IMG/VR virus record: IMGVR_UViG_3300031867_000002 | Coordinates: 32,001 to 96,000 of that record | From: a virus | Lineage: Duplodnaviria > Caudoviricetes | Length of the DNA: 64,000 nt | Strand: one strand, 5' to 3' | Shown here: positions 1-64,000 of the stretch, piece after piece | Layout: the number at the start of each line of letters is the position of its first letter | Numbering within the stretch: position 1 is the first letter of the stretch | Notes under the pieces: generated by a model | What the model was told of the DNA's origin: nothing | Databases searched by the model: none | What the model saw: the letters and a program-made list of their open reading frames with translations, nothing else | Translations under genes and position numbers: made by a program

Positions 1-1229
1 TCATTAATACTATTTACTCTACCAAGGGTATTTCTAATTTGAGGATTAAGATAAGATACAACAACACCATCATACATAAACGGCATTACTTCTCTAATAG
101 ATTCTGCTTCTTCTACGAATTTCTTCACTTGGAATAATACAGAATTATAATCTCCTCTAATAACAGCATATCTACAAAGTTCACCTGTAGAATAATATCT
201 ATTCATAAAGATAAGTTCTTCTTCTCTGGTCATATTATCATGACTTGTACCTAAAGGAACTAACGTAATATACTTAGCATACTTAGCGGCTTCAGAATTA
301 CCAAGAATACCAATGATAGCGTTTCTAGGATTTACATATTGTTTACCACAAGCTATGCTAAGTTCTTGTAATGAACGATAAGATATTACCGCTTCAAATT
401 TCATACCAAAAGGTTTGATATCAAATCCAGCAGCTTTAGTAAATCTATATCCTTGAAGAATAGGAGTTAAGTCAGATGCTTTATCCATCTGAGTATCACC
501 TCTTGTTCTTGCAGATAATATTCTATCAGTTACCTCGGCTTCAATTGATACACCATCATATTTAAGTTCAAGCACTAATTCAATATAATTAGGATTTACT
601 ATACCAGCTTGTACATGTTTTCTTAAGAAATCTCTTTCAAAAATTCTTACATTAGAATCATCATACACACCTTTTTGTTGAGCTTCTATATCTAATACAA
701 ACTTTGCTTTATGCAGAGTTCCCACCAATTGAGGATATTTATGACTAGTATTTTTTAATCTTTTAGATACAGTCTTAATACCACTATTATCAATAAGTGC
801 ATTTCCATAGAAGTCAGATTGTCTTAATTCATCACCAAACATATAACCAGACGTGTCTACATAAGGTTGAAACATAAACAATGCATCTCTTTCAATCTCA
901 TCAACATCATTGATTACATCTGTTGTACCAAAGTTTCCAATCTGTATTGGCTCAGCACCAACTTGGAAATTTGGATTATATTTCTTATACTTCTCTAAAA
1001 GTAAATCATATACTCCATCTTCTAATACAAGAATACTTCTATCTGTATTATTATAAATAAGGTTTGAAATATGCAGGATATCGTTAACGATATCCTGCTC
1101 TACTTTAGTAAGCGGTTCTTTGTTTATAAGTGAAACTACAATATTATTGATATTATAGATGACATCTTGTGTTAAACAGGATGCATCGCCTTTCATTAAT
1201 TGTTCTACAATTGAATGCATAGGATTCAT
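1..1229 (-). CDS. ligA: NAD-dependent DNA ligase, N-terminal part (runs off the left edge)
   Basis: Not in the ORF track. Manual translation from ATG at 1229 (RBS AAGGAG) gives LEDGVYDLL, HKYPQLVGTLHK, adenylation motif ELKYDGVS, ARTRGD, KFEA and YVNPRNA. Confidence 0.92.
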   Translation of the reverse strand, partial: MNPMHSIVEQLMKGDASCLTQDVIYNINNIVVSLINKEPLTKVEQDIVNDILHISNLIYNNTDRSILVLEDGVYDLLLEKYKKYNPNFQVGAEPIQIGNFGTTDVINDVDEIERDALFMFQPYVDTSGYMFGDELRQSDFYGNALIDNSGIKTVSKRLKNTSHKYPQLVGTLHKAKFVLDIEAQQKGVYDDSNVRIFERDFLRKHVQAGIVNPNYIELVLELKYDGVSIEAEVTDRILSARTRGDTQMDKASDLTPILQGYRFTKAAGFDIKPFGMKFEAVISYRSLQELSIACGKQYVNPRNAIIGILGNSEAAKYAKYITLVPLGTSHDNMTREEELIFMNRYYSTGELCRYAVIRGDYNSVLFQVKKFVEEAESIREVMPFMYDGVVVSYLNPQIRNTLGRVNSIN

Positions 1230-1233
1230 AAAA

Positions 1234-3480
1234 TCAATCTCCTTTATATTTGAAAAGTTCACGTTCATAATTCTCAACTGGAGCGAATAAAAGTTTCTCG
1301 TAATCTTGTACTGGGACAAATAACTTCTTTTCTTCTCTAGTTACATCTACGAACAATTCATCTTTCTTTGGGTCTAAGAAATAGAATAGCTGGTCTTTGC
1401 TAGGGTCTAAGAAGTAGAATAAATCTTCACTATTTTCATAAACAATCGGAATCTTATTGAATACAAATCTAGCTCCCATAGCTTTGATAATAGCGTTTAG
1501 TATCTCAGCACTTCTTGACTTAGCATCTTCACTCAATTGTACATCAAATTTATATGATGTCAACATCTGTTTAGCATCTCTTCTACCAGTAGGAGAGTTA
1601 CTATAAATCATCATGTTGATACAATCAATCTCAGCACCCATAGCTTTAAGAATATTACCTTCCATTTCACCAAAACGAATTGGTGTATTAGAATGTATTC
1701 TAATATACATCTTGGATGCTTTAGATTTAGAATTCATGTTTCTAATATTAGTTGCTGATAAAGAAGTAGCAGAATGTTTTTCTTCAGCATTCTGTTTCAT
1801 TCTATAGATATATTGTTTAGCAACAATACTAGGCTTTTGAGATTGTACGAATCTAATCTGTCCTCTAGAACCTACAATAGGAACATCAAGAAATACAGGT
1901 TTAATCCATGAATAATCTCCATAGATTTTCATAAGCTGTTCAAATGTTACTGCTTCTGAAATAGGTTTGAGAGCAACGTATAATCCATCACCATTAGGAG
2001 TTAACATATTTGCTACAGCCAACAAAGCATCATCATCTGAAGTTTGTAAGTTAACACATTCAAGAAAACTCATTGCAAATTCTGGAGATAAATGATTATA
2101 GAATCCATATAACAATTCTATTGTTTGTTCTACATCAAACATCTCTGTCATTATTGTATCAACAAGATTACTTGCAATAAAGTTAATTGACAGTTCGAAT
2201 AACTGACCTGGATTCAATCTGTTTACGCAAGTAGCTTGATTCCATATAAGGTCAACTCTTTCATCTGTACCGCTTATTCTAGGCATTTGTTCATCAGGAA
2301 TTACTTTAGATATAACTCCTTTACCTCCAGTTCTAGAAGTAATCTTATCTCCTACATCTAGAGGTGCTTCTTCATATAATGTAATCTCAAGTATGATATT
2401 AGAGAATACATTATCTTTGAAATATTGTTTACCTTGAACTACACTTAAACAGAGACTATATAATTTGCTAAGCTCATAAGATTTATGATAGTCGCTATTG
2501 TTAATATAATTCTTCATTACATTTACAAACTCTTGACAGAATCTTTTATAGTTATTATCATAGAACTGTAATTGCCCTTCATAGATTCCGTTATTGGAAG
2601 TTGCTATATCTTTATTGCAATATACATCGATATCAACAACTTGACCTTTAGCTTTAAATGTGATGTCATTAATCATCGGAACTTTGAGCCTTTCTGCACT
2701 TTGGGTAAAGAATGACTCATCGTTTCTTTCTGTTCTAGTACCACAAAGGATACCATTCTTAACATGTTCACTGATATCTGGTATAAACTTGTAGGAGTTA
2801 TTGTCTCCGTATAAGTTAAGTGGTATATCGTTATCATTAATAAGAATTGTTACTTTCTTAAGTTCTGTTCTAGCCAATGCTTTAGAAGCACTTACAGATA
2901 TTTCTATAGCATCTTCAGTTGTATTTGCATCAGCTACATACATTGCTGTCAGGTTCTTACCAGGCATATAATTATCATAGCTATCAAAAGATGTAGACTT
3001 TTTGATAGTTTGACCTGTTGGAATAGTAGAACCTTGTACAAGTGAATCGAGATATTTATTATCATACATAAAACCATAAGTTTCAGTATTATGACAATAA
3101 GATACCCTTTCAATAACATCCATGTTATTGAACTCATCTGTTACAATCAGATAATAATGATGCCCTGGTTTATTTACAAACTTTTCAATCTTTGCAAATA
3201 CTCTCCAGTTTCTATCTGATTCTATAAAAGATGATGAATGCCATCCAAACAGATTTTCATAACCTGTTGAGACATACGGGATTTCTGGATTAACCAGACA
3301 AACATGTTGCTGATACTGAGAAGAGAACATGTTTTTTCTTGCTGCAGAGTTCTCACTCTCACAAGGCATGTTAAGACCAACGCCAATCATACGTTCCATA
3401 TTGTCGTTGTACTTTTTACCTGCTGCATCGATATGTTTATCTATAGCAGGGTCTGAATAAAGTTTTTCGTATACTACCAT
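1234..3480 (-). CDS. Phage multisubunit RNA polymerase beta subunit, C-terminal half (probably non-virion RNAP)
   Basis: Motifs NSAARKNM, EDAI, GDKITSRTGGKGVIS, NRLNPGQ and RFGEME; preceded by an early-type promoter. Confidence 0.9.
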   Translation of the reverse strand: MVVYEKLYSDPAIDKHIDAAGKKYNDNMERMIGVGLNMPCESENSAARKNMFSSQYQQHVCLVNPEIPYVSTGYENLFGWHSSSFIESDRNWRVFAKIEKFVNKPGHHYYLIVTDEFNNMDVIERVSYCHNTETYGFMYDNKYLDSLVQGSTIPTGQTIKKSTSFDSYDNYMPGKNLTAMYVADANTTEDAIEISVSASKALARTELKKVTILINDNDIPLNLYGDNNSYKFIPDISEHVKNGILCGTRTERNDESFFTQSAERLKVPMINDITFKAKGQVVDIDVYCNKDIATSNNGIYEGQLQFYDNNYKRFCQEFVNVMKNYINNSDYHKSYELSKLYSLCLSVVQGKQYFKDNVFSNIILEITLYEEAPLDVGDKITSRTGGKGVISKVIPDEQMPRISGTDERVDLIWNQATCVNRLNPGQLFELSINFIASNLVDTIMTEMFDVEQTIELLYGFYNHLSPEFAMSFLECVNLQTSDDDALLAVANMLTPNGDGLYVALKPISEAVTFEQLMKIYGDYSWIKPVFLDVPIVGSRGQIRFVQSQKPSIVAKQYIYRMKQNAEEKHSATSLSATNIRNMNSKSKASKMYIRIHSNTPIRFGEMEGNILKAMGAEIDCINMMIYSNSPTGRRDAKQMLTSYKFDVQLSEDAKSRSAEILNAIIKAMGARFVFNKIPIVYENSEDLFYFLDPSKDQLFYFLDPKKDELFVDVTREEKKLFVPVQDYEKLLFAPVENYERELFKYKGD

Positions 3481-3561
3481 AATTGATTCCTCCTTATAAA
3501 TAGATTATTGGTGTGAGATGATTGCTCATCTCACACTAATAATATACACTCATTCCTCTGT

Positions 3562-4842
3562 TTACATTTTATTCATAGCTCTTATTCTATCAATAATCAT
3601 ACTAGTTGCTTGAGATGCTGGCATAGACTTAAGTCTTTCAAACTCAGCAAGTTCTGTTTTAAGATGCGTTACAACTTCTTCTACAAAGATATTAAGAAAT
3701 TCTGGGTCTTCATAAAGTTTATTCTTAAATGCTCTTTGAGAGAACTTATGGTCACTTCTATCCCCAAGATATAAATAAGCTCCAGCACCATTTACCTTAC
3801 CAGCATTCTTAAGCATTGTATAAAGAGATAAGTCTGGGTCGAATCCAGTAACATAGTTAAATACTAAATCTACTGCTGATGCTGTACCAGAAATACCAGA
3901 ACGAGACTTTACATTAGAAATAGTTACGTAGCAACCATTGATACCAAAGTCTTTATCTGAAGTAAGTTTAGAACCATCATCCATTCTAAAGATTGTAGAT
4001 GAATAAACAGGTGCATTACCACCAGGAAGAGTTTCATTCTGTTTTAAGAACTGAGTTTTAGATTTGGTATGAACAATTCCAGTTTCTACTTTCTCATTAA
4101 TATGATTTATTGCAACGAAGATTATATTAGCTTCTTTACAAACTTGAGTAGTTCTTCTATAGAACTGAGCAAGTGCTTTTGCATTTGCTGTTACAGACAT
4201 TTGACCAGACATCTCTTCTTCTTCGGCAATCTTTTCTGTAGTAAAATAAGGAATTGAATCTACTAAATAAATAGTTGGTTGAAACTTATAGATTTTATTA
4301 CCAAAACAATCTACTAATCCAGTATCGTATTTATACTTATCAGGATTATCAATCTTAATGTCATGGATTACTTTAATACGTTTATATACGTTTTCAATAG
4401 TAATACCAGCATTTCTCATTTTTACTTTCTTATTAAACTCTTCATCAGTAAATCCAGTTAATTCTTGAAGTCTATCTTTCATCATACCAGTAGCTTCAGT
4501 AATATCAACAAACATGAGACCATTGGGAAAGTTACGAATAACATTAGCTGAAATCTGAATACCATATGTTGATTTACCACATCCAGAACGACCGATAATC
4601 ATATACATTGACCCATCAACAAGACCTATAGAATCATAACTAAATTTACTACCGTCAGGAAAATTTACATTAATAATTTTTCCACACGCCTTGTAGTCAA
4701 ATGAGAGAAATCCTGTTGGATATTGAACATCGAACTCTGCATCATTTGTCATAGAATAATCTTTTGTCTTTTCGAATGCATCTGTTACTTCACTCATTAA
4801 AAGTCCATCAGACACTTCAAAATTTGTTGTTGTTTTTGCCAT
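3562..4842 (-). CDS. RecA/UvsX-like recombinase
   Basis: YPTGF..FD, Walker A GRSGCGKST, Walker B YLVDSI, AINHI, PGGNA and VKSR. Confidence 0.88.
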   Translation of the reverse strand: MAKTTTNFEVSDGLLMSEVTDAFEKTKDYSMTNDAEFDVQYPTGFLSFDYKACGKIINVNFPDGSKFSYDSIGLVDGSMYMIIGRSGCGKSTYGIQISANVIRNFPNGLMFVDITEATGMMKDRLQELTGFTDEEFNKKVKMRNAGITIENVYKRIKVIHDIKIDNPDKYKYDTGLVDCFGNKIYKFQPTIYLVDSIPYFTTEKIAEEEEMSGQMSVTANAKALAQFYRRTTQVCKEANIIFVAINHINEKVETGIVHTKSKTQFLKQNETLPGGNAPVYSSTIFRMDDGSKLTSDKDFGINGCYVTISNVKSRSGISGTASAVDLVFNYVTGFDPDLSLYTMLKNAGKVNGAGAYLYLGDRSDHKFSQRAFKNKLYEDPEFLNIFVEEVVTHLKTELAEFERLKSMPASQATSMIIDRIRAMNKM

Positions 4843-4996
4843 ATAAAAACCTCCTATACGTACCCAATAGGTACAATTATTTATAAGATAGTTGTAGATA
4901 GTATTAAAAGAAAAAGTATGTCAGACTGGGTGTGGACCAGTCTGACATTAATATCAAAATGTGTTGTGTGAAATCTTTACTATCATTAATTATATG

Positions 4997-6292
4997 TTAA
5001 TATTTGTCGATTGTATCCTCAGAATACGGGGTTTCATTGTTATTTGTTTTCTTTGCAGTAAAACCACGTTTCTTTTCATAGCCACCACTGCTCTCTACTT
5101 TAGAATCTGGTGTACCAGAAGAACCTGTAGGTCTTCTTCTTTTACTACGTCTAATAACAAGTTCATCTTCTTCAGTAGTTTCTTCATTATCAAACTGAGC
5201 AAAGAAATCATTATTATCATTCTTCTTTCTTCCAAGTGTAGAGCTTTGAGTTACCGTCTCCATATTTGAGATAGCACCAAAAAAATCATCATCTTTTGTA
5301 CTAGAAGTAAGATTCTTTTGATATTTAGAATACATATCTTGAAGCTCTTCTTTAGGAAGATTCATGCCAGATGCGATAATTCTAACAAATTCAGGTTCAT
5401 CTACTTTATACTGTCTATGAACAAAGAACTCTTCAATGTTATTATTACCACAAAGCTTCTTCTTGATAGAAGAAAAACTTGTATCAATAACACTAAGATT
5501 ATCGTCAGAGATATTCATGAATACACCAATCTTTGTTGCAGACGGTTCAAAGTCAAGAGAAGAGGAATAATCAATAGCATCAGATACAATCTGGTCAAAT
5601 TGATTAGGATTCTTGAGCTTCTTATCAATTTTAACTTCTGTTACAAACATCATACCTGGATTAGTAATAAGCTTGTAATGGTCTGTGTCATCGATATTCT
5701 GTTCAGAATCTATAATATCAAATGCGTTTACTACTTTAATTCCTGTAGAGATATCTTGATTAGCAAGTTTTTCTGCCACAAAGGTATTGGAAGTCTTTTC
5801 AAGAAATCTTTTATTACTAACTGTTTTGATAACATAGTTACCTCCTTCAAGGTCTTTAAAATACTCAATAGTATTCTGAAGACCTCTGGTATCAGATTCG
5901 AATCCACAGATAAGAGTGATGATTACTGGTAAATCAAGTTGAGATTCAATATATTTTGCAAGTACTACAGATGCACCAGAACCAGATGCACCTTCTGTGG
6001 TAGTAATAATATTTATATATTGTATATCATCTGGAATAAGTTCATTAATGACATTAGGATTATTTCTAAGATAAGTAAGCATGAGCTTTTTAGCAGCAGA
6101 ACGTACTTTACCACATCCTGCATCTGGGTCTTCAGAGATGATAATACAATTATCTCTATAATCTTCTGGAATGTCTTTAATAGTAGAGTTTACAATACAA
6201 CACTCATCTCTATCAAGTGTACCATTCTCAATGCAATAAATCATTGCTTTGGTTGCACCTTGTCCACAACCAAATGTAAAGCTTCTGTTCAT
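4997..6292 (-). CDS. Tubulin/FtsZ-family GTPase (PhuZ/TubZ-like)
   Basis: GCGQGA (T1 loop), VNST..D, AGCGK, variant signature TEGASGSG, T7-like NIDDTD and a long charged C-terminal tail. Confidence 0.85.
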   Translation of the reverse strand: MNRSFTFGCGQGATKAMIYCIENGTLDRDECCIVNSTIKDIPEDYRDNCIIISEDPDAGCGKVRSAAKKLMLTYLRNNPNVINELIPDDIQYINIITTTEGASGSGASVVLAKYIESQLDLPVIITLICGFESDTRGLQNTIEYFKDLEGGNYVIKTVSNKRFLEKTSNTFVAEKLANQDISTGIKVVNAFDIIDSEQNIDDTDHYKLITNPGMMFVTEVKIDKKLKNPNQFDQIVSDAIDYSSSLDFEPSATKIGVFMNISDDNLSVIDTSFSSIKKKLCGNNNIEEFFVHRQYKVDEPEFVRIIASGMNLPKEELQDMYSKYQKNLTSSTKDDDFFGAISNMETVTQSSTLGRKKNDNNDFFAQFDNEETTEEDELVIRRSKRRRPTGSSGTPDSKVESSGGYEKKRGFTAKKTNNNETPYSEDTIDKY

Positions 6293-6298
6293 ATTAAA

Positions 6299-6457
6299 TT
6301 ACTCCTTTTCATTCTTAGTATCGTCCTTTTCATCAGAATCCTTCTTAGCATTCTCTTCAAGAACCTTACGATTGTCTTCCTCATTGAGAGGTTTGTATCC
6401 ATAGCTACCAGGCATTGGATAACCCTGCTCAGTGATAACACCAAACTTATCAGACAT
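6299..6457 (-). CDS. 52-aa charged protein upstream of the tubulin gene
   Basis: Below the ORF-track cutoff: MSDKFGVITEQGYPMPGSYGYKPLNEEDNRKVLEENAKKDSDEKDDTKNEKE. It has an AGGAGG RBS and a late promoter motif upstream, and its end contains the tubulin RBS. Confidence 0.8.
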   Translation of the reverse strand: MSDKFGVITEQGYPMPGSYGYKPLNEEDNRKVLEENAKKDSDEKDDTKNEKE

Positions 6458-6504
6458 TCTAAACCCTCCTTTCATCATAGATTTATATATTAGTTATTAA
6501 AGCA

Positions 6505-6587
6505 GTATATATCCACACATGACTAGCATGTGTGGATATATACCGAATAGGAGATTTTATTTGCGTATTTGCGAATTTCTAGTCATT
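6505..6587 (-). ncRNA. Candidate ~80-nt late small RNA ending in a perfect 17-bp hairpin
   Basis: Late promoter motif at 6587-6598 points leftward into an ORF-free stretch closed by the inverted repeat 6505-6521/6527-6543. Confidence 0.35.
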
Positions 6588-6796
6588 ATTTATATGTTAT
6601 AGATTTGTAAAAGTTGAATATATTAGTTATATACAATTTAAGTGAGTAAGAGATAATATCTCAAGCTCCAGGAATAAGCAAGCTAGGATAAAACCTATGT
6701 TCCTGAGAAAACATATCAAATTTACTTTATGGTGTGGAGATAATATCAAGAGCACCAGCAGCTCTAAGAAGCTGCATCACCCTAAGGAGGGTTATT

Positions 6797-7186
6797 ATGA
6801 TGATGTACGAACCTAAAATGAAAAACGTAATCGACGCAACTGCAGCTGAACTCGATGCAATGAACTCGTTGAGAATGGCACTTATTCAGAAAGTGCTCGC
6901 TAACACTGCTAGACATATGCAGTTTGAGCAAGTTCCTAATTGCATTACTGAAACTATCGAAAAAGCAATCGCTGCTGATTCAATTGTTATCACTGTTGGT
7001 GACATTCAGACTCGCTTTGAAAGATTTTCGTTCATGGCTAAATGGGACAGAGATAGATGGTTTGATGAAATGTCGAATCTTTTTATCGTTATTGCTAAAG
7101 AAAATTGCTGGTTTGAAGATAAGATTGCTAGCGGATTTTGTTGGAAAAATCAGAAAGGAGAATTCTGCAAGCTCGAAATCGAGTAA
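6797..7186 (+). CDS. Hypothetical protein (early cassette gene)
   Basis: AAGGAGG RBS before ATG 6797, long structured leader, terminator at 7208-7240. Confidence 0.8.
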   Translation: MMMYEPKMKNVIDATAAELDAMNSLRMALIQKVLANTARHMQFEQVPNCITETIEKAIAADSIVITVGDIQTRFERFSFMAKWDRDRWFDEMSNLFIVIAKENCWFEDKIASGFCWKNQKGEFCKLEIE

Positions 7187-7207
7187 AGCAGAGTAGTCTT
7201 AACCAAA

Positions 7208-7240
7208 AAATAAAGCGCCCTTGGGCAAGGCGCTTTATTT
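7208..7240. terminator. Bidirectional intrinsic terminator
   Basis: AAATAAAGCGCC/GGCGCTTTATTT inverted repeat between convergent genes. Confidence 0.8.
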
Positions 7241-7957
7241 CTTGTCTATTCTCATCTTTTTCATGCTTAATGTATATGGTGTCATATAGTCTTGTTCTAA
7301 TAGATTACTCATAATACCGCTACCAATTAGATATACATCTACAGTATTACGTGCAACTTGGTTAGACTTATCACTCTCTAAGTCTTTCAATGATACTTGA
7401 CCAGTTGTATTAATCTGATTATACATTTTATTTTTTGCTTCCATATCATCTGCTTTAGCACGAGTAAACTCTTTTATTGTAGCATCCATATTCTGTAATA
7501 CCAAAGACTCTAACTCTCTATCAGATTCAACACCTTTTGCATTGCCAACAATTTGGCCTGTCTTAGGATTACGTACATCGATATTAGTATTATAACCAGA
7601 TTTCTTGGTTACAATCTGCTTGAGCTTTTTAAGGTTCAAGTAACCGACCATAGCTTCATTAGAATTAGTTACAGGTACACCATCTTTATTCTTATATATA
7701 CTAGGAAAAGATACCTTTTCTAATACAGGTACATTAATAGCCTTTAAAGCATCAATACATTTCTTAGGATTTGTTTCTCTGTCAAATGCGGTAGTTTGAA
7801 GTCTAAATGGTAATTTACGTTTACAAAATTCCATAAACTGTTGGTCAGACATCTTAGCAAACATTTCCTTATAAAAGTTTGAATTAGCCTTTGTTGGGTC
7901 AGCTGCATCAAAAAACTTATAAATTAAAGCCTCAGCTTTCTTACGATTAGCATTCAT
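7235..7957 (-). CDS. RNA polymerase beta subunit C-terminal fragment (probably virion RNAP)
   Basis: MVGYLNLKKLKQ, RNPKTGQ and ESDRELESL resemble the extreme C-terminus of beta; late promoter at 7983-7994. Confidence 0.7.
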   Translation of the reverse strand: MNANRKKAEALIYKFFDAADPTKANSNFYKEMFAKMSDQQFMEFCKRKLPFRLQTTAFDRETNPKKCIDALKAINVPVLEKVSFPSIYKNKDGVPVTNSNEAMVGYLNLKKLKQIVTKKSGYNTNIDVRNPKTGQIVGNAKGVESDRELESLVLQNMDATIKEFTRAKADDMEAKNKMYNQINTTGQVSLKDLESDKSNQVARNTVDVYLIGSGIMSNLLEQDYMTPYTLSMKKMRIDKK

Positions 7958-8008
7958 AATATCTATGCTCCTTTCTGGTTATTATGTAAAAGTTGATTTA
8001 TGCATATA

Positions 8009-8024
8009 TATATTATAATAGTGA
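8009..8024 (+). promoter_or_regulatory. Early promoter motif TATATTAT-N4-GTGA (representative copy)
   Basis: Same motif at 8595, 10167, 10744, 32758, 34253 and 62147 (+) and at 3539, 20968 and 26717 (-); variants at 25113, 49659 and 54199. It resembles the phiKZ early motif TATATTAC. Confidence 0.75.
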
Positions 8025-8097
8025 TAGCAACACAATGGTTCTATCTGAACTAGCGAGGAAACTAGATAGCAATAAAAATTTTTAAGGAGGGGTACCT

Positions 8098-8439
8098 ATG
8101 TTCGGTATCGTTAATTATGTAAATTTGACAAATGGCGTCTTAAGCGCCTATAAACACAAGACAGAGAAACACATGGAGGCAAATAACCCGAAAAAGGTTG
8201 CTATGTATATTTCTATTTACTATAGTATCAACCCTGTAGCTATAGCTGATGACAGAAACATGCATTCAATAAAGGAATCTGTTCGTAGAGATTTTGGGAC
8301 TGAGATTGAATATCTAAAAGAAAACGGATATAAAATTCGTCTTTATCCAGATTCTAATGGACAGATGCAGATTTTATTCGAGATTCCAGATGGGAAATTC
8401 TATTCAAGTACCTATCCAGAATGTGATGTTGAGTGGTAA
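8098..8439 (+). CDS. Hypothetical protein (early cassette gene)
   Basis: AAGGAGG RBS, own promoter and terminator. Confidence 0.8.
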   Translation: MFGIVNYVNLTNGVLSAYKHKTEKHMEANNPKKVAMYISIYYSINPVAIADDRNMHSIKESVRRDFGTEIEYLKENGYKIRLYPDSNGQMQILFEIPDGKFYSSTYPECDVEW

Positions 8440-8455
8440 CGTAACGTAAGTTTAA

Positions 8456-8495
8456 AAAAGAATACGACTGTCGTGAGACAGGCGTTTCTTTTTTG
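8456..8495 (+). terminator. Repeated terminator, copy 1 of 3
   Basis: AAAAGAATACGACTGTCGTGAGACAGGCGTTTCTTTTTTG; near-identical at 9181 and 11241. Confidence 0.8.
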
Positions 8496-8660
8496 TACTT
8501 AATATCATTATAATATAAATATTCACATAAGGAGGCAATACATGATATCTATGCTCCTTTCTAGTTTATATGTAAAAGTTGATTTATATACATATATATT
8601 ATAGATGTGTAAGTATAAGTTAATCATCTCATTTATAAAATATTAAAGGAGGAAAAAACA

Positions 8661-9155
8661 ATGAGAATTAAACTTTACACCGATTATGTAGACGGACGGA
8701 AAGTCTGCTACATAGCAAAAATGAAGAAGTCCGCCACTGAATCAAATATTGAATTTGACTATTATGTCAAAATCAATAGAGACCGCAATATCAAAAAAAT
8801 GACCGCTGTCGTAATCGATGATGACGATAAAGTCATTTGTAAAGATATGGTTAAAAAATGTTGGTCCGATGAAAAATCCACAAAGCAGTGTTATTTCGGA
8901 ATTACTGTATGTGGTAACCGCATTGTATCCGACACGGTATCAAATCTTCAGAATAAATCTGAAGGGAAAAATGTAGGCTTTATCGTCGAATATATCAAAG
9001 ACGAAAACGGGAACCAAATATATGATAGAGAGGGAAATCCCGTTTCAAACACGAGAAGAGTTATCCTTAATGGAAGAGTAAAAAATGTGGACTCTTCCAA
9101 AATGAGTTTCAAAATGCAAAAACTCATTCACGGGTACAACAAGTGGCACCTTTAA
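8661..9155 (+). CDS. Hypothetical protein (early cassette gene)
   Basis: AAGGAGG RBS, own promoter and terminator. Confidence 0.8.
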   Translation: MRIKLYTDYVDGRKVCYIAKMKKSATESNIEFDYYVKINRDRNIKKMTAVVIDDDDKVICKDMVKKCWSDEKSTKQCYFGITVCGNRIVSDTVSNLQNKSEGKNVGFIVEYIKDENGNQIYDREGNPVSNTRRVILNGRVKNVDSSKMSFKMQKLIHGYNKWHL

Positions 9156-9180
9156 TGAATGAGCTTCAATACTGATAATA

Positions 9181-9220
9181 AAAAGAATACGACTGTCGTG
9201 AGATAGGCGTTTCTTTTTTG
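9181..9220 (+). terminator. Repeated terminator, copy 2 of 3
   Basis: One mismatch to 8456-8495. Confidence 0.8.
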
Positions 9221-9225
9221 TCTTT

Positions 9226-9237
9226 AACATCATTATA
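9226..9237 (+). promoter_or_regulatory. Late promoter motif AACA-N6-TA (representative copy)
   Basis: AACATCATTATA. The same spacing occurs at 16659, 28514, 33375 and 44934 (+) and at 4987, 6587, 16611, 48305 and 49615 (-); AACT variants precede many other core genes. It matches the AR9 late promoter consensus. Confidence 0.75.
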
Positions 9238-9269
9238 ATATAAATCCACATAAGGAGGTAATATGTATT

Positions 9270-10127
9270 ATGAATAATCAAGTTATTGGTAATATTATTC
9301 TAGAATCATCTCAAGAGGTTCCAGAAGTTACTATTATAGCAGAAAAAAATAATAAGGTTACTGGTACTGGTATCATTCAGACTATTGGTGACGAGAACCG
9401 TAATGGTCGTATATATGAACTTAAAGATATGAAACCTGAAGTAGAAGGAGATAGAATCCAGAAAGAGCTCATTCCTACAGGCAATATGCGTGGTCATGAC
9501 GGACATCCTGCATCAACAGAACTATCGGTTCAATCTGTTATCAATCCTATGTTGTGCTCAGTTAAGTATAAAAAGATTTGGATTGAAGGAAATGAAATTC
9601 ATGCTAATTTCTGTGGTACCAACAATGAACCTGGTAAGGCATTTAATGCTGACTTATTAGATGGTGATAGACCTTCTTTTTCTCTTCGTGCATTAGGTTC
9701 TGTAGATAGAGAAAGAAATGGTAAATGTTATGTACGTAATATCAGAATCATTACATGGGATAGAGTTATCTTCCCTAGTCATAAGAGAGCATATACACAG
9801 GGATTAATAACATCTAAGAATGAAGCTGCTGTATTAGAATCTTGTGGATATGATATGCCACAATATGAAAAATTTAATGGTCCTAAAGCACTAAATGAGG
9901 GTGTTATTATTCCAATTGTAAATCAGCAGGTAGTAGACTATATTAAACAAGAGTCTGTTAATGTAAAGAGTATTCTTAATACATTTGATACATTATATGA
10001 ATCAGCAATTATCTGTGGAAATGGTAAACAAGTACAACTCAATCTTTCTGATAACAGAGGTAAGATTCTTGTTAACCTTGAACAGTATATCCAAGATGAG
10101 ATTATGAATTATTGTTGGAATAGTTAA
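9270..10127 (+). CDS. Prohead (head maturation) protease, T4 gp21-like
   Basis: ENRNGRIY, GH.GHP, PSFSLRALG and ITWDRVIFPSH. Confidence 0.88.
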   Translation: MNNQVIGNIILESSQEVPEVTIIAEKNNKVTGTGIIQTIGDENRNGRIYELKDMKPEVEGDRIQKELIPTGNMRGHDGHPASTELSVQSVINPMLCSVKYKKIWIEGNEIHANFCGTNNEPGKAFNADLLDGDRPSFSLRALGSVDRERNGKCYVRNIRIITWDRVIFPSHKRAYTQGLITSKNEAAVLESCGYDMPQYEKFNGPKALNEGVIIPIVNQQVVDYIKQESVNVKSILNTFDTLYESAIICGNGKQVQLNLSDNRGKILVNLEQYIQDEIMNYCWNS

Positions 10128-10232
10128 TTATTTGGGATGCTATCATAGCATCCCAAATTTCTTTTGTATATTATTAATGTGTAAGAGGTTACTGAAAACA
10201 GTTATAAAGACTACGACCTCTGGAGGTATATT

Positions 10233-10667
10233 ATGTTTGACATTATTCGTATTACATCTATTGGTTCGACTCCTGAAACTTTATATCAGGAACTTGAAAC
10301 AGAAGAAAAAGAATCTTCTCTTACAAGAGAAGAGTTCTGGAACGATATGACTACTGACACTATTTCAGAAGAGCACTTTAATTTTCAAGCTCTTTATAAC
10401 TCCGCTGAAGATGTTATTGTTATGCGGAGATTTATAAACAGACACACTGGGAAATCAACTAATCAAATCACCAATGCTGATGAGATTGAAAGAATTCTTA
10501 CAGATTTTCTTAATGGAAAACCTGTATACGATGATGACTACTCCATTTCAAGATGTAGGGTAATGCAGATTAGAGAAAGATATTATAGATATATCTGCCG
10601 TACAACTAAATCTATACTTTACCGTAGCTACCATGAGTTCTTAAAATGGGTGAAGAATATGAAATGA
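10233..10667 (+). CDS. Hypothetical protein (early cassette gene)
   Basis: GGAGGT RBS, early motif at 10167, terminator at 10674-10711. Confidence 0.78.
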   Translation: MFDIIRITSIGSTPETLYQELETEEKESSLTREEFWNDMTTDTISEEHFNFQALYNSAEDVIVMRRFINRHTGKSTNQITNADEIERILTDFLNGKPVYDDDYSISRCRVMQIRERYYRYICRTTKSILYRSYHEFLKWVKNMK

Positions 10668-10822
10668 TAGTATAAAAGAATCCGCTTTTATAAAAGCGGA
10701 TTCTTTTTTTGCTATGCTCCGTAAAAGTTTACTATGTTACTTATATATTATTTAAGTAAGAAGAGAGTCATATTGTTTAACAATGACTCAAAAAATATTG
10801 CTTTTGAAAGGAGCAGATTACT

Positions 10823-11239
10823 ATGATGACTACAATTAAAATTAACTCTAAAGAAATAAAAAGATTCAACGAAGAGGAAAAAAGAAACCATGAAAATATT
10901 TTTATGGTTTTAACCGATATTAAGGGTGATAAGTATTTAATAGCCCACGGCATTGGCGGTTACATAATCGCTGATGACGGTATCGGAAGAACACCGAGCC
11001 AGACTTATGCAAGATTAGTAAAGCTAGGTAAAATCGAAAACGGTGAGCATTTAAATATTGCTTGCTGTTTTGGAGGCGATATTGACAATGATTCTGAAAA
11101 TGTATCTATTGTCAATAATGAATCGGCACCATTATTCATAACACGTCAAGTGTTAAATAATGGCATAGGCAGATTAACGATGTTCACGAAAACAAAAATT
11201 CGTGACAGAGTTAAGGCTGCAATTTCAGTATTTATATAA
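10823..11239 (+). CDS. Hypothetical protein (early cassette gene)
   Basis: AAAGGAG RBS, early motif at 10744, repeated terminator at 11241. Confidence 0.78.
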   Translation: MMTTIKINSKEIKRFNEEEKRNHENIFMVLTDIKGDKYLIAHGIGGYIIADDGIGRTPSQTYARLVKLGKIENGEHLNIACCFGGDIDNDSENVSIVNNESAPLFITRQVLNNGIGRLTMFTKTKIRDRVKAAISVFI

Positions 11240-11240
11240 T

Positions 11241-11280
11241 AAAAGAAAACGACTGTCGGGAGATAGGCGTTTCTTTTTTG
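11241..11280 (+). terminator. Repeated terminator, copy 3 of 3
   Basis: AAAAGAAAACGACTGTCGGGAGATAGGCGTTTCTTTTTTG. Confidence 0.8.
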
Positions 11281-11326
11281 TCTCACTAGCACAACTTTTT
11301 AGTAATGAAAGGAGATGATTCCTAAC

Positions 11327-12520
11327 ATGGCTAATAACGCTAATTTGAAGATTACTGAGGTTATTGATAAAGAGATATATCCTATTGTACAAGGTGTATT
11401 GTCTAAGTCATTAAACAAGTATAAAGCACTCATGTCTAAGTTTATGAATGCTAGGTCTACATCTCTCTATGATACTTTCCCTGCAACTCGTTGTACTTAT
11501 GGACAACAAGATGCGGATGAGTTATATGCTGTTTTTGGTAAATCAGAAAGGGAATTACAAGAGATTATTAATAAGACTTACTATTCTCAAATTCCAAATT
11601 TTAATCCACGTACTGCTAAGAGTCCAGTAACTGTATTATGTATTACTATTATTAAGTATTTCATATCTAAGAATGATAAGAAGAATCTTGATGTAGCTAT
11701 TATATACATGTCTTTTTCTGGTGGATTTTATCCATCTATTCATTATGGCTCTTATCCTACTGCAGTACCAGCGGATTATAGATTCGTATGTGACTATGTA
11801 GTTAATAATGAGTTGTCTAATAAGTTTGATTTAAAAAGAACAGGTTCTGTAGTTGGAACCATTCAATCCATCGGTGCTACATGGGTTGATGCATATAAGG
11901 ATAAGTTCAAGGGAGTTACAGATGATGAAGAATATGTATATGTAATTCAACAGTTACATATGCGTATTAAGTCGTTTATTCAGAATACAGCAGAAATCTA
12001 TTATAAGTGTTATAAGAATCGTGAATATCTCACATATGATAGTGATGATATGTCTGAAGATAATTTTAGACTTACAGAGAATGATAGCACTAAGATTGAG
12101 GCTATTACTAACCGTGCAATGACATGGATTACTACACATGATGTAGATTATCGTCTATGTAAGATGTGTAGCGATAGTAATGTAAAGACAGAAGAAATCA
12201 AATCTATCATTGAGAGTATTGTTAAGAATACTGATAATATAGACACTGTAAGAGAGTTAGTTGCTCTTATTACAGCAAACTATTTTAAAGCTAGTAAGAA
12301 TAAAGATGTAAGAGATATTGAGTTTATCTCTTTCTCTATTAAGGCTAAGCCTAATACAAAAGACAAAGATATTCTACGACAGAATGAAATTATAGATACA
12401 TTCTTGTGTGAGAATAGTATTGCATATAATCGTCGTAAAAGTAGAGAAGCAACAAAGAATAGTTATAACAGAGCAGTTTTAACATACTTTGTTCTAGTAA
12501 TCAATCAATCTAATAAGTGA
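11327..12520 (+). CDS. Hypothetical protein, probably virion-associated
   Basis: Long ORF with late promoter variant AACTTTTTAGTA; start moved to 11327 for RBS spacing. Confidence 0.7.
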   Translation: MANNANLKITEVIDKEIYPIVQGVLSKSLNKYKALMSKFMNARSTSLYDTFPATRCTYGQQDADELYAVFGKSERELQEIINKTYYSQIPNFNPRTAKSPVTVLCITIIKYFISKNDKKNLDVAIIYMSFSGGFYPSIHYGSYPTAVPADYRFVCDYVVNNELSNKFDLKRTGSVVGTIQSIGATWVDAYKDKFKGVTDDEEYVYVIQQLHMRIKSFIQNTAEIYYKCYKNREYLTYDSDDMSEDNFRLTENDSTKIEAITNRAMTWITTHDVDYRLCKMCSDSNVKTEEIKSIIESIVKNTDNIDTVRELVALITANYFKASKNKDVRDIEFISFSIKAKPNTKDKDILRQNEIIDTFLCENSIAYNRRKSREATKNSYNRAVLTYFVLVINQSNK

Positions 12521-12529
12521 GGCGTCGGT

Positions 12530-12979
12530 ATGGATTTTTATAATGATTTATTAAATGAATCGATTGTAGATAAATTTAAAGAAGGTAACTATTATTCAAG
12601 ATTTACGGTGGCTATATCGGAAGCTTTAGCTAATGGTGAATCAATTAATATAGAAGTAACTTTAAAATCTAAAGATAATAAAGGATATCTTAAAACTACT
12701 TTTTATTCTAAAAACGAATACTTATATAGAAAACAAGAAATCAAAGATAAGGTCATTAAAGATTCTTATACCACAGATTCTATATGTAATATTCCTAATA
12801 GAACTGTGTTCAATAATATCATATCAAGATATATTAGTAACGATGAATTTAAATTAACTATTAAAAAAGTTGTTTCATTTGATTCATATGAAGACTTAAT
12901 TAAAGAACCAGAATATCAAAATCATTTGAATTACGAAACTGTTAATTTTAATCCTATTGCTGAAACAAAAATTATATAA
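12530..12979 (+). CDS. Hypothetical protein (possible head protein)
   Basis: In operon; N-terminal LLNE resembles a prohead-protease cleavage motif. Confidence 0.65.
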   Translation: MDFYNDLLNESIVDKFKEGNYYSRFTVAISEALANGESINIEVTLKSKDNKGYLKTTFYSKNEYLYRKQEIKDKVIKDSYTTDSICNIPNRTVFNNIISRYISNDEFKLTIKKVVSFDSYEDLIKEPEYQNHLNYETVNFNPIAETKII

Positions 12980-12999
12980 AAATAAGTGAGGTGTGTAAG

Positions 13000-14346
13000 T
13001 TGGGTATATATGCAGATAGAGCTTTATTAGAGCAAAAGTCTGACCAAGCTTTTATACAAGCTGTTAATGAAGTATACTTTGGTAGAACAGCCAGTATAAA
13101 TTCTTTATTTAATGCATACTGTGATTGGAGAGAACCATTTATATCTAGTACAAAATACTACACAGGTGAATATAAAAATGTGTATAATAAAGATATGCAA
13201 GTATTTAGAGATATGGTATGTAAACAGTTTGGTTTTAAAACATTCTCATATAATGTATTACCTATGGCTGAGCCTAATTCTTTTACATTGGGTTCATTTT
13301 TTCCGTTAAGTAATAGAACACCTGATAAGATTATAATAGATAAGAACGGATATAGATTCAAAGACAATACTATAGTAAGTTCTATAGTAGCAGTATTTCC
13401 AGAATTAATTTTTAATCCAGAGTATTCTAATGAAGAAAATTTTTCTATATTTTTGCATGAAATAGGGCATAATTTTCAAAGTGCTGCAAACAATACTATG
13501 TTTGGATTAACAGTTGGTGAAGATATAATACTTGCATTTATGGGAGCTCTACCTAGTTTATTATTATATAATGACTATACTTATACTGCAGTAAATTTTA
13601 TACAAAATAAATTGTCTGATATTAAAGTGTTATCTACGTTATATGCATGTGTATCTATGATAATATATGCTTTAACAAGATGTAAAACTTTTATACAGGG
13701 TTGGAGTTCTGTACTCTTGATTCCTATAGGGGGTATATTATCATTCGCAAAGCGTCTTGAATCATTTTTAAGGAGTATACTTAACCTTTCTGCTATAAGA
13801 GGTTATTATGGTGAAAGATTTGCTGATGGATTTGCAGCTTCTTATGGATTTGGAGAAGCGTTATCATCAGCTTTAAGAAAAATGGATACTGTTATAACAG
13901 CAGAACCAACAGTAGATGATTTAATTAATAAAGCACCAATAATAGGTCATATAATGAATGCAGCATGTTTACCAGGTATGATGCTTTGTGGTATTATTGA
14001 CGTACATCCTAACACAGCATCGAGATGCTATTCTGTTATTAAAGACTTAAAAACAGATTTAAACGACCCTAGTCTTTCTCCAGAATTAAAAAAACAATTG
14101 AAAAAAGAAATAGATTCTTATGAAAACACAATGCATAAATTTTTCGATGTTGCTACTAAAGCTGAAAATCCAAGATTATTACCTACAATTATACAAAAGT
14201 GGATGTATGAAAAAGGTGGAGACCTTAAATTTAAGATATCCGAACTTCCGTTTAATAATATTGGTGGATTTAGGGCAGAAACTAATAAAACGAGAGATTA
14301 TATTAAAAATGATAGATATAGTATAAAAACTGCAAAAATTATATAA
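13000..14346 (+). CDS. Zinc metallopeptidase-like protein (M48-like, HEXXH)
   Basis: FLHEIGH, hydrophobic segments, ERFADGFAASYGFG and HP...SR; likely TTG start after GAGGTG. Confidence 0.7.
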   Translation: MGIYADRALLEQKSDQAFIQAVNEVYFGRTASINSLFNAYCDWREPFISSTKYYTGEYKNVYNKDMQVFRDMVCKQFGFKTFSYNVLPMAEPNSFTLGSFFPLSNRTPDKIIIDKNGYRFKDNTIVSSIVAVFPELIFNPEYSNEENFSIFLHEIGHNFQSAANNTMFGLTVGEDIILAFMGALPSLLLYNDYTYTAVNFIQNKLSDIKVLSTLYACVSMIIYALTRCKTFIQGWSSVLLIPIGGILSFAKRLESFLRSILNLSAIRGYYGERFADGFAASYGFGEALSSALRKMDTVITAEPTVDDLINKAPIIGHIMNAACLPGMMLCGIIDVHPNTASRCYSVIKDLKTDLNDPSLSPELKKQLKKEIDSYENTMHKFFDVATKAENPRLLPTIIQKWMYEKGGDLKFKISELPFNNIGGFRAETNKTRDYIKNDRYSIKTAKII

Positions 14347-14359
14347 GGGAGGTTTTATT

Positions 14360-15274
14360 ATGGACTTTAATATAAACGATTTCTTCTTCTTACTGGAAGC
14401 TGATGATGAAGGTAAGAAAGAAGAAGATGAAAAGAAGGACGATGAGAAGAAAGAATCTGAATCTAAAGAAGATAAAAAAGAAGAGGATGATAAGTCCTCT
14501 GATGAAGATGATTCTGAATATAACGACCTTATGGATGATGATAATGCTGATTCTGAGTTATCTGATGATACCGATACTGATAGTGATTCATCCGATGACA
14601 TTGATAGCGATTCATCTGATGATGATGAATACAATGACTTAATGGATGATGATATTGGAGACTTATCTACAGATGATGATGAACCAGTAGCAGATGATTC
14701 TTCTGATGATTATAATACTCTTATTGTTGTAAAAGAACCTGATGGTAGTGAATCTTCTTCTGGAGATGTATTTGAGAAGCTTGCTAAATATGCATATGCT
14801 TCTCAAGTAGTTGCTAATAATTTTTCTCATATTGCTACTAATGCATGTGGACCTAATTATGACACAATTAATCAGATTTGTAGTACACTATCAGATAGAT
14901 TAAATTGGGGTGTTAGAGATATTCTTAGTACTGCATCTGAATCTCCTCTTGTTAAGATTGATAACTTAACTAGAGCTAAAGAACATGTAGAAGATATTGA
15001 AGTAGAAGATAAAGATTCTTATGATATTTCTTTAGCGTGTGAAAGAATTAATAACAATCTTACTATTCTCATTAAGTATGCTAAAGATGCAGCTGATGCA
15101 GCTGGTAACAGAACAGACATTCAACGTAAAGTAGATGATGATATTTCATATTTCTCTAAGGAAATGAATGGTAGAATTAGAAAGATTATGACTACTCCAT
15201 CATCTGCTATTGATGATTGTGGTGGATGCGAAGAAGTAGAACCTGCTATGGAATCTTATAATATATTATTCTAA
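14360..15274 (+). CDS. Acidic protein with a possible degenerate Dps/ferritin-like C-terminal domain
   Basis: D/E/S-rich N-terminal ~130 aa followed by a helical domain containing HIATNACGPNY. Confidence 0.6.
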   Translation: MDFNINDFFFLLEADDEGKKEEDEKKDDEKKESESKEDKKEEDDKSSDEDDSEYNDLMDDDNADSELSDDTDTDSDSSDDIDSDSSDDDEYNDLMDDDIGDLSTDDDEPVADDSSDDYNTLIVVKEPDGSESSSGDVFEKLAKYAYASQVVANNFSHIATNACGPNYDTINQICSTLSDRLNWGVRDILSTASESPLVKIDNLTRAKEHVEDIEVEDKDSYDISLACERINNNLTILIKYAKDAADAAGNRTDIQRKVDDDISYFSKEMNGRIRKIMTTPSSAIDDCGGCEEVEPAMESYNILF

Positions 15275-15309
15275 AAGAAAGTCCCACTGGATATAACCAG
15301 TGGGACATT

Positions 15310-15534
15310 TTAACTTTCAATTTCAACAATAGGTAATCCGTTAGATATGTCGTAACTACAAACTAGCATAGCATACATTACAGCATCTTTACCAGCTTCC
15401 CATAAACAAGTATCTACAAGTTCTTTATCATACTTATCATCTATAGAAATAGTAATCTCATTTCCAGATAATAAGATGTTAGAATTTATATTATTCTCAT
15501 TTAGTTTACCTCTATAGATATCAATGATATCCAT
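15310..15534 (-). CDS. Hypothetical protein
   Basis: ORF fills the gap before the terminator at 15281-15306; no clear RBS. Confidence 0.45.
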   Translation of the reverse strand: MDIIDIYRGKLNENNINSNILLSGNEITISIDDKYDKELVDTCLWEAGKDAVMYAMLVCSYDISNGLPIVEIES

Positions 15535-15568
15535 AGAGGTATTTACAGATGGCTCTAGTCTGTTTAAA

Positions 15569-15826
15569 TTAAGAGTTAAAGTCAATTTCAACACCCTCCA
15601 CATTAGCACGCAATACTAAAATGTCGAGATAATGATTCATAGCTTTAAGTTGGTCATTATAAAGACCTCTAGGACAAGTAGGCTTGAATTCTAATGTACC
15701 ATCATCCCATTTTTTAAGCATTGCTTCAAGTCCATCAATACGTGTTTTAAGCTGATAGAATTCAGCTTTAAATCTTTCTTTATAATCGCTACTATTCATC
15801 ATATTTACAGTTTCATTAAGTTTCAT
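15569..15826 (-). CDS. Small phage protein (crAss001_48-like family)
   Basis: MNSSDYKERFKAEFYQL...TCP...Q..AM..YL.IL..RA..EG pattern; GGAGG RBS. Confidence 0.7.
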   Translation of the reverse strand: MKLNETVNMMNSSDYKERFKAEFYQLKTRIDGLEAMLKKWDDGTLEFKPTCPRGLYNDQLKAMNHYLDILVLRANVEGVEIDFNS

Positions 15827-15840
15827 TATAATTACCTCCA

Positions 15841-16368
15841 TTAATCAAGTGTTGTCCAATTGGGACAAGGAGAAGAAACCTTAAGTCCTTCATGTGCAGG
15901 AATGATAGTTTCAGCCTTTTCGTATCTAGGTGTTCCATCATCATTCACACCAGTCTTCATCGGGAACTTCTTTTGAGATTCAGGAATTTCTTTAATTTGA
16001 ATTGAGATATTAGATTTTTCTGTAGCTCCAAGATTAATCTTTCTACCTGTTCTAAGAGCACAGTTGAAGAAATCCTTAGACAGAGTAACCATAGTCTCTG
16101 CATCAGATTTTTTAACATCATAATTATCAGCAATAGACTGAGCTTCAATTTTAGGCATCTTAGTTGTAGATGCAATGATATTAGCTGTCATATCTCTAAA
16201 ATCTTTTGCTGGACAATGTTGTTCATGAGTAGCATAATCTGTAACAATAAAATCTTTGTCGTTAAGCATAGCTCTCATAACAGTTACTTCATCACGTTTA
16301 GATGCAGATTTCTGTTTAAGATTATCGTGAATATCCTTGATAAGGTCTTGTACGTTCATAGATTCCAT
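15841..16368 (-). CDS. Putative HU/IHF-like DNA-binding protein
   Basis: C-terminal TGRKINL...IPAHEGLKV resembles the HU beta-arm; AGGAGG RBS. Confidence 0.5.
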   Translation of the reverse strand: MESMNVQDLIKDIHDNLKQKSASKRDEVTVMRAMLNDKDFIVTDYATHEQHCPAKDFRDMTANIIASTTKMPKIEAQSIADNYDVKKSDAETMVTLSKDFFNCALRTGRKINLGATEKSNISIQIKEIPESQKKFPMKTGVNDDGTPRYEKAETIIPAHEGLKVSSPCPNWTTLD

Positions 16369-16383
16369 AATGGTATCCTCCTA

Positions 16384-16572
16384 TTAATTATTAATGATTT
16401 GTATATGTTTATTGTCTTTCTTTAGATTATCCCATTGAAAGGCGAATAAAGCATCGTTAGCATTGTTCTTTCCATTCTTTTTAATGTATTCGTTCAATTC
16501 TTCTGGTGTTGAACTAGCTAAAAAAGAAATAAAATCTTCTCGTTCATTTTTAGTCATTGGTGACTTTTTCAT
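16384..16572 (-). CDS. Hypothetical protein
   Basis: AAGGAGG RBS; late promoter at 16611-16622. Confidence 0.7.
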   Translation of the reverse strand: MKKSPMTKNEREDFISFLASSTPEELNEYIKKNGKNNANDALFAFQWDNLKKDNKHIQIINN

Positions 16573-16688
16573 ATAATTACCTCCTTAAGTAGTCTGAGAG
16601 ACTACTCATTTATAAATATGTTTCTCGCTTAGTAAAAAACATACGTATTGCGTCGTTTAACATTCATATAATAAGGAGGCTGATATAT

Positions 16689-17456
16689 ATGATTAGCGAA
16701 AATTCTATGATGAGTATTCCAGTAAATGAAAATGATATAATCAAGATTCCAAAAGATTTACCTGATATGGAATTAGAAGATTATGATTTGATAGATGATA
16801 AAGATAGAGAAAAGTATATTACTGATTTAGAACGACATATTAGAGCTTCTTTTGAATACCGTCAAATGGTTCAATATCTAAGAGAATATATGAACATGAA
16901 TTCTTGTGCATTTATTCCTAATGTAACTAATGAGTTTAGTAGAAAGGTTAGAATAGAATTACATCATTCTCCATTTACATTAAGAGATATTTGTTGTATT
17001 ATTCTAAATAAGAGAATGAAAAATGGAGAAATGTTAACTATTGAATCTGTAGCATATGAAGTTATGTTTAATCATTATTGTCTTATGGTAGGATTGATTC
17101 CTTTATCTGAGACAGTACATGAATTAGTACACACTCAATACTTATTCATTCCTACAAATAAAGTATATGGGTATTATAAAGCATTTCTAAGTGTATACAA
17201 AGAATACATTGACCAAGAGTTATTAGATAAGCTAGATGAATTAGAAAAGCTTACTATTGCTGGTACTTATAATGATACTTATAAACAAGTATTAGAAAAG
17301 AAGTATATTACTATTGATATGGAAGGTAATAACCAATTTGAACAGCTTCATGATTTACAAGATATACTTAAACAAAGATTGAGTGAGATTAAAGAAGCTG
17401 AAAAACCTCAAGGTACTTTTGCTAATTCTAATATAATGCATCCAGATAATTTATAA
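16689..17456 (+). CDS. HNH-like fold protein, paralog of 61330-62076
   Basis: CAF..N, IELHH and PLSETVHELVH; late promoter at 16659. Confidence 0.6.
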   Translation: MISENSMMSIPVNENDIIKIPKDLPDMELEDYDLIDDKDREKYITDLERHIRASFEYRQMVQYLREYMNMNSCAFIPNVTNEFSRKVRIELHHSPFTLRDICCIILNKRMKNGEMLTIESVAYEVMFNHYCLMVGLIPLSETVHELVHTQYLFIPTNKVYGYYKAFLSVYKEYIDQELLDKLDELEKLTIAGTYNDTYKQVLEKKYITIDMEGNNQFEQLHDLQDILKQRLSEIKEAEKPQGTFANSNIMHPDNL

Positions 17457-17579
17457 GAGAGATAATAACTCCCAGGGCATGGAGACCCTGGGAGTTATCT
17501 TTTAAAGGAGTCATATTATGAACAGCATCCGCCAAACGAGGAAAAACAAATGTACCACTCCATGCCCTAAGAGTGGTTT

Positions 17580-17654
17580 TGGTTGGGGTAGCGGGATTTG
17601 AACCCACGCGTGACAGAGTCAAAGTCTGTTGCCTTACCGCTTGGCTATACCCCA
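17580..17654 (-). tRNA. tRNA-Gln (anticodon UUG) with encoded CCA
   Basis: TGGGGTA/TACCCCA acceptor stem, D-arm GCCAAGCGGTAAGGC, anticodon arm ACAGA-CTTTGAC-TCTGT and T-loop GGTTCAAATCC. Confidence 0.97.
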
Positions 17655-17726
17655 ATATATTATTATTTAGTTGTATCATTATTAAAAAATAAACCTCAGT
17701 TTACCTGAGGTTTATTTATAATAATG

Positions 17727-18134
17727 CTAAAATACCTCTTCTGCGATAGGATTTCTATCTGCAAGTGTAAGTCTAGTTATTTTAGTGATTATTATATTAC
17801 CATTCTCTATTGTACAGTATCCATTAATCTTAATACATGGATTTCTTAGCTTATGATAGTATAAGCTGTCTAATAATTCTATATTAAGATAGTTATCATC
17901 ATATCCTTCTATATATTGCAGAGCTTTTGCTACTACAGTATCATTAATATCTGGATATTCGGATAATAATGGTCTATTTGGGTCATTAGCTCTAGGAACA
18001 TAGATATTATGTCCAGATTGGAATAACATTTTCTCATGAACCTCGTTTAGATTGATAATTTTGGCTCCACTAAGTAGATATTCCATATTATTATCATTTA
18101 TAAAGAATGGTACTTTAACTATTGCTTGTTTCAT
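17727..18134 (-). CDS. Hypothetical protein
   Basis: Overlaps the upstream gene by 4 nt (ATGA), with AAGGAG RBS. Confidence 0.7.
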   Translation of the reverse strand: MKQAIVKVPFFINDNNMEYLLSGAKIINLNEVHEKMLFQSGHNIYVPRANDPNRPLLSEYPDINDTVVAKALQYIEGYDDNYLNIELLDSLYYHKLRNPCIKINGYCTIENGNIIITKITRLTLADRNPIAEEVF

Positions 18135-18517
18135 ATTGATAAACTCCTTTCTTGCTTATATTCGTTAACAATATCTTTAAATAACTTAAGATATACGTCA
18201 CCACATTTCTTAGCATCTGTTTTCTTAATAGTATTATTGTTATTTTTAATGAAATAATTGATTACATTGATATTATTGTCTTTATCAACTTCATACAATA
18301 ATCTAATCTGAAGATTTACTACACAACACTTATAAACATAGAAATGCCCATCTATAATATCATGAATAATAACGCTATCACCAAATATATTGGTGATAGC
18401 GATGTTTTGCTTCTTATATTCGTTATATCTTTTAGTGAGTTTACTAATAGCTTTACCTATCATGTTTTTACTATTCTTATCAAGCTTCTTATAAGATTTA
18501 TCCTTGTGAATAGTCAT
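18131..18517 (-). CDS. RelE/ParE-fold-like basic protein
   Basis: Small and basic, with the pattern K..KKL...I.KAI..L...FYVYK...IRLLYEVD....V...F.K. Confidence 0.45.
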   Translation of the reverse strand: MTIHKDKSYKKLDKNSKNMIGKAISKLTKRYNEYKKQNIAITNIFGDSVIIHDIIDGHFYVYKCCVVNLQIRLLYEVDKDNNINVINYFIKNNNNTIKKTDAKKCGDVYLKLFKDIVNEYKQERSLSI

Positions 18518-18535
18518 ATTGATTCCTCATTTCTA

Positions 18536-20908
18536 TTATTTTTTGTATACCTTAACTACTTCTCCACCCTTAATCATCTTATTACCAGTACTAATGCTAG
18601 TACCATTAGCAATAGTAACAACTGGGATTTCGATAGCTTCTCCAGTAGGGGCAATTAGGCATACTAGAGTGTCATTATTATTAACACCATAGATTGAAAC
18701 AATATTATCTGTTTTACCTAACTTGATAACATTGCTACCTGCTTTAGAACGACCTTTAATAACAGAATCTGGAATGATTCTATTAATATAACCGTTCTTT
18801 GTTACAATTACAATATCTGAGAATTGTTTATTCATTGCAGACATTCCTTCTACATTAGTAGTTTTAGAAGACATAGATACACATCCTCTAGCATTACGTT
18901 TTAGAATCGGAATATCGTTAATATCAATTCTTAATGCTTTCTTAGAGCCATACACGACAATCTCTGCATTATTACCAAACAATAACAAATCAATTATTCT
19001 ATCGTTATCATCAAGTTTGCAATATACAAGACCAGATGTTGGAACTGCTAAGAAATCTGTTGTAGTCATTCTCTTAATAAAACCTTGTTTAGTAAGAGTT
19101 ACAATAAAGCCTTTCTTGAATTGCTCTAATATAGGCTCATAGATAACTGCAGTAATCTGGCTATTGATATACTTATTAATAAGTCTAATATCAACACCGT
19201 TACTATTCTTATCTGCAAACGGTATTTTAGAGATTGGAATATTATATACTTTACCAAGGTTGTCAAATAATAGAATACTCTTGCTATTATCACCAGTGAT
19301 AACAAATTTGATTACGTCATTCTTAGGTTTAGTAAGAGCTTCAGTTTCTCCAATCTTCTTAATGAAGTTACCTTCTGTTAATACTATTTTGAATATGCCA
19401 GCAGTAACTCCATTAACTTCTGATTCATTAATGAGTCTACATTTTCTAGGCTCACCATATTTTGCCTTGATATCCAATAATTCTTGAATGATGATATTTT
19501 CAATAGCACCATCTTGAAGAATACAATCACGACAATAGTTTGTTTCTTTAGTAAGTTTATCTTGTTCTGCTTTATAACTTGCAAGATATCCTTTACTAAG
19601 TTTCTTAATTTCACAATTGATAAAGAATTTTGCTTGTATATCTGTAATATTACATTTCTTGATAAGAGTCTCAATAATTACAGAATCGTCTGTTGTCTTA
19701 TTAGACTTTATGATTTTAATAATATCATCAGCTTTACCAGATTCAATTGCCCAGATATAAAGCTGAATCATATGAAGTCTAGTCATTTTCTTTTGAAGCG
19801 TATTTTCAAGCAGTCTAAACTTTGTAAGTTTTCTAAAGTCAATCCAAGCCTGAAGATATCCTTTATATGATAATCTTTTTGCTGGATGTTCTTTATCATT
19901 TATATCTAATACTTTGAGATTTACTCTCATTGTTTGCATAAGAGATGTGTTCTTATATAACTCATTACGCACATAGTTCGGGTCTGTTCCTGGTTTAAGA
20001 ATCAATACGAATCTCATATTATTTTCAGAAGATTGTTCTTCCATATCAATAATACCAGTAATCTTATTTTCTTTAACCATATTTTCAAGCTTTTCAATTA
20101 CTGTTTCTAAGAATGTGAGATTAGGACAAGACTTGATGACAAGTGTTTGACAATCTCTATATTTCTTTTCTACTCCATTATAAGGTTCGATATCTACAAT
20201 ACCTCTAACCTTAAAATTACCAAATCCCATTTTTGAAATTGATGCCCAGTCTGTATCAACAATCTCACACGATTGACACATATCTGGAACAAGAACAATA
20301 TTTACTTTTGGATTCTGTATTAACGCTATAGTAGCATCAATAACTTCACAAATGTTATGACTTGGCACATCTACTCTATCACCTACTGCGATACCATTAC
20401 AACCATTCATAAGAAGTAATGGTACTTTACAAGGTAAGAAACTAGGTTCTGGTCTAGAGTTATCGTAGTTTGGTTCCCAATCGATAATCTCTTTACACTT
20501 TACAAGTTCATCAAGAATACATTCTTGTGTAAACTTACTTAAACGTACTTCAGTATAACGTGTTGCAGCTGGAATATTTTGATAAGTGTTCCCAAAGTTA
20601 CCTCTACCATTAAACAATGGAATTTTAGTTTGAAACCAATTTACCATTGTATAGAGTGCTCCTTGAATAGAGGTGTCACCATGAGGATGATATTTCCCCA
20701 TTGTACTACCTACAATGTCTGCAGACTTTCTATTATTGTCTGCTGCATCACAGATAAATCTTGCGGTATAAATAATTCTTCTTTGTACAGGTTTGAGTCC
20801 ATCTCTAAACTCTGGTACTGTACGATGCCGTTCTACATACAGAGCATATTCTCTATAATCATCATGGAATTGCTCCGCTGCCTTCTTTTGAATAATTTTT
20901 TCAGCCAT
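18536..20908 (-). CDS. gyrA: Type IIA topoisomerase subunit A (GyrA/ParC-like)
   Basis: DGLKPVQRRI, YHPHGD, catalytic AATRYTE and C-terminal beta-pinwheel repeats. Confidence 0.93.
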   Translation of the reverse strand: MAEKIIQKKAAEQFHDDYREYALYVERHRTVPEFRDGLKPVQRRIIYTARFICDAADNNRKSADIVGSTMGKYHPHGDTSIQGALYTMVNWFQTKIPLFNGRGNFGNTYQNIPAATRYTEVRLSKFTQECILDELVKCKEIIDWEPNYDNSRPEPSFLPCKVPLLLMNGCNGIAVGDRVDVPSHNICEVIDATIALIQNPKVNIVLVPDMCQSCEIVDTDWASISKMGFGNFKVRGIVDIEPYNGVEKKYRDCQTLVIKSCPNLTFLETVIEKLENMVKENKITGIIDMEEQSSENNMRFVLILKPGTDPNYVRNELYKNTSLMQTMRVNLKVLDINDKEHPAKRLSYKGYLQAWIDFRKLTKFRLLENTLQKKMTRLHMIQLYIWAIESGKADDIIKIIKSNKTTDDSVIIETLIKKCNITDIQAKFFINCEIKKLSKGYLASYKAEQDKLTKETNYCRDCILQDGAIENIIIQELLDIKAKYGEPRKCRLINESEVNGVTAGIFKIVLTEGNFIKKIGETEALTKPKNDVIKFVITGDNSKSILLFDNLGKVYNIPISKIPFADKNSNGVDIRLINKYINSQITAVIYEPILEQFKKGFIVTLTKQGFIKRMTTTDFLAVPTSGLVYCKLDDNDRIIDLLLFGNNAEIVVYGSKKALRIDINDIPILKRNARGCVSMSSKTTNVEGMSAMNKQFSDIVIVTKNGYINRIIPDSVIKGRSKAGSNVIKLGKTDNIVSIYGVNNNDTLVCLIAPTGEAIEIPVVTIANGTSISTGNKMIKGGEVVKVYKK

Positions 20909-21051
20909 TGTGCATGACCTCCTTTTAAAATATTATTAAGCTGTTGTTACTCAGCTTATTCGTAATTATAATATATAATGAGAACAAAGTTTTCCTCACT
21001 AGGGCAAAGCCTAGTGAGGAAACACAACAGAATGGAGGTAAAAAGTAATGA

Positions 21052-21561
21052 TTATTTGTCTACGTCTACATTAATTGGTTCATCAATAACATCTTCAGTC
21101 TCTTCTTTATCAGAAAAAGCTTCAGCGATGTCTTTGAAGTGTTCATCAATAGATTCAAATCTATCTGTAATACTAAGTTCTGTAATATATGTGACTTCAC
21201 CAGTTCCCATATCTTTATAACATCTGATATTCATAACACTCTTATCAGTGATAGCTTCAGAGTTTTCTTTTGTCATAGAAACAGTGAATGTATTGTCATT
21301 GTTAAACTTAGATACGCTACCAATAACTACACTACCCTTAGCTGTCTTATCTCCGAGAAGCTCAGCTCTAGACATCTTTACAGGTACAGAAATCTTGTCC
21401 CAAGAAATCTGTGCAAGAAGATTATAGAGAGAATCAAGTGTTTCAGCATAGAAATCTGTATACGCAATCGGAATCTGAACTTTAACGTATGTAGGTTTCT
21501 TTCTGTAAACCTTCTTAGTGGAATCCTTCTTGTCGAACTTTTTGTTGTTGTAATTAGCCAT
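21052..21561 (-). CDS. Hypothetical protein between the topoisomerase subunits
   Basis: AAGGAG RBS, basic N-terminus, acidic C-terminus. Confidence 0.75.
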   Translation of the reverse strand: MANYNNKKFDKKDSTKKVYRKKPTYVKVQIPIAYTDFYAETLDSLYNLLAQISWDKISVPVKMSRAELLGDKTAKGSVVIGSVSKFNNDNTFTVSMTKENSEAITDKSVMNIRCYKDMGTGEVTYITELSITDRFESIDEHFKDIAEAFSDKEETEDVIDEPINVDVDK

Positions 21562-21676
21562 GATAAATTACTCCTTTTTTATAAATTATATTTTTAGGTT
21601 TAGTACTTCTAAACCATTTACATTTAAGTTAGTATGTTAGTAAAAAATAACGGGTCTATATCAGACCCGTTATAAA

Positions 21677-23977
21677 TTAATCTTTGAGAAGAAGGTCTTT
21701 GTTGGAATTGATATATCGCATTTCCTCAAGTTCTTTCTCAAAGTTTTCAAAAGTATACTGTACCAACAGTCTATCTCCATCGGGTCTAAGTGTGCTAGGT
21801 CCAAGCATTGCTGGGTCCATTTCACCAAGACCTTTAAATCTATCTAACTTAGGAGGCATGAATCTATTAAACTCATGCATTACTGTATACAGTGATACTG
21901 CTTGACCATTAAGAATATATTCATTATCAGAGTTATCAATATAAGGAATTATATCTTTACATTCAGCAAATAAACGTTCTGTAACGAATACTTCATGATA
22001 CTTTTCATTTGCTACTCCTTTAATGATAACTATATTTCCATTTTGTTCAAGCTCTAAGAATCTGAATTTCTTCTTGATTGTAGATTTGAATTTAGTAAAT
22101 GGAAGTTTTCTATTAACAAGAATCTCTTCTAACAGATAAGAGTCAATTGCATATGTGTTAGCAATCTTATCGAGTTCTGCTACATAATCTGCATTATTAT
22201 AGAGAAGTCTTGTTACTTCTTTAGGACTTAAGTCTTTATTCTTAATAGTCTTAATAATATAAGCTTTACTAAACTCTTTCTGAATAAACTTAACAAAGTC
22301 AAGTTTATCTGTAAAGAATCTATAACCTTTCTTTTCTGGAATACCATATAATGGTGGTAATGCTGCATATACTCTACCAGCCATTACAAGTGGTTTACAA
22401 TACATTGCAAGGAATCTAAGGACAAGTGTTCTAATATGAGCACCATCAGGGTCTGCATCAGCCATGATAATTACTCTATCTACTTTACACTTATCTAAAT
22501 CAAAATTTCTACCATATCCTCCTCCAATGATTGTTAGAATACCAGCAATCTCTGCATTGGCTAGCACATCTGCACGAGACTTTTCAAACACGTTAGGTAT
22601 TTTACCTCTAATAGGAAATATACCTTGTATAGCTTGGTCTCGTACATTTCTTGCACTACCGAACGCAGAATCGCCCTCAACTATTACGAGTTCACAGTTA
22701 CGTCTACCATTTGGCTTCAAGTATTTAGCTGGAAGCCCAGATATAGAGCTAGCTTCAAACTTCGTAGATAGCTTGACCTTCTCTTTGTCTTGTCTCATTC
22801 TAATTTCAATTATTTCTTTAAAGTATTTACATAACTTCTGTAAATCATTAGCATGAGTTTTAGACCACTCATTCAATCCATTAATAACAGATTGAGAGCA
22901 GAAGGGTTTCATATCAGGATTTGCTAATGTTTCTTTAGCTTGACCATTATAAGATGCGTTAAGATGACAGCTACAAACTGCAAGCTTAAGACCTTGTCTT
23001 ATATCATTAACTGTACAAGTAAGTTTACTCTTAGTATTAGCTAAGAAAATCTTATTCATATAGTCCCTGAAGAATCTAGTTATCCCATCAATACAACCAT
23101 CAATATGAGTACCACCGTCTGTTGGACAAGTGTTATTTAATCCAATTATAGCTTCTTCACCATTTTCAACGCTAGTATCATAGGTAAATGCAGCTTGTAA
23201 TCTATGCTCGCCATCATCATTGAATATTAATACAGGTTCGATAAAAGGTCTTGTTGTCATATTGATAAGATATGTCATAATACCGTCACGATTCTCAATT
23301 GTTTCGATATGCTTCTTACCAGTCTTATCAATACCAGTATATTCTACATGAGTTCCTAATGCAGCTGATGGTGTTATAATAGCTAATAAATCATATACAT
23401 CTTTCCAAGTAGTAACAACTTCTCCAATTACAGATTCATTTGGAATGAAAGTAATTAAAGTACCTTGTGCATCACTAGGACATTTAATATTAACTTCACC
23501 TTTTTTCCAAAGATGCCCTTCAATGAATTCAGCATGAACTGCCTTTCCAACTACATAGCTGTCTACTGTAAATAATGATGATAAAGCACATGTTACAGAT
23601 GCACCACAACCATTTTTACCAGCAGAATAGTTATATGGTTGTTTCTTATAATTAGAACTTGTATGAGATGAACCGAAGATAATTCCAATCTTACCGTGAG
23701 GAACGCCTCTACCATTATCTAATACTGTAATCTGATGATTTCTTTCATCATAGGTTACAAATATATTTGGAGAAAAGGCATTGCCTTTGAGAATCTCATC
23801 TACAGAGTTTTGGAATATTTCTCTTGTCATTGTAAGAAAAGCTTTAGACCCAAATACTTTACCAATATACATATCTGGTGTCTGTCTTACCTGCTCAACG
23901 AAATCAGATAATTGAACTATTTCGTTACCATAATTTTTGGCTCTTTCTTCAAGAGAAGTTTCTTGTTTCTTTGACAT
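21677..23977 (-). CDS. gyrB: Type IIA topoisomerase subunit B (GyrB/ParE-like)
   Basis: GHKL motifs EIFQNSVDE and DNGRG, GGTH, TOPRIM VEGDSA, PIRGK, DADPDG and RFKGLGEM; start reassigned to MSKKQ (AGGAGG RBS). Confidence 0.93.
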   Translation of the reverse strand: MSKKQETSLEERAKNYGNEIVQLSDFVEQVRQTPDMYIGKVFGSKAFLTMTREIFQNSVDEILKGNAFSPNIFVTYDERNHQITVLDNGRGVPHGKIGIIFGSSHTSSNYKKQPYNYSAGKNGCGASVTCALSSLFTVDSYVVGKAVHAEFIEGHLWKKGEVNIKCPSDAQGTLITFIPNESVIGEVVTTWKDVYDLLAIITPSAALGTHVEYTGIDKTGKKHIETIENRDGIMTYLINMTTRPFIEPVLIFNDDGEHRLQAAFTYDTSVENGEEAIIGLNNTCPTDGGTHIDGCIDGITRFFRDYMNKIFLANTKSKLTCTVNDIRQGLKLAVCSCHLNASYNGQAKETLANPDMKPFCSQSVINGLNEWSKTHANDLQKLCKYFKEIIEIRMRQDKEKVKLSTKFEASSISGLPAKYLKPNGRRNCELVIVEGDSAFGSARNVRDQAIQGIFPIRGKIPNVFEKSRADVLANAEIAGILTIIGGGYGRNFDLDKCKVDRVIIMADADPDGAHIRTLVLRFLAMYCKPLVMAGRVYAALPPLYGIPEKKGYRFFTDKLDFVKFIQKEFSKAYIIKTIKNKDLSPKEVTRLLYNNADYVAELDKIANTYAIDSYLLEEILVNRKLPFTKFKSTIKKKFRFLELEQNGNIVIIKGVANEKYHEVFVTERLFAECKDIIPYIDNSDNEYILNGQAVSLYTVMHEFNRFMPPKLDRFKGLGEMDPAMLGPSTLRPDGDRLLVQYTFENFEKELEEMRYINSNKDLLLKD

Positions 23978-24078
23978 AATATACCTCCTAAAAAAGAGAA
24001 TCGTATTTAAACGACTCTCTATTTTTAAAGGAAATGTACACTCGACATAAGCCGAGTGCACATCCTTTAATTATTAAA

Positions 24079-25044
24079 TTAGAACGGTGCTGCAGTAGTT
24101 GTTGCTGTATTAGCTGCAGGATTATTAACAGGCTGTCCAATCGGAGGATTGAATGTTGTACCCTGCTGAGTCTGCTGCTGTTGATTGTTAGGAGTTCCAG
24201 GGAACGGTACACTAGGAGTGTTGTTCATCTGAGGAACAGCTTGAGGCTGACCACCCTGTACAAATGGATTACCACCCATCATTGTACCACCAGTAGGCTG
24301 AGTAGGAACACCCATCTGATTTGCAGCTTGAAGAATATATGCTGCCTGCTGAATTGTGCTAGGGTCAAACATATTCTGTTGCATCATAGGTTGAGCACCA
24401 TTATAATTAGGAACAAATCCCATATTAGGTGCAGAACTAGAATCATTTACAAAGTAATTTGGTGCTTGACCGTACTGACCAGCAAACATCATTCCGTTCT
24501 GTCCGAAATTACCCTGATAACCAACAGCACCAACTTGCTGTCTGCACTGAGCAATAACGTTATTATAGTTTTTACGTCCATTAGCATATGCTGTAGGAAG
24601 GAGCTTAAATAAAACACCTGCAGCAATATAAATCTGCTTTGATACATCTTTATCGAGAGATGTATTAAGCAATTTTGTTGTATCAACAATATTCTTGAGC
24701 ATATCAAGAACTTCTGCTACAACTGCGTCTTCTACTAAGACTACGTTAAATTCTTCATTTGTCCACTTAGCTCTAACTCTGTCTGTCGCAGTGTCAATAA
24801 GTTCGAGACAAAGCAGTGTTCCATCACGGAAATCCCAACCTGCGATTGCCTGGTCGTCTAAGTCAAACTTGAAATTTGTACCACCCATAGATTTAATTTT
24901 CTGAAGTTCTTCCTGGGTGGAAGATGTGGATTTAGCAGGAGCTACGTTATTGAAAGCCAGACCACTCTGAACTCCAAATCCGTTAGGGTTCACCTGCTGT
25001 CCAAAATAAGAATTACTAAAGCCGTTGAATGCATTGTTCATCAT
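24079..25044 (-). CDS. Q/N/G/P-rich low-complexity protein
   Basis: AAGGAGG RBS, early promoter variant at 25113, low-complexity termini around a folded core. Confidence 0.8.
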   Translation of the reverse strand: MMNNAFNGFSNSYFGQQVNPNGFGVQSGLAFNNVAPAKSTSSTQEELQKIKSMGGTNFKFDLDDQAIAGWDFRDGTLLCLELIDTATDRVRAKWTNEEFNVVLVEDAVVAEVLDMLKNIVDTTKLLNTSLDKDVSKQIYIAAGVLFKLLPTAYANGRKNYNNVIAQCRQQVGAVGYQGNFGQNGMMFAGQYGQAPNYFVNDSSSAPNMGFVPNYNGAQPMMQQNMFDPSTIQQAAYILQAANQMGVPTQPTGGTMMGGNPFVQGGQPQAVPQMNNTPSVPFPGTPNNQQQQTQQGTTFNPPIGQPVNNPAANTATTTAAPF

Positions 25045-25157
25045 AACAATGACCTCCTTATAATTAATAATTTTTATAGAATAGAGAATGGCTAGTTCTC
25101 TGATTCACATGAATGATATATAACCATTTACATTTTTGTTAAGGTGAATGTAAATGA

Positions 25158-25637
25158 TTAAAGAAATTTAGTAGCGTTCTTGTCTACGATTTCGTCATCG
25201 GGACGTAAACCACGCTTCTCAGTTGTAGGACTTGGCTGACCCATGAAATAAGTATGCTCATCAAATAGGTCGGTCATATTCTGGAAGTATCTCTTACGAG
25301 TTTCTTCATTAGTCATACCATTAGAAACCTTGTCTTTAAAGAAGTTATCTAGACTTAATCTATCTACTGCAACTTCCATAAAAGTAATAGCTTCGTAATT
25401 TAGTGTAATAATACACATTGGATATAATCTAGAATCTGTAGTTTGTGTTTGAATAGAATTTCCACAAACAATATATAGAATCTCAGCATCATCATCCCAT
25501 AGGAAACATGCTGTAGATTCATCCCACATATAATTTGTCGTAGGACCCATTACTCTAATAGGTAGATTCATTTCTCTATCCGAACCTGGTAAGTGATGGA
25601 ATTCCTTACGAAGTTTGATTACTTGTTCTTTTGTCAT
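25158..25637 (-). CDS. Hypothetical protein
   Basis: AAGGAGG RBS before ATG 25637; late promoter variant upstream. Confidence 0.75.
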   Translation of the reverse strand: MTKEQVIKLRKEFHHLPGSDREMNLPIRVMGPTTNYMWDESTACFLWDDDAEILYIVCGNSIQTQTTDSRLYPMCIITLNYEAITFMEVAVDRLSLDNFFKDKVSNGMTNEETRKRYFQNMTDLFDEHTYFMGQPSPTTEKRGLRPDDEIVDKNATKFL

Positions 25638-25687
25638 AGTAAGCAACCTCCTTATAACTAATTATAAGAAAGTTGCTTACTTATCTT

Positions 25688-26149
25688 TTAGATAAATCTA
25701 TTAGGACAAATTAGATTCTTAAATTTCTGATTTGATGCTAATAGATATAAATTAATCATACATGTCGGGTCATGAGTCATTCTATACATTTCGAGATATT
25801 GTCTAGCAGTATCATAGAAAACATAGCAGTTATAAACATTTTCCCATACTACATTATTTATAGCATTATCTCCACCATTAAAGAATGCTGTCTGAGTGTT
25901 TCTATACTCATCCATGCATCTTACAATATATCCAAGATTGCCGCATCTAATTTTACAAAATTCGATTAGAGCATTTTGAATAGGTTCTGATACAAGATAC
26001 CACTTATCTTCATTTGACGAGAGATTACCGTAAGAAATATCGCTAAAGATATTCTCCGCCATTTTAATAAGTTCATCAGGTTTTACTTCATTAACCCAAT
26101 TTGTACCACGCTCACGTTTTTTGCGAGCAAATATAGATTCTCTTGCCAT
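25688..26149 (-). CDS. Hypothetical protein
   Basis: GAGGAGG RBS, in operon. Confidence 0.75.
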   Translation of the reverse strand: MARESIFARKKRERGTNWVNEVKPDELIKMAENIFSDISYGNLSSNEDKWYLVSEPIQNALIEFCKIRCGNLGYIVRCMDEYRNTQTAFFNGGDNAINNVVWENVYNCYVFYDTARQYLEMYRMTHDPTCMINLYLLASNQKFKNLICPNRFI

Positions 26150-26151
26150 AA

Positions 26152-26655
26152 TTATTCCTCCTCGTTCATGAGTGTTCCTGCATTACCACCGAATCCAGTA
26201 GCAGTTTTTTCAGATTTTTTTACAGCATTATTAATATCATAAGGCTGAGCATTATGATATGCTATAAACTCTTCACTAATAGCTTCATCAGGATAAGCCT
26301 GATCGCATAGAGTCAAAAAGCGATAAAGTGATACACTCTTTGCTACATCTACACCTTCTACCATTACAATGGATTCTCTAAGACTAGTACCTCCTTCTCC
26401 ATCGTTTAAGAGATATTCTTTGATTTTATCAAAGATATTCTTTCTTCCGACGGCGATTAATACTTCGCCGTCAATTTCAATGTCTTGTTCTCCAGATGCT
26501 TGACTGTACATATAAAACATTTCGTTTTTCATGATAGCATAGTACAGTTTATCATCTACTGATTTAAGATTGGATGGAACAACTCCAGTTTTTGCAATTT
26601 CCATCACTTGTTCCTGAGTGATGTCTCCATTAATTTTCTGAAATAATCCAGACAT
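26152..26655 (-). CDS. Hypothetical protein
   Basis: AGGAGG RBS; early motif at 26717. Confidence 0.75.
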   Translation of the reverse strand: MSGLFQKINGDITQEQVMEIAKTGVVPSNLKSVDDKLYYAIMKNEMFYMYSQASGEQDIEIDGEVLIAVGRKNIFDKIKEYLLNDGEGGTSLRESIVMVEGVDVAKSVSLYRFLTLCDQAYPDEAISEEFIAYHNAQPYDINNAVKKSEKTATGFGGNAGTLMNEEE

Positions 26656-26739
26656 TTTAATTACCTCCTACGGTATTTTATAATATAGTGTGACAAACCA
26701 TTGGTTCATCACATTAATAATATACAGATATAACCTATT

Positions 26740-27960
26740 TTAATAATACTTTCTAGGTCTAGGCTTTACATATATACAATGAAATCTAAATCTTGTTATA
26801 CCAACATAGTTAAGATTTCTATTGATATTCTTATTAAGATATTCTTCTATATAAATACCTTGGTCGAATTCGGCACCTTGAGACATATGTGTGGTAATAG
26901 CATAACCGTATTCAAATTTATTACCTTTAGAGAATCTTGTAGTCATGATAGAATCTCTAATAGCTTTATCGCCGTTAAGATATCTATAATCTACATCTAT
27001 GTCATGAAAGTAATCTGAATTATTGATAAGGTCTGGTTTGAAATCAAGTTTAAATGTCTTATCTATTCTATCAAATACAGACATATCTGGTCTAGATATA
27101 CAACTTCCTAACAATCCATTAGTTAAATTAATACCTCCAGCTTCAACATGCCAATTATTCTTTCTACAAACAAGTCTTTCCCCATAATTAGGAAACTCTC
27201 CATGGAATCCTAACATGTCATGTCTTATGTGATTAATAAACTTATCACGAGTTATATTCTTACCACATATTACTATTCTTGAATTAGCAATCATTTCATC
27301 GGTTAACTGGTCTTCATATATTACATCTACGTTCTTATAACTACCTATAGGAATTTCTCTTCCTTGTATAGCTAATTGAGAGAATGTAATAATAGTATTT
27401 CCCTCAGCTTGTCTCATAATCTCTGTTAAGAAGTGAATAGTATTAGGATTTGTAAGATATCCAGGATTACCAGCAATAGGAGGTAATTGGTCTATATCTC
27501 CCATTGCTATAACTGGTATTCCCATACTATCAATAACTTTTCTCATATCTTCAGGAACCATACCTGCTTCGTCTACAATAATAAGGTCTACGCCTATTAA
27601 TGCTTTCTTAGGCACAAATTCAAGTCTTGTTTTAACTTTATTGAATACTGGGTCTACAATAGGCAACCCATTAATACCAAACATAGGCTTCTCTTCAAAG
27701 TCGTATAACCAAGAAAAAATAGTACTAGCATTTGTCATTCCTTTTGTTCTCATATTAATAGCTGCAGAACCAGTATATGCCATTGGAGCTATTCTACTTC
27801 TATCGATATGAAGAGTGTCAATAATATGATTGACAATCCATGTTTTACCACTTCCAGGTGGTCCAGAAATTTCGAATGTCTGATAATTCCTATGACGCCA
27901 CCATTGGATGGCGTCAAATACAAGTTGGTTTTGTCCGTTGTTCAGCGTTGCATCATTCAT
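26740..27960 (-). CDS. SF1B helicase (Dda/RecD2-like)
   Basis: GPPGSGKT, AYTGSAA, IVDEAGM, GDIDQLPP, EIMRQ, YAITTHMSQG and YVGITR. Confidence 0.9.
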   Translation of the reverse strand: MNDATLNNGQNQLVFDAIQWWRHRNYQTFEISGPPGSGKTWIVNHIIDTLHIDRSRIAPMAYTGSAAINMRTKGMTNASTIFSWLYDFEEKPMFGINGLPIVDPVFNKVKTRLEFVPKKALIGVDLIIVDEAGMVPEDMRKVIDSMGIPVIAMGDIDQLPPIAGNPGYLTNPNTIHFLTEIMRQAEGNTIITFSQLAIQGREIPIGSYKNVDVIYEDQLTDEMIANSRIVICGKNITRDKFINHIRHDMLGFHGEFPNYGERLVCRKNNWHVEAGGINLTNGLLGSCISRPDMSVFDRIDKTFKLDFKPDLINNSDYFHDIDVDYRYLNGDKAIRDSIMTTRFSKGNKFEYGYAITTHMSQGAEFDQGIYIEEYLNKNINRNLNYVGITRFRFHCIYVKPRPRKYY

Positions 27961-28469
27961 TACTTTAATACCCCCGATGTTCTTATAAAAGTGATTGCTT
28001 GGTCGAGATAATAAAAATCCTTATAAGGATACTGACATCTTTCCATTTTGTAAATAAGGTCAATCCAACTAGTTGTCTCATTTACAAAACTATTGGATGT
28101 AATATCTCCTCTATTAGTTCTACAAACAGCAAATGATTCATTTGGGCGAATGAGTTCAGCTGTAAGGAAAAATGATGAGATTTCTAATCCAGGATTTTCT
28201 CTCATATAGATATACACGTATCTTTGAAATAGAAAGTTACAGAGCTTTCTATTAAAGAACGGGTCGAATTTAATGATATTATAATCATTAAATGCTGTCT
28301 TAGGATAACAGATAGGTTTATTATCCAATTGTACGAGTGTTCTACTGTCTTGTTCTGTACAGATGTTATTGTTTACTCCGAGTTCGAGTTTAAAGATTAA
28401 ATCATACTCGATTTCATCAATCATCTGTAATGCATTTGTTAAATCAAACTGTTCTTTTTTCTTAGCCAT
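27960..28469 (-). CDS. Hypothetical protein
   Basis: AAAGGAG RBS before MAKKKE. Confidence 0.72.
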   Translation of the reverse strand: MAKKKEQFDLTNALQMIDEIEYDLIFKLELGVNNNICTEQDSRTLVQLDNKPICYPKTAFNDYNIIKFDPFFNRKLCNFLFQRYVYIYMRENPGLEISSFFLTAELIRPNESFAVCRTNRGDITSNSFVNETTSWIDLIYKMERCQYPYKDFYYLDQAITFIRTSGVLK

Positions 28470-28551
28470 AATATCGGCTCCTTTACATTTATTTGTCACA
28501 AGTTGAACCTTGTAACACTTTTATAATATACAAATTGAGGGAGGTTTGAGT

Positions 28552-28920
28552 ATGTATAAGGACTACTCCAATTATAATTTTGTTCACGAAGCCATATTAT
28601 ATGAAACCATAGACAAATATGAGGAACAAGGTATCAAACATCCTTTTTATATAAAGGCATTAGTACCACTTGAAAAAGAAGCAGGACAAACCATTAATAT
28701 TAACAAGTCTAATGTTTATAATAAAGACTTATCATGGCTATCTACTTATACAATGACTAGCGAGATTACAATAGATTTGTATCTACCTAAATATCTTATG
28801 ATGGATTACCCTAAGAAATACATACCTAAAGGAACTAAATTTTTGGTAGCATTTGTTGGCGGTAATCTAAATAATTGTCAAATTATCGGGAGGTGTTACG
28901 ATGAGTACGAAAATGAGTAG
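28552..28920 (+). CDS. Hypothetical late protein, possibly baseplate-associated
   Basis: Late promoter at 28514, GGGAGG RBS, adjacent to the gp53-like gene. Confidence 0.65.
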   Translation: MYKDYSNYNFVHEAILYETIDKYEEQGIKHPFYIKALVPLEKEAGQTININKSNVYNKDLSWLSTYTMTSEITIDLYLPKYLMMDYPKKYIPKGTKFLVAFVGGNLNNCQIIGRCYDEYENE

Positions 28921-29332
28921 TACATTTACTCTAGACCAATTTGCTGACAGTAAATCTTCTAATACAATTTCATATTATAGTATGAGCTTATTAGAAAAAG
29001 ACCCTCAGAATAATATAGAGTATGATGTATTTAATGTAGTATCAGATTATATGAATGAACTAAAAGCTATGGCAAAGGAAGTAACTCTATCTGAATCAGA
29101 GTACTATACGTACAGGTTTAAACCAAAGCTATTAGCAAATTATCTATACGGAAATTGTGAACTTTACTTTATCATTCTTTGGTTAAATGATATGTGGTCT
29201 GTAAAAGACTTTAATCTTAGAACTATTAAACTTATTAAGAATAGTGAACTCGCACAAGCCTTGAGTTCTATAAATGCATCCGAGAGGTCATTTATCAAGG
29301 CTTATAACGAATCCGCACTTGCTAGTTATTAA
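28901..29332 (+). CDS. Baseplate wedge protein (T4 gp53/LysM-like)
   Basis: YRFKPKLLANYLYGNCELYFIILWLND matches the P..LA..LYG...L..IL..N pattern. Confidence 0.65.
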   Translation: MSTKMSSTFTLDQFADSKSSNTISYYSMSLLEKDPQNNIEYDVFNVVSDYMNELKAMAKEVTLSESEYYTYRFKPKLLANYLYGNCELYFIILWLNDMWSVKDFNLRTIKLIKNSELAQALSSINASERSFIKAYNESALASY

Positions 29333-31463
29333 TAGAATTAATATAATTTAGATATGCTTGTTGGTCAATTCTAGGCACATATACAAACAGACCATTTGAA
29401 GACATATCTTCTTCTTGTTTATATGATTTACTAGGCTCTATGAATTTATCTGTATCTTCCATTTCACCATTCTTTAACATCATGAAGTGTGAGTATAGCA
29501 TATCAAAATCTTTAACATCAAACTTTATACCATATCTTATGCTATAATCATGTGCTAAGCGTTCTTCTTTACTACCACTAGGGTCATAGAGTCTAGTATA
29601 CATATCCGAGTATCTAGAAATACCATTGAGTTGATTAATCATATTACTCATAACATTTCCGAACTCCTTTCTTTTTATTTTTGCTCTGAGTTGTTTCTCT
29701 GGACACATAGCATTAATATTGGTAATGCCATTAATTTTTGTAGGCTGAGTTCTCCAATATACATCATATAACGGTTTAGTTCCATCATCATATAATGCAA
29801 CTGGGTTCTGCTCTTGCGGAACCTCTTCTTTTTGCCCCTCAAGAATAGGAACTCGTTTACTGTTATCAGGAAGCGGTACATTTGTATCTTCTTCACATTC
29901 TACTTTCTTATGAGACAAGTCTAATAAGAATGCTGGTTCATTAGCATTAACATCATTAACCAATTTAATACCATCAATGCTATCATAAGGATGATAAACT
30001 CCATAGCTATAATTGAGAGGTTTGATATTAGGTGTATATCTCTGCTTTACAAGCTGAATAGTCAGATACTTTTCATTTGTACTTTTAACCATAGACGGCA
30101 TGATAATGAAAGCTGCATCAAGATTATTAAGAATAAGCATAGACTCACCTAAATTACTTCTATCAATTGCTCCCAAAAGATTAAGACTACCCTTATTTCT
30201 CAATTCATCAACCTTTTTATTTGCTTCTCTATTCAACTGACCTGCTGTAAGAATCGGAATATCCATAGTAGATGCAATTGTCTTGAATTCATTGATAATT
30301 GAACCGAGTCTAAGACGTTCTTCTGAAGCAGAAAAAGATTCTACAGAACGAATTACATTGATATAGTCAACGATATAACAAATAACCTCGTAGTTATATT
30401 CTGCGAGTTCATCTGCTAATTCATACAGATATGCTGTTGTAACAGTATTACTCGGCTTATACTTGATAATGATATCAATCGGGTTATCATCTGTAACCTT
30501 AAGACCACTTTCTCTCATCATCTTGATGCTATCTTCTGCATCATAATCAATCATTCTACCCTTACCAGTAGACATAGAGAACAAACGAGTGAAAGTTTCT
30601 CTCTTCGTATTTTCAAGTGTCAAGTATACCACAGCAGGCTTCTTGGTGGGGTCTTTTGTTTTATACTTCTTATTGAAATCTTTAATCTGAGTTGCAAAGT
30701 TAAGTAATGTAGTAGACTTACCTTCACCCTGAAGACCAAAGAATCCGTATACACGACCATTCTCAAATCCACCACCGAGAAGACAATTCATTGCATACAT
30801 ACCAGTAGCAAGTCTAGAAGAAGAATTAGAAATATATGCATGTGTATCCTTAGCATAATCTTCAAAGATTCCTTCTCTAAGAGATACGAACTCCTCTTCA
30901 GCTTTATTAACCTTATTGTTTCTAATCATTGTGTTACAAGTAGCAATTTGTTGTTTCCACTGGTCAATAATCTGTTTCTTCTGATAAGAATTAGCATTAT
31001 CAAAATCTTTACCAAAGTTATCAAAAGAATGAATATATGCAGCAAACGAAGCACTATCTAATAAATTAGATACCGTTTCATCTACATAGGTTACATCCTT
31101 ATTAGACATTTCTTGTAGATTAATATTATAACGTCCAGCATGATTTACATCATTAGAAAAGATATAGTCTTTAACTTGTGCTCCATTAACAAGTCCAAAT
31201 CTGATTCTTGCATCGAGTCCAAATCTAATAAAGTCTAATCTTTCAATATCTGATTCAGTCTTATAATCTTCCATATTAATAAGACTAATAAGAGTTTCTA
31301 TATTAGCATATCCTTTAGTTCTGATACTACGGTTATCAGAGATGAGATAAGAACAAATTAAGTCTAATAATACATAGCTAAGTTTCTGAGTTAAAATTCT
31401 AATAGGTTCAGAGCTATGATTTGTATTGATATTATTATATCGTCTTGAAATTTTCATTAGCAA
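29322..31463 (-). CDS. DnaB-like replicative helicase
   Basis: LGGGFENGRVY, Walker A GLQGEGKST, YLTLEN, IVDYI, TAGQLNR and LGES; TTG start with GGGAGG. Confidence 0.88.
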   Translation of the reverse strand: MLMKISRRYNNINTNHSSEPIRILTQKLSYVLLDLICSYLISDNRSIRTKGYANIETLISLINMEDYKTESDIERLDFIRFGLDARIRFGLVNGAQVKDYIFSNDVNHAGRYNINLQEMSNKDVTYVDETVSNLLDSASFAAYIHSFDNFGKDFDNANSYQKKQIIDQWKQQIATCNTMIRNNKVNKAEEEFVSLREGIFEDYAKDTHAYISNSSSRLATGMYAMNCLLGGGFENGRVYGFFGLQGEGKSTTLLNFATQIKDFNKKYKTKDPTKKPAVVYLTLENTKRETFTRLFSMSTGKGRMIDYDAEDSIKMMRESGLKVTDDNPIDIIIKYKPSNTVTTAYLYELADELAEYNYEVICYIVDYINVIRSVESFSASEERLRLGSIINEFKTIASTMDIPILTAGQLNREANKKVDELRNKGSLNLLGAIDRSNLGESMLILNNLDAAFIIMPSMVKSTNEKYLTIQLVKQRYTPNIKPLNYSYGVYHPYDSIDGIKLVNDVNANEPAFLLDLSHKKVECEEDTNVPLPDNSKRVPILEGQKEEVPQEQNPVALYDDGTKPLYDVYWRTQPTKINGITNINAMCPEKQLRAKIKRKEFGNVMSNMINQLNGISRYSDMYTRLYDPSGSKEERLAHDYSIRYGIKFDVKDFDMLYSHFMMLKNGEMEDTDKFIEPSKSYKQEEDMSSNGLFVYVPRIDQQAYLNYINSINN

Positions 31464-31585
31464 ACAACCTCCCTGTACGTAAGTTCCTTTAAGTGATTGT
31501 TTGCATAGTAGTAGTTTAATACAAAATTCGTCACTCAGAGTACTTATTTCGTAAGCTGATGAAAGAGAGTGAATAAATCACTCTC

Positions 31586-32698
31586 TTATAACGAGCCAAG
31601 AATTTCCATTAGTTCATCTATAGATATAAATGTTTCTCCTTTAGATTGATTTACATATTGGACAAAGATTTCTTGTGGGCTCATATTATTATCTAAGATA
31701 TAACTATACTCAGAGAATTTATCATCATTCTTTTGATTCTCTTGTATAGTTTGTTTAAAACCACTATCATCTATATCAATGATGATATCGGTCTTATTTG
31801 AAAAATACTGTTTTATTACATCAGTTGTAGCATTAACTTCTGAGAATCTAATCTTTATAAAGTCAATACCTTGAGATTTTAAATACAAGATATGTTGTAT
31901 AATATCTTTAGGCTCGCTGTTTAACATATCATCTAAATTGACAGTATCATATCTAAAAGATTCTATAGTTTCAAAGTGTACATAATACTGATGTGATTCT
32001 GGCTGATAAACACAAATAATAAATCCTTTATCTTGTTCTTCTCCAAACTTCCATCTTAATGGAGAACCAGAATAATATATATGATTTTGATAACATCCAG
32101 CAACGTGTACATGACCACATAATATAGGACCATTACATCTAGCAAAACAATGTATATCAAAAGTAGGATTCTTAGGAGCATTTAAATCCGCTTGATTCAT
32201 TCCGTATATAGCTCCTTTTATATTACCATGCATAGCAACCATATCATATTCTCCAGAAAAGAATAAAGCATTCTCATAATACTCATATCCTTTACCATAT
32301 TCTTCTGGAATACATAATACTTTAGTACCTTTAATATTTTCAAATTGCATGTGTTCTACTATCCTAATATCTACACCAGAATTGATATATCTATAGAACA
32401 GTTTTAATTGGTCTGCATCATGAGAATAAGTTCCGTGAAGTAATACTAAAGTAGCATTATTCTGTATACATAACTTTACTATCTCATCAACGAATAATAA
32501 AGCATACATGATTACATCTGAATTAGACATAAACTTGTGATGGAAAAGGTCACCATTAATAAAGAAAGCGTCAAAGTGAATTGGTCTAATCTTATTAACA
32601 AGTCTTTCCATTAATAAGTCATATTGAATCTTTGGGTCCATAGCACCAAAATGAATATCGGCGGTATGAATCTCTATAAGCGGTTGATTAACGTACAT
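31586..32698 (-). CDS. SbcD/Mre11-like metallophosphoesterase nuclease
   Basis: ADIHFG, GDLFH, GTYSHD, MHG, GHVH and YSGSP. Confidence 0.87.
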   Translation of the reverse strand: MYVNQPLIEIHTADIHFGAMDPKIQYDLLMERLVNKIRPIHFDAFFINGDLFHHKFMSNSDVIMYALLFVDEIVKLCIQNNATLVLLHGTYSHDADQLKLFYRYINSGVDIRIVEHMQFENIKGTKVLCIPEEYGKGYEYYENALFFSGEYDMVAMHGNIKGAIYGMNQADLNAPKNPTFDIHCFARCNGPILCGHVHVAGCYQNHIYYSGSPLRWKFGEEQDKGFIICVYQPESHQYYVHFETIESFRYDTVNLDDMLNSEPKDIIQHILYLKSQGIDFIKIRFSEVNATTDVIKQYFSNKTDIIIDIDDSGFKQTIQENQKNDDKFSEYSYILDNNMSPQEIFVQYVNQSKGETFISIDELMEILGSL

Positions 32699-32757
32699 AA
32701 CAAGACCTCCTAAAAATATATTAATTGAAAGTTTCAGATTAAGTAATTATATATTTG

Positions 32758-32860
32758 TATATTATTATAGTGAATAGTAGAGGTCAGACAATGCTATTCT
32801 GAAACTCCACGAGGATATGGAGAATATAATACGTTTGCTTTTGAAAGGAGCTATTTTGTT
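32758..32860 (+). repeat. Early promoter plus conserved structured 5' leader, copy 1 (copy 2 at 62147-62248)
   Basis: TAGTAGAGGTCAGACAATGCTATTCTGAAACTCCACGAGGATATGGAGAATAT...GCTTTTGAAAGGAGCTAT. Confidence 0.85.
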
Positions 32861-33313
32861 ATGATTACAACATCTGAAAAAAGAGCCAATAAGATAATTT
32901 TCCAAATCTCTGAGAATGAGAAAAAAATCTTTGAGAAAAAGAAAACTATCGAAAAACTCAAAAAAGAGTACGAAGAGATAGAAAAGAAAATGTATGAACT
33001 TAAAACACAAGTAGAATATGCAGAACAAGAAGTTAGTTGCATTGAAGAAGTTAATGAAAATTACAGAAAAGAATTAAGGTTGCAAAGAATGCAATCTTCT
33101 GCTGAAAAATTCTGTGAAGTTTTCATAGAAAAACAAGAAGGTCATAATCTGGCAAAATGGGACATTTTAACTAGGTTTATGGAAATCTATGGCAAAGATA
33201 TAATTAATACAAATGACTCAAGAGAAACAAAACGTTTCTTTTTGAGAATTACAAAATGCTTAGGAAATCCTCGTGAGGGAGTTTATATTGGGTACAAACT
33301 TGATATAGACTAA
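32861..33313 (+). CDS. Coiled-coil hypothetical protein (early cassette gene)
   Basis: AAAGGAG RBS; terminator at 33319-33355. Confidence 0.78.
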   Translation: MITTSEKRANKIIFQISENEKKIFEKKKTIEKLKKEYEEIEKKMYELKTQVEYAEQEVSCIEEVNENYRKELRLQRMQSSAEKFCEVFIEKQEGHNLAKWDILTRFMEIYGKDIINTNDSRETKRFFLRITKCLGNPREGVYIGYKLDID

Positions 33314-33399
33314 TCTTAAAAAGAAACCGTGCTGTAGCCTCACGGTTTCTTTTTCCTAATTTTACATAATCTATAACACTTACATAAGGAGGTGATATT

Positions 33400-34206
33400 A
33401 TGGATAATCCAACATATCTTTCTTTTGATTCTGGCATTACGGATGATAGAATTTATGCACATAGAGGAGATATATTTATCTGTAATGGACTATTCAAAGA
33501 ATTAGATACAATAGATAAGGATGACCATATATTAGGAAAATCTACAAGACCAGTTCTAATTATTTCTGATGATGAATACAATAGAGATATCGTAAAAGTA
33601 TTAGCATTCTCTTCTAAAGAAGGTTCTGGATATCAAGACTCTATTAACTCTTACAGAAGCATTAGGGTCCCTGGAGTTAATAACAATCCAAACCCAAGTT
33701 ATATTGATGTGTCTCAGGTATTTACTATAAATACATATCAATTAAAAGTCAAGTTAGGACATGCTTCTCAAGATATTGTAGATGCAGCTGTGGCTTTACA
33801 TACTTTACAAAATATAAATCAGAATAGTATTAGTACAATGATGAAAGTATTAAGAGATAGATTCCCAAATGCACAAGCATTTAAACAGAATAATACTGGA
33901 GTTGTTGTTAGTACAAAAAGCATGAGTATGATAGATAATATGAGAAGTCCATTTACTGATGTATTTACTAGTGTACAAAGAGTTAATGAAGAAGATTTGT
34001 TATGTGAAATCAAGAGTACCTTAAAAGAACCAGAAACTAAAGATGATGCATATGTGTTATATCAAGAGTGGTTATTAATGGGTACTGATTCATTCAGAAA
34101 TAAATATGGTTTGAGTAGGCAACAATATTATACACTTAGAGATAAGTGTGTAAATAAAATGTTGGGTAAGGTAAGTAACTTTAAGAAATACGACTGGTCG
34201 ACATAA
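33400..34206 (+). CDS. MazF/PemK-family domain fused to a C-terminal extension with possible HTH
   Basis: RGDIF, GK.TRPVLIISDDEYN, V..FSSK, SYIDVSQVFTI and L..KLG; late promoter at 33375. Confidence 0.78.
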   Translation: MDNPTYLSFDSGITDDRIYAHRGDIFICNGLFKELDTIDKDDHILGKSTRPVLIISDDEYNRDIVKVLAFSSKEGSGYQDSINSYRSIRVPGVNNNPNPSYIDVSQVFTINTYQLKVKLGHASQDIVDAAVALHTLQNINQNSISTMMKVLRDRFPNAQAFKQNNTGVVVSTKSMSMIDNMRSPFTDVFTSVQRVNEEDLLCEIKSTLKEPETKDDAYVLYQEWLLMGTDSFRNKYGLSRQQYYTLRDKCVNKMLGKVSNFKKYDWST

Positions 34207-34411
34207 ACAGAGAGTCTATATGACTCTCTGCAATTCTTTTTGTTTTTATCTATATATTATTATTGTGATAGTGAGTGTGATATGATAAAGATATCATGCT
34301 GGGTTGCCACTATTGCTCTATGATACGAGGGTAAACTATCCATCGAAATGGGACGATGATATTTCCCTAGCAGGCAAATTCCTGTGAATAAAAGGAAGGG
34401 TGGAGTCTATT

Positions 34412-35107
34412 ATGGCTACCATTAAAGTAAAATGTGGGATTAATAATCCTAAATGCTCTCCGAGAATTTTCGAAATTGAATCACTTGATTTCGAGAGGTC
34501 TCATATGACTAATCAGCAGCTTGAGTTGAATGCAAAGTTGCTGTGCATCCTCTCTAATTGCACTACGATACTCAGAGGAAGAGATACTAATCGTACAATT
34601 GCTGACATTACAATTGCTGATAACAACAGCATATTCTACAGAATTATGAGTATTACAAAGCTCATAAAAGCTATCGATAATTTTAAGCCATTTAACTTAC
34701 CGCTCGATTATATTCGTGCGGTTAATGACTGCCTCTACAAAACGGAAAATGAAAGAGCTTTCAGTTCGTCGCAGTGGAAAACATTAATAGGGAAAACCAG
34801 ACATCTTCAGTTATGCACAGCACAAAAAATTTCAGAAGTATTTATCGATGGTCTGACTACAGTATACAATAGAGATAATGATAAAACTATTCTTGTACCA
34901 ACATCAAGCGTTATCAAAACATTTAATATTACTGAAAAAGAACTCTATTATGGAGTTAGTATTAAGTGCAACGATGAAGAGCTTATATTGTGCGAGCAAG
35001 AATTGGAAAATCTTACTCTTGAGATTGATGAAGTGGTAAGACATAAACCCGACATCGAACTATTTGATTCTGCGATGATTGGCGTTATCGCAGCTTTCAT
35101 GGAATAA
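34412..35107 (+). CDS. Hypothetical protein (early cassette gene)
   Basis: Early motif at 34253, ~145-nt structured leader, terminator at 35197-35231. Confidence 0.75.
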   Translation: MATIKVKCGINNPKCSPRIFEIESLDFERSHMTNQQLELNAKLLCILSNCTTILRGRDTNRTIADITIADNNSIFYRIMSITKLIKAIDNFKPFNLPLDYIRAVNDCLYKTENERAFSSSQWKTLIGKTRHLQLCTAQKISEVFIDGLTTVYNRDNDKTILVPTSSVIKTFNITEKELYYGVSIKCNDEELILCEQELENLTLEIDEVVRHKPDIELFDSAMIGVIAAFME

Positions 35108-35283
35108 AATTCCTACTCATAACTCATAAGTAAAGACTACAGTGAGCAAGGTAGATATTACTTAGAGTTAAAATCTTAAAACCCATCACAATGGATAAGA
35201 AGGCTGCGTCGACAAGCAGCCTTCTTTTTTGTCTGTCTAGCGGAACTTTAATATAAAACCAATATTTGAAGGAGGGAGTTATA

Positions 35284-36219
35284 ATGCCAAAAACGTATAA
35301 TAACACGTTTATATATACTAAGTTTCCATATGAAGAACATATCTTTCGTTTTCTAATCAATGCAGATAGAATAGATAAAGATAGTCCTAAGTTTGAAGAT
35401 GTAAAATATGAATTTAAGAAAAGACAAGTTAATAATGGCTTGTTAAAAGTATTGTGTTCCAAGAATGTAATTCTGTTACAATCTCAGGCTCAGCCACTTA
35501 ATACTCAGTTTAGGGTAATCTGTTCTAGAGACCCTAAGTTTAAATCTAATACTGATTACAAAGTATTCATTGATTGTACTGGACTTATTGTAAATGATAA
35601 GGATGGTAATTATAAATGCCGTAGTATTGATATTCTAATTTCTCATGTTATTAATGCTATGGTTACTATGATTTATCATAAAGCTGAAAAAGAAGTATTA
35701 TCCACTTATCTTGTTAAGAATACTATGACTGCTTTCTCTGCTTTGTTTACACATGTAATCGATTACTTAGCAAAGATTTCTGTAATCTCTTCTACTAAGT
35801 CTAAATGTCAATTCTTATCATGTATGTACTTTGTAGAGAATATACTTCAAAAGGAATTCAATGAAGGATACCAACATATGGCTGGCTCCATTTGTAATCT
35901 ATCAGATAGAGAACAAGAGATGATTATGGTACAATGTGATGAAAAAGACTTTGATAATATTAAAGCCTTCGTTTCTAAACTTTCAGACATTATTAAAGTA
36001 CCATCTCTTAAAGTAGATAATATTATTGATAAGTGGATGTATCTCTATGGTACTAACACTGTATTTGCTCTTGAGTATTATCCAGCTTTGTCTGCTATGC
36101 TTACAGATGCATATTGTGGAGCTTATATAAATAATCAAAAGACTATTGAAAAGGTTGTAGGTAATACACTAGTAGAATATTCTAAAGATATTATTTCTAA
36201 AGGTGGAGGTATGGTATGA
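35284..36219 (+). CDS. Putative virion structural protein
   Basis: Late promoter variant and AGGAGG RBS; 4-nt overlap with the 1771-aa gene. Confidence 0.65.
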   Translation: MPKTYNNTFIYTKFPYEEHIFRFLINADRIDKDSPKFEDVKYEFKKRQVNNGLLKVLCSKNVILLQSQAQPLNTQFRVICSRDPKFKSNTDYKVFIDCTGLIVNDKDGNYKCRSIDILISHVINAMVTMIYHKAEKEVLSTYLVKNTMTAFSALFTHVIDYLAKISVISSTKSKCQFLSCMYFVENILQKEFNEGYQHMAGSICNLSDREQEMIMVQCDEKDFDNIKAFVSKLSDIIKVPSLKVDNIIDKWMYLYGTNTVFALEYYPALSAMLTDAYCGAYINNQKTIEKVVGNTLVEYSKDIISKGGGMV

Positions 36220-39200
36220 GTACTTATCTTGAAGATGCTCAAGGTAAAATCGTATCTAATCCTATTAATGAAACCAATACTAAGTACGCATATACTCCTA
36301 AGAATGAAGATAATGTTAAGGATGCAAATAACCATCCTATAGACTATCAATATATGTATAATGATGATGAACCAGTTAGCAATATAGATACTGATGTGTT
36401 CTCAAGTTATCGTAATAAGACTGAAGAACTAAGAACAAAGACAGAGAGTTATTATGAAGCTCTTGAATCTTGTTTAGTTCCAGCTGAAATTCCAGGTATG
36501 GCATTTCAACCTTGGGAGTATAGAAAAGATAAGGATGAAGATGGAAATGATATACTGACTAAGATTAAGTCTCTTCAGTATTTCTTCCAAGACCATCCTT
36601 CTAATATAGGCTCTGATGCTAAAGAATTTGTTTTTCGTACTAATAAGGTAAAGTTTGTTGATGACAGACATCGTAGATTAATCTATGATAGAAAGATTCA
36701 TATTATGGCTTTACAAGAAGACGAAGATAATAAAGTATCTTTTAAAGATGTATTGCTTCGTACATTCTTTACCTATTATAATAATCAGTATTGGTGTAAT
36801 GTAAGAAATCTTAATGGTGTTCAGTATACGATTAATAACCTTATGTCTAGCATTATAACAGCTAATACTAAAACTAAAGATAATGAAAAACTAGTTGTAC
36901 TAGTTGAAAATGAAGAAACTGGTGATATGGAAGAAAAAGTAGTAGAATCTGTATTAGACTTTGATTATGTAATGCAATCTGGTCAAGATATAAATACTAC
37001 AATTCCAAGCACTGTATATAACTTATATAACATTGGTTGGATTCACGCATCTATGATATTCTTAAATGGATTAGCAATTCAATGGACTAAAGCAATTATA
37101 TCTGTAGATAATATAGATACATTTGTTATAGTATCTGGTCTAGATGAACCACTATCAAGTTATATAGATAATGAAAAAGAAATTACTATGGAATACATTC
37201 ATATTCCTTTCAAGTGTATCTATACAGTAGGTATAGAAAATGCTTCTAATATGAATTGTCCATATAGAGAATTTCTAAACTCAACTAAGACTAAATTTGA
37301 TACAGTACCATTTATGTTTGATAGACGATATGGTGCTATATTACAAGTCTCAGATTATTATAAGAGTGCTACATCTCATAACACTTATTATGATAGAGTA
37401 ATTTGTGTAGACCCTAATATTAAATTTGCTGAGTTTTATCTTAATGAGGGTAATATTAAAAGTAACGAATTTTATCTTCCTGATATCGGTATACAATATA
37501 ATCAAGACTTTAGAGATTTCTGTAATAATGATTATAGATGTAAACTTAAACAGTTTAACTTTATAGGATTTGAACTCAATAAAGATATTAATGAAGAATT
37601 CGGCGCTAATTCCTTATTGACATTAAAGAATGATGACTTTAAAGTAACTTGGCACCCATTCAATATTTTAGACATCAGATTCAAACGTCTATATAATAAC
37701 AGACGTCTATTTAAAGTATTCTACAATACTAAAGTTTTATATGACCAAGATAATATTCTTCGTATTAAAAATCATGATAAACTTGCAGATGAGTATGAAA
37801 AGTATAGACAAGATGTAACTGCCAATATTGAAACTTATCTCAATGAAGTTTATTTACTTGCTAAGAAAGATATTGGTACTTATATTAATATGAATAAGAA
37901 GACTTATACTTATGGATACAAATATCATTATGTAACTCCATATGAATGCTTCTTATTGTTTAATGCTATACATGGTTTACTTGGTAGACAAACAGTATCA
38001 TTTGATGAGTTTAGAAAACTAAACGTAATCAATTATGAAATCCACAAGAAATCCTCTGATGACGGAGGAGGAGGAGGTGGAGGTGGTGGAGGAGGAACTG
38101 GAGACGGTTTTGATTATATATATCCAGAATATATATATGATGAGCCAGACGATGATGATTATCCAGATGATACACCTTCTTCAGATACTGACGATGATGA
38201 TGAACCGAAAATAGATACAGAACACTATGTAGGATATATGCGTGGTGGATTTGTAGTCTATGATGATGACCATAATTTCTTTAGCGAAATGGTTAAAGAA
38301 AAAACATTGTTCGATAACGAAGGAAATCTTAATGTAGATATAAGAGCATTTTGGGAAACTATTATAGCTCTTGATAGTGTTGCTTATTTAACAGATTTCT
38401 TAATTCCTATAGATGATGTAAGAAATAAAGAAGATGACGAACCAGTATCTAGTAATCTATTCTATATGTATAATGGAGACAACAAAGGTAAGATTGAACC
38501 ATATTCTAAATATATGACTGGTTATTCTTTTGTACAAGAATATGATGATGTATCTTATGACTTCCTTAAACTTAGATTTGAAATGTCTTATCTAAACAAT
38601 ATGGAAGAAGGAGCAACTCCAGTAGATGAATTTATTTATTACTTTGATAATGATAACTTCTTGAAAGCTAATGCTGCTCCAGTTGTATCTTCTTACGATA
38701 AACGGTATACAACAAACTTATTAAATGCATTAGCATATAATGTATTTAAATCAGACCCACATCTAGTATTAGAGAGTATACTGAAATTAAATTACTCTGC
38801 TGACTATATACTTCCTAAGTCATTACCTGTTAATACAAGTAGGGATAATATAATTACTTCATCAGAAACCAATTCTATATATTCAGATTATCATAAAGAC
38901 CCAAGATATTTCTATAACTTTGGTTATTACGATAATGCTACACCTCATAAGCTTGTATCAGAATGGGGTCTTAGACGTAATCTTCCAGAAATGTTCTATT
39001 GGGCATTAGAGGAAGATGAGTATACTATAGATAGTATGCATCTCTTAGATGAAGTATTTGATTTCACATACGGGTTTGATAAATCTTATGAAGAGAATCT
39101 GTTTGGTCAAGGTGATAAAACTAAAGGTATGAACTATATTATCGGTTATGATGCTGATAAAATAGAAGCTACTATAAAACGTGGTATTACATCATTCTCT

Positions 39201-41531
39201 AGGACAGGTAAAGAGATTAAAGATTATATCAATTCTCATCCTACAGAACTATATACGAGTATAGATAGTTACAAAATGTTTACCTTTGTAACTAATAATA
39301 ACTATATTGTTACTACTAGTCTTGAAAGATTATATGCTACTATCAATAGAAACGGTAGTGTATCATTCTCTTATGTAGATGGCGATGGTATATATCATGA
39401 GAATGTAACTACTGATATAGAGCTTAGATACAGAGGACAAGTAAATCCTACTATTAAAATCAATACTACTGATTGTACTATTACTGATATAGATAAAGGC
39501 TTTACTGTTACTTATGCAGCAAATAAGACAGTCTATAATAATGATACTGAGCTATTAGAATTTTATGATGATAATAATAATTTACTTGTTACAATGCAAG
39601 TAGATAGAATTAGTTCATATACAAAACTTAGTATGTCACGTTGGAATATATCTAAACAAGATAACTATGTAATGATATTTAAGAATAGAGTATTGTATGA
39701 TAAGTACTATACTATTCATTATACAGATATTTCATTCGATGTAGATATGAATGAATCTGATGTAACAGATGATGATGTATTTGAATTTGTATTCTTCCTG
39801 AATGCTAATAACAGAATCATTGAAAAGAAATGTACATCAGCTAGTGATGTATCATTAACTGTTCCAAGTGCTTATATATCTAAGAGTAGTAATGGTATTA
39901 GAAAAGATACAAATAACGATGATATGGACAAAGGTTTATATCAAACTTTAACAAGTGATTATACTTTTGATAAACCTGCTATAGCATGTGATACAAGTTT
40001 ATTTGATGCAGAGAATATTCAATTGCTTGTAAATAAAATGCCTAGTCATAATGATGATACTTATAGTACATCTGATAATAAAGTTACGACATATGAGTTA
40101 AACCATGATGTATATTATTATAGAGCTACTATAGATAATGGTACTTCTGTAAACTATCAGAGATTTGTTTATAATATCGTGAAAGATACTAAAGTAAATG
40201 GTCTTTATAGACTTACTAAACAAGGTGGAGGAGAATATTTCTTAACCTTTGATGGTACAGTTCCAGAAAAGACAGATACTATAACTACAGATACATCTGA
40301 CCCAAAATTTATAGACTATGGTTATCCTACTGACAGAACTCTTACATTACCATATACAATATACTTATCTTCTAAACGTCAATTTAGATATCAACATCAT
40401 GTAATTTCAGAAAATCATGATTCTGCATATCTAATGACTTTGAATTCAGACTTTAAGTTCTGTACAAAGAATAGTCACGTACTGTTATTCAAGAATGGCC
40501 TATTATTACCACCAACTTATTACTATCTACATTCTATTATAAATACCCCTATAAATCATGTAGGTATAATATTCAATATTCCTCTTGTGAAAGATGATGT
40601 TATAGATGCATTCTATGTGACTAATGATTTACATCATCTTGAATGCGATTATTATGATGTCGTTAATCAAGAACGCTATATATCAAATGGTGATATTAGA
40701 TTAAACTCTCATGATAACGAATATAGAGTAATGGGTGAAGATAAAAACCAAGTAGATTATCCAGAAAAGACTGAGCATCCTGATTGGAGAACAAACTATA
40801 TTAAAATGCGTTCTCCATTATATGCAATTTCTAGTAAACATTCTACTTTTGTATTCTTAAATGGAAAGAAAGTTATGATGAGTGAACTAGAGGATATATC
40901 TGATACAATTATGTCTATCAATACAGATTATGCTCGTAATGGTGATGATATGGCTGCTGTACGTTTGGAAGTAATTAATCATTTAGATGTACAAGATATT
41001 ATTGAACAGATGTATATCAATGATGGTTTAATGCATAGTAAGTCAGATTGTAATCTTCAGTTTGGTAGTACAAACAAACCAGAATCTTATAAAGATACAT
41101 TACAGATAAATCAGTTTTCTCTTACAGACCTAGAGTCATATGCTAAGAGGACTTTATTAGACGAAATACTAAATGATTTGTCTGATGAGAATCTAAACAA
41201 GCTATTCTATAATTATGATAATGCTACTGGTCCTATGACTCAAGAAGGTGAATTAGAAGAACCAGACTTCATTAAACCAGACGAGATTATAGATGAAATT
41301 ATAGACGAGTATTATTATGAAGATGATGGTGATAAGTTTATTTGGCATACAATGCATGATGAAGACAACGGATTCTCTAATACAGTATTCTATATTGGTG
41401 AAAAGGATAGTGTTAGAGTACCTGTAATATGGGATGAAGAAAATGTAAAAGCATTATACGGTACAACCTTCAATAGAAATGATATTATTAAGAAAATCAT
41501 TATTCCTGAAGGTGTAGAAAGAATTGAGTAA
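36216..41531 (+). CDS. Large virion (tail/baseplate-associated) protein ending in a truncated BspA-type LRR
   Basis: 1771 aa with repeated beta-rich modules (F.NG, IFKN..L, LFKNG.L), a poly-Gly linker and C-terminal IKKIIIPEGVERIE. Confidence 0.7.
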   Translation: MSTYLEDAQGKIVSNPINETNTKYAYTPKNEDNVKDANNHPIDYQYMYNDDEPVSNIDTDVFSSYRNKTEELRTKTESYYEALESCLVPAEIPGMAFQPWEYRKDKDEDGNDILTKIKSLQYFFQDHPSNIGSDAKEFVFRTNKVKFVDDRHRRLIYDRKIHIMALQEDEDNKVSFKDVLLRTFFTYYNNQYWCNVRNLNGVQYTINNLMSSIITANTKTKDNEKLVVLVENEETGDMEEKVVESVLDFDYVMQSGQDINTTIPSTVYNLYNIGWIHASMIFLNGLAIQWTKAIISVDNIDTFVIVSGLDEPLSSYIDNEKEITMEYIHIPFKCIYTVGIENASNMNCPYREFLNSTKTKFDTVPFMFDRRYGAILQVSDYYKSATSHNTYYDRVICVDPNIKFAEFYLNEGNIKSNEFYLPDIGIQYNQDFRDFCNNDYRCKLKQFNFIGFELNKDINEEFGANSLLTLKNDDFKVTWHPFNILDIRFKRLYNNRRLFKVFYNTKVLYDQDNILRIKNHDKLADEYEKYRQDVTANIETYLNEVYLLAKKDIGTYINMNKKTYTYGYKYHYVTPYECFLLFNAIHGLLGRQTVSFDEFRKLNVINYEIHKKSSDDGGGGGGGGGGGTGDGFDYIYPEYIYDEPDDDDYPDDTPSSDTDDDDEPKIDTEHYVGYMRGGFVVYDDDHNFFSEMVKEKTLFDNEGNLNVDIRAFWETIIALDSVAYLTDFLIPIDDVRNKEDDEPVSSNLFYMYNGDNKGKIEPYSKYMTGYSFVQEYDDVSYDFLKLRFEMSYLNNMEEGATPVDEFIYYFDNDNFLKANAAPVVSSYDKRYTTNLLNALAYNVFKSDPHLVLESILKLNYSADYILPKSLPVNTSRDNIITSSETNSIYSDYHKDPRYFYNFGYYDNATPHKLVSEWGLRRNLPEMFYWALEEDEYTIDSMHLLDEVFDFTYGFDKSYEENLFGQGDKTKGMNYIIGYDADKIEATIKRGITSFSRTGKEIKDYINSHPTELYTSIDSYKMFTFVTNNNYIVTTSLERLYATINRNGSVSFSYVDGDGIYHENVTTDIELRYRGQVNPTIKINTTDCTITDIDKGFTVTYAANKTVYNNDTELLEFYDDNNNLLVTMQVDRISSYTKLSMSRWNISKQDNYVMIFKNRVLYDKYYTIHYTDISFDVDMNESDVTDDDVFEFVFFLNANNRIIEKKCTSASDVSLTVPSAYISKSSNGIRKDTNNDDMDKGLYQTLTSDYTFDKPAIACDTSLFDAENIQLLVNKMPSHNDDTYSTSDNKVTTYELNHDVYYYRATIDNGTSVNYQRFVYNIVKDTKVNGLYRLTKQGGGEYFLTFDGTVPEKTDTITTDTSDPKFIDYGYPTDRTLTLPYTIYLSSKRQFRYQHHVISENHDSAYLMTLNSDFKFCTKNSHVLLFKNGLLLPPTYYYLHSIINTPINHVGIIFNIPLVKDDVIDAFYVTNDLHHLECDYYDVVNQERYISNGDIRLNSHDNEYRVMGEDKNQVDYPEKTEHPDWRTNYIKMRSPLYAISSKHSTFVFLNGKKVMMSELEDISDTIMSINTDYARNGDDMAAVRLEVINHLDVQDIIEQMYINDGLMHSKSDCNLQFGSTNKPESYKDTLQINQFSLTDLESYAKRTLLDEILNDLSDENLNKLFYNYDNATGPMTQEGELEEPDFIKPDEIIDEIIDEYYYEDDGDKFIWHTMHDEDNGFSNTVFYIGEKDSVRVPVIWDEENVKALYGTTFNRNDIIKKIIIPEGVERIE

Positions 41532-41551
41532 TAGAGAGGTGGTAATTATAT

Positions 41552-42628
41552 ATGGCTTATTCAGGGCAAGGACAAGGTACATCTACCGACCCATACCAAG
41601 TTACAACATTATATCAGCTATTAGAAGTTTTTAAAATATACAATGCTTCTGCCGTTGTACAACCACAAGTATATTGTAAGTTAATGAATGATATAGATTT
41701 CAATGACTATCAAGAGTATTGGTCTGTACCGAATGAATTATTTTATGCTAATAATACATCAACTGATACTTATAAACGTACTAAATTTATATATATAGAT
41801 GGAAATGGTTACGGTTTATATAATATGTATTGTTATAATAATACTTCTGTGTTTAAATGCTTTTCTACTACATCATCTTATCATAATGATATAATAATAA
41901 AAAATATAATTATAGAAGCTATATATATAATGAGCATTAGTAATAGTGGTAGTGATGGTGCTGATAAGCATAGATTTTGTAGTAGTGAGAGTTATTATTC
42001 TAGTGCTGTACATTTTATAAATAGTGATATAAGATTAAAATTATATGCATATACTACACCAAATCAATATTCTACTATGTTTTATATGTCATACTTTACA
42101 AATTGTATTATAAATATTGATATTATTTGTAATAACACTGTGTATATCAACAATTCTAGTGGTTATGATTATGGTTATGGTTACGATATTATTCAACAAT
42201 CTAGTACTAGTAGTGGAAACGATACAGACTATTCTAATTATTATAATGAATGGAATATACGTATTTTAGGAATTATGGAACAATCTGCAGGTACTAATTA
42301 TTATTTATCTCTTCTTGCTAGTGACCATAAATTTAGTTCATTCTTTATAGAAATGGTTGGTATTAAATCTAATATAGGAAATATTAGAATATCAGGAGGT
42401 TCTTACTTTTCTAATTGTTATTTTGTTGTTAAAAACAATAATTCGACATATACTGGAACTATGAAATTTGATTATTTTGTTACTGGTATTAATTTTTACG
42501 ATAAAGATATTGCGGATAATCACATTGTGGATACTCATAGCGGAAGTGGTTCATTACTTGCACTTACAACAGCACAATGTAAGAATGCAGAATATCTAGA
42601 ACAACAAGGATTCATTATAGCTAGATAA
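41552..42628 (+). CDS. Putative adhesin/receptor-binding protein A
   Basis: N-terminal GQGTSTDPYQV, Y.KL..DIDFND, IDG and C-terminal LTTAQCKN..YL...GF; paralog of 43247-44305. Confidence 0.6.
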   Translation: MAYSGQGQGTSTDPYQVTTLYQLLEVFKIYNASAVVQPQVYCKLMNDIDFNDYQEYWSVPNELFYANNTSTDTYKRTKFIYIDGNGYGLYNMYCYNNTSVFKCFSTTSSYHNDIIIKNIIIEAIYIMSISNSGSDGADKHRFCSSESYYSSAVHFINSDIRLKLYAYTTPNQYSTMFYMSYFTNCIINIDIICNNTVYINNSSGYDYGYGYDIIQQSSTSSGNDTDYSNYYNEWNIRILGIMEQSAGTNYYLSLLASDHKFSSFFIEMVGIKSNIGNIRISGGSYFSNCYFVVKNNNSTYTGTMKFDYFVTGINFYDKDIADNHIVDTHSGSGSLLALTTAQCKNAEYLEQQGFIIAR

Positions 42629-42639
42629 GAGGTGATTAT

Positions 42640-43194
42640 ATGTCTAGTTTTATTATAAATCCTAATAAGAGAGATGGATACCCTGTTATAGATGATAATA
42701 CACATGATTTTGGTCCTACACAAACTACTCCATATCCAAAAAGAGAATTCTATACTGGTTCTGATTTATTAGACGGGTATCCTATAATGGATGGTTGGAA
42801 AAGTTTTAGTCCAGTACAAGATAGCATATATCCAAGTAACATGTTTAGGATTGATGCTAGTAAAATGCAAGGCTATCCATCATTTTCATTCTTTGGAGAT
42901 TTTAGTCCAGTACAAGATAACATATATCCAAGTAACATGTTTAATATTGATGCTAGTAAAATGCAGGGCTATCCATCATTCTCATTCTTCGGAGATTTTA
43001 AAAATTTTGGAGCATTTGAATTTGCTGAAAATTTAACTAAGATAACAATACCTAGAAGTGTTCGGTATGTATGTGATTACGCTTTCTGGGGTTGTAATAA
43101 TTTAAAAAAAGTTCGTATACATCCAGATTGTGTATACTTTTCACATTCTTTTCCAGAAGAATGCGAAATTCAATTCTATGAAGAAAACGAATAG
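42640..43194 (+). CDS. DGYP-repeat protein with C-terminal BspA-type LRR (adaptor A)
   Basis: Four [D/Q]GYP repeats, then GAFEFAENLTKITIPRSVRYVCDYAFWGCNNLKKV. Confidence 0.7.
   Translation: MSSFIINPNKRDGYPVIDDNTHDFGPTQTTPYPKREFYTGSDLLDGYPIMDGWKSFSPVQDSIYPSNMFRIDASKMQGYPSFSFFGDFSPVQDNIYPSNMFNIDASKMQGYPSFSFFGDFKNFGAFEFAENLTKITIPRSVRYVCDYAFWGCNNLKKVRIHPDCVYFSHSFPEECEIQFYEENE
42805..42996 (+). repeat. 96-bp in-frame tandem duplication (2 copies)
   Basis: 42805-42900 matches 42901-42996 (FSPVQD.IYPSNMF.IDASKMQGYPSFSFFGD). Confidence 0.95.
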
Positions 43195-43246
43195 AATATA
43201 TGGCTAGCTCATATGAGCTAGCCTATTATGTAAAGGAGGTAAGTTT

Positions 43247-44305
43247 ATGGCTGTTACGCTTGAAGGACAAGGTACAGAAGATAGTCCTTACTTAGTATCT
43301 AATCCTGCTGAATTAAGAGCTGCTGTACAAATAGCTGATTGTTATATCAAACTTAAAACTGATATAGACTTTAATGACGATACTGTTATATGGGGATGGG
43401 AACCGCTTATGATATATTGCAAACAAATAGATGGTGATAATCATAAGATAACTAACTGTTATTGTTATCAAAAGTCTTTCATGATTGGTTGTGTTGGAGA
43501 AAACAATCCTTTTATTATGAAGAATACTATTATAGAAGCAATATATTTAACTAGTGCAACTCAAAGTAATGGTACTGGAGCTACTAATGGTGCATTTATT
43601 TTTCCATCATATTATAATATAAGTCGTATTTATATGTTTTTCTATGATTGCGATTTTAGAATTAAGTATTATGTAGAAAAAGACGATGCAATTCTTTTTT
43701 ATAATGCAGTTTCTTTTAATGGTGGTATGGTTTTTATTAGAAGATGTATATTAAATTTAGACATATTTCCAAATAATCATGACCAAATAAATATTTTTAA
43801 ATTAACTAGAACTGGTGTAGAAAGTAGTTTGATTAGTAATAATGAGATAAAGATAAATCTACATTTAGCTAATAATTTGTTTACTGGTAAAGAAGCCTTT
43901 AATAGAGATACAAGTTTAACTTCAAATTCTAAATCTTTATTACATATTTATTACACAGGCGGTAGTTATGATATTCCATATTTTACAAATAATGCTACAT
44001 TTATTAATATAGATGGTATAAATGAGAACTTACCATCTAAACTATGTATTTTATTATCATACGCTAAATCAATATCTAATTGTTATTTTATACTAAATGA
44101 TGTTAAAGGTAACTATCTTTCTTCTAAAGAGATACATTTTAAAATATTTTATGGAGGAGCTTGTTCTACATCTTGTTTTATGAATAATAAAGCTAAGTTC
44201 TATAATAAAAGCCTTACAAATAATGAACCGAACATGCATATTCTGACAGATGAACAATGTAAGAATCTACAAGAATTACTTAATATAGGATTTCTTGTTG
44301 TATAA
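43247..44305 (+). CDS. Putative adhesin/receptor-binding protein B
   Basis: GQGTEDSPYLV, YIKLKTDIDFND, IDG, IIEAIY and C-terminal LTDEQCKN...L..GF. Confidence 0.6.
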   Translation: MAVTLEGQGTEDSPYLVSNPAELRAAVQIADCYIKLKTDIDFNDDTVIWGWEPLMIYCKQIDGDNHKITNCYCYQKSFMIGCVGENNPFIMKNTIIEAIYLTSATQSNGTGATNGAFIFPSYYNISRIYMFFYDCDFRIKYYVEKDDAILFYNAVSFNGGMVFIRRCILNLDIFPNNHDQINIFKLTRTGVESSLISNNEIKINLHLANNLFTGKEAFNRDTSLTSNSKSLLHIYYTGGSYDIPYFTNNATFINIDGINENLPSKLCILLSYAKSISNCYFILNDVKGNYLSSKEIHFKIFYGGACSTSCFMNNKAKFYNKSLTNNEPNMHILTDEQCKNLQELLNIGFLVV

Positions 44306-44318
44306 GAGGTGATGTATT

Positions 44319-44906
44319 ATGGCTGGTGGTGGAACTTTACAAGAACCTGAAATCATAACAAAAGCTTGGTGGGAATCTGATTTTACTTTAAATCCAGATG
44401 TATTAGACGGGTATCCTTCTTTTGCTGAATTAGGTAATTTTAAAGATAATACTATGGATTCTAAATATAACTTTACTAGTCATGTACAAGACTTAAATGG
44501 TTATCCATCTTTAAGATTAGGTCCTATAGTAGATTATAATTTTAATTCACATTACGTTTTTGCTACAGGAACAGACTATTTAAACGGTTATCCATCTTTA
44601 CAACAAGAGTATGTAAATATAATAGACGACTTTCTTATATATTCTAAGTATGTATTCTCTCATCAACAAGATAATACTTATATAGATGGATATCCAACAT
44701 TAGGACAACAAGATTTTGAACATTTTGGTGTTGCTAAAGATTGTACATTAGAAGAAGTTGTTATTCCAAAGTCTGTTATATTTATAGCAGACTGGGCATT
44801 CTATAATTCTAATATAACATCTGTAAAGATAAATAGACATTGTGTTTATTATCCTCATTCATTTCCTCCTGGATGTCATATTAAGCCTTATAATGATGAG
44901 GGATGA
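44319..44906 (+). CDS. DGYP-repeat protein with C-terminal BspA-type LRR (adaptor B)
   Basis: Four [D/N]GYP repeats, then LEEVVIPKSVIFIADWAFYNSNITSVKI..CVYYPHSFP. Confidence 0.7.
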   Translation: MAGGGTLQEPEIITKAWWESDFTLNPDVLDGYPSFAELGNFKDNTMDSKYNFTSHVQDLNGYPSLRLGPIVDYNFNSHYVFATGTDYLNGYPSLQQEYVNIIDDFLIYSKYVFSHQQDNTYIDGYPTLGQQDFEHFGVAKDCTLEEVVIPKSVIFIADWAFYNSNITSVKINRHCVYYPHSFPPGCHIKPYNDEG

Positions 44907-44984
44907 TATATCATCCCTCATCTCTTTATCTTGAACAATATTATAAAACATAGACTCTTAAAAAGAGTCGGAAAGGATTGTGTT

Positions 44985-45821
44985 ATGGAAACTACAACTA
45001 TTATTGAAACAACATTGCAAAATACTGCTGATAACTATACTGGTGAAGTAGACAAATATACTCAGCTTATAAATACATATGGCGCATCAGCAGTTATTAT
45101 TGCAGTCTTTCTAGTTATTCTATTAGCGGTAGTAACTTATCTATTGCGGAGTAATCAGAAGACAAACAACCAACTTATTGAACAACAACAAGATTTGGTT
45201 AATATGTTGGTAGAGATGGCTAAGAAGGAAGATAGTAAACCATCGGAAGAAAACAATAAACCTAAGATTATTAAAGAACCTAATCTAGTAGAGACATTCT
45301 TAAATATCAATGGTAGTATTAAAGATACACTTAAGGATATCTCAGATGAATTGAATGCAGATAGAACTTCTGTATATGTATTTCATAATGGTGTGTTCTC
45401 TTCTCATGGATTACCATTCTTTAAGATTTCTTGTGTATGTGAAGTTGTAAAAAAGAATGTTGGCGTTATTAAGAATCTTAAATCGCACTCTGGCTTACCA
45501 CTTCAAATGTTTGATAATACTATATCTAATATCTATAAGAATGGTAATATGACAATTCAAGATACTGATAACGAGGAAGATGATTTAGTTTCTAGTTCTC
45601 CTGTATTATGCGGCATGTTAAAGAACAATAATATTAAGTCTGCTACTGGAATAGCAATATATGACCATGATAATAATATTATGGGTATTTTAATGGTTGA
45701 ATATGTAGATAAGAAAGACCCAATTCTATTAGAAGAAGCTACTAAATGTCTGATTAATAAAGCTCCATTATTATCACCTGTATTAGAATTCTCTGGTATT
45801 TACGATACAACTAATAAGTAA
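44985..45821 (+). CDS. Single-TM protein with GAF-like domain (T4 gpT-like holin candidate)
   Basis: TM segment AVIIAVFLVILLAVVTYLL, then ADRTSVYVFHNG...GILMVEY; late promoter at 44934. Confidence 0.55.
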   Translation: METTTIIETTLQNTADNYTGEVDKYTQLINTYGASAVIIAVFLVILLAVVTYLLRSNQKTNNQLIEQQQDLVNMLVEMAKKEDSKPSEENNKPKIIKEPNLVETFLNINGSIKDTLKDISDELNADRTSVYVFHNGVFSSHGLPFFKISCVCEVVKKNVGVIKNLKSHSGLPLQMFDNTISNIYKNGNMTIQDTDNEEDDLVSSSPVLCGMLKNNNIKSATGIAIYDHDNNIMGILMVEYVDKKDPILLEEATKCLINKAPLLSPVLEFSGIYDTTNK

Positions 45822-45850
45822 GGTATACCTCCATGTACTATATAGAAATG

Positions 45851-45882
45851 AATACGGGGTGCATTTTTAGCACCCCGTATTT
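45851..45882. terminator. Bidirectional terminator
   Basis: AATACGGGGTGC/GCACCCCGTATT hairpin between convergent genes. Confidence 0.8.
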
Positions 45883-45883
45883 G

Positions 45884-46228
45884 TTATGGTTCTTCAGGAG
45901 TACCATCATAAAGAACAATCAATCTATTACCATCAATAGGTGTAGCAACATCTAATCTAACAGGGTCGATATCTTTAAGTGCTTCATTGATAATATTTTC
46001 TGCTTCTTCTGGATTAGCGATAGAATAAGGAATAATCTTAACCTGAGGGATAATCTTATCACCTTCTGCGTCAGCATCCATAAAGATAATCACCGAGCTA
46101 TGATGACCATTGTTTACGATATTGTAACCAATGAAATCCTTTACAGTTTTAAGAACCTCATTAAGCTTTTTCTCAGCATCTTTAGCATCAGCAAAGCCAA
46201 TCTTAATAACCTTACTAGTAACAGCCAT
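45884..46228 (-). CDS. Protein with two Cse60/DUF2758-like repeats
   Basis: Unit pattern KVIKI...AEKKLNEVL...VIIF occurs twice; AGGAGG RBS. Confidence 0.5.
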   Translation of the reverse strand: MAVTSKVIKIGFADAKDAEKKLNEVLKTVKDFIGYNIVNNGHHSSVIIFMDADAEGDKIIPQVKIIPYSIANPEEAENIINEALKDIDPVRLDVATPIDGNRLIVLYDGTPEEP

Positions 46229-46248
46229 TGGTAAATCCTCCTTTATAA

Positions 46249-46776
46249 TTATTCTTCACTAAACAGAATCATCATATTATGATTCTTGTTTAGCATAAAG
46301 CTATCAAACGGTTGTAATCCCCAATCAGGGTCATCATCCAACTGTTGTAAAAACATAGAGATTCTTCTGCTAGCTGCTTTTACATCAGATGGGTTATTGA
46401 TGATTTTTACTCTTGGGAATTCACCTGCTTTATTTTCATACAGAATGATATATACAAACTCTGCTGGGTTACAAATAGATAGGAAGTTCTTATCTTCATC
46501 CATTTCCATTTCTAACATAGCATCATTGATAATCTTTTCTGTCTTGACCATATCTTGAGAACCTTGAATAACCTTAACTCCAATGCTAGGAGATGCAGAG
46601 CCAGAACCTTCTGACTTTTCATATACAAGCATATACTTATTAGCATCAGTAGCTTTAATTAAATCAGTAAGCCATTCAAGCTTAAAGTCATGTTCAAGTT
46701 TTGTGATAGCAAAGTTAATCTCTTTTTCATTATCTGTCGTATTAGCAGACATAGGAATATAAAAGACTTGCTTCAT
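46249..46776 (-). CDS. Protein with three Cse60/DUF2758-like repeats
   Basis: Unit pattern VK.I...E..IN.A....ILY occurs three times; AAGGAGG RBS. Confidence 0.5.
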   Translation of the reverse strand: MKQVFYIPMSANTTDNEKEINFAITKLEHDFKLEWLTDLIKATDANKYMLVYEKSEGSGSASPSIGVKVIQGSQDMVKTEKIINDAMLEMEMDEDKNFLSICNPAEFVYIILYENKAGEFPRVKIINNPSDVKAASRRISMFLQQLDDDPDWGLQPFDSFMLNKNHNMMILFSEE

Positions 46777-46847
46777 AGGCTACCTCCTTACTATATAACA
46801 GCAATAATATCTTTAATATAAAGTTACGTAGGCTGAGAGACAAAATT

Positions 46848-47093
46848 TTACACTTCACATTGTTTAGTCTCAGCTAACTTCAATGCTTCAATTAATTGAG
46901 TATGATATTCTTCATCTGTATACTCACCAGTATTAAATTTATTAAGTTCAAAGTTGATAAGCTTAATGAGATTATAAATCTCCATCATATTATCTGCAGA
47001 CTTAACAGCTTCTAAGTAATCCATTCTCATGACACTACCCTCCTCTATTCCATCAATAAAAGATGCATATTTAATATGATGCTTATCGTACAT
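46848..47093 (-). CDS. Small helical hypothetical protein, paralog of 47097-47288
   Basis: Shared Y.TQL.EAL..AE C-terminus; GAGGAGG RBS. Confidence 0.65.
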   Translation of the reverse strand: MYDKHHIKYASFIDGIEEGSVMRMDYLEAVKSADNMMEIYNLIKLINFELNKFNTGEYTDEEYHTQLIEALKLAETKQCEV

Positions 47094-47096
47094 ATA

Positions 47097-47288
47097 TTAT
47101 TCCTCCTCGTAGATAAGTCTATTTTTCCTCTTCTCTGCATATTGTAATGCTTCTTCTAACTGAGTTCTATATGTGTCATCTATATCTGTACGTTTAAGTT
47201 CATCCTCTATATTACTTATAATATAGTATAGCTTTATAGACCCATATATCTCAGATATATGATTAATGATTGGGTTATTACTAAGCAT
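47097..47288 (-). CDS. Small helical hypothetical protein
   Basis: YRTQLEEALQYAE. Confidence 0.6.
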   Translation of the reverse strand: MLSNNPIINHISEIYGSIKLYYIISNIEDELKRTDIDDTYRTQLEEALQYAEKRKNRLIYEEE

Positions 47289-47347
47289 GATATAACACCA
47301 CTTTCTAGAGTCACTACCTACAATTAAGTAGGTAGTGACATAATATA

Positions 47348-47557
47348 TTATTTATCTTGTAGAGATTCCATGCCTATATTGCTAGATTCTGAAACGATAG
47401 TCTGTTCTCTCATATTTAAATCCGCTTTAATATTATTCTTATTAAGCAGTCTAGCTACAGCTTTCTTATATGGTGCTACATATACAAAAGCGTCACCATA
47501 TGTCTTAGCCTCTATCTTAGCCTCTTCAATCATCTGTAAACAATTTGTATCTTTCAT
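47348..47557 (-). CDS. Small hypothetical protein
   Basis: AAGGAGG RBS; followed by hairpin at 47310-47339. Confidence 0.6.
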   Translation of the reverse strand: MKDTNCLQMIEEAKIEAKTYGDAFVYVAPYKKAVARLLNKNNIKADLNMREQTIVSESSNIGMESLQDK

Positions 47558-47570
47558 TGTGATTTCCTCC

Positions 47571-48275
47571 TTAATAATATAACTCTCTGATTATGGTTGG
47601 GTCATTCTGATATTGGTATTCAAAGAGAGGGTCTAATTTATAGAATCTCCATCCAGCTGTAGTAGCTTGCATTCCTCTAAGACAATCTGATATATGCTTT
47701 GGTTCAAGTCCATGATTTTGTCCAAACATAGTTTGATTGTTTGTGATATATACTTGTCCCTGTGGTGACATAGCTAAAAATTTATATACTCTTGTAGAAT
47801 TTCTAGATTGACGTTCTGGTATAGTCCAACTAATATTACCTTTTACATATCCAAGATTATTATTCATTCTATCCATAGAAATCTTTTTATCTGGATATGT
47901 ATTTTTAGCAACTAAATATCTACCATATTGGTCATCCCAAAAATCTACAAACGCATCATAATCAGTAGTAAGTCCTCTTCCACCATATCTATCATAGTGT
48001 GGATTATTTGGATTATAAATTCTATCTTTCATATGAGCCCATACATCATAGAATTTCGGGTCTTGTTTTTTTAATCCAAAACCACAAGCTACTGCGTGTA
48101 GAGAACAATTAGGTCTATCTCTAAGATTACCTTCATATATATCCTTTTCTCTACCACAAATGTTACATCTACACTTTAACATTTTACGATTGTTTTTGAC
48201 ATCTCGGAAACCTTGTACTACTGTCATATCTCCAATAATATCACCGACTAAAATTTCATTAAACTTTCTAGGCAT
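47571..48275 (-). CDS. Free-standing HNH homing endonuclease-like protein
   Basis: CRCNICG, W..MKDR.YNPN..Y..YGGRG, SMDRMNNNLGY..GNI.W and a NUMOD-like C-terminus. Confidence 0.8.
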   Translation of the reverse strand: MPRKFNEILVGDIIGDMTVVQGFRDVKNNRKMLKCRCNICGREKDIYEGNLRDRPNCSLHAVACGFGLKKQDPKFYDVWAHMKDRIYNPNNPHYDRYGGRGLTTDYDAFVDFWDDQYGRYLVAKNTYPDKKISMDRMNNNLGYVKGNISWTIPERQSRNSTRVYKFLAMSPQGQVYITNNQTMFGQNHGLEPKHISDCLRGMQATTAGWRFYKLDPLFEYQYQNDPTIIRELYY

Positions 48276-48368
48276 AATAAATTACCTACCTTTCTTAATT
48301 ATTTTACTTTTATGTTAGTAAATTAATTAAAAAATACGTTATGGTAATTCAAATACCCTAAAATATTA

Positions 48369-49583
48369 TTATTCTCCGAAAGCTTCCATTGCGTTCATTT
48401 GTGTAAATTTTTCAGTACTGTCATGAAAGGACTTCATCATGATGTTCTTCACAACACTAGCTAATTGTGGTGTTGCAGTGCCGATGTTTGGTGTATCGAG
48501 TAGATAGTATAAGTCTCCAGCACACTTATTACAGATACATTCATTTTTACATAAGCTACTAAAACGTATCTTTACCGTTTTACCTTTATATTTATCCATG
48601 TTAGTACTATCTAGTCTTACTAGTTTATTACCTTCTACTATATAAGAATACATAAGCATATTTAGATAATTTTTATCTAATGTAACAGTAATAGTTCTTT
48701 TAGTTCCACAATCACTACCCTTAGGACCAAGCTTAATATGCTGGAATGCTAGTAAGAACTTCTTTTCTTCATAACCCCAGATAGCAGTTTTTCTAGCACG
48801 AGCATATGGACCTGCGGCAAGTGAGTTAGACATAGCAGCATAGTCGTCTTTAGATACACCTTCTGAATAACAAGAAGTGATAATGTTATATCCCTTTGTT
48901 GGGTCTGGGTCTTTAGCAGCACCTTTCATAACATACATGTTTTTAAAGTTATTACCTAAGTCAGCACCAGCACCAGCTTTAATATTATCCCAAGCGGGGT
49001 CATCTTTAAGTTCTTCTTCACAATACTGGAGAAGTTCTTGCTCTATCTTCTCTGTTACAAATGCATCGCCAGCAGCAATTTCTTTTTCATACTTCTTTAA
49101 GAGTTCTTTCTTCTTTGGTTCAATCTTCTTAGATATTAATAGCATATCTTCAGAAGATGTAGTACAAATTACAGAAGAGTAGTTCATGAACTTTTGAAGA
49201 CACATAATCCACTGTTTGAATTGTGGTACAGTAACTCTATCTTCTAGAATAGCAAGAGAAAGTTTATCTTTCATAGTACCATAAGCTTTTTTATTGAACG
49301 GCTCATTGAAGTAACCAAGTTCATTAAACAAATCAGGATAGTCAATACAAGCCTTATTAAAAAACCATGAACCTACAGTAGTAGTGAAAGTATTCTTGTT
49401 ATTATGATATGACTTAGGTGGTACTTCCATGATGTCATAAGTATTAAACTTCTTCTTACCATTAAACTCACCAAAGCACTCCATAAAAATAGAAGTCTTT
49501 AAACATTCTTTACTAGAAAGAGAGATAAGATATTCAGCTTCTTCTTTCTTAATGAGTCTACCTTTTCTAACTTTATTTGCCAT
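48369..49583 (-). CDS. RNA polymerase beta' subunit, middle/C-terminal part (probably virion RNAP)
   Basis: TTVG..FN, bridge-helix-like TAIWGYEEK, DCGT, C....ICNKCAG and trigger-loop-like MMKSFH; late promoter at 49615. Confidence 0.85.
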   Translation of the reverse strand: MANKVRKGRLIKKEEAEYLISLSSKECLKTSIFMECFGEFNGKKKFNTYDIMEVPPKSYHNNKNTFTTTVGSWFFNKACIDYPDLFNELGYFNEPFNKKAYGTMKDKLSLAILEDRVTVPQFKQWIMCLQKFMNYSSVICTTSSEDMLLISKKIEPKKKELLKKYEKEIAAGDAFVTEKIEQELLQYCEEELKDDPAWDNIKAGAGADLGNNFKNMYVMKGAAKDPDPTKGYNIITSCYSEGVSKDDYAAMSNSLAAGPYARARKTAIWGYEEKKFLLAFQHIKLGPKGSDCGTKRTITVTLDKNYLNMLMYSYIVEGNKLVRLDSTNMDKYKGKTVKIRFSSLCKNECICNKCAGDLYYLLDTPNIGTATPQLASVVKNIMMKSFHDSTEKFTQMNAMEAFGE

Positions 49584-49811
49584 ATAAATATACCTCCTTG
49601 TGTATATATGATATTACTAAATTGTTGAGGTTGTGTAAAACTAAGAGAAGATACTTGTTATATAATAATAGTGAATAAGACAGAAGCAACGTCTATCTGT
49701 CGAGCGGTCCGTGCATACGCTAGGGGTAGCACGAGGCGTAGTTTATCTACGTTCCCAACCTAAGGGAAAAGGAAAACGTTATGAAAAAGAACGAAAAAAA
49801 GAGTACGTATT

Positions 49812-50264
49812 ATGAACGCATTAAGATTAGCTATCAGTCACTCGATGGCAGAAAACAAATTCACAATTGAATACTGCTGCAACGAGTGTACTGAAAAATG
49901 CAACGACTTTATGGTTTCATTTTACGACCATAATCACAGGCATCTTGTCTCAAACTGGCTCGTAAATAGCAGCGAGCCGTATCCGTATTCAACCAGTGGA
50001 ACTATCAATAATCTGGCTAATTGGTTGGATATTGACATCAACCATCTGATGTGGTCTCAGGAGGATGTTCTCCTCCATAAGGTGCGGTATATCCGTATCG
50101 GCAGGAGGTCGTTTATTGAAACAGAAGACGGCTATTTTTACAACCAAGAAAGGGGGTTGGAATACGATGTATTTTCTGGAGCCAAGCGTTCAATCGCTTG
50201 GCCCAGTCGATATATCAATTCATGGTATAGCGACCCTGAGCTTGACAGATACTATCTGGGGTAA
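49812..50264 (+). CDS. Hypothetical protein (early cassette gene)
   Basis: Early variant at 49659, structured leader, terminator at 50296-50332; RBS is weak. Confidence 0.65.
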   Translation: MNALRLAISHSMAENKFTIEYCCNECTEKCNDFMVSFYDHNHRHLVSNWLVNSSEPYPYSTSGTINNLANWLDIDINHLMWSQEDVLLHKVRYIRIGRRSFIETEDGYFYNQERGLEYDVFSGAKRSIAWPSRYINSWYSDPELDRYYLG

Positions 50265-50411
50265 ATTCACATTCTCTACTGCTGCTACGACTGATAAAAA
50301 CAGACAGCCTTTGACAAGCGGTTTGTTTTTTGTAATATTTGTCATAAATGTATATTATAAAAGTGGTAAGTGAGCAACTCTATGATAATATGTTTAAGGA
50401 GGTATCTATAT

Positions 50412-50876
50412 ATGAAAGTAGTTGCTATTAATAATACCGTTGAGAAGCCTACTCCTAAGTATGTGGCTCTCACAGATGTAATGAAAGAAAAGCCTCTTCC
50501 TAAAGAGGTAACCGACCCTAATATCATTAGAAGTAAAGTTCTGGTGATAGAGAATCTTAGTGTTACAATAACACAAGATTTTGATGATGATGTAAATTTT
50601 GTCATTAAGACAGACCCTGGTATATTGTCTGACCATAAGACAATTCCAGAACTTGACATTACTGCAAAAGAAGACATTGAGTTTGACGAAGATATTACAA
50701 AAGCAAAACTTGAAAGTATTATTCGTCGTTGCGGTGTCTTAGACAAATATGCAAAATATTTTGTACAAGACCCAGAGATTGTAATCAATTGTTATACTTT
50801 GACAATCAAGAAGACTTATAAGTATTTCAATGAATTCAAAGAGGGTATCTTAATTGGAGGTGACATTTTTATGTAA
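50412..50876 (+). CDS. Hypothetical protein
   Basis: AAGGAGG RBS before MKVVAI. Confidence 0.72.
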   Translation: MKVVAINNTVEKPTPKYVALTDVMKEKPLPKEVTDPNIIRSKVLVIENLSVTITQDFDDDVNFVIKTDPGILSDHKTIPELDITAKEDIEFDEDITKAKLESIIRRCGVLDKYAKYFVQDPEIVINCYTLTIKKTYKYFNEFKEGILIGGDIFM

Positions 50877-50923
50877 AACAGTATCTCCAACTTAACATTA
50901 ATAAATATAAGGAGGAACATATT

Positions 50924-52570
50924 ATGTCAAAAGTATGCACGCCATCTATACCATCTACAATGACTGAGTCATTACAACCACAACCAATAGTAACTCATAC
51001 AGAGAATTATGATTATTTGTATGAAAGATTAAGTAATTGGTATGAATTTGAAATTAGAGGTAATTATCCTAACAATCAATCACTTGATGAATTTGGACGC
51101 CCGAAGTATAGATATGAGTCTAGAATTGAAGTGATTGACTTTGATGAGGAATGTGAATCAGACCTTATTAAAGGTATTGGATTTATCATTACTAAAAAAC
51201 AAGACATCAAAAAAGATATTCGTAGTAATGATAGTATTTTTAGTAGTAGATATGGATTACAGATTGATGACATGACACCATTTGGAGATGTCTATAAATG
51301 TGATTGTGGACGTATGCAAATGAAAGTGAACAAAGGATTGTTTTGTCCTATATGTCATACAAAAGTTAAATATGTAGGTAGCGACTTTAGTATTACTGGT
51401 TGGATTAAAATCAATGAACCTCATTTTGTAATTCATCCTAACATGTTTAAGAAATTGATAAGCTTTATTGGTAAGAAAAATCTCGATTCTATTATTAATC
51501 TAGACTATAAGATTGATGAAGATGGATTTCAAATTAAGAAAGACACATTGAAGTCTAATCCATTTATCGGTATCGGATTTGAAGAATTCCGTAATCAATT
51601 TGATGAAGTGATGGAGTTCTTTAAAAATAAGCATAAGAATAATCAGAATAAGCTTGAATTCTATGATGATATTATGTCTCATAGAAATCTTATTTTTACT
51701 CACAGCTTACCTGTATATACGTCTCAATTAAGACCATATAGTATTAAGAAGAATAGATTTAGTTTTGAAGGTAATAATGCGTTATATAATGTAATAGCGG
51801 GTACAGCAGCAAAGCTAAATAAATCTCAATTCAATTCTCGTGGTAGAGCAAAATCTACAAATCAATTAATCTATGATATCCAAATGAGATATATGGAAAT
51901 ATATGCTGATTTGGAAAAGATTATTGCTCAGAAGAAAGGTTATGTTAGAGCATTAAATGGTGGTAGATATAATTTTACTGCTCGTAATGTAATTATTCCT
52001 GACCCAGATTTGAGAATTGATGAGATTATCTTACCATATTCTACTCTTATTGAATTGATGAGTTTAACAATCATTAATATCTTGACAAAAACCTATAGTC
52101 CTAGCGAAGCATATCGTATCTGGGACGAAGCAAGAATTGAATATAATCCTATGATTGCTGACCTGATTCAATCTATTATTGATAGTCAGTATGTAGGTAT
52201 TATATTAAATAGAAATCCTAGTATCTCACCAGCATCTATTATCCAGCTTCATCTTATTGGAGTTACTAAAGATGACACTTATAGTTGTAGAGTTCCTCAT
52301 GAAATTCTTAAATCTATGGGTGCAGATTTCGATGGTGATACTTTGAATATCATGCTTATAATTAATGATAACTTTTTGATTAATGCAGCTCGTTTGTTTA
52401 ATCCTAGACTGTCTATGCAAATCAGTTATAATGATGGTATGTTTAATGCTAACATGGCATTACAGACAGATACAATGATTTGTATCAATAGCTTTACTCA
52501 GCTTGGTATCGATGAGATTACAGAAGAAGAGTATGCTATGATTGAAGCTTGTCAGATGTGTGAAGATTAA
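50924..52570 (+). CDS. RNA polymerase beta' subunit N-terminal part with catalytic motif
   Basis: Zn finger CDCG...CPIC, RYNFTARNVI.P, LNRNPSI and GADFDGD. Confidence 0.92.
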   Translation: MSKVCTPSIPSTMTESLQPQPIVTHTENYDYLYERLSNWYEFEIRGNYPNNQSLDEFGRPKYRYESRIEVIDFDEECESDLIKGIGFIITKKQDIKKDIRSNDSIFSSRYGLQIDDMTPFGDVYKCDCGRMQMKVNKGLFCPICHTKVKYVGSDFSITGWIKINEPHFVIHPNMFKKLISFIGKKNLDSIINLDYKIDEDGFQIKKDTLKSNPFIGIGFEEFRNQFDEVMEFFKNKHKNNQNKLEFYDDIMSHRNLIFTHSLPVYTSQLRPYSIKKNRFSFEGNNALYNVIAGTAAKLNKSQFNSRGRAKSTNQLIYDIQMRYMEIYADLEKIIAQKKGYVRALNGGRYNFTARNVIIPDPDLRIDEIILPYSTLIELMSLTIINILTKTYSPSEAYRIWDEARIEYNPMIADLIQSIIDSQYVGIILNRNPSISPASIIQLHLIGVTKDDTYSCRVPHEILKSMGADFDGDTLNIMLIINDNFLINAARLFNPRLSMQISYNDGMFNANMALQTDTMICINSFTQLGIDEITEEEYAMIEACQMCED

Positions 52571-52626
52571 GATATAAACAACCCTCAGGAACAATTCCTG
52601 AGGGTTTACTTTAAGGAGGAATAATC

Positions 52627-53577
52627 ATGAGAATATTAACTAATACTAATACAGGTTGTATCATTTCCGATACAGAACTTTTCCTTGAATATCTTTATGT
52701 TGGAGATTATGGTAAAGAAAATAATATTAAAGCAGACTTTCTTGGTTATACTAAAAGAATTGAAAAAGTAGAACATAGACCAGTAGATATTACAGATAAA
52801 CTGGTTGTTACTGTTTCTAGTCAAAAGGGTTGTCCTATGAAGTGTAACTTCTGTGATTGTCCTAAACTTGGTTTTCATGGTAATCTTAGTATTTATGAAT
52901 TAGTATCTGAAATTACAACAGCTATTTCACTTTCTAAGATTTCTCACGGTAAGCGTCTAAATGTTCATTTTGCTCGTATGGGAGAACCGACGTTCAATTT
53001 TAATGTTATAGATGCTGCAAGAATTATTGGTAGTATGATAAATGATACTTTTATGGAATATCATCCAGTAGTATCTACAATGATGCCTAAAAATAATAAA
53101 CGTCTAAAAGAATTCTTATTTGGTTGGACAGAGTTATTTTCAATATCTGATTGGAATGGTGGCATCGGACTTCAGTTCTCTATCAATACACTTGATGAAG
53201 AGGAAAGAAATAAGATGTTCGACAATAAGTCTCTGTCTCTTGAAGAAATTGGTAATATTATTAACGAACTTCCTATGCCAATAGGTAGAAAATATACACT
53301 AAACTTTGCAGTTACATCTAAGTCTAATCTAGATGTAAACTTAATGAATAAGTATTTTGATAAAAATAAATGCATTGTTAAAATTACACCTATTCATAAG
53401 ACACATGAAGCTGTAGATAATAATTATGAGATTATTACGGACTTCAATGTATATGAGAAATTTGAAAAGCCGTTGGTAGAAGATGGTTGGGATGTAATAG
53501 TATTTATACCATCTAAAGAAGAAGATGAGGACAGAATTACTTGTGGTAATTCTTTAATTGTAATGGGTTTATCTTAA
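52627..53577 (+). CDS. RlmN/Cfr-like radical SAM protein
   Basis: VSSQKGCPMKCNFC, GNL..E, RMGEP, VST, LQFS and C-terminal TCG. Confidence 0.82.
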   Translation: MRILTNTNTGCIISDTELFLEYLYVGDYGKENNIKADFLGYTKRIEKVEHRPVDITDKLVVTVSSQKGCPMKCNFCDCPKLGFHGNLSIYELVSEITTAISLSKISHGKRLNVHFARMGEPTFNFNVIDAARIIGSMINDTFMEYHPVVSTMMPKNNKRLKEFLFGWTELFSISDWNGGIGLQFSINTLDEEERNKMFDNKSLSLEEIGNIINELPMPIGRKYTLNFAVTSKSNLDVNLMNKYFDKNKCIVKITPIHKTHEAVDNNYEIITDFNVYEKFEKPLVEDGWDVIVFIPSKEEDEDRITCGNSLIVMGLS

Positions 53578-53589
53578 GGAGGATTTTAT

Positions 53590-54123
53590 ATGTTTTTACA
53601 CGAAATATATAACGCTACTTGTGTTAAGTACTTTCTCATTTATAAAGACAAAGAAGAAGTAAAAGAAAGAGTTATTCACTTCTTTACTACTAATGACAAT
53701 ATTATAAATATCATTAAGTATGCTAAGAATGAAGGAGCAGATTATATCTGTTATAGATACAGCGGTCCAATTTGTGATATTATGCCAGTATTATCTATAA
53801 AAGGATTTGATTGTGTCGCTGTAATTAAGAAAGATGATTTTTCTGATAGTTTAAAAGCTGGTAGATTAAAAGAATGTGTAATGAATGCTATTGAGACTGA
53901 AAAAGAAACTCATGGAGCTTTAAGACACAGATATTATATATCTCCTGTTAAGACATTACGAATTATAGAAGAAATGGAGAAATACTGTGGGAATTCAACT
54001 AAGAAAAAACTTCTTCAAAGAATCCTCACACTAGTTGAAGGTGACTGTACAAGAAATGAAGCACGAGAACAAGCTACAAAAGATATATTGAGATTTAAAG
54101 GTAAAATACCTAATAAGGATTAA
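53590..54123 (+). CDS. Hypothetical protein
   Basis: AAGGAGG RBS; terminator at 54134-54175. Confidence 0.72.
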   Translation: MFLHEIYNATCVKYFLIYKDKEEVKERVIHFFTTNDNIINIIKYAKNEGADYICYRYSGPICDIMPVLSIKGFDCVAVIKKDDFSDSLKAGRLKECVMNAIETEKETHGALRHRYYISPVKTLRIIEEMEKYCGNSTKKKLLQRILTLVEGDCTRNEAREQATKDILRFKGKIPNKD

Positions 54124-54353
54124 ATTTTTTAATAAAGGAAACCCAGTGCTTAATTGCACTGGGTTTCTTTTTTTTGTAAAAGTTTACTATGTTACTTGTA
54201 TATAATAATAATGAATAGAAGATAATAATCTGCTGTTCAACTGGAGCGTGTAAAAAGTCTACGTTCCAGATTCCGTATATATTTATTTAAATCTTTTAGG
54301 TAAGAGGCCTAGTCAGCCCACCACTTAGTGGTCAGTCCTAGGAGGACAAAATT

Positions 54354-54731
54354 ATGTTATACGCAATTAAGCTCGCAGCTATTTTGAAAGCAACAAATCT
54401 TATGCTTGATAGCGAACTCGCTATTATTGATGACGGAAATTATCCTGATAAGGCGGCAGACAATATTCAGAGAGTTCGTTTTCTCAACTGTGTTGAAACG
54501 CTGAAAGCTGGTTTCGAGAATGATAAATATATAATTAAACTCGTGCCAGTTAGATTCAACAACACTGATATCTTTTATCCACTGATTGATTCAGATAAGC
54601 GGCAGAGATATACAGCTAAAGCTAAACCTCTTGCTGAAACTCTTGAAAAGTTCAGCAATAAATTAGGAGTCGAGGTCAGAGACCCTTCAGAGTTTGGCGA
54701 ATTCCAAAAATTTTTGATGAAGGAGGTGTGA
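54354..54731 (+). CDS. Hypothetical protein (early cassette gene 1)
   Basis: AGGAGG RBS; early variant at 54199. Confidence 0.75.
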   Translation: MLYAIKLAAILKATNLMLDSELAIIDDGNYPDKAADNIQRVRFLNCVETLKAGFENDKYIIKLVPVRFNNTDIFYPLIDSDKRQRYTAKAKPLAETLEKFSNKLGVEVRDPSEFGEFQKFLMKEV

Positions 54732-54734
54732 AAT

Positions 54735-55034
54735 ATGCTGTTTAACGAACTTAAAGAAATCGAAAAAAGCGGCGCTCGTGAAAGAGCGTTAATCCACAGA
54801 CAATGTGAAGAAGAGATTGTTGAAATCCGTCGCAAGAAGGACGAAGCAATTGAAAAGATTGACCGTCAGCATAAACAGACAATGGCATCTATTGAGGCTG
54901 AGCATACAACAAAAATGAAAATGCTCAATGAAAAAAGTAAAGATATTCGCGCAGCGATTGAAGAGGCAAAAGCAAATGGAAACTTTTCAAAGGTATGTGA
55001 ACTGCTCGAACAAATGGCTAAAAGCATCACTTAA
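54735..55034 (+). CDS. Coiled-coil hypothetical protein (early cassette gene 2)
   Basis: AGGAGGT RBS; terminator at 55051-55085. Confidence 0.75.
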   Translation: MLFNELKEIEKSGARERALIHRQCEEEIVEIRRKKDEAIEKIDRQHKQTMASIEAEHTTKMKMLNEKSKDIRAAIEEAKANGNFSKVCELLEQMAKSIT

Positions 55035-55087
55035 ACTTAATGAGAATGAAAGAAGACTGGACTTTACATCCAGCCTTCTTTTTTGTA

Positions 55088-56137
55088 TTAATAGTAAAGA
55101 TAGTATGTGATATCAATACCCTTGCTAGTATCAATAAGTGCTTCGTTAGGGAAGTTGAATCTAGTGAATGGACGAATATCTAGATATTCAAGTTTATCAC
55201 CATCTCTTACATATGGGACTGCGGTGCATAGAGAAATAGTATTAACTTTAGAATCATTAATACCTGTTCTTTTTTGGAAGTATTCTCTACAATCTGTTGC
55301 GGATACAGACATCTTTAGTTGTACGACTACTTCTGCTTCAGATGCACGTTTATCTGCCCATACATCATCTACATTAGTAAGGAATGTACTATCATCTGCA
55401 TAACGACGAATAAGCTTTGGTTCTTCATCAAATGCTTTAAAGAAATATGCAACTACATTTGTTGCTACTTCTGCACGACCAAAATATTGTTCTCTATATA
55501 CATCATCTAAATCTGCATCAGAAGTTCTATATTTAAATGGAACTAAACAATTATCAATATGACTGTAAGTATTATTACCACCAGTACCATCATTATAATC
55601 TGCATAACCATAAGGAGCAATCCATTTAGTATTATGAACTTTAAATACTCTAGATGCTTCTACACCACAACCATCAATACCGAGACACCAGAGACAAACT
55701 CTACGAGTAAAGTACTGATAGAATTTCTGACTATTTATATCTCCAAATGTAAGAGAACCAGCTACGTTGCTAAGAACACTATTAGCTACTCCAGTATAGA
55801 ATCCAAGTCCTTTACTAGTTCCATTTGTTGCGATATCATCTACACCGATAGGAGTAGTTACACCAGCTTTAAATTTGAATGGTTTATTTGCTGCAAAAAA
55901 TGCTTGGTCATAGCTTGGAATATTAGCAAGAAAGTCATTACTAGATTCGCACATAAAACCATCATAATCAAAATCTTTAATAGCATTAAATTCAGAACCA
56001 GAAACAATTACTTTATTACTACCTCTGAATAATACTTTACCACTATCAAGTTCTTTAAGAATAATACTAGTACCTTTCACACTAGCAGATTCTTTAATAT
56101 TATCACCTTTATCAAAGATGGTTAATTTTTTATCCAT
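55088..56137 (-). CDS. Putative baseplate/virion structural protein
   Basis: NKVIVSG, CLGIDG, YFFKAF, INTISL-like VNTISL and terminal IDITYYLYY; coupled to the 1588-aa gene. Confidence 0.6.
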   Translation of the reverse strand: MDKKLTIFDKGDNIKESASVKGTSIILKELDSGKVLFRGSNKVIVSGSEFNAIKDFDYDGFMCESSNDFLANIPSYDQAFFAANKPFKFKAGVTTPIGVDDIATNGTSKGLGFYTGVANSVLSNVAGSLTFGDINSQKFYQYFTRRVCLWCLGIDGCGVEASRVFKVHNTKWIAPYGYADYNDGTGGNNTYSHIDNCLVPFKYRTSDADLDDVYREQYFGRAEVATNVVAYFFKAFDEEPKLIRRYADDSTFLTNVDDVWADKRASEAEVVVQLKMSVSATDCREYFQKRTGINDSKVNTISLCTAVPYVRDGDKLEYLDIRPFTRFNFPNEALIDTSKGIDITYYLYY

Positions 56138-56152
56138 AAGTATACCTCCTAA

Positions 56153-59100
56153 TTATGGGAATAAATAATTTCCGTTAGAATCTTGTGTTACGTCTCCTGT
56201 ATATTCAACTACATTTATTTCTATCTTCTCACTAGGAGATACAATATCTCTGTAGTTAAGATTAGATTTGAATTCTGGATAATCAAATCTATGACCATAA
56301 ATCTTTTCACCAAATCCAAATGTAACTCTATATTCTTCAAAGGTTATTTCTTCAAAGTCAATCTTCTCACCAATCTTAATAGGGTCTCTATATTCGGTAT
56401 AATTGTGAAAATATTTATACTCCTTAGGTCTGATTTTCTCCAATAGATTATCGAATGTAGTATTATAATACATATCATCAAGAATCTGTACATGATTATT
56501 GTAAGGGTCATCTATAACATAAGTAACAGCAGTATCTAAAATCTGGGTCTTCCAAGATTTAAAGAATATTACCATTTTCAAAATATAGTTTTGAATATTC
56601 TGAACGTTTGCTGTTGGTATAAGATTAAAGATATATCTCCATTCTTTTTTATCAAAGTACTTTTCTAATGCTAATACAATCATCTCACATAAATATTCTA
56701 TTCTTTGACGTTTTTCATCACTAGGAATATATGATTGTTTTACTGGGTCCCAAGTATTACTATAGTTATACTTGATATCAATAAGATGATTATATAAATC
56801 TATATTACGATATTGCATGTATTCATAATAGTCAGATGCAATCTTCCATTCAAAGTCTAAGGTTAGTTCTATAGGTTCTAACATATCTACTTGTTGAACG
56901 ATTATATGAATTTGACCATCTTCTAGTTTCTCTACAATTACAGTATAATCAGATGTAGTTGTAGTACCTTCAATAAAGTCATTTATAGAACCATCATCAT
57001 TTAGTGTTACTGGAATAATGATATTAATATTCTTAGAGTTCTGTAGCATATAATGATGTTCTTCTGCTATAATGAATACTTTATTATCTTCTTCGTATAC
57101 ATTATTTGGGAACATAAATCCACGAGGAAATTCTATTGGTATATCATTAGATACATAGTATTCTTTTATACCACTTTCTTTATATTTTCTTTCAATGTAC
57201 ATACATTCTACAGTATCTGTACCATCTTCACTTATATAACTACATTCTGTAAAGTCAGCATTATGTTGAAAATGATAATTTATAGGATTACCATCTTCTG
57301 TATTTTGGTCTATAAGTTGGAATATAGGAAAACCTTCATTATCTTTGATATAAGAAACTCTATCTATAATATAATATGTAGAGTTTTCGTCATTCTTATC
57401 TGTATATACAGGTTTACCATCACCATTTATGAGTCTATAAAAATCATGATTCATCTTAGTTTCCATAAATGAATCATATAAGATTTTATATATATCATAC
57501 ATACGTTTAGATTCTGCTGTTCTTAGCATATAAGTAAGATGTTGATACAGATTAGTATTAGAATAGTATATCTTTTTAAGCATATTAATACGCTCTAAAT
57601 CAGATGCATTTTCTTCCATAGCATTTAATATAGCTGTATTTAACCACATACCATGAGAATTATTATCATCATTAGGATATTGTGTAGGTCTCCATGATAA
57701 ATCCATTGTAGAGAATTGTCCTGTAGACCAATCATATTTTACTGCATTACAAAGATTATACTTCCATATATCAGAAGAACCGAAGTTTATATCAAACTTA
57801 GCAGATGTAATACAATCTTTTGCACATTGTTCATAACGACCACTTAGAAAAGCTCCTAGTTTAATTGCTTCTCCAGTAGGTATTTGTGCTTCATCATATT
57901 CTATACATCTATCATAGGCTGCGTTACCATCTAAATCTATTGGTTCACCTAGATATGTTTTTATACCTTGAATATCTAGTTTACCATTTTCATCATATAC
58001 ATCTGGAACGTATTCTATAAAACTATCATATCTTTCACTCATCCATCCTTTTTCTAATGGATTCATACCGTAACCATTTTCTACGGTATGTTCTTCACCA
58101 AACTCATCTATATAAGTATAATCATTTACTGGTTTATTTAAATAATTATTATAGATATGGTGTTGATTTTGTAGATAGTTATAGATATCAGTCCAATCTG
58201 TATCAAAGTTAAATCCATTAATATACATATTCTTTTCCATATCAGATGCAACGTTATCTGGTTCTACACCTTGATATAGATAATTCAATGCAATAGCAAA
58301 AGTTAACAAGTCATTTAATCTAACTCTTCCACTCGATACTAATTCTGTATCTACATCTAACATTAATAATTCTTCATCTCTATGCTTATCATATAGCATA
58401 TTCATAAAGTATGATAATTGATATGACATCTTAGTTAAATCAATAGATGCTTCTACACCAATATACTTAGTACGTTCTATAGTAAATTCTTTATTAAGAA
58501 TTTCTTGTTTCTTAGATTGATGTAATTTTTCTCGTTCTGCTTCTGTTAATATATCAAAAGTAGATACACCATCCCAAAATGGGTCGGCTAGTGTAATCAT
58601 ATCATAATTACGTCGCATATCATAACGTTCAAGCATCTTATATGCATTAGGGTCTAAGATAGGTACTTTAAGAAAACATATGTCATAATTCTTTCTAAAG
58701 AATTCTTGTCCTACCATGTCTTTAGTAATAACTTCATATACATATGCAGAAGTATAGATTGGAATATTGTCATGTCCTATTGTAGTGACCATATCACCAA
58801 TCTCAAAATCACTAATGCCTTTTCCTAATTGTCCTACTACATAATTTAAATCCATCCAGCCAATATATTGCGGAGTAGGATTATTTACTTCATCTATTTC
58901 TAAATCAGAGAAGATACCTTCTATATAACTTCTAACAGCAATCAGATAAGTTTCTCTAAATAACTTAGTCCACTTATCATAACTGCTAGAATATCTTTCT
59001 GGACTAACTGTAAAGCTATAATTGTTTTGAAAGATATAAGCATCTCTATGATTTTCCATATCTTCAAGATATTCTTTTTCATTTTGTTTATAGTCAAAGA

Positions 59101-60919
59101 ATGTCATATAAGGAATAGTATGATTCAATATAAATCTATCTTCACTATTCCGTTTATAATATTCTACATCAGCTTCATATTCTTCTTGCGTCTTATCATT
59201 TCTACTTACTACATTGTGATTAGTTATATATTTATCAGTAATGATTGTATCTGCTTGATAAAAGTATTGCTCTAATTCAGCATCTGTGATAGTATTGAAG
59301 TTTATATCGGATAATATATCAGAATCAAATACTCCCAATATACTATAGATTTCATATTTAATTCTACGATAGTAATAAGTATTTAATGCAAAGTCTTCTG
59401 TTTCTGAATATAAGTTATCAAAGTATCTTTTTATTCTTTCTGCTATAGCTTTACCAAAACCAGTTAGATAAGTATTACGATTTCTTAAATAATATATTCC
59501 ATGAGCTGAACTATCATGATTATAAATATCTATATCAAACCAGTTTACTCTTTCATTTCTCATAAATGTATCTATAAAACTATTAACAGGTTGTAATTCT
59601 TTTATAGAGGATAATGGTTTAGAAATCATATCTGCTATAACTTGTTTATCAGCAAGCTGTCTATTAGATAGAGTATCTTCAGTTTTCTTATCAATCAATT
59701 CATAATTATATACATGAGAGTTAATAAAGTCTGCATCGTCTACATTATACTTTACGTTTGTTAATGGCACTTTATTATTAGAGATGTCTGTTCTAGGACC
59801 AATCCAATAATTTCTATTGGTACCATACTTAGGATTTACATCATCTTCTGTATAAAAGAAAAAATCATTTCTATGAAGCTTTTTAGTTTTCATAAGATAG
59901 TATGTGTATATAGTAATACTATCATCATCAAATAACTCTAATATATCTACTATATTTCTATGAGAAGATTTGTATTTAAGTAGTGTATTGACATTCTTAA
60001 TAATACGAATTTGATATTTTACTGGAATCTCTTTATAGTAAGCAATACCATATGATTCAAATAGATAGCGAATAGTTCTGGAATCGAATACATCTTTGTT
60101 AATAATATATTCTTGTACTTCAGAAATCATGTCTACCATTGTTTGAATGATAATCAATATTTGTATAAATGCATCATAATGATAAGACATAAATCTATAA
60201 GCTTCTGAATATATAGTAGCCATAGTATATCTGCGATTTCTATCATATACACGTTTAAACTTATTCTCAATAATATCAAATGTATTTAGTTTAGGAATCC
60301 ATATAAGAGAAAAATTTACAGCTTTACGAGCAGTATAATAATCTATTCTCTTATCTCCTAGATGATAGATATATTGATAGTGTGCGTCTTCTCCATACTC
60401 AGATATAATCTGTTTCATGATACCACATGATTCAATCATAGATAATTCTTCTAGTGATAATTCATGTAAATATCTTCCAGCTAAGTCTAATGTTTTAGCC
60501 ATCTCTTGGGGTAATTCATATTGGCCCATATCTATAAAGTATTGTCTATATAACTCTGGTATTACCCAAGCATTACCAATGTCTTCATATATTTCATCTC
60601 CATATCCAGTAGCATCTATATATGCTCTTTCATCATTAAGAGTATACATTGGAGGTAATCCATTTAGCATTCTATAATAACTGTTCCATTCAAAGTATTT
60701 TTCTTCCCAATAATCGCCTTTCTTTTTTGCATTCCAAGTTCCTTCTTTAAAAGATATATAGTCTGCTGCCATCTTAGCAGAACGTACATCTTCATAGTGA
60801 AGTGCTTGGTTTTCATTCTTTACAACTGCATTCATACCAAGTATTTTAACGCAGTTTACTATAAGGTCTATATATGGGTTATCTGTATACTTCATATCGA
60901 ACTCATAATTATATTTCAT
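56153..60919 (-). CDS. Large baseplate-wedge-like virion protein
   Basis: E.NSYYRMLNGLP, LFESYGI.Y, LLKYKSS, DPFWDG and FFKSWK; AGGAGG RBS. Confidence 0.65.
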   Translation of the reverse strand: MKYNYEFDMKYTDNPYIDLIVNCVKILGMNAVVKNENQALHYEDVRSAKMAADYISFKEGTWNAKKKGDYWEEKYFEWNSYYRMLNGLPPMYTLNDERAYIDATGYGDEIYEDIGNAWVIPELYRQYFIDMGQYELPQEMAKTLDLAGRYLHELSLEELSMIESCGIMKQIISEYGEDAHYQYIYHLGDKRIDYYTARKAVNFSLIWIPKLNTFDIIENKFKRVYDRNRRYTMATIYSEAYRFMSYHYDAFIQILIIIQTMVDMISEVQEYIINKDVFDSRTIRYLFESYGIAYYKEIPVKYQIRIIKNVNTLLKYKSSHRNIVDILELFDDDSITIYTYYLMKTKKLHRNDFFFYTEDDVNPKYGTNRNYWIGPRTDISNNKVPLTNVKYNVDDADFINSHVYNYELIDKKTEDTLSNRQLADKQVIADMISKPLSSIKELQPVNSFIDTFMRNERVNWFDIDIYNHDSSAHGIYYLRNRNTYLTGFGKAIAERIKRYFDNLYSETEDFALNTYYYRRIKYEIYSILGVFDSDILSDINFNTITDAELEQYFYQADTIITDKYITNHNVVSRNDKTQEEYEADVEYYKRNSEDRFILNHTIPYMTFFDYKQNEKEYLEDMENHRDAYIFQNNYSFTVSPERYSSSYDKWTKLFRETYLIAVRSYIEGIFSDLEIDEVNNPTPQYIGWMDLNYVVGQLGKGISDFEIGDMVTTIGHDNIPIYTSAYVYEVITKDMVGQEFFRKNYDICFLKVPILDPNAYKMLERYDMRRNYDMITLADPFWDGVSTFDILTEAEREKLHQSKKQEILNKEFTIERTKYIGVEASIDLTKMSYQLSYFMNMLYDKHRDEELLMLDVDTELVSSGRVRLNDLLTFAIALNYLYQGVEPDNVASDMEKNMYINGFNFDTDWTDIYNYLQNQHHIYNNYLNKPVNDYTYIDEFGEEHTVENGYGMNPLEKGWMSERYDSFIEYVPDVYDENGKLDIQGIKTYLGEPIDLDGNAAYDRCIEYDEAQIPTGEAIKLGAFLSGRYEQCAKDCITSAKFDINFGSSDIWKYNLCNAVKYDWSTGQFSTMDLSWRPTQYPNDDNNSHGMWLNTAILNAMEENASDLERINMLKKIYYSNTNLYQHLTYMLRTAESKRMYDIYKILYDSFMETKMNHDFYRLINGDGKPVYTDKNDENSTYYIIDRVSYIKDNEGFPIFQLIDQNTEDGNPINYHFQHNADFTECSYISEDGTDTVECMYIERKYKESGIKEYYVSNDIPIEFPRGFMFPNNVYEEDNKVFIIAEEHHYMLQNSKNINIIIPVTLNDDGSINDFIEGTTTTSDYTVIVEKLEDGQIHIIVQQVDMLEPIELTLDFEWKIASDYYEYMQYRNIDLYNHLIDIKYNYSNTWDPVKQSYIPSDEKRQRIEYLCEMIVLALEKYFDKKEWRYIFNLIPTANVQNIQNYILKMVIFFKSWKTQILDTAVTYVIDDPYNNHVQILDDMYYNTTFDNLLEKIRPKEYKYFHNYTEYRDPIKIGEKIDFEEITFEEYRVTFGFGEKIYGHRFDYPEFKSNLNYRDIVSPSEKIEINVVEYTGDVTQDSNGNYLFP

Positions 60920-60950
60920 TCATATCCTCCTTTCTATAGTATTTTAATAC

Positions 60951-61409
60951 TTAGAGAGGTGTATTTTTATTATGGTCAATAACAAAGTTAGTTACTTTGA
61001 AATATACACGCTTTGCAATGATGTCATAAATCGCCTCTTCTTTATAATACAATGCTAATTGTTTTAGCATTACAGGAGATATCCTTTCGCTTACTAACGA
61101 ACAAATATCTTTACTTATCTGAATCTCTTCATCTTCTTTAATGTACCAATCTGTTTTATAGATTAGATTCATTAAAGAATATTCTTGGAAACAGCTTTCA
61201 ACTACTGTATCTAAACGAGTTTCAATATCACTTGTTATATTAAGATGTGTATCAATATCGTATTGTCTTTGGTCTAATTCTGCATATTTAAATGCTAGCC
61301 ATTTCTTAAATGAATTAAATAAGCTAATCTCAAAAACCAGTACCAGGATTAGGATTATTCCAATAATGATAAGGGTTTGAAGACTGAGTTGTGTAGATAG
61401 TACTTCCAT
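60951..61409 (-). CDS. Membrane-anchored hypothetical protein
   Basis: N-terminal TM segment LIIIGIILILVLVFEI; AAAGGA RBS. Confidence 0.7.
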   Translation of the reverse strand: MEVLSTQLSLQTLIIIGIILILVLVFEISLFNSFKKWLAFKYAELDQRQYDIDTHLNITSDIETRLDTVVESCFQEYSLMNLIYKTDWYIKEDEEIQISKDICSLVSERISPVMLKQLALYYKEEAIYDIIAKRVYFKVTNFVIDHNKNTPL

Positions 61410-62076
61410 AGTTCCTTTCACTCCAATTCTTAATTTCATTTGCTAGGGTGAGTAAGTCATTATCAGATGAACCTGTATCTTTAAAGGCGAGTCTGATGTA
61501 ATATAATAACTTATTACAAATTTCTGGTGTAATACCATTATAATAATTCTTTATAAGTTCTGTCCATTTGCCAAATACTTGATTTGGGTGAACATAGAAT
61601 AATTCATCAGCATGATACAGCTGATGTACTGTTTTAGACATCATAATAATAGGTACTCTGTTATGTTTATGCTCTTCTCTTAATGCACCTACAATATGGA
61701 AAGTTGATACCTGACCATATGTATTAATATAGTGCTCACAAATCATAAGAGCTATGTCAAAGATAGTTAATATAACATGATTCATTTCAAGTTCTGCCAT
61801 ATCAGAATTAATGTTATGCATAAAAGCACAATGGTCTAAACCAAGTTCCATTAAACTAGCTTTATATGCTTTATAGAATCTGCTATGTCTAAATTGAGAA
61901 ATAGCATTATTAATAAATCTACCATAACTATCAATATCTGTAAGAGATTCTTTTGTTTGCATTAAAGATATTTCATAAGCAGAAGATGGGCTTCTTAACG
62001 TAGGATTTCCGTTACTTAAGTACATAGTAATATCAGGGAAATCATTTCCATTAAGGATTATTTTATCTTGTTCCAT
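61330..62076 (-). CDS. HNH-like fold protein, paralog of 16689-17456
   Basis: FRHSRFY, CAFMHN, LEMNH..TIFDI and MSKTVHQLYH; AGGAGG RBS. Confidence 0.6.
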   Translation of the reverse strand: MEQDKIILNGNDFPDITMYLSNGNPTLRSPSSAYEISLMQTKESLTDIDSYGRFINNAISQFRHSRFYKAYKASLMELGLDHCAFMHNINSDMAELEMNHVILTIFDIALMICEHYINTYGQVSTFHIVGALREEHKHNRVPIIMMSKTVHQLYHADELFYVHPNQVFGKWTELIKNYYNGITPEICNKLLYYIRLAFKDTGSSDNDLLTLANEIKNWSERNYGSTIYTTQSSNPYHYWNNPNPGTGF

Positions 62077-62146
62077 ACAATTACCTCCTAACATTATTAA
62101 GTCATTATTAAATAGTTATTGATGTGAAAGTTAAAGGATTTGAATA

Positions 62147-62248
62147 TATATTATTATAGTGATTAGTAGAGGTCAGACAATGCTAATCTGAACTGCACGA
62201 GGATATGCAGAATATTAATCTTTTAGCTTTTGAAAGGAGCTATATATC
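62147..62248 (+). repeat. Early promoter plus conserved structured 5' leader, copy 2
   Basis: TAGTAGAGGTCAGACAATGCTAATCTGAACTGCACGAGGATATGCAGAATAT...GCTTTTGAAAGGAGCTAT. Confidence 0.85.
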
Positions 62249-62734
62249 ATGGAAAACAAGAAAAATGAACAACAGGTAAAATTTGAAGATTATCTTAAAA
62301 ATCTCTACGAAAAAGACAAGCCCACGACAGAAGAATTAACTCAATGGGGTTGGAACTTTAAAGTCGGCTCTGCTTTACAGATTGACCTTATTGATGCTGA
62401 AACAGACTCCGTCAAAGTTCGTTATCTCGGAAAAGAATTCCGAGTAACAATGATTGACAATGACTTGCTGGACAAAATTTTTAAGACAATTGAAGATGTT
62501 ATTTATACAACACTTCTTCTTAACTGCGACAACATGAAAGAAGAGGAAAGACAAGAGTTACTTTTCAAGTTTACAAGGTTCAAAACTCTCCTCGAAGAAC
62601 AGTATTCAAGGGGGAAGAAGAATTACAACAACAAGATTGTTGAATTAGCTAGAAAAGGCCCTGTTATTAATTCTCCTTCTTCAGATTTTAAATTTCCGAT
62701 AGTAAATACTCCTGGTAGTGAACGGAGCAAATAA
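62249..62734 (+). CDS. Hypothetical protein (early cassette gene)
   Basis: AAAGGAG RBS; terminator at 62741-62772. Confidence 0.78.
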   Translation: MENKKNEQQVKFEDYLKNLYEKDKPTTEELTQWGWNFKVGSALQIDLIDAETDSVKVRYLGKEFRVTMIDNDLLDKIFKTIEDVIYTTLLLNCDNMKEEERQELLFKFTRFKTLLEEQYSRGKKNYNNKIVELARKGPVINSPSSDFKFPIVNTPGSERSK

Positions 62735-62740
62735 AGAATA

Positions 62741-62772
62741 AAAGAACGGGACTTTACATCCCGTTCTTTTTT
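62741..62772. terminator. Terminator sharing the GGACTTTACATCC loop with 55051-55085
   Basis: AAAGAACGGGACTTTACATCCCGTTCTTTT. Confidence 0.8.
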
Positions 62773-62775
62773 ATG

Positions 62776-64000
62776 TTACTTGATATCAGATACGTTTACC
62801 CAACCAGTTACATAATTACCAACTGGAGTTTTGCCTGCATTTTCTTTTTTGTTAGTAATACGAATTCTTCCTTTAATCACTTCATCACTATACACGTAAT
62901 AAGTACCAGTCTTCTTAGAAGAATATCTGGAAGCACTTGCAGAAGCATAAAGACATGTGCTACTAAGTTTTACTTCTTTACCAGCAGTAATAGCAGTATC
63001 CTCCTTCTTAGTTTCAACAACTGGCTCTGGTGAAACAACAGGTGTACTACTACCATATACATCTTCCTTAGAAAGACCATAATAAGAGTAGAAGTCTTTG
63101 GTAACAGTGTTATTAGAAACAACCTCATTACCGAGCCATCTATAACCCTGTCTCACATCAAGATGGATTGCTGTATATGTCTTGTTGATATTTGCAATAC
63201 CACCGAATACACCTTCCATATCTTGAGCAGCACAGGAAATCTTCTTAGTAGAAATAACGGCTTTATTCTTATCATAGAATACTACGTCTGCAGCATCACC
63301 GACAGAGTGTTTACCAGCAAATCCATTCATATTAGTATCGTATTCAGGACAACGATATCCACTGTTTACGATAATCATAGAGCAGTCAAATTTCTCAAAC
63401 AGTTTTTCAAGACCAGCAACAAGTCTAGTATTGATTACAATATCATGCTTTTTACCACACTTACACTTGAACTCTTGCACATTAAAATGCTTAGATAACT
63501 GGGTCTTATCACTATAAGCATAATGTTTCTGTTCATATGTGGTTGTAGAAGAATCAATAGGATAAGTTACATTTGTATGTTCTACTACCACTGGTGTAGG
63601 TGTTACAACTTCACCATTCTTAGTATAACCATTATAACCACCCTTTTGAATAATTTCTGGATAATTATCTACATAACAGTAGTTCATATCAAATTCACAA
63701 GAGATTCCATTAAGTCTTCCCTTAGAAGAATACTGCCACATCTTATGTCCAGTATAAGAAGTAGAAGAAGCATAATGTGCAAGCCAGATATCATATCTAC
63801 CATCTTGTATATCACTAGGAATAAAGCTTCTAAACATAGAATAGTAAGAATATAGACCTACATAATAACCAGCATTCTTTACAGTATCCATGAAGTTAGT
63901 GATTACTGCTCTAGCAACAGACTTATTCTTTTGTCCTTCTGCTCCTGGAAATGCTTCATAGTCAAACATAACAGGATATTCAAACTTCTTACCTTTCACA
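62776..64000 (-). CDS. Endolysin: GH25 muramidase + peptidase M15 + SH3-like cell-wall-binding domain (5' end outside the window)
   Basis: YPVMFDYE, WLAHY, MWQYSS.G, DMN; HFNVQEFKCKCG, NSGYRC, H..G.AAD, IHLDVR; terminal VTGWV. Confidence 0.88.
   Translation of the reverse strand, partial: VKGKKFEYPVMFDYEAFPGAEGQKNKSVARAVITNFMDTVKNAGYYVGLYSYYSMFRSFIPSDIQDGRYDIWLAHYASSTSYTGHKMWQYSSKGRLNGISCEFDMNYCYVDNYPEIIQKGGYNGYTKNGEVVTPTPVVVEHTNVTYPIDSSTTTYEQKHYAYSDKTQLSKHFNVQEFKCKCGKKHDIVINTRLVAGLEKLFEKFDCSMIIVNSGYRCPEYDTNMNGFAGKHSVGDAADVVFYDKNKAVISTKKISCAAQDMEGVFGGIANINKTYTAIHLDVRQGYRWLGNEVVSNNTVTKDFYSYYGLSKEDVYGSSTPVVSPEPVVETKKEDTAITAGKEVKLSSTCLYASASASRYSSKKTGTYYVYSDEVIKGRIRITNKKENAGKTPVGNYVTGWVNVSDIK

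Follow-up and report, generated by a model that had tools for sequence, protein, structure and literature searches.

Genes that carry a promoter and a terminator of their own and lie between otherwise adjacent genes were described as morons in lambdoid and tailed phages by Hendrix and colleagues; in their classical form such genes rely on host promoters and frequently show prophage expression. The promoter-early stem-loop (PeSL) cassettes of T4-type phages are intergenic composites of a terminator and an early promoter with a Shine-Dalgarno sequence and start codon at their end; PeSL motifs mostly precede orphan ORFs and bound indels or replacements between close relatives (PMC2839356, PMC4122927). 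For phage AR9, 41 early promoters with the virion RNA polymerase consensus AAATATATATTAT-(6N)-G+1 were reported, early genes being interspersed with late ones on both strands and operons ending in strong terminators; the AR9 paper describes neither cassette turnover nor common leaders or terminators (PMC5312081).

The window analysed here is a 64,000-nt stretch of the 224,632-bp genome of an uncultured jumbo phage, a distant kin of Bacillus phage AR9. AR9/PBS1 are its nearest named relatives, the AR9 RNA polymerase beta subunit being only about 33% identical (aa) to its counterpart. Ten units in the window are likely (probability about 0.7) to be insulated early transcription units of this AR9-related jumbo phage that turn over like PeSL cassettes or morons, and a PeSL/moron-like cassette system set on a phage-polymerase promoter is the best reading of the data.

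Like PeSL cassettes, the units have terminator-promoter composites that run up to a Shine-Dalgarno sequence and start codon, tend to accompany orphan or variable genes as well as indels and replacements, and show one motif at an empty site and two at a filled one; a UvsX-type recombinase is likewise encoded. They differ in that their promoters match the consensus for a multisubunit RNA polymerase that a phage encodes and packages in the virion, instead of being strong host sigma-70-type promoters, in that the phage is an AR9-related jumbo phage and not T4-type, in that they occupy, singly or in pairs, about 15 intergenic slots dispersed between conserved core genes instead of hyperplastic regions, and in their long, conserved, structured 5' leaders. 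Segment 62118–62732 compared with G001 and the slot 48369|50412 compared with G002–G004 are moron-like; unlike morons, the units belong to a lytic jumbo phage, have a predicted dependence on the phage early polymerase and carry dispersed ends that are homologous to one another. Promoter consensus, a similar promoter count (about 30–38 here vs 41), early genes scattered over both strands between late ones and strong predicted terminators at operon ends are shared with AR9; many units here are single-gene. Promoter-proximal unrelated small ORFs, conserved boundaries and growth by stacking recall integron cassettes, from which the units differ by lacking an integrase and attC/attI, by having a promoter and terminator each, and by using many slots instead of one platform.

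Architecture and promoter of the units

The ten plus-strand units of the initial annotation were all present as claimed, and their shared ends are real repeats. Each comprised the promoter core TATATTAT-N6-G (TATATWAT-N6-G), which is the invariant part of the unit promoters, a 52–153-nt leader, a single ORF (unit 9 has two) and a hairpin with T-run. Transcription start sites (TSSs) of units 1 to 10 were predicted at 6644 (approximately), 8023, 8609, 10181, 10758, 32772, 34267, 49673, 54213 and 62161.

The core agrees with the AR9 virion-polymerase early consensus in its A/T-rich block ending in TATATTAT, the following 6 nt and the G start. Genome-wide, 19 PWM matches were found on each strand vs 2–4 per strand in shuffles, 32 of the 38 lying 16–228 nt upstream of a same-strand gene; the promoter is retained in four relatives with 22–29 matches each. 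Conserved genes of the window have it too, four on the minus strand (3532, 20961, 26710, 28516) and one at 50412, the promoter at 3532 serving an RNA polymerase beta-like gene (1234–3480) and that at 20961 serving gyrA. Two beta-like RNA polymerase genes were recognised by PF00562 matches (G000:33234-35480 and inside a 1745-aa ORF), and PHROGs annotate several RNA polymerase beta/beta' fragments in the genome. By likeness to AR9, it would be the promoter from which the phage's virion RNA polymerase transcribes early genes in general, conserved ones included, and it is not specific to the units. Promoter class and terminator function of the units are likewise predicted by sequence analogy to AR9, and in the same way the units would be expressed early. 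A sigma-70-type (-35/-10) promoter was rejected, the sigma-70 scan giving no enrichment and not singling out the unit promoters.

Unit 1 (6604–7240) opens with the box TGTAAAAGTT at 6606 and a weak early promoter (PWM 12.3), followed by a hairpin leader, an ORF at 6797–7186 (129 aa) and a terminator at 7207–7240; G003 and G004 have no cassette in this slot, and 34% homologs of its cargo occupy another slot of G002 and a third slot of G003. Unit 2 (7952–8545; box 7985, ORF 8098–8439 of 113 aa, terminator 8455–8496) has a left module that takes in, as reverse complement, the RBS and the start of gene 7235–7957, and a right end in which the terminator is followed by a copy of the protease upstream region as far as a CATG junction at 8541–8544. 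Homology to G001 stops at 8023 and is back at 8455, and the cargo is an orphan. Unit 3 (8538–9269; ORF 8661–9155 of 164 aa, terminator 9180–9221, then the protease upstream region) repeats this layout: its left module is a second copy (7952–8017 vs 8538–8603, 88% over 66 nt), and its terminator with the protease upstream region is 94% identical to 8455–8520. Homologs of its cargo occur in the same slot of L007 (two copies, 65% and 47%) and L002/G002 (31%). Units 2 and 3 are a tandem duplication of an entire intergenic slot (one start codon to the next) that carries a different cargo in each copy and has CATG as its joint; the junction could be a product of circle integration or of unequal crossover.

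Unit 4 (10130–10711; ORF 10233–10667 of 144 aa, terminator 10674–10707) has its early promoter adjoined by the protease terminator (10130–10158). Homology to G001 spans promoter and leader to 10235 and is lost beyond, and another copy of this promoter and leader lies at genome position 156148(-). Unit 5 (10712–11283; box GTAAAAGTTTACTATGTTACTT at 10721, ORF 10823–11239 of 138 aa) ends in the third copy of a shared terminator (11240–11283); it is missing in G001, where the slot holds one cassette with the same terminator at its end, and a 36% homolog of its cargo is found in the same slot of L005 and L006. Unit 6 (32750–33355; PWM 25.1, two-hairpin leader, ORF 32861–33313 of 150 aa, terminator about 33320–33355) occupies a slot that is empty in G002. 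Unit 7 (34245–35231; leader 145 nt, ORF 34412–35107 of 231 aa, terminator about 35197–35231), whose promoter is adjoined by the terminator of gene 33400–34206, is homologous to G001 over 34150–34383 and again from 35132 with nothing across the cargo, and its slot holds five different cargo families in five genomes.

Directly 3' of the terminator (50296–50332) of unit 8 (49635–50332; leader 139 nt, ORF 49812–50264 of 150 aa, 42.6% GC) follows the early promoter (TSS 50365) of the conserved gene 50412–50876. Homology to G001 stops at 49669 and is back at 50344, and the slot is empty in G002–G004 (119–122 nt with one promoter); the cargo keeps the same slot at 70–80% identity in the closer relatives L074 and L075, so long vertical inheritance is possible. 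Unit 9 (54134–55085) has a terminator (54134–54171) adjoining its box (54175) and promoter, a 141-nt leader, two ORFs (54354–54731, 125 aa; 54735–55034, 99 aa) and a bidirectional terminator (55049–55081); the first ORF has 59% identity in G001, its companion is an orphan, and the stretch 54707–55048 lacks homology. Unit 10 (62118–62772; box variant TGTGAAAGTT at 62123, ORF 62249–62734 of 161 aa, terminator 62740–62770) is a clean 615-nt indel, G001 having 9 nt in place of 62118–62732, and other cargo fills the slot in G002 and G003. The description of the units as self-contained stood for the architecture in general and failed for unit 10, since the bidirectional terminator is already there in the cassette-free relative.

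Shared boxes, leaders and terminators

The repeats listed in the initial annotation were recovered throughout. The left-end box TGTAAAAGTT occurs exactly only at 6606, 7985, 8571 and 54175, with one-mismatch copies at 10720 and 62123, and the box said to be common to 10721 and 54176 extends to a match of 10718–10772 with 54173–54227. One terminator is present three times (8455, 9180, 11240), the first two copies being 94% identical over 66 nt that contain a non-consensus spacer, and the terminator loop GGACTTTACATCC twice (55057, 62747). The leaders of units 6 and 10 share 46 nt at 96% (32758–32803 vs 62147–62192). Repeated 14-mers in the window numbered 182 vs 46 in Markov resamples, and the ten units, 11% of the window, yet hold 41% of the repeated positions; a chance origin of the shared parts is excluded. 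Terminator-like sites were 4-fold over shuffles. The objection that the shared parts might be no more similar than random AT-rich promoters and terminators was refuted, as their likeness went far beyond functional consensus and ended sharply, either with the start codon or where the A-tract of the terminator sets in.

Dispersed copies of promoter/leader and terminator modules are 40–170 nt long and 80–96% alike. The terminator family has 16 copies with 15 unrelated cargo families in 6 slots, the leader family 14 copies with 13 cargo families in 12 slots, and the upstream-box family 9 copies in 8 slots; one leader stands before six mutually unrelated ORFs. These families overlap only partly, so the module types combine independently. 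Terminator and promoter adjoin at 10130–10181, 10674–10758, 34200–34267, 50296–50365 and 54134–54213. The first three nucleotides are paired in 70–82% of predicted early transcripts vs 30–35% in shuffles, and leader hairpins show compensatory changes (GAATAG/CTATTC vs GATTAG/CTAATC; further CTCCA/TGGAG, CTGCA/TGCAG, CCCCA/TGGGG and CTAGA/TCTAG). The module copies are old, because orthologous terminators of G000 and G001 are closer than paralogous copies within one genome.

Slot turnover and its possible mechanism

Five related complete genomes were compared, the nearest relative being G001, and eight window slots were tabulated across the five. Flanking core genes are collinear and 80–98% identical (aa) to G001; the cargo, different or absent in most comparisons, lacks such core-like conservation. 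At least one genome has an empty slot (93–173 nt) in 5 of the 8 cases, an empty slot consisting of one promoter and a filled one of promoter-cargo-terminator-promoter. Relative to G001, 14/32 promoter-proximal genes but 29/164 others were absent or <50% identical (p=0.002). Nucleotide homology to the relatives is lost at the TSS or leader and regained at the terminator. Breakpoints against G001 coincide with promoter/leader and terminator edges, and 11 of 62 non-homologous segments begin within -50..+150 of an early TSS (1.9 expected; p=2.5e-6). Cargo had moved between slots in 3 of 62 shared variable families (27–37% identity), the other 59 being in the same slot; judged from these sequences, such movement appears rare and old. 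The cassette exchange initially proposed is partly supported: cargo differs in fixed slots and breakpoints lie at module edges, crossover inside the modules being a putative step.

Evolutionary turnover of the units is evident from this comparison, and a mechanism can be suggested. From the sequence and AR9 biology, the virion-injected RNA polymerase would start at the G 6 nt downstream of TATATTAT; the 5'-terminal stem-loop of the transcript probably stabilises it or offers a handle for regulation, synthesis of a small protein without known-family match would be driven by a strong Shine-Dalgarno sequence, and the intrinsic terminator, often bidirectional, would insulate neighbour genes. Dispersed module copies may serve as portable homology. 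UvsX-type machinery, with microhomology joins at Shine-Dalgarno/ATG, could insert, delete, stack or replace cargo and leave core genes undisturbed, crossovers presumably falling within promoter/leader or terminator modules. A candidate enzyme for such short-homology recombination is the UvsX-like recombinase encoded at 3562–4842 on the minus strand (PHROG phrog_97, E=1e-37) and conserved in 5/5 relatives.

An unlikely alternative is that the units are ordinary early genes without module-mediated exchange, in which polymerase and ribosomes impose the likeness, and flanking-gene crossovers and fast in-place drift account for the variation. The promoter, being a general early one that conserved genes also use, fits this, as do the 59 families that keep their slot, the terminators that are closer between orthologous than paralogous positions, and the cargo of units 6 and 9, which is 44–59% identical to G001 in situ beside neighbours at 80–90% (44% vs 82–90% for unit 6) and points to fast drift; flanking-gene crossovers with modules conserved in every allele would equally give breakpoints at module edges. 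However, a leader keeps 96% identity as far as the start codon, beyond which the ORFs lack detectable similarity, the 94% stretch with its non-consensus spacer exceeds functional consensus, one leader or terminator type stands in up to 12 slots with unrelated cargo, and there are clean presence/absence differences besides the tandem slot duplication joined at CATG.

A dedicated mobility system, by integron-like site-specific recombination or homing-endonuclease conversion at conserved slot sequences, is improbable. Although the slots are discrete and reused in all relatives and the tandem-pair junction is precise, searches of the whole genome gave no gene for an integrase, resolvase, HNH or GIY-YIG protein and none for a tyrosine or serine recombinase (PF00589, PF00239); none of the ten cargo proteins matches nuclease or recombinase families, the units have no attC-like imperfect inverted repeat in common, and breakpoints vary (TSS, end of the leader, start codon, either side of the terminator) with no single core site. 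Beyond the window, two of the variable genes that occupy such slots resemble HNH_3 endonucleases, which speaks for this explanation, and homing may therefore contribute at some slots. Even less credence is given to duplication and divergence, in which copies of a single ancestral early unit came to fill many slots and their cargo ORFs, as paralogues, diverged past recognition between conserved ends. Module families are indeed dispersed within each genome, a few cargo families have distant paralogues in other slots (e.g. fam 139, fam 143), and L007 has two tandem paralogues of the unit-3 cargo, but leaders up to 96% identical are incompatible with cargo of the same age decayed to zero similarity, the cargo ranges from 96 to 231 aa without pairwise BLAST similarity, and box, leader and terminator types combine independently.

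Cargo and base composition

That the cargo ORFs are unrelated was borne out by BLAST clustering, which detected no mutual similarity. Family searches with the ten cargo proteins, nuclease and recombinase families included, gave no known-family match, which leaves the putative host-takeover or anti-defence role unsupported; most likely the cargo would provide accessory early functions under fast diversifying pressure. The units had further been described as more GC-rich than the core, and GC3 was indeed 0.31 vs 0.22 (p=1e-5), but conserved early genes are likewise GC-rich (0.28), and higher GC therefore marks the early class and not cassettes.

Putative early-gene units and their promoter

The virus record is a single contig of 224,632 bp with a GC content of 31.7%, of which the window represents bases 32001–96000. 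Encoded in the window are split RNA polymerase β/β′ fragments (1234–3480, 7235–7957, 48369–49583 and 50924–52570), a UvsX-like recombinase (3562–4842), a weakly matched tubulin/PhuZ-like protein (4997–6292), gyrase A and B, a DnaB-like helicase and a prohead protease. The closest named phages were Bacillus phages PBS1 and AR9, at 33% amino acid identity of a polymerase subunit, and the two β-like genes (PF00562) of the genome agree with the AR9-type jumbo phage layout of one virion and one non-virion polymerase. Positions 6000–12000 gave no megablast match to GenBank phages; close relatives were obtained only from IMG/VR and metagenomes, with 13 protease-bearing loci in IMG/VR at 88% to 54% amino acid identity. 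Five complete related genomes (G001–G005) were used for comparison, with simple in-house gene calls. G001 is collinear with the genome under study (G000), with 83% of the sequence aligning and core proteins 80–98% identical, and G005 (loci L051–L062) is the remotest relative, with 41% GC and core proteins about 30–68% identical.

Ten dispersed early-gene cassettes with shared ends and unrelated cargo had been proposed in the initial annotation. All ten intervals (units 1–10: 6604–7240, 7952–8545, 8538–9269, 10130–10711, 10712–11283, 32750–33355, 34245–35231, 49635–50332, 54134–55085 and 62118–62772) were read, and every one contained an A/T-rich promoter, a hairpin leader, a strong Shine–Dalgarno sequence, a single ORF, or two in the case of unit 9, and a G+C-rich hairpin that leads into a T-run. 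Each of the shared parts that had been listed was recovered with a repeat finder: a terminator at 8455, 9180 and 11240 (first two copies 94% identical across 66 nt), 7952–8017 and 8538–8603 (88%), promoter plus leader at 32758–32803 and 62147–62192 (96%, extending to 32836 and 62224 at 82%), 10718–10772 matching 54173–54227, and four exact copies of TGTAAAAGTT, each 24–29 nt upstream of a promoter core. Repeated 14-mers were four times commoner in the window than in Markov resamples, and the units, at 11% of the window, contained 41% of the repeated positions. Terminator-like sites, including those at 10130, 10674, 54134, 55049 and 62740, were enriched about 4-fold over shuffles, the sites at 55049 and 62740 being bidirectional; a first, crude terminator finder was too permissive (484 matches) and was kept out of the statistics. 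The higher G+C content that had been ascribed to the units relative to the core is present (GC3 0.31 vs. 0.22 for the rest), but conserved early genes have likewise 0.28, so the excess is no mark of foreign origin.

Nine units could be aligned on TATATWAT, a 6 nt spacer and G, with a weaker version in unit 1. A position weight matrix (PWM) built from the unit sites gave 19 matches per genome strand vs. 2–4 per strand in shuffles, and 32 matches are located 16–228 nt upstream of a gene on the same strand. The early consensus of AR9, read by the injected virion polymerase, is AAATATATATTAT-(6N)-G+1 (PMC5312081), to which the unit promoter core is a direct match. Early timing and polymerase identity for the unit promoters are what we infer by this analogy. 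Reading the promoters as sigma-70 promoters was rejected: the scan gave no enrichment and did not pick out the unit sites, and the distance between the TTGA-like box and the −10-like block was inconsistent. Since the PWM motif also precedes conserved genes, namely the RNA polymerase β-like gene 1234–3480 (TSS 3532, − strand), gyrA (20961, − strand), two further genes (26710 and 28516) and the gene at 50412, the ten units would be a subset of the phage's early regulon. The matrix matched only 2 sites in G005 vs. 22–29 in the other relatives, and hence the early promoter of G005 must differ from theirs.

Location of all units on the + strand, as initially described, is true of the ten in the window and is a regional property, as minus-strand variable units with the same promoter occur elsewhere in the genome. 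For the variable early units of G000 (window coordinates −25242 to 176206), the strand is + between 6.7 and 112.5 kb of the genome, − between 125 and 156 kb and + once more at 208 kb. Conserved early genes in the window are mostly on the strand opposite to the cassettes.

Slots, breakpoints and modules in related genomes

Comparison of the same intergenic slots in relatives, proposed initially as a check, revealed both presence/absence and cargo swaps. The eight slots holding the ten units contained a different cargo family, mostly a singleton, in nearly every genome, and some were empty in certain genomes: slot 48369/50412 (named after its flanking conserved genes; 119–122 nt) in G002–G004, 61330/62776 (93 nt) in G001, 6299/7235 (155–173 nt) in G003 and G004, and 31586/33400 (94 nt) in G002. 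Genes directly downstream of an early promoter were absent from G001, or less than 50% identical there, in 14 of 32 cases, compared with 29 of 164 other genes (p = 0.002). Cargo moved only rarely between slots, as 3 of 62 shared variable families were found in clearly different slots, at 27–37% identity; one of these, the unit 1 cargo family, occupies three different slots in G000, G002 and G003. The unit 8 cargo was found in the same slot of closer relatives at 70–80% identity, one of which has an additional 134-aa gene between the terminator and the next promoter.

Homology breaks were located by nucleotide-level comparison of G000 with G001. In the slot of units 2 and 3, homology extended up to 8023, the TSS, and was regained at 8455 or 9179, the first base of the terminator; the corresponding positions were 10235 (the start codon) and 11239 for units 4 and 5, 34383 and 35132 for unit 7, 49669 and 50344 for unit 8, and 62117 and 62733 for unit 10, where G001 has only 9 nt in between. 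In the G001 slots, different ORFs are framed by the same modules, TGTAAAAGTTG and promoter on the left and terminator, TCATTATAATATAAAT and RBS on the right. Genome-wide, 11 of 62 non-homologous segments started between −50 and +150 of an early TSS vs. 1.9 expected by chance (p = 2.5 × 10−6), with a maximum of 8 in 2000 permutations. An empty slot keeps one early promoter and a filled slot reads promoter–cargo–terminator–promoter, which is the geometry expected if units are deleted or inserted by recombination between two promoter copies.

Units 2 and 3 (context 7952–9272) represent a tandem duplication of an entire divergent intergenic slot, with different cargo in each copy. The duplicated segment reaches from the start codon (CAT) of 7235–7957 to the protease start codon (ATG), and the copies overlap at CATG (8541–8544). 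The pair could have originated by unequal exchange between two phages with different slot alleles or by integration of a circularised slot; the exact junction sequence was absent from the fetched loci. In locus L007 of a relative, a 300-aa Cys-rich ORF (L007:3800–4702) lies in the slot enclosed by the RNA polymerase fragment gene and the protease; after it come the usual left module and, in tandem, two paralogues of the unit 3 cargo. Assignment of this ORF as a homing endonuclease was dropped, as it had no Pfam match.

Regulatory pieces of all early units from five genomes were clustered. One terminator family comprised 16 copies with 15 cargo families in 6 slots, and 9 copies of an upstream-box family occupied 8 slots. 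Overlap between the three kinds of module is only partial, so that they combine in different ways. Terminator copies at orthologous positions were more alike than paralogous copies, so the dispersal of the modules is old.

Structured leaders and cargo

For five genomes, all predicted early transcripts were folded over their first 45 nt; nucleotides 1–3 were paired in 51 of the 73 variable units and 40 of the 49 conserved ones vs. 30–35% in shuffles. A 5′-terminal stem-loop is a classical mRNA stabiliser, and the leader stem-loop may act in this way.

Units 6 and 10 have a leader in common, of which a third copy lies at genome position 208206 and others in G002-like genomes and a 38-kb metagenome contig; the six ORFs downstream have no pairwise similarity. 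Stem 1 of this leader occurs as GAATAG/CTATTC or GATTAG/CTAATC, and its stem 2 as CTCCA/TGGAG, CTGCA/TGCAG, CCCCA/TGGGG or CTAGA/TCTAG; since these changes are compensatory, the structure is under selection. A scan of IMG/VR and JGI with the exact 18-nt leader core added a single new phage copy, L079; G002-like genomes gave four copies, two in G002 itself (L076, L077) and two in a 218,629-bp G002-like contig (L081, L082); L078 and L080 were discarded as unrelated GC-rich chance matches. A second leader family of about 160 nt was found in G002–G004 (L029–L073), with 14 copies, 13 unrelated cargo families and 12 slots (for example L038:2405–2567, − strand, and L044:475–642, + strand). It has a 5′-terminal stem with compensatory changes (covariation), two hairpins, an inner one (GATAGT/ACTATC) and TGCTCG/TGAGCA, and a block, CTATGTTCC, that is conserved. 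Rfam recognised only the tRNA in the window, assigning the window's own leaders to no known RNA family.

None of the ten cargo proteins had a credible match in PHROGs or Pfam. ESM Atlas returned no usable match for 34412–35107 and, for 8661–9155, only matches with TM < 0.4 on a poor model, and AlphaFold2 with the unit 8 cargo and six homologues yielded an unusable model (mean pLDDT 55). A host-takeover or anti-defence role of the cargo is a guess based on timing, size and turnover. Homologues of the unit 8 cargo begin 10–18 residues earlier (MKKNEK…) than the ORF at 49812; the corresponding start codon at 49781 is out of frame with this ORF, and an A-run (49793–49799) lies between the two. Slippage, a frameshift or a sequencing error could explain the offset.

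Exchange of the units, known systems and further genes

In a tentative reading, to which we assign a probability of roughly 0.3, the promoter–leader and terminator modules may go beyond conserved signals and serve a private gene-exchange network as dedicated adapters. An ORF captured between the adapters would become an insulated immediate-early gene, because its promoter would be read only by the clade's own injected polymerase, and could move as a unit, possibly via circular intermediates, among about 15 slots and co-infecting relatives; the conserved two- or three-helix 5′ leader would be a functional RNA element, e.g. a stabiliser or a site bound by a phage regulator, carried along with the cassette. 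The cassette-exchange reading in the initial annotation is supported in part: the comparison shows exchange at the slots with breakpoints at the modules, whereas crossover within the modules, early expression and cargo function are inferred. Breakpoints at module edges do not prove crossover within modules, and the main rival is allelic replacement via the flanking genes, with the modules conserved by function only, which we consider improbable.

An integron, site-specific or homing system with a dedicated recombinase is unlikely: the whole genome gave no integrase, resolvase, HNH or GIY-YIG match, and the breakpoint positions vary. Homing may add to turnover at two slots outside the window, the only ones with HNH_3 (PF13392) endonuclease-like genes (G000:16003–16407, + strand, and G000:129660–130292, − strand), each of which is itself a variable gene in a cassette slot between conserved genes. 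Duplication of cargo followed by divergence is at odds with 96% identity between leaders beside ORFs without similarity.

The closest described system to the units is that of the promoter-early stem-loop (PeSL) cassettes of T4-type phages, in which a composite terminator and early promoter precede orphan ORFs and bound indels between close relatives, and for which a mini-circle intermediate was proposed (PMC2839356, PMC4122927). Like PeSL cassettes, the units associate with variable genes, and their architecture, breakpoint pattern and accompanying UvsX-type recombinase are likewise shared. The differences concern promoter class, which by analogy would be that of the phage virion polymerase instead of host sigma-70, phage lineage, location in dispersed slots instead of hyperplastic regions, and the presence of conserved structured leaders; the units also fall within the definition of a moron. 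In the papers searched, PeSL-type shuffling was found only for T4-like phages, PeSL and jumbo phages co-occurring only in one paper's reference list, and no cassette turnover is described in the paper on the AR9 transcriptome (PMC5312081). The clade represents the evolutionary solution of PeSL on a different, phage-private promoter, a well-documented case that extends a known principle and adds no new one.

Jumbo phages that bring along an RNA polymerase of their own depend little on transcription by the host; to our knowledge, how they acquire and test new early genes has not been described. About 15 defined slots in this clade tolerate insertions and are transcriptionally insulated, and dozens of immediate-early ORFs unrelated to one another form a natural library, a concrete shortlist for host-takeover or counter-defence proteins in uncultured gut phages. 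The promoter, the 5′ stem-loop leader and the bidirectional terminators could also serve as expression parts, and the slots as natural landing pads, in the engineering of related phages.

Three further regions of the window were recorded. A 316-aa ORF (52627–53577) just after the RNA polymerase β′-like gene is absent from G001 and L074/L075; it is a variable gene of another kind than the cassettes, because it has no early promoter of its own. The block 41552–44906, absent or very divergent in all relatives, includes ORF 42640–43194, within which a perfect-register 96-nt tandem duplication (42804–42995) is 94% identical. Between units 6 and 7, a 268-aa gene (33400–34206) with a PHROG match annotated as MazF-like growth inhibitor (E = 4 × 10−10) is kept in four relatives at 59–82%, in contrast to its cassette neighbours.

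Follow-up and report, generated by a model that had tools for sequence, protein, structure and literature searches.

A leader made up of two small hairpins, present in eight copies in four related jumbo phages, is a genuine, previously uncatalogued structured element of narrow distribution. An early promoter of the type described in phage AR9 lies directly 5' of every copy, and compensatory substitutions maintain both stems. The reading that best accommodates these observations, to which we would assign about an even probability, is that the element serves as a 5' stabilizer of early mRNAs combined with a ribosome-contact module.

The window, i.e. the whole 64,000-nucleotide stretch of DNA that was analyzed, corresponds to bases 32001–96000 of a virus record of 224,632 bp that has direct terminal repeats and a G+C content of 31.7%. 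The phage carries split multisubunit RNA polymerase beta genes, and its best protein matches among named phages are to the Bacillus phages PBS1 and AR9 (33% identity) and to Staphylococcus jumbo phages (about 30–33% overall); these features point to a distant, uncultivated jumbo phage of the AR9/PBS1 group. The sole host clue, and a weak hint at most, is an endolysin-like protein, one segment of which is 50% identical to its counterpart in a genome of Acutalibacteraceae (Clostridia). The window also contains two tandem 96-nt repeats, 94% identical, within a coding region (42804–42995).

Copies of the leader and their spread

The genome of the window's phage harbors four copies of the motif, three in the window and one outside. 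Copies B (32772–32826, + strand) and C (62161–62214, + strand) are near-identical, with a common 22-nt core for which 0.01 occurrences are expected by chance; the diverged copy A (8023–8068, + strand) is recovered by a covariance model (E = 0.096), and copy D lies at approximately 208.2 kb of the genome. The initial annotation had reported near-identical leaders near positions 32775 and 62164, preceding unrelated ORFs, and a diverged third copy at 8032–8066, and all three stand with the slightly different boundaries given here. The ORFs downstream of copies A, B, C and D encode 113, 150, 161 and 117 aa, respectively, with start codons at 8098, 32861 and 62249 for copies A, B and C; they are mutually unrelated, and no Pfam match was found for the ORFs downstream of any of the four copies.

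Relatives were retrieved via a neighboring gene encoding 370 aa, which yielded jumbo phages at 47–89% protein identity, of which five complete genomes were taken (G000 denotes the window's phage, G001 its closest relative, and G002 and G003 further relatives; L160 is a member on a metagenome contig). A search for further homologs had been proposed initially, and besides copy D it brought four members from three uncultivated relatives: G003a and G003b, which lie in the same phage; G001a, in the closest relative, which consists of hairpin 1 only, with a shorter loop and without hairpin 2; and L160, the single real member added by the metagenome scan. Judging by the flanking genes, L160 is the positional ortholog of copy B, G001a that of copy D, and G003b that of copy A. 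The search combined BLAST, pattern scans and the covariance model R1 over six whole related genomes (1.19 Mb), in which the model recovered the known members only, along with weaker matches that lie inside ORFs and have no promoter. In three more distant related genomes the motif was not found. Scans of IMG/VR for the hairpin-1 core, the loop-1 pattern and hairpin 2 gave only chance matches beyond the known relatives, blastn detected no copy in named phages, and no AR9 sequence matches the motif.

In agreement with the initial view that the element is not a known riboswitch, the motif has no match at gathering score in Rfam, and even at E-values up to 10 no Rfam match overlaps any of its copies. 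The sole Rfam or ARAGORN match in the window, and the only one at gathering score, is a tRNA-Gln (UUG) gene at 17580–17654 (− strand). Readings of the element as a riboswitch, attenuator or terminator were rejected: the 55-nt core is composed of two simple hairpins with no conserved multi-helix junction, and no U-run follows hairpin 2.

Early promoters and the two-hairpin fold

The promoter preceding each copy has the form TATATATTAT-N6-G+1, that is, TATATATTAT-N4-GT-G. This form corresponds to the AR9 early promoter consensus, AAATATATATTAT-(6N)-G+1, which is read by the virion RNA polymerase and was mapped by dRNA-seq and primer extension (PMC5312081). In copy B, the core TGTATATTAT followed by N6 ending in GT (32756–32771, + strand) matches the AR9 consensus and predicts a start at G 32772; in copy C, the core TATATATTAT with TATAGT (62145–62160, + strand) predicts G 62161; and in copy A, TATATATTAT with AATAGT (8007–8022, + strand) predicts G 8023. 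With an AR9-type promoter directly before each copy, the early RNA should, by homology with AR9, begin at the first base of the motif. A transcription start downstream of the motif, which had been named as an observation that would speak against the element, is not indicated on present evidence; the +1 predicted from the AR9 consensus coincides with the first base of the motif.

When copies B, C and L160 were folded from the predicted +1, the minimum-energy and the centroid structures were the same, consisting of hairpins 1 and 2 and an extra hairpin at the Shine-Dalgarno sequence. The 55-nt core has a folding energy of −14.5 kcal/mol (z = −3.0), with 77% of the ensemble in the two-hairpin fold, and the z-scores of the cores of leaders folded in this manner range from about −3.0 to −3.2. 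A fold begun at position 32776, the coordinate of the initial annotation, gives a z-score of about 0 and misses the two-hairpin structure.

Stem 1 starts precisely at the +1 that the AR9 consensus predicts. In copy B, hairpin 1 (32772–32799, + strand) consists of an 8-bp stem, GAAUAGUA/UGCUAUUC, and a 12-nt loop, GAGGUCAGACAA, and is supported by minimum-energy and centroid folds as well as by covariation; in copy C (62161–62188, + strand; covariation and fold), the stem is GAUUAGUA/UGCUAAUC. Copy A has a shorter stem at +1, GAUAG/CUAUC, with the loop CAACACAAUGGUU (8023–8045, + strand), identified by the covariance model and by folding. Pair 3 of the stem is A-U in copy B and U-A in copy C, a compensatory swap. 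One base is lost from each arm of the stem in L160, and the same holds for G003a. Overall, 98.3% of helix 1 is paired, and three pairs are changed on both sides, in addition to the paired deletions. This helix differs from the one proposed initially, UCAGA-N9-UCUGA, which is broken in two of the seven scorable sequences, lacks any double-sided change and is equaled by every one of the 500 shuffles; the ambiguous base W assigned to its loop turns out to be one half of the A-U/U-A swap in the outer stem GAAUAGUA/UGCUAUUC. We therefore rejected the UCAGA/UCUGA stem, which is present only in the minimum-energy fold of copy D. Outside the window, an early leader at genome position 128396 (− strand) has the 5' arm GAAUAGUA, a GAAA tetraloop and a perfect 3' arm, i.e. 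the hairpin-1 stem is reused there with a different loop.

Hairpin 2 follows after a linker of 4–5 nt. It comprises the stem CUCCA/UGGAG with the loop CGAGGAUA in copy B (32805–32822, + strand) and the stem CUGCA/UGCAG with the same loop in copy C (62193–62210, + strand), both supported by covariation and fold, such that the C-G to G-C compensatory swap noted initially is real. So is the third variant described at the time, a CUAG/CUAG stem with a similar loop core, CGAGGAAA, in copy A (8050–8065, + strand; fold). The complete set of hairpin-2 stems is CUCCA/UGGAG, CUGCA/UGCAG, CCCCA/UGGGG, CUAGA/UCUAG, CUAG/CUAG and CAGG/CCUG; relative to copy B, L160 shows a U-A to C-G replacement.

Over the alignment of the eight members, which are few, include some recent copies of each other and were aligned by a model built on the same structure, 98.9% of the cells are paired and 7 of the 13 pairs show changes on both sides. 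None of 500 column shuffles reached any of the covariation measures of the two-hairpin structure under the same alignment, and when the 3' partners were slid by 1–3 columns, pairing collapsed to 22–57%. Thus, the original claim of a conserved structured leader with compensatory changes withstands this analysis.

Further downstream, a weak hairpin, which copies B and C and L160 all show in their centroid folds, surrounds the Shine-Dalgarno sequence; it has the sequence GCUUUUGAAAGGAGC in copy B (32837–32851, + strand) and AGCUUUUGAAAGGAGCU in copy C (62225–62241, + strand). The stem of this hairpin is invariant and hence has no covariation support. The module (U/A)GCUUUUGAAAGGAGC is shared more widely, at 32837–32851, 62225–62241 and approximately 10797–10813 in the window and in L160, among leaders whose 5' parts differ.

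The similarity among copies could also stem from a promoter-plus-leader module that spread by recombination between early cassettes, through recent copying or gene conversion, and has no function beyond the promoter. Several observations are of the kind such a history would leave: over 46 nt, copies B, C and D of the one genome share 96% identity; copy D is a hybrid that joins the 5' arm of B to the 3' arm of C; the cargo genes differ even between orthologous sites; and in the closest relative, the site orthologous to B has the same promoter followed by a short leader without the motif. Furthermore, copy B contains a partial duplicate of a −10-like element just upstream of the promoter core (window 32745–32771, TATATATTTGTATATTAT) compared with the orthologous promoter of the closest relative, which resembles a scar left by recombination at the point where the promoter-leader module was attached. 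However, across phages, compensatory substitutions and paired deletions keep both stems intact, the leaders of orthologs are about 93% identical compared with about half for the DNA just upstream of the promoter, and unrelated early leaders also start with hairpins at +1. Recombination alone would not explain the compensatory changes, and we consider it distinctly improbable as the full account.

Hairpins at the predicted start of other early transcripts

To place the motif among the other early leaders, early promoters were defined by a 10-mer core with at most one mismatch, followed by N4-(G/A)T-G and with a ribosome-binding site and start codon downstream, and a +1 hairpin by an uninterrupted stem of at least 6 bp starting at +1 or +2; random G-starts served as the control. 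Such stems follow 11 of the 23 promoters in the window's phage (control 10.6%, p = 8 × 10−6), 10 of 21 in G001 (control 9.8%, p = 1 × 10−5), 11 of 27 in G003 (control 11.3%, p = 9 × 10−5) and 7 of 17 in G002 (control 9.9%, p = 7.5 × 10−4), that is, 41–48% of the early promoters in four phages compared with about 10% in the controls. Within the same leaders, stems starting between +7 and +26 occur at a rate of 4–5% per offset. The enrichment is weaker in the two most distant relatives (5/23 and 4/12). In the first 50 kb of AR9 (1–50000), a +1 hairpin was found in only 1 of 8 annotated early leaders, which are about 30 nt long; the 5'-hairpin habit is accordingly specific to the clade of the window's phage. 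Thus, the motif is one family within a clade-wide habit of hairpin-initiated early transcripts.

The agreement with AR9 covers the promoter core, its spacing to G+1 and the first bases of the leader, given that the annotated AR9 early leaders in the same first 50 kb start with GAUA or GUAA; in contrast, those leaders are short and mostly unstructured. An uncharacterised motif in AR9 early 5' UTRs was noted in the transcriptome paper (PMC5312081).

A hairpin located this close to the start might act on the DNA or at initiation, as a structured initially transcribed region or a non-template hairpin that helps the virion RNA polymerase to open or escape the promoter. The hairpins indeed start within one base of the predicted +1, and many leaders share with AR9 the conserved first bases G(A/U)(A/U)A. 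Nevertheless, the stems can vary freely in sequence, the early promoters of AR9 function in the absence of hairpins of this kind, and both the G.U pairs and the strand bias favor RNA: in 64 of the 82 leaders, folding is better for the sense than for the antisense strand (p = 3 × 10−7), a bias to which base composition contributes but which fits structure in RNA rather than in duplex DNA. On these grounds, action on DNA or at initiation appears highly improbable.

Other elements recur in the early cassettes. A second repeated early-leader family, GUAAGAGGUUACUG...ACGACCUCUGGAGG, occurs at window positions 10165–10235, at genome positions 156164 (− strand) and 187295 (− strand), and at position 5837 (− strand) of G001. 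In this family, a 5'-proximal AGAGGU can pair with ACCUCU abutting the Shine-Dalgarno sequence, such that the whole UTR would be closed by a single long-range helix. Terminator-like hairpins, GACUGUCG...GGCGUUUCUUUUUU, close early cassettes at 8455–8520, 9180–9245 and 11240–11305 in the window; together with the shared promoters, these repeated hairpins give each early cassette common ends.

Conserved loops and the putative role in early mRNA

Loop 1 (GAGGUCAGACAA) is identical in six copies from three phages, in which the proteins are only 72–89% identical. The sequence from the start of the loop reads GAGGU, six bases and AUG, with GAGGU at positions +9 to +13 in 7 of the 8 copies; in copy A, ACAAUG is kept and GAGG is missing. 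This arrangement resembles a ribosome-loading site for a mini-ORF; its translation, or the capture of a 30S subunit there, would adjust how the first cassette gene is translated or be coupled to that translation. The Shine-Dalgarno-like sequence, the spacer and the AUG are conserved in six copies, the AUG is retained even in the diverged copy A, and in L160 and G003b the stop codon overlaps or abuts the main start codon. Yet the peptide is conserved in neither length nor sequence (3, 3, 3, 3, 6, 16, 17 and approximately 22 codons), the mini-ORF of copies B, C and D ends at least 58 nt before the main start, the AUG of copy A lacks an upstream Shine-Dalgarno sequence, and stem 1 pairs the UG of this AUG codon, so that we regard translation of a mini-ORF as very unlikely to be the function. 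The identity of loop 1 and the mini-ORF reading frame make the capture of a ribosome, or of another sequence-specific factor, at this loop possible.

In hairpin 2, four different stems carry the loop CGAGGAUA/CGAGGAAA, and the loop contains GGA in copies A, B, C, D and L160. The initial annotation compared this loop to the binding sites of CsrA/RsmA. The SELEX consensus of such sites is RUACARGGAUGU, with GGA in a hairpin loop, and the B. subtilis hag leader is one example. In more general terms, hairpin 2 and perhaps loop 1 could be the site of a sequence-specific RNA-binding protein, either host CsrA or an early or middle phage protein, that, by bridging the loop to the Shine-Dalgarno sequence, would repress the translation of some early genes or set its timing. 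The constancy of the loop on changing stems is compatible with such a site, as is the fact that loop 1 does not vary among six copies, an indication that something recognizes this sequence specifically. The GGA, moreover, is looped out of a short hairpin, and the Shine-Dalgarno sequence 34 nt downstream contains another GGA (a bridgeable pair of this kind is found in A, B, C and L160), within the CsrA bridging range of 10–63 nt (PMC7652899). The details of the putative site fit less well. The loop-2 GGA is replaced by CUAGGUUA in G003a and by UGGUAUU in G003b, and G001a lacks hairpin 2; the ACA found without exception upstream of GGA in CsrA SELEX ligands (PMC7652899) is ACG here, in CACGAGGA; and the phage genome encodes no CsrA (no PF02599 match). 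A trans-acting complement of loop 1 or loop 2 was sought in the phage genome, and no antisense partner of either loop was found. Binding by CsrA/RsmA is accordingly not supported, and a protein site of the general kind described here seems to us rather improbable.

A related and still unlikely, although less remote, proposal is that loop 1 and the CGAGGAUA loop are sites for a dedicated phage or host RNA-binding factor that times translation or shut-off; this factor might be a standby ribosome, or a regulator or nuclease acting late in infection. If true, AR9-like jumbo phages would possess a control element for early mRNAs that belongs to a new class and does more than shield the 5' end passively.

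Stabilization of the 5' end, the reading we favor, can be formulated as follows. The 5' end of the early mRNA would be made by the phage virion RNA polymerase, and because the predicted start G is the first base of the 8-bp stem, the RNA would be born with a paired 5' end and no single-stranded overhang. A paired end would hinder 5'-end-dependent decay in Firmicutes, which involves RppH, the 5' exonuclease RNase J1 and 5'-sensing endonucleases. Shine-Dalgarno-like purines in loop 1 (GAGGU) and, in most cases, also in loop 2 (GAGGA, in 5 of the 8 copies; copy A has only the loop-2 tract and no loop-1 tract) could hold a 30S subunit near the 5' end, in a manner comparable to STAB-SD or aprE-type stabilizers, and the third, weak hairpin may partly cover the real Shine-Dalgarno sequence in copies B and C. 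In this account, the repeat, its place directly behind the promoter core, the two covarying hairpins and the clade-wide hairpins at the predicted +1 are observed, whereas the start site (from homology with AR9), the stabilizing effect and any ribosome contact are inferred. The covarying 5'-terminal stem at the predicted +1 thus leads us to favor, as the initial annotation did, a stabilizing RNA element, and the most likely role appears to be a conventional one, namely, 5' protection with or without ribosome contact.

Leaders of this kind have precedents. The leaders of T7 gene 10 and T4 gene 32 are coliphage 5' stem-loops. Along with the 5' hairpin of E. coli ompA, which is cited as a 5' stem-loop stabilizer (PMC3997798), they appear to resemble the present element in the paired extreme 5' end, a likely barrier to decay on highly expressed messages, and differ from it in sequence and in the decay setting (RNase E as opposed to RNase J/Y). 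The Firmicute stabilizers, namely, the aprE leader, the cryIIIA STAB-SD and the phage SP82 polypurine sequence (PMC3997798), are closer: here, too, a predicted 5'-terminal stem precedes unrelated cargo genes, and the Shine-Dalgarno-like purine tracts near the 5' end are not the main start site. In particular, as in STAB-SD, a Shine-Dalgarno-like sequence is present near the 5' end, apart from the ribosome-binding site proper. There is, however, no sequence similarity to these stabilizers, and the element differs in having two hairpins with the Shine-Dalgarno-like tracts in the loops and in that its role is a predicted one. Across the early leaders, Shine-Dalgarno-like tetramers are found in the first 30 nt in 33% of the cases compared with 18% in shuffles, a difference that is suggestive and is confounded by the short leaders.

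A plain stabilizer leaves unexplained why six copies from three phages have exactly the same loop 1. The motif is also dispensable, because it is missing at the B-orthologous site of the closest relative and because stem 1 of copy D carries an A.A mismatch. Co-regulation of the cassette genes by the element, as originally suggested, is not needed to account for the data, given that the shared early promoter suffices and that the motif is missing at this one orthologous site.

The product of the second gene of the copy-B operon (window 33400–34206, + strand) is 268 aa long and has a PemK/MazF-like endoribonuclease domain at its N-terminus (Pfam E = 1 × 10−9; PHROG 'MazF-like growth inhibitor'). 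This protein could be an early host-mRNA nuclease, the activity of which would make protected phage 5' ends useful.

The wider importance of the element is limited by its narrow spread, with eight copies in four phages, and by a function that is likely to be conventional. The promoter-plus-leader module, of approximately 70 nt, could be used as an expression part in Firmicutes. The handling of messages after transcription is poorly understood in AR9-like jumbo phages, which have their own RNA polymerase, and this leader family provides a concrete, testable structure, in a clade where nearly half of the early promoters precede a hairpin at the predicted +1. These clade-wide hairpins suggest selection to shield early phage mRNA, possibly during the destruction of host mRNA.

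Follow-up and report, generated by a model that had tools for sequence, protein, structure and literature searches.

The locus analysed here raises the question of why a putative virion protein (P0001) should break off in the middle of an LRR repeat, and whether the missing part of the fold is supplied by two small proteins encoded downstream. The genes lie in a 64,000-nucleotide stretch (hereafter, the window) of a phage genome of 224,632 bp. The open reading frame positions given by an earlier note on this DNA were all confirmed, and a search of the whole genome returned exactly one truncated LRR end (the socket, on P0001) and two capped C-terminal LRR pieces (the plugs), carried by the two small proteins (the adaptors P0003 and P0005). 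The features are collected in Table 1. The presence of LRR halves on separate genes is not a chance observation.

Table 1. Socket, beta-helix genes and adaptors, with positions in the window
Feature	Position	Strand	Description
P0001	36216..41531	+	1771 aa, putative virion/tail protein; socket at C-terminus
Socket	41322..41531	+	P0001 residues ~1703-1771: BspA LRR N-cap, first repeat, final coil
P0002	41552..42628	+	beta-helix protein 1 ('adhesin 1'), 358 aa
P0003 (adaptor 1), N-terminal half	42640..43005	+	four GYP-type repeats; whole P0003 ORF 42640-43194
Plug A	43006..43194	+	P0003 C-terminal ~62 residues; starts FGAF; remaining LRR coils and C-cap
Hairpin, perfect 9-bp stem	43202..43223	+	separates cassette 1 from cassette 2
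P0004	43247..44305	+	beta-helix protein 2 ('adhesin 2'), 352 aa; paralogue of P0002
P0005 (adaptor 2), N-terminal half	44319..44717	+	four GYP-type repeats, type B; whole ORF 44319-44906
Plug B	44718..44906	+	P0005 C-terminal ~62 residues; starts FGVAKD; cap ends ...HSFPPGCHIKPY
Hairpin, 12-bp stem	44895..44922	+	at end of cassette 2

The chain of P0001 ends ...IIIPEGVERIE, and the stop is real, since the double stop TAA TAG stands there, with a Shine-Dalgarno site and a new ATG behind it. No family match was returned for the whole protein (Pfam, PHROG) or for its tail as a single sequence (Pfam, LRR_5 included). A profile of nine homologous tails matches the solved BspA-type LRR 4gt6_A (E 5.9e-5), with profile positions 28-81 aligned to residues 20-78, corresponding to the N-cap and first repeats; 4gt6_A goes on with GSNAF exactly where the phage protein stops. 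The stop falls mid-repeat at an identical position in all nine diverged tails (IPEG[VI]xx[IL]x; 35-74% identity to P0001). The proposal that the protein of 1771 residues stops within a BspA N-cap and first repeats, just before 'xxAF', is supported by this profile match and the nine conserved ends. In a Rosetta stone search with the C-terminal 432 residues, none of 37 representative homologues extended beyond the socket of about 70 residues. P0001 probably sits in the virion, judging from its neighbour genes: the ORF immediately upstream (35266-36219) matches phrog_21032, a 'virion structural protein'. A protein atlas queried with P0001 gave only leads, to LRR_5 proteins of viruses; their scores of 0.79-0.83 fall short of the trustworthy range.

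The two adaptors are paralogues (31% identity, E 2e-19), and LRR_5 is the sole Pfam match of each, at 30.6-32.8 bits for P0003 and, slightly under the gathering score of 27.7 bits (PF13306), at 24.6-26.3 bits for P0005. Within PHROG, P0003 matches two families of unknown function and P0005 none. The plug profile (A2) matches the solved BspA LRRs 4fs7, 4gt6 and 4h09 with E values from 3e-22 to 1e-18. Across 19 aligned plug sequences the C-terminal cap C.Y..HSFP..C....Y is near-invariant, and the plugs always start at the point complementary to the socket end, although the first residues themselves differ between plugs A and B (Table 1). The suggestion that the two small proteins hold the last repeats and a shared cap is thus borne out, as is that of four repeats at each N-terminus, which are of the GYP type. 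The P0001 tail and either adaptor gave no match to each other in BLASTP, as expected, because the pieces are complementary halves and not paralogues. No fused protein bearing both socket and plug was found among homologues of the P0001 C-terminus or among longer plug-bearing proteins; the search for the latter, which is weak evidence, returned nothing but generic LRR_5 proteins that have many repeats and lack the cap, and the cap motif is absent from the 20 long LRR_5 proteins retrieved. In BspA-type LRR proteins the N-cap and the solenoid end are on one polypeptide; here they are on separate chains. The phage genome also has a canonical BspA gene.

The two pieces were also predicted to associate. 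The earlier note had envisaged one continuous solenoid formed by the end of P0001 and the adaptor, and multimer modelling with plug A gave in-register stacking of coils with a median ipSAE of 0.81 (runs 0.55, 0.82 and 0.81), against 0.01 for the best of three controls, which were unrelated proteins and not other LRR pieces. Among solved complexes, 58 of 80 attain that ipSAE mark, as do 2 of 110 mismatched pairs, figures that are rough here because our own alignments were used. The runs have at least 78% of contacts in common, with a partner pLDDT of at least 69, and both halves rise from a pLDDT of 34-57 with unrelated partners to 75-82 together in the two best runs. The modelled interface comprises P0001 residues 1747-1771 and P0003 residues 123-145 and 148, and its in-register contacts (F63-F27, I69/K70-L33, I74-P39, V78-V42 and I81-V45) are, in the model, those of consecutive coils, the last socket coil stacking on the first plug coil. 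Modelling of this kind may stack any LRR fragments through their likeness to solved LRRs. The LRR part of P0003 is predicted with a pLDDT of 74-88 when folded alone, and therefore may not strictly need completion.

The distribution of the parts points in the same direction. Sockets occur in six independent lineages (the window with L008 and L009; L003; L005 with L010; L011; L012; L016), and in 6/6 at least one cassette of beta-helix gene and plug gene lies directly downstream; in the socket-negative lineages L001, L014 and L015 there is no cassette and the next conserved gene comes directly (6/6 versus 0/3, Fisher test p about 0.012, a rough value given the small counts and no correction for phylogeny). 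The complete genome of L001 contains no socket and no capped plug, and that of L016 exactly one of each. Relatives in which a truncated LRR end stands beside plug genes, which the earlier note had suggested looking for, are therefore found in six lineages, and none of these six has the truncated end without neighbouring plug genes. The number of cassettes per phage ranges from one to at least three, with a beta-helix gene immediately upstream of every plug gene in all lineages, and L010 has one cassette in which neither of the two genes is intact. The socket of L012 is carried by a different protein of 276 residues, whose gene comes just after those for a tape measure and for a tail protein (phrog_1887); next in line are a beta-helix-like gene and one for a protein of 316 residues that ends in a plug. 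This gene context supports L012 as an unrelated, non-jumbo tail module into which socket and cassette would have been transferred as a unit.

Searches with the type-B plug alignment added one further phage (L016) and, against bacterial genomes, returned only generic LRR proteins and no prophage socket or plug. No isolate phage among 50,697 phage records matched the region by megablast or P0001 by tblastn, and an RNA polymerase subunit pointed only to distant relatives at 31% identity or less (such as phiR1-37 and jumbo phages of Bacillus and Staphylococcus). All carriers of these parts are uncultured phages.

It could be argued that no completion in trans takes place: the P0001 tail would be self-sufficient, the small proteins would be chaperones of the fibre-assembly type with a short LRR of their own, and co-occurrence would follow from membership of one mobile receptor-binding gene block. 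The order of fibre then small protein does resemble fibre-chaperone pairs, but neither P0003 nor P0005 matches Caudo_TAP, Tfa or any other chaperone family in Pfam or PHROG. Likewise, the fairly confident fold of the P0003 LRR part alone and the lack of a Pfam LRR_5 match for the lone P0001 tail have to be weighed against a chain that ends at the same mid-repeat residue down to 35% identity, plugs that start at the complementary point, and a predicted complex in which in-register stacking scores far above the best control and both halves gain in confidence. We consider this explanation improbable. Split-solenoid docking of P0001 with the small proteins is, by comparison, well supported in silico, by four independent lines: the conserved mid-repeat stop, the joint presence and absence of socket and cassette, the conservation of the plug, and a complex model with clean controls. 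The core claim of the earlier note, that one BspA LRR solenoid is split between socket and plugs and completed in trans, is supported by these.

The AlphaFold2 model of P0002 (pLDDT 89.2, pTM 0.90) is a right-handed beta-helix that superposes on IgA1 protease (6xja_P; Z 16.1, 3.6 rmsd over 257 aligned residues), on 3n6z (Z 14.6) and on the HK620 tailspike (Z about 13); 3n6z is also the best Foldseek match (E 1.5e-4). On the strength of this model, P0002 can be assigned with confidence to the right-handed beta-helices, of the type seen in IgA1 protease, adhesins and tailspikes. Thirty-eight homologues of P0002 were found. P0004, which is included in alignment A3, is its paralogue (27% identity, E 5e-22), and the two are conserved at both termini, in agreement with the earlier description of two genes of about 355 residues with a divergent middle. 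The beta-helix proteins are thus candidate receptor-binding or glycan-degrading modules.

How these modules would be held is suggested by the N-terminal halves of the adaptors, which are rich in proline and aromatic residues and have 3-7 GYP motifs per adaptor across relatives. A search of the protein atlas with the GYP half gave nothing usable. Distances between adaptor N-termini track those between adhesins (Mantel rho 0.82, p about 0.0005), whereas plug distances do not (rho 0.27), the plug being the best-conserved part of the cassette. In two chimeras (L002_a1 and L004_a) a type-A N-terminus is joined to a type-B plug, and the type of the N-terminus matches that of the adhesin. Because of this co-variation with the upstream gene, and because of the gene order, we infer that each adaptor loads its adjacent beta-helix protein and so sets host range, giving two modules on one docking site. 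That adhesin and adaptor N-terminus vary together could also result from the physical linkage of adjacent genes.

A different role for the same repeats has to be weighed, in which the split LRR docks as proposed but the adaptors themselves bind the cell surface through their GYP repeats, the beta-helix proteins being independent tail enzymes or adhesins with another attachment site. Labile repeat number is typical of surface-binding repeats, and a fresh change is visible in the window, where a tandem duplication of 96 nt (42804-42995, copies 94% identical) has added one repeat to P0003 that is missing from the near-identical relative L008, with three repeats instead of four. Such binding is nonetheless unlikely, since the GYP half is predicted to be unfolded on its own (pLDDT below 50 for P0003 residues 1-124), the plug gene is immediately 3' of a beta-helix gene in all lineages, the N-terminus follows the adhesin type even in the chimeras, and the L010 cassette is broken in both of its genes. 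Nothing but the unusual mid-repeat stop favours a sequencing frameshift, a pseudogene, or read-through or bypass of the stop to yield a single-chain LRR, an account effectively refuted by the double stop with the Shine-Dalgarno site and ATG behind it, its identical position in independent assemblies and lineages, the separate start and ribosome-binding site of each adaptor, and the distance of over 1.4 kb between socket and plug, which takes in a complete beta-helix gene and the GYP half.

The preferred reading is therefore split LRR docking with adaptor-held beta-helix modules, to which as a whole we assign a probability of roughly 0.6. One small BspA-type LRR domain of about four coils would be encoded in two pieces. 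The P0001 chain would break off in the loop right before the 'xxAF' of the next coil, and the missing coils, together with a cysteine-containing C-cap, would be provided by the ends of P0003 and P0005. After translation, the plug would stack on the socket, completing the hydrophobic core of the solenoid and fixing the adaptor to P0001, while the GYP half would hold the beta-helix protein encoded immediately upstream. Cassettes could be added, lost and exchanged because one conserved socket would accept all plugs, and virions would probably bear mixed modules on several P0001 copies. A broader version, which we consider less likely than not, sees in the split LRR a universal snap-on connector and in the GYP repeats a flexible scaffold for one or more adhesins, with socket, adhesin and plug moving as a set between unrelated types of phage tail; the number of GYP motifs (3-7) would then evolve by tandem duplication.

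It is known that a single attachment point on a phage can bear several receptor-binding modules; the connectors known so far are trimeric anchors at the N-terminus or folded domains to which peptides bind. In podophages of Klebsiella (KP32, K11, KP34), a branching domain of RBP1 is paired with a conserved docking peptide on RBP2, and in the KP32 type the folded branching domain is bound by a short peptide at the N-terminus of the second tailspike (PMC13352976; PMC8262889). The locus described here has in common with these a conserved docking pair, more than one specificity module per attachment point, exchangeable cassettes and beta-helix modules. It departs from them in that two chains share one LRR fold, and in that the docking half forms the C-terminal end of a small adaptor encoded separately and is not on the beta-helix protein. 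No part of it matches a branched receptor-binding protein of the KP32 type by sequence or family (Pfam, PHROG). The system would work like these, which are the closest known concept, yet it is not a member.

Further comparisons are instructive at the level of the fold and of the gene order. Both halves match BspA-type LRRs (LRR_5; 4gt6, 4fs7, 4h09) at the profile level in repeat motif, N-cap and spacing; the known members, however, are single chains with many repeats, as opposed to about four coils over two genes. In chaperone-usher pili, donor-strand complementation supplies one beta-strand from another subunit to complete an Ig fold, resulting in very stable and specific assembly. The incomplete fold of one subunit is similarly completed here by a segment of another, but with whole LRR coils and a cap closing a solenoid, and there is no homology. 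Pairs of a tail fibre and an assembly or adhesin protein offer a further parallel, as do duplicated alternative host-range cassettes such as S/U and S'/U' of the G segment of phage Mu. Common to these and the present locus are tandem, alternative two-gene cassettes, in which a small partner accompanies a large specificity protein and which follow a conserved structural gene. Here, however, no segment is invertible, the genes share one strand and are probably expressed together, and the small partner bears a structural docking half with no Tfa family match. Literature searches found no phage precedent for docking through BspA or LRR domains.

The socket-plug pair is small (about 70 + 62 residues), and the proposal is directly testable. 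If true, a repeat solenoid completed by a second chain would be a new principle of virion assembly, and LRR proteins would offer a natural case of fold complementation. This would also account for the way in which these 220-kb phages acquire or shed adhesin cassettes, from one to three or more, while the giant structural gene stays untouched, and for the presence of the three-part set in an unrelated tail module.

In the socket, the last ~69 residues of the large protein P0001, we find the probable opening part of a BspA-type leucine-rich repeat (LRR), and its completion appears to be encoded separately, in the plugs that end the downstream adaptors. All five open reading frames of the earlier note were found where it had placed them. 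As a single sequence the P0001 tail gave no match to Pfam. A search of 1.84 billion representatives returned 37 relatives of the last 432 residues of P0001, seven of which carry the tail. Together with two from fetched loci, all nine tails finish at the same point, IPEG[VI]xx[IL] plus one residue, in proteins only 35–74% identical to P0001. The nine-tail profile matches the solved BspA-type LRR 4gt6_A (E 5.9e-5); profile positions 28–81 align with residues 20–78, the N-cap and first repeats, and the 4gt6_A chain goes on with GSNAF precisely where the phage proteins stop, which upholds the proposal that P0001 breaks off before 'xxAF'. P0001 is assigned, indirectly, as a putative virion protein from its neighbour, which matches phrog_21032 ('virion structural protein'), and from the tail-module position of its analogue in locus L012.

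Features of the window and of related loci (window coordinates unless a locus is named)
Feature	Location	Length (aa)	Remark
Large protein P0001	36216–41531	1771	C-terminal end ...IIIPEGVERIE
Beta-helix protein P0002		358	Paralogue of P0004
Adaptor 1, P0003 (plug A)		184	Four GYP-type motifs, then LRR_5 match, 30.6 bits (curated 27.7)
Beta-helix protein P0004		352	Paralogue of P0002
Adaptor 2, P0005 (plug B)		195	Four GYP-type motifs, then LRR_5 match, 24.6–26.3 bits (slightly under curated 27.7)
Tandem duplication, adaptor 1	42804–42995
Conserved membrane protein	44931–45821		Probable start ATG 44985
MazF/PemK-like protein	33400–34206	268	PF02452, E 1e-9
MazF/PemK-like gene, relative	L005 795–1592
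Long canonical BspA LRR genes	~151,000–153,100 of complete genome		+ strand, outside window
Two-ORF large protein	L001 4116–10572
Two-ORF large protein	L003 1896–8074
Two-ORF large protein	L016 2422–8504
N-cap hairpin remnant	L001 10480–10572
Chimeric adaptor L002_a1	L002 1470–2204
Chimeric adaptor L004_a	L004 635–1282
Disrupted second cassette	L010 8032–9754

In three related loci the large protein is divided into two ORFs (~1400–1530 and ~615–624 aa), the second of which opens with an inserted, complete BspA LRR_5 domain of many repeats; P0001 is one ORF without this insert, and around residues 615–660 its sequence is instead of low complexity, poly-Gly and acidic. The long canonical BspA LRR genes elsewhere in the window's genome comprise ~30 near-perfect 23-residue repeats (...SLTSITIPDSVTSIG..AF..C...), and the genome of L016 holds a similar 971-aa ORF.

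The two adaptors are paralogous (31% identity, E 2e-19), and the arrangement described earlier, four DGYP-type repeats followed by an LRR, is present in both. The plug profile matches the same solved BspA LRR family as the socket (E 3e-22). Plugs start with [FW]G-A-F or equivalent and end in a near-invariant cap, C.Y..HSFP..C....Y, as expected if they begin where the P0001 LRR stops and supply a shared cap. Joining the terminal I-E of P0001 to F-G-A-F reproduces the family spacing I-g-x-x-A-F, and the halves are therefore complementary in register. Folded alone, P0003 has pLDDT below 50 at residues 1–124 and 74–88 over the LRR part; the GYP half probably either adopts an extended form or acquires its fold on a partner. 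Relatives contain three adaptor N-terminal types, all with [DNSG]GYP motifs (3–7 per protein). A recent 96-nt tandem duplication inside adaptor 1 (copies 94% identical) accounts for one extra GYP repeat over the otherwise near-identical L008, whose adaptor is the 152-aa, three-repeat form, and repeat number is still evolving.

The complex was modelled from an 82-residue socket and an 85-residue partner, plug A together with the last of the GYP repeats before it, using an alignment for each. The median ipSAE was 0.81 (runs 0.55, 0.82, 0.81) versus 0.01 for the best of three controls. Of 80 solved complexes, 58 attained the former value, as did 2 of 110 mismatched pairs, this benchmark being rough since our own alignments were used here. 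Contact agreement between runs was at least 78% and partner pLDDT at least 69; with unrelated partners, pLDDT of both halves fell to 34–57. The lowest-error contacts (F63–F27, I69/K70–L33, I74–P39, V78–V42, I81–V45) thus stack the last socket coil onto the plug's first coil, in register, like consecutive solenoid turns. Stacking had been envisaged for each adaptor, and holds in the model for plug A, the sole plug modelled. The controls were proteins other than LRR fragments, and likeness to solved LRRs may lead the model to stack LRR pieces of any kind. That there is no completion in trans, the small proteins being chaperone-like, seems unlikely given the in-register model.

Completion in trans is also consistent with gene distribution. 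Neighbourhoods of homologues were fetched, and socket-positive lineages were counted only with downstream sequence available. There are six (the window with near-identical L008 and L009; L003; L005 with L010; L011; L016; L012), and in all six the socket gene is followed directly by one to three cassettes, each a ~280–370-aa beta-helix-like gene and then a protein with a terminal plug. The association of IPxGVxxIE-type ends with DGYP-LRR genes predicted for other phages is thus seen, and none of the six has a truncated LRR without neighbouring plug genes. Two further loci are partial: the contig of L002 begins within a plug, the first of at least three, and that of L013, after a 121-aa socket protein, breaks off with only an adhesin-like start. 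In socket-negative L001, L014 and L015 the large protein is ~65 residues shorter at its end, no cassette is present, and a homologue of P0006, the gene after the cassettes (membrane and GAF-like), lies directly next. Profile searches of complete genomes found no socket and no capped plug in that holding L001, exactly one of each in that holding L016, and one socket with two capped plugs in the window's own. Both parts in six lineages versus neither in three corresponds to p = 0.012 in a rough Fisher test, uncorrected for shared ancestry.

L012, which we consider the most telling locus for co-occurrence, does not belong to a jumbo phage. There, an unrelated 276-aa protein with a terminal socket comes after a tape-measure protein and a phrog_1887 tail protein, and is followed by a beta-helix-like gene (276 aa) and then a protein of 316 aa with a terminal plug, in the usual place of receptor-binding genes; the three parts therefore travel together between different tail architectures. 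Socket-less L001 and proteins P0028 and P0031 retain an N-cap hairpin remnant (e.g. ...GTLYYLGDDIKAP...) and end shortly after, which suggests that the remaining socket was deleted along with the cassettes. The conserved membrane protein (one transmembrane helix; weak GAF-like match, PF01590, E 0.004; phrog_14038) always follows the large-protein/cassette block, cassettes or not (L001, L011, L014, L015, L016).

The likeness of P0002 to P0004 (27% identity, E 5e-22) is concentrated at both ends, in agreement with the description of adhesin-like genes with conserved ends. The P0002 model is confident (pLDDT 89.2, pTM 0.90) and forms a right-handed parallel beta-helix. The closest fold matches are the IgA1 protease beta-helix (6xja_P: Z 16.1, rmsd 3.6, 257 aligned) and the Bacteroides protein 3n6z, followed at Z ~13–14 by adhesins (PfbA, SRRP), polysaccharide lyases and the HK620 tailspike; by fold, P0002 would fit an adhesin or depolymerase. 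That the adaptors themselves are the binders is judged improbable.

Across twelve cassettes, beta-helix similarity follows adaptor N-terminus similarity (Spearman 0.82, Mantel p ~0.0005) and plug similarity weakly (Spearman 0.27); the plug is the most conserved cassette element. Two natural chimeras, in L002 and L004, join a type-A N-terminus to a type-B plug, the accompanying beta-helix gene being of type 1 as usual for that N-terminus, and show that the halves of the adaptor gene have recombined. The pattern fits one socket constraining all plugs, with cognate pairing of GYP half and beta-helix; DNA adjacency could produce the same beta-helix/N-terminus pattern. The second L010 cassette is disrupted in both genes: the beta-helix gene is broken into two parts (130 and 238 aa), and a frameshift affects the adaptor cap, whose motif is legible in another frame. 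Either the whole cassette is decaying or the metagenome assembly is in error; functional coupling and assembly error would both be compatible with the disruption.

P0001 stops at TAA, followed immediately by TAG and then by a Shine-Dalgarno site and the next ATG, so its end is genuine; the highly improbable alternative of an artefactual split or a recoding site was rejected on this arrangement and on conservation across assemblies.

The virus record is a single contig of 224,632 bp, of which the window covers bases 32001–96000. The large contig, ~30% G+C in the window, and window-encoded gyrase A and B, DnaB-like helicase and pieces of a split multisubunit RNA polymerase together indicate an uncultured jumbo phage. 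The closest isolates are distant (at most 31% identity for the one RNA polymerase subunit compared), and deposited phages searched with the region and with P0001 gave no match to either. The MazF/PemK-like gene of the window recurs in L005.

Modular docking of receptor-binding proteins (RBPs) is already known. The closest concept comes from Klebsiella podophages, whose branched RBP system has the RBP1 branching domain and a conserved RBP2 docking peptide as required partners (PMC13352976, PMC8262889). The logic is alike, but the parts and the principle of docking are different, and no family match was obtained. Searches of full-text literature turned up neither an LRR divided among phage proteins nor BspA LRRs that connect virion parts, and docking via trans-completion of a repeat solenoid appears to be new. 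In the proposed mechanism, the plug would stack on the socket, as the in silico model supports, to complete a capped solenoid of four to five coils, and the GYP string would hold the adjacent beta-helix protein. By recognising or degrading host surface glycans, the beta-helix proteins may thereby provide several specificities on one docking site of a multi-copy virion protein.
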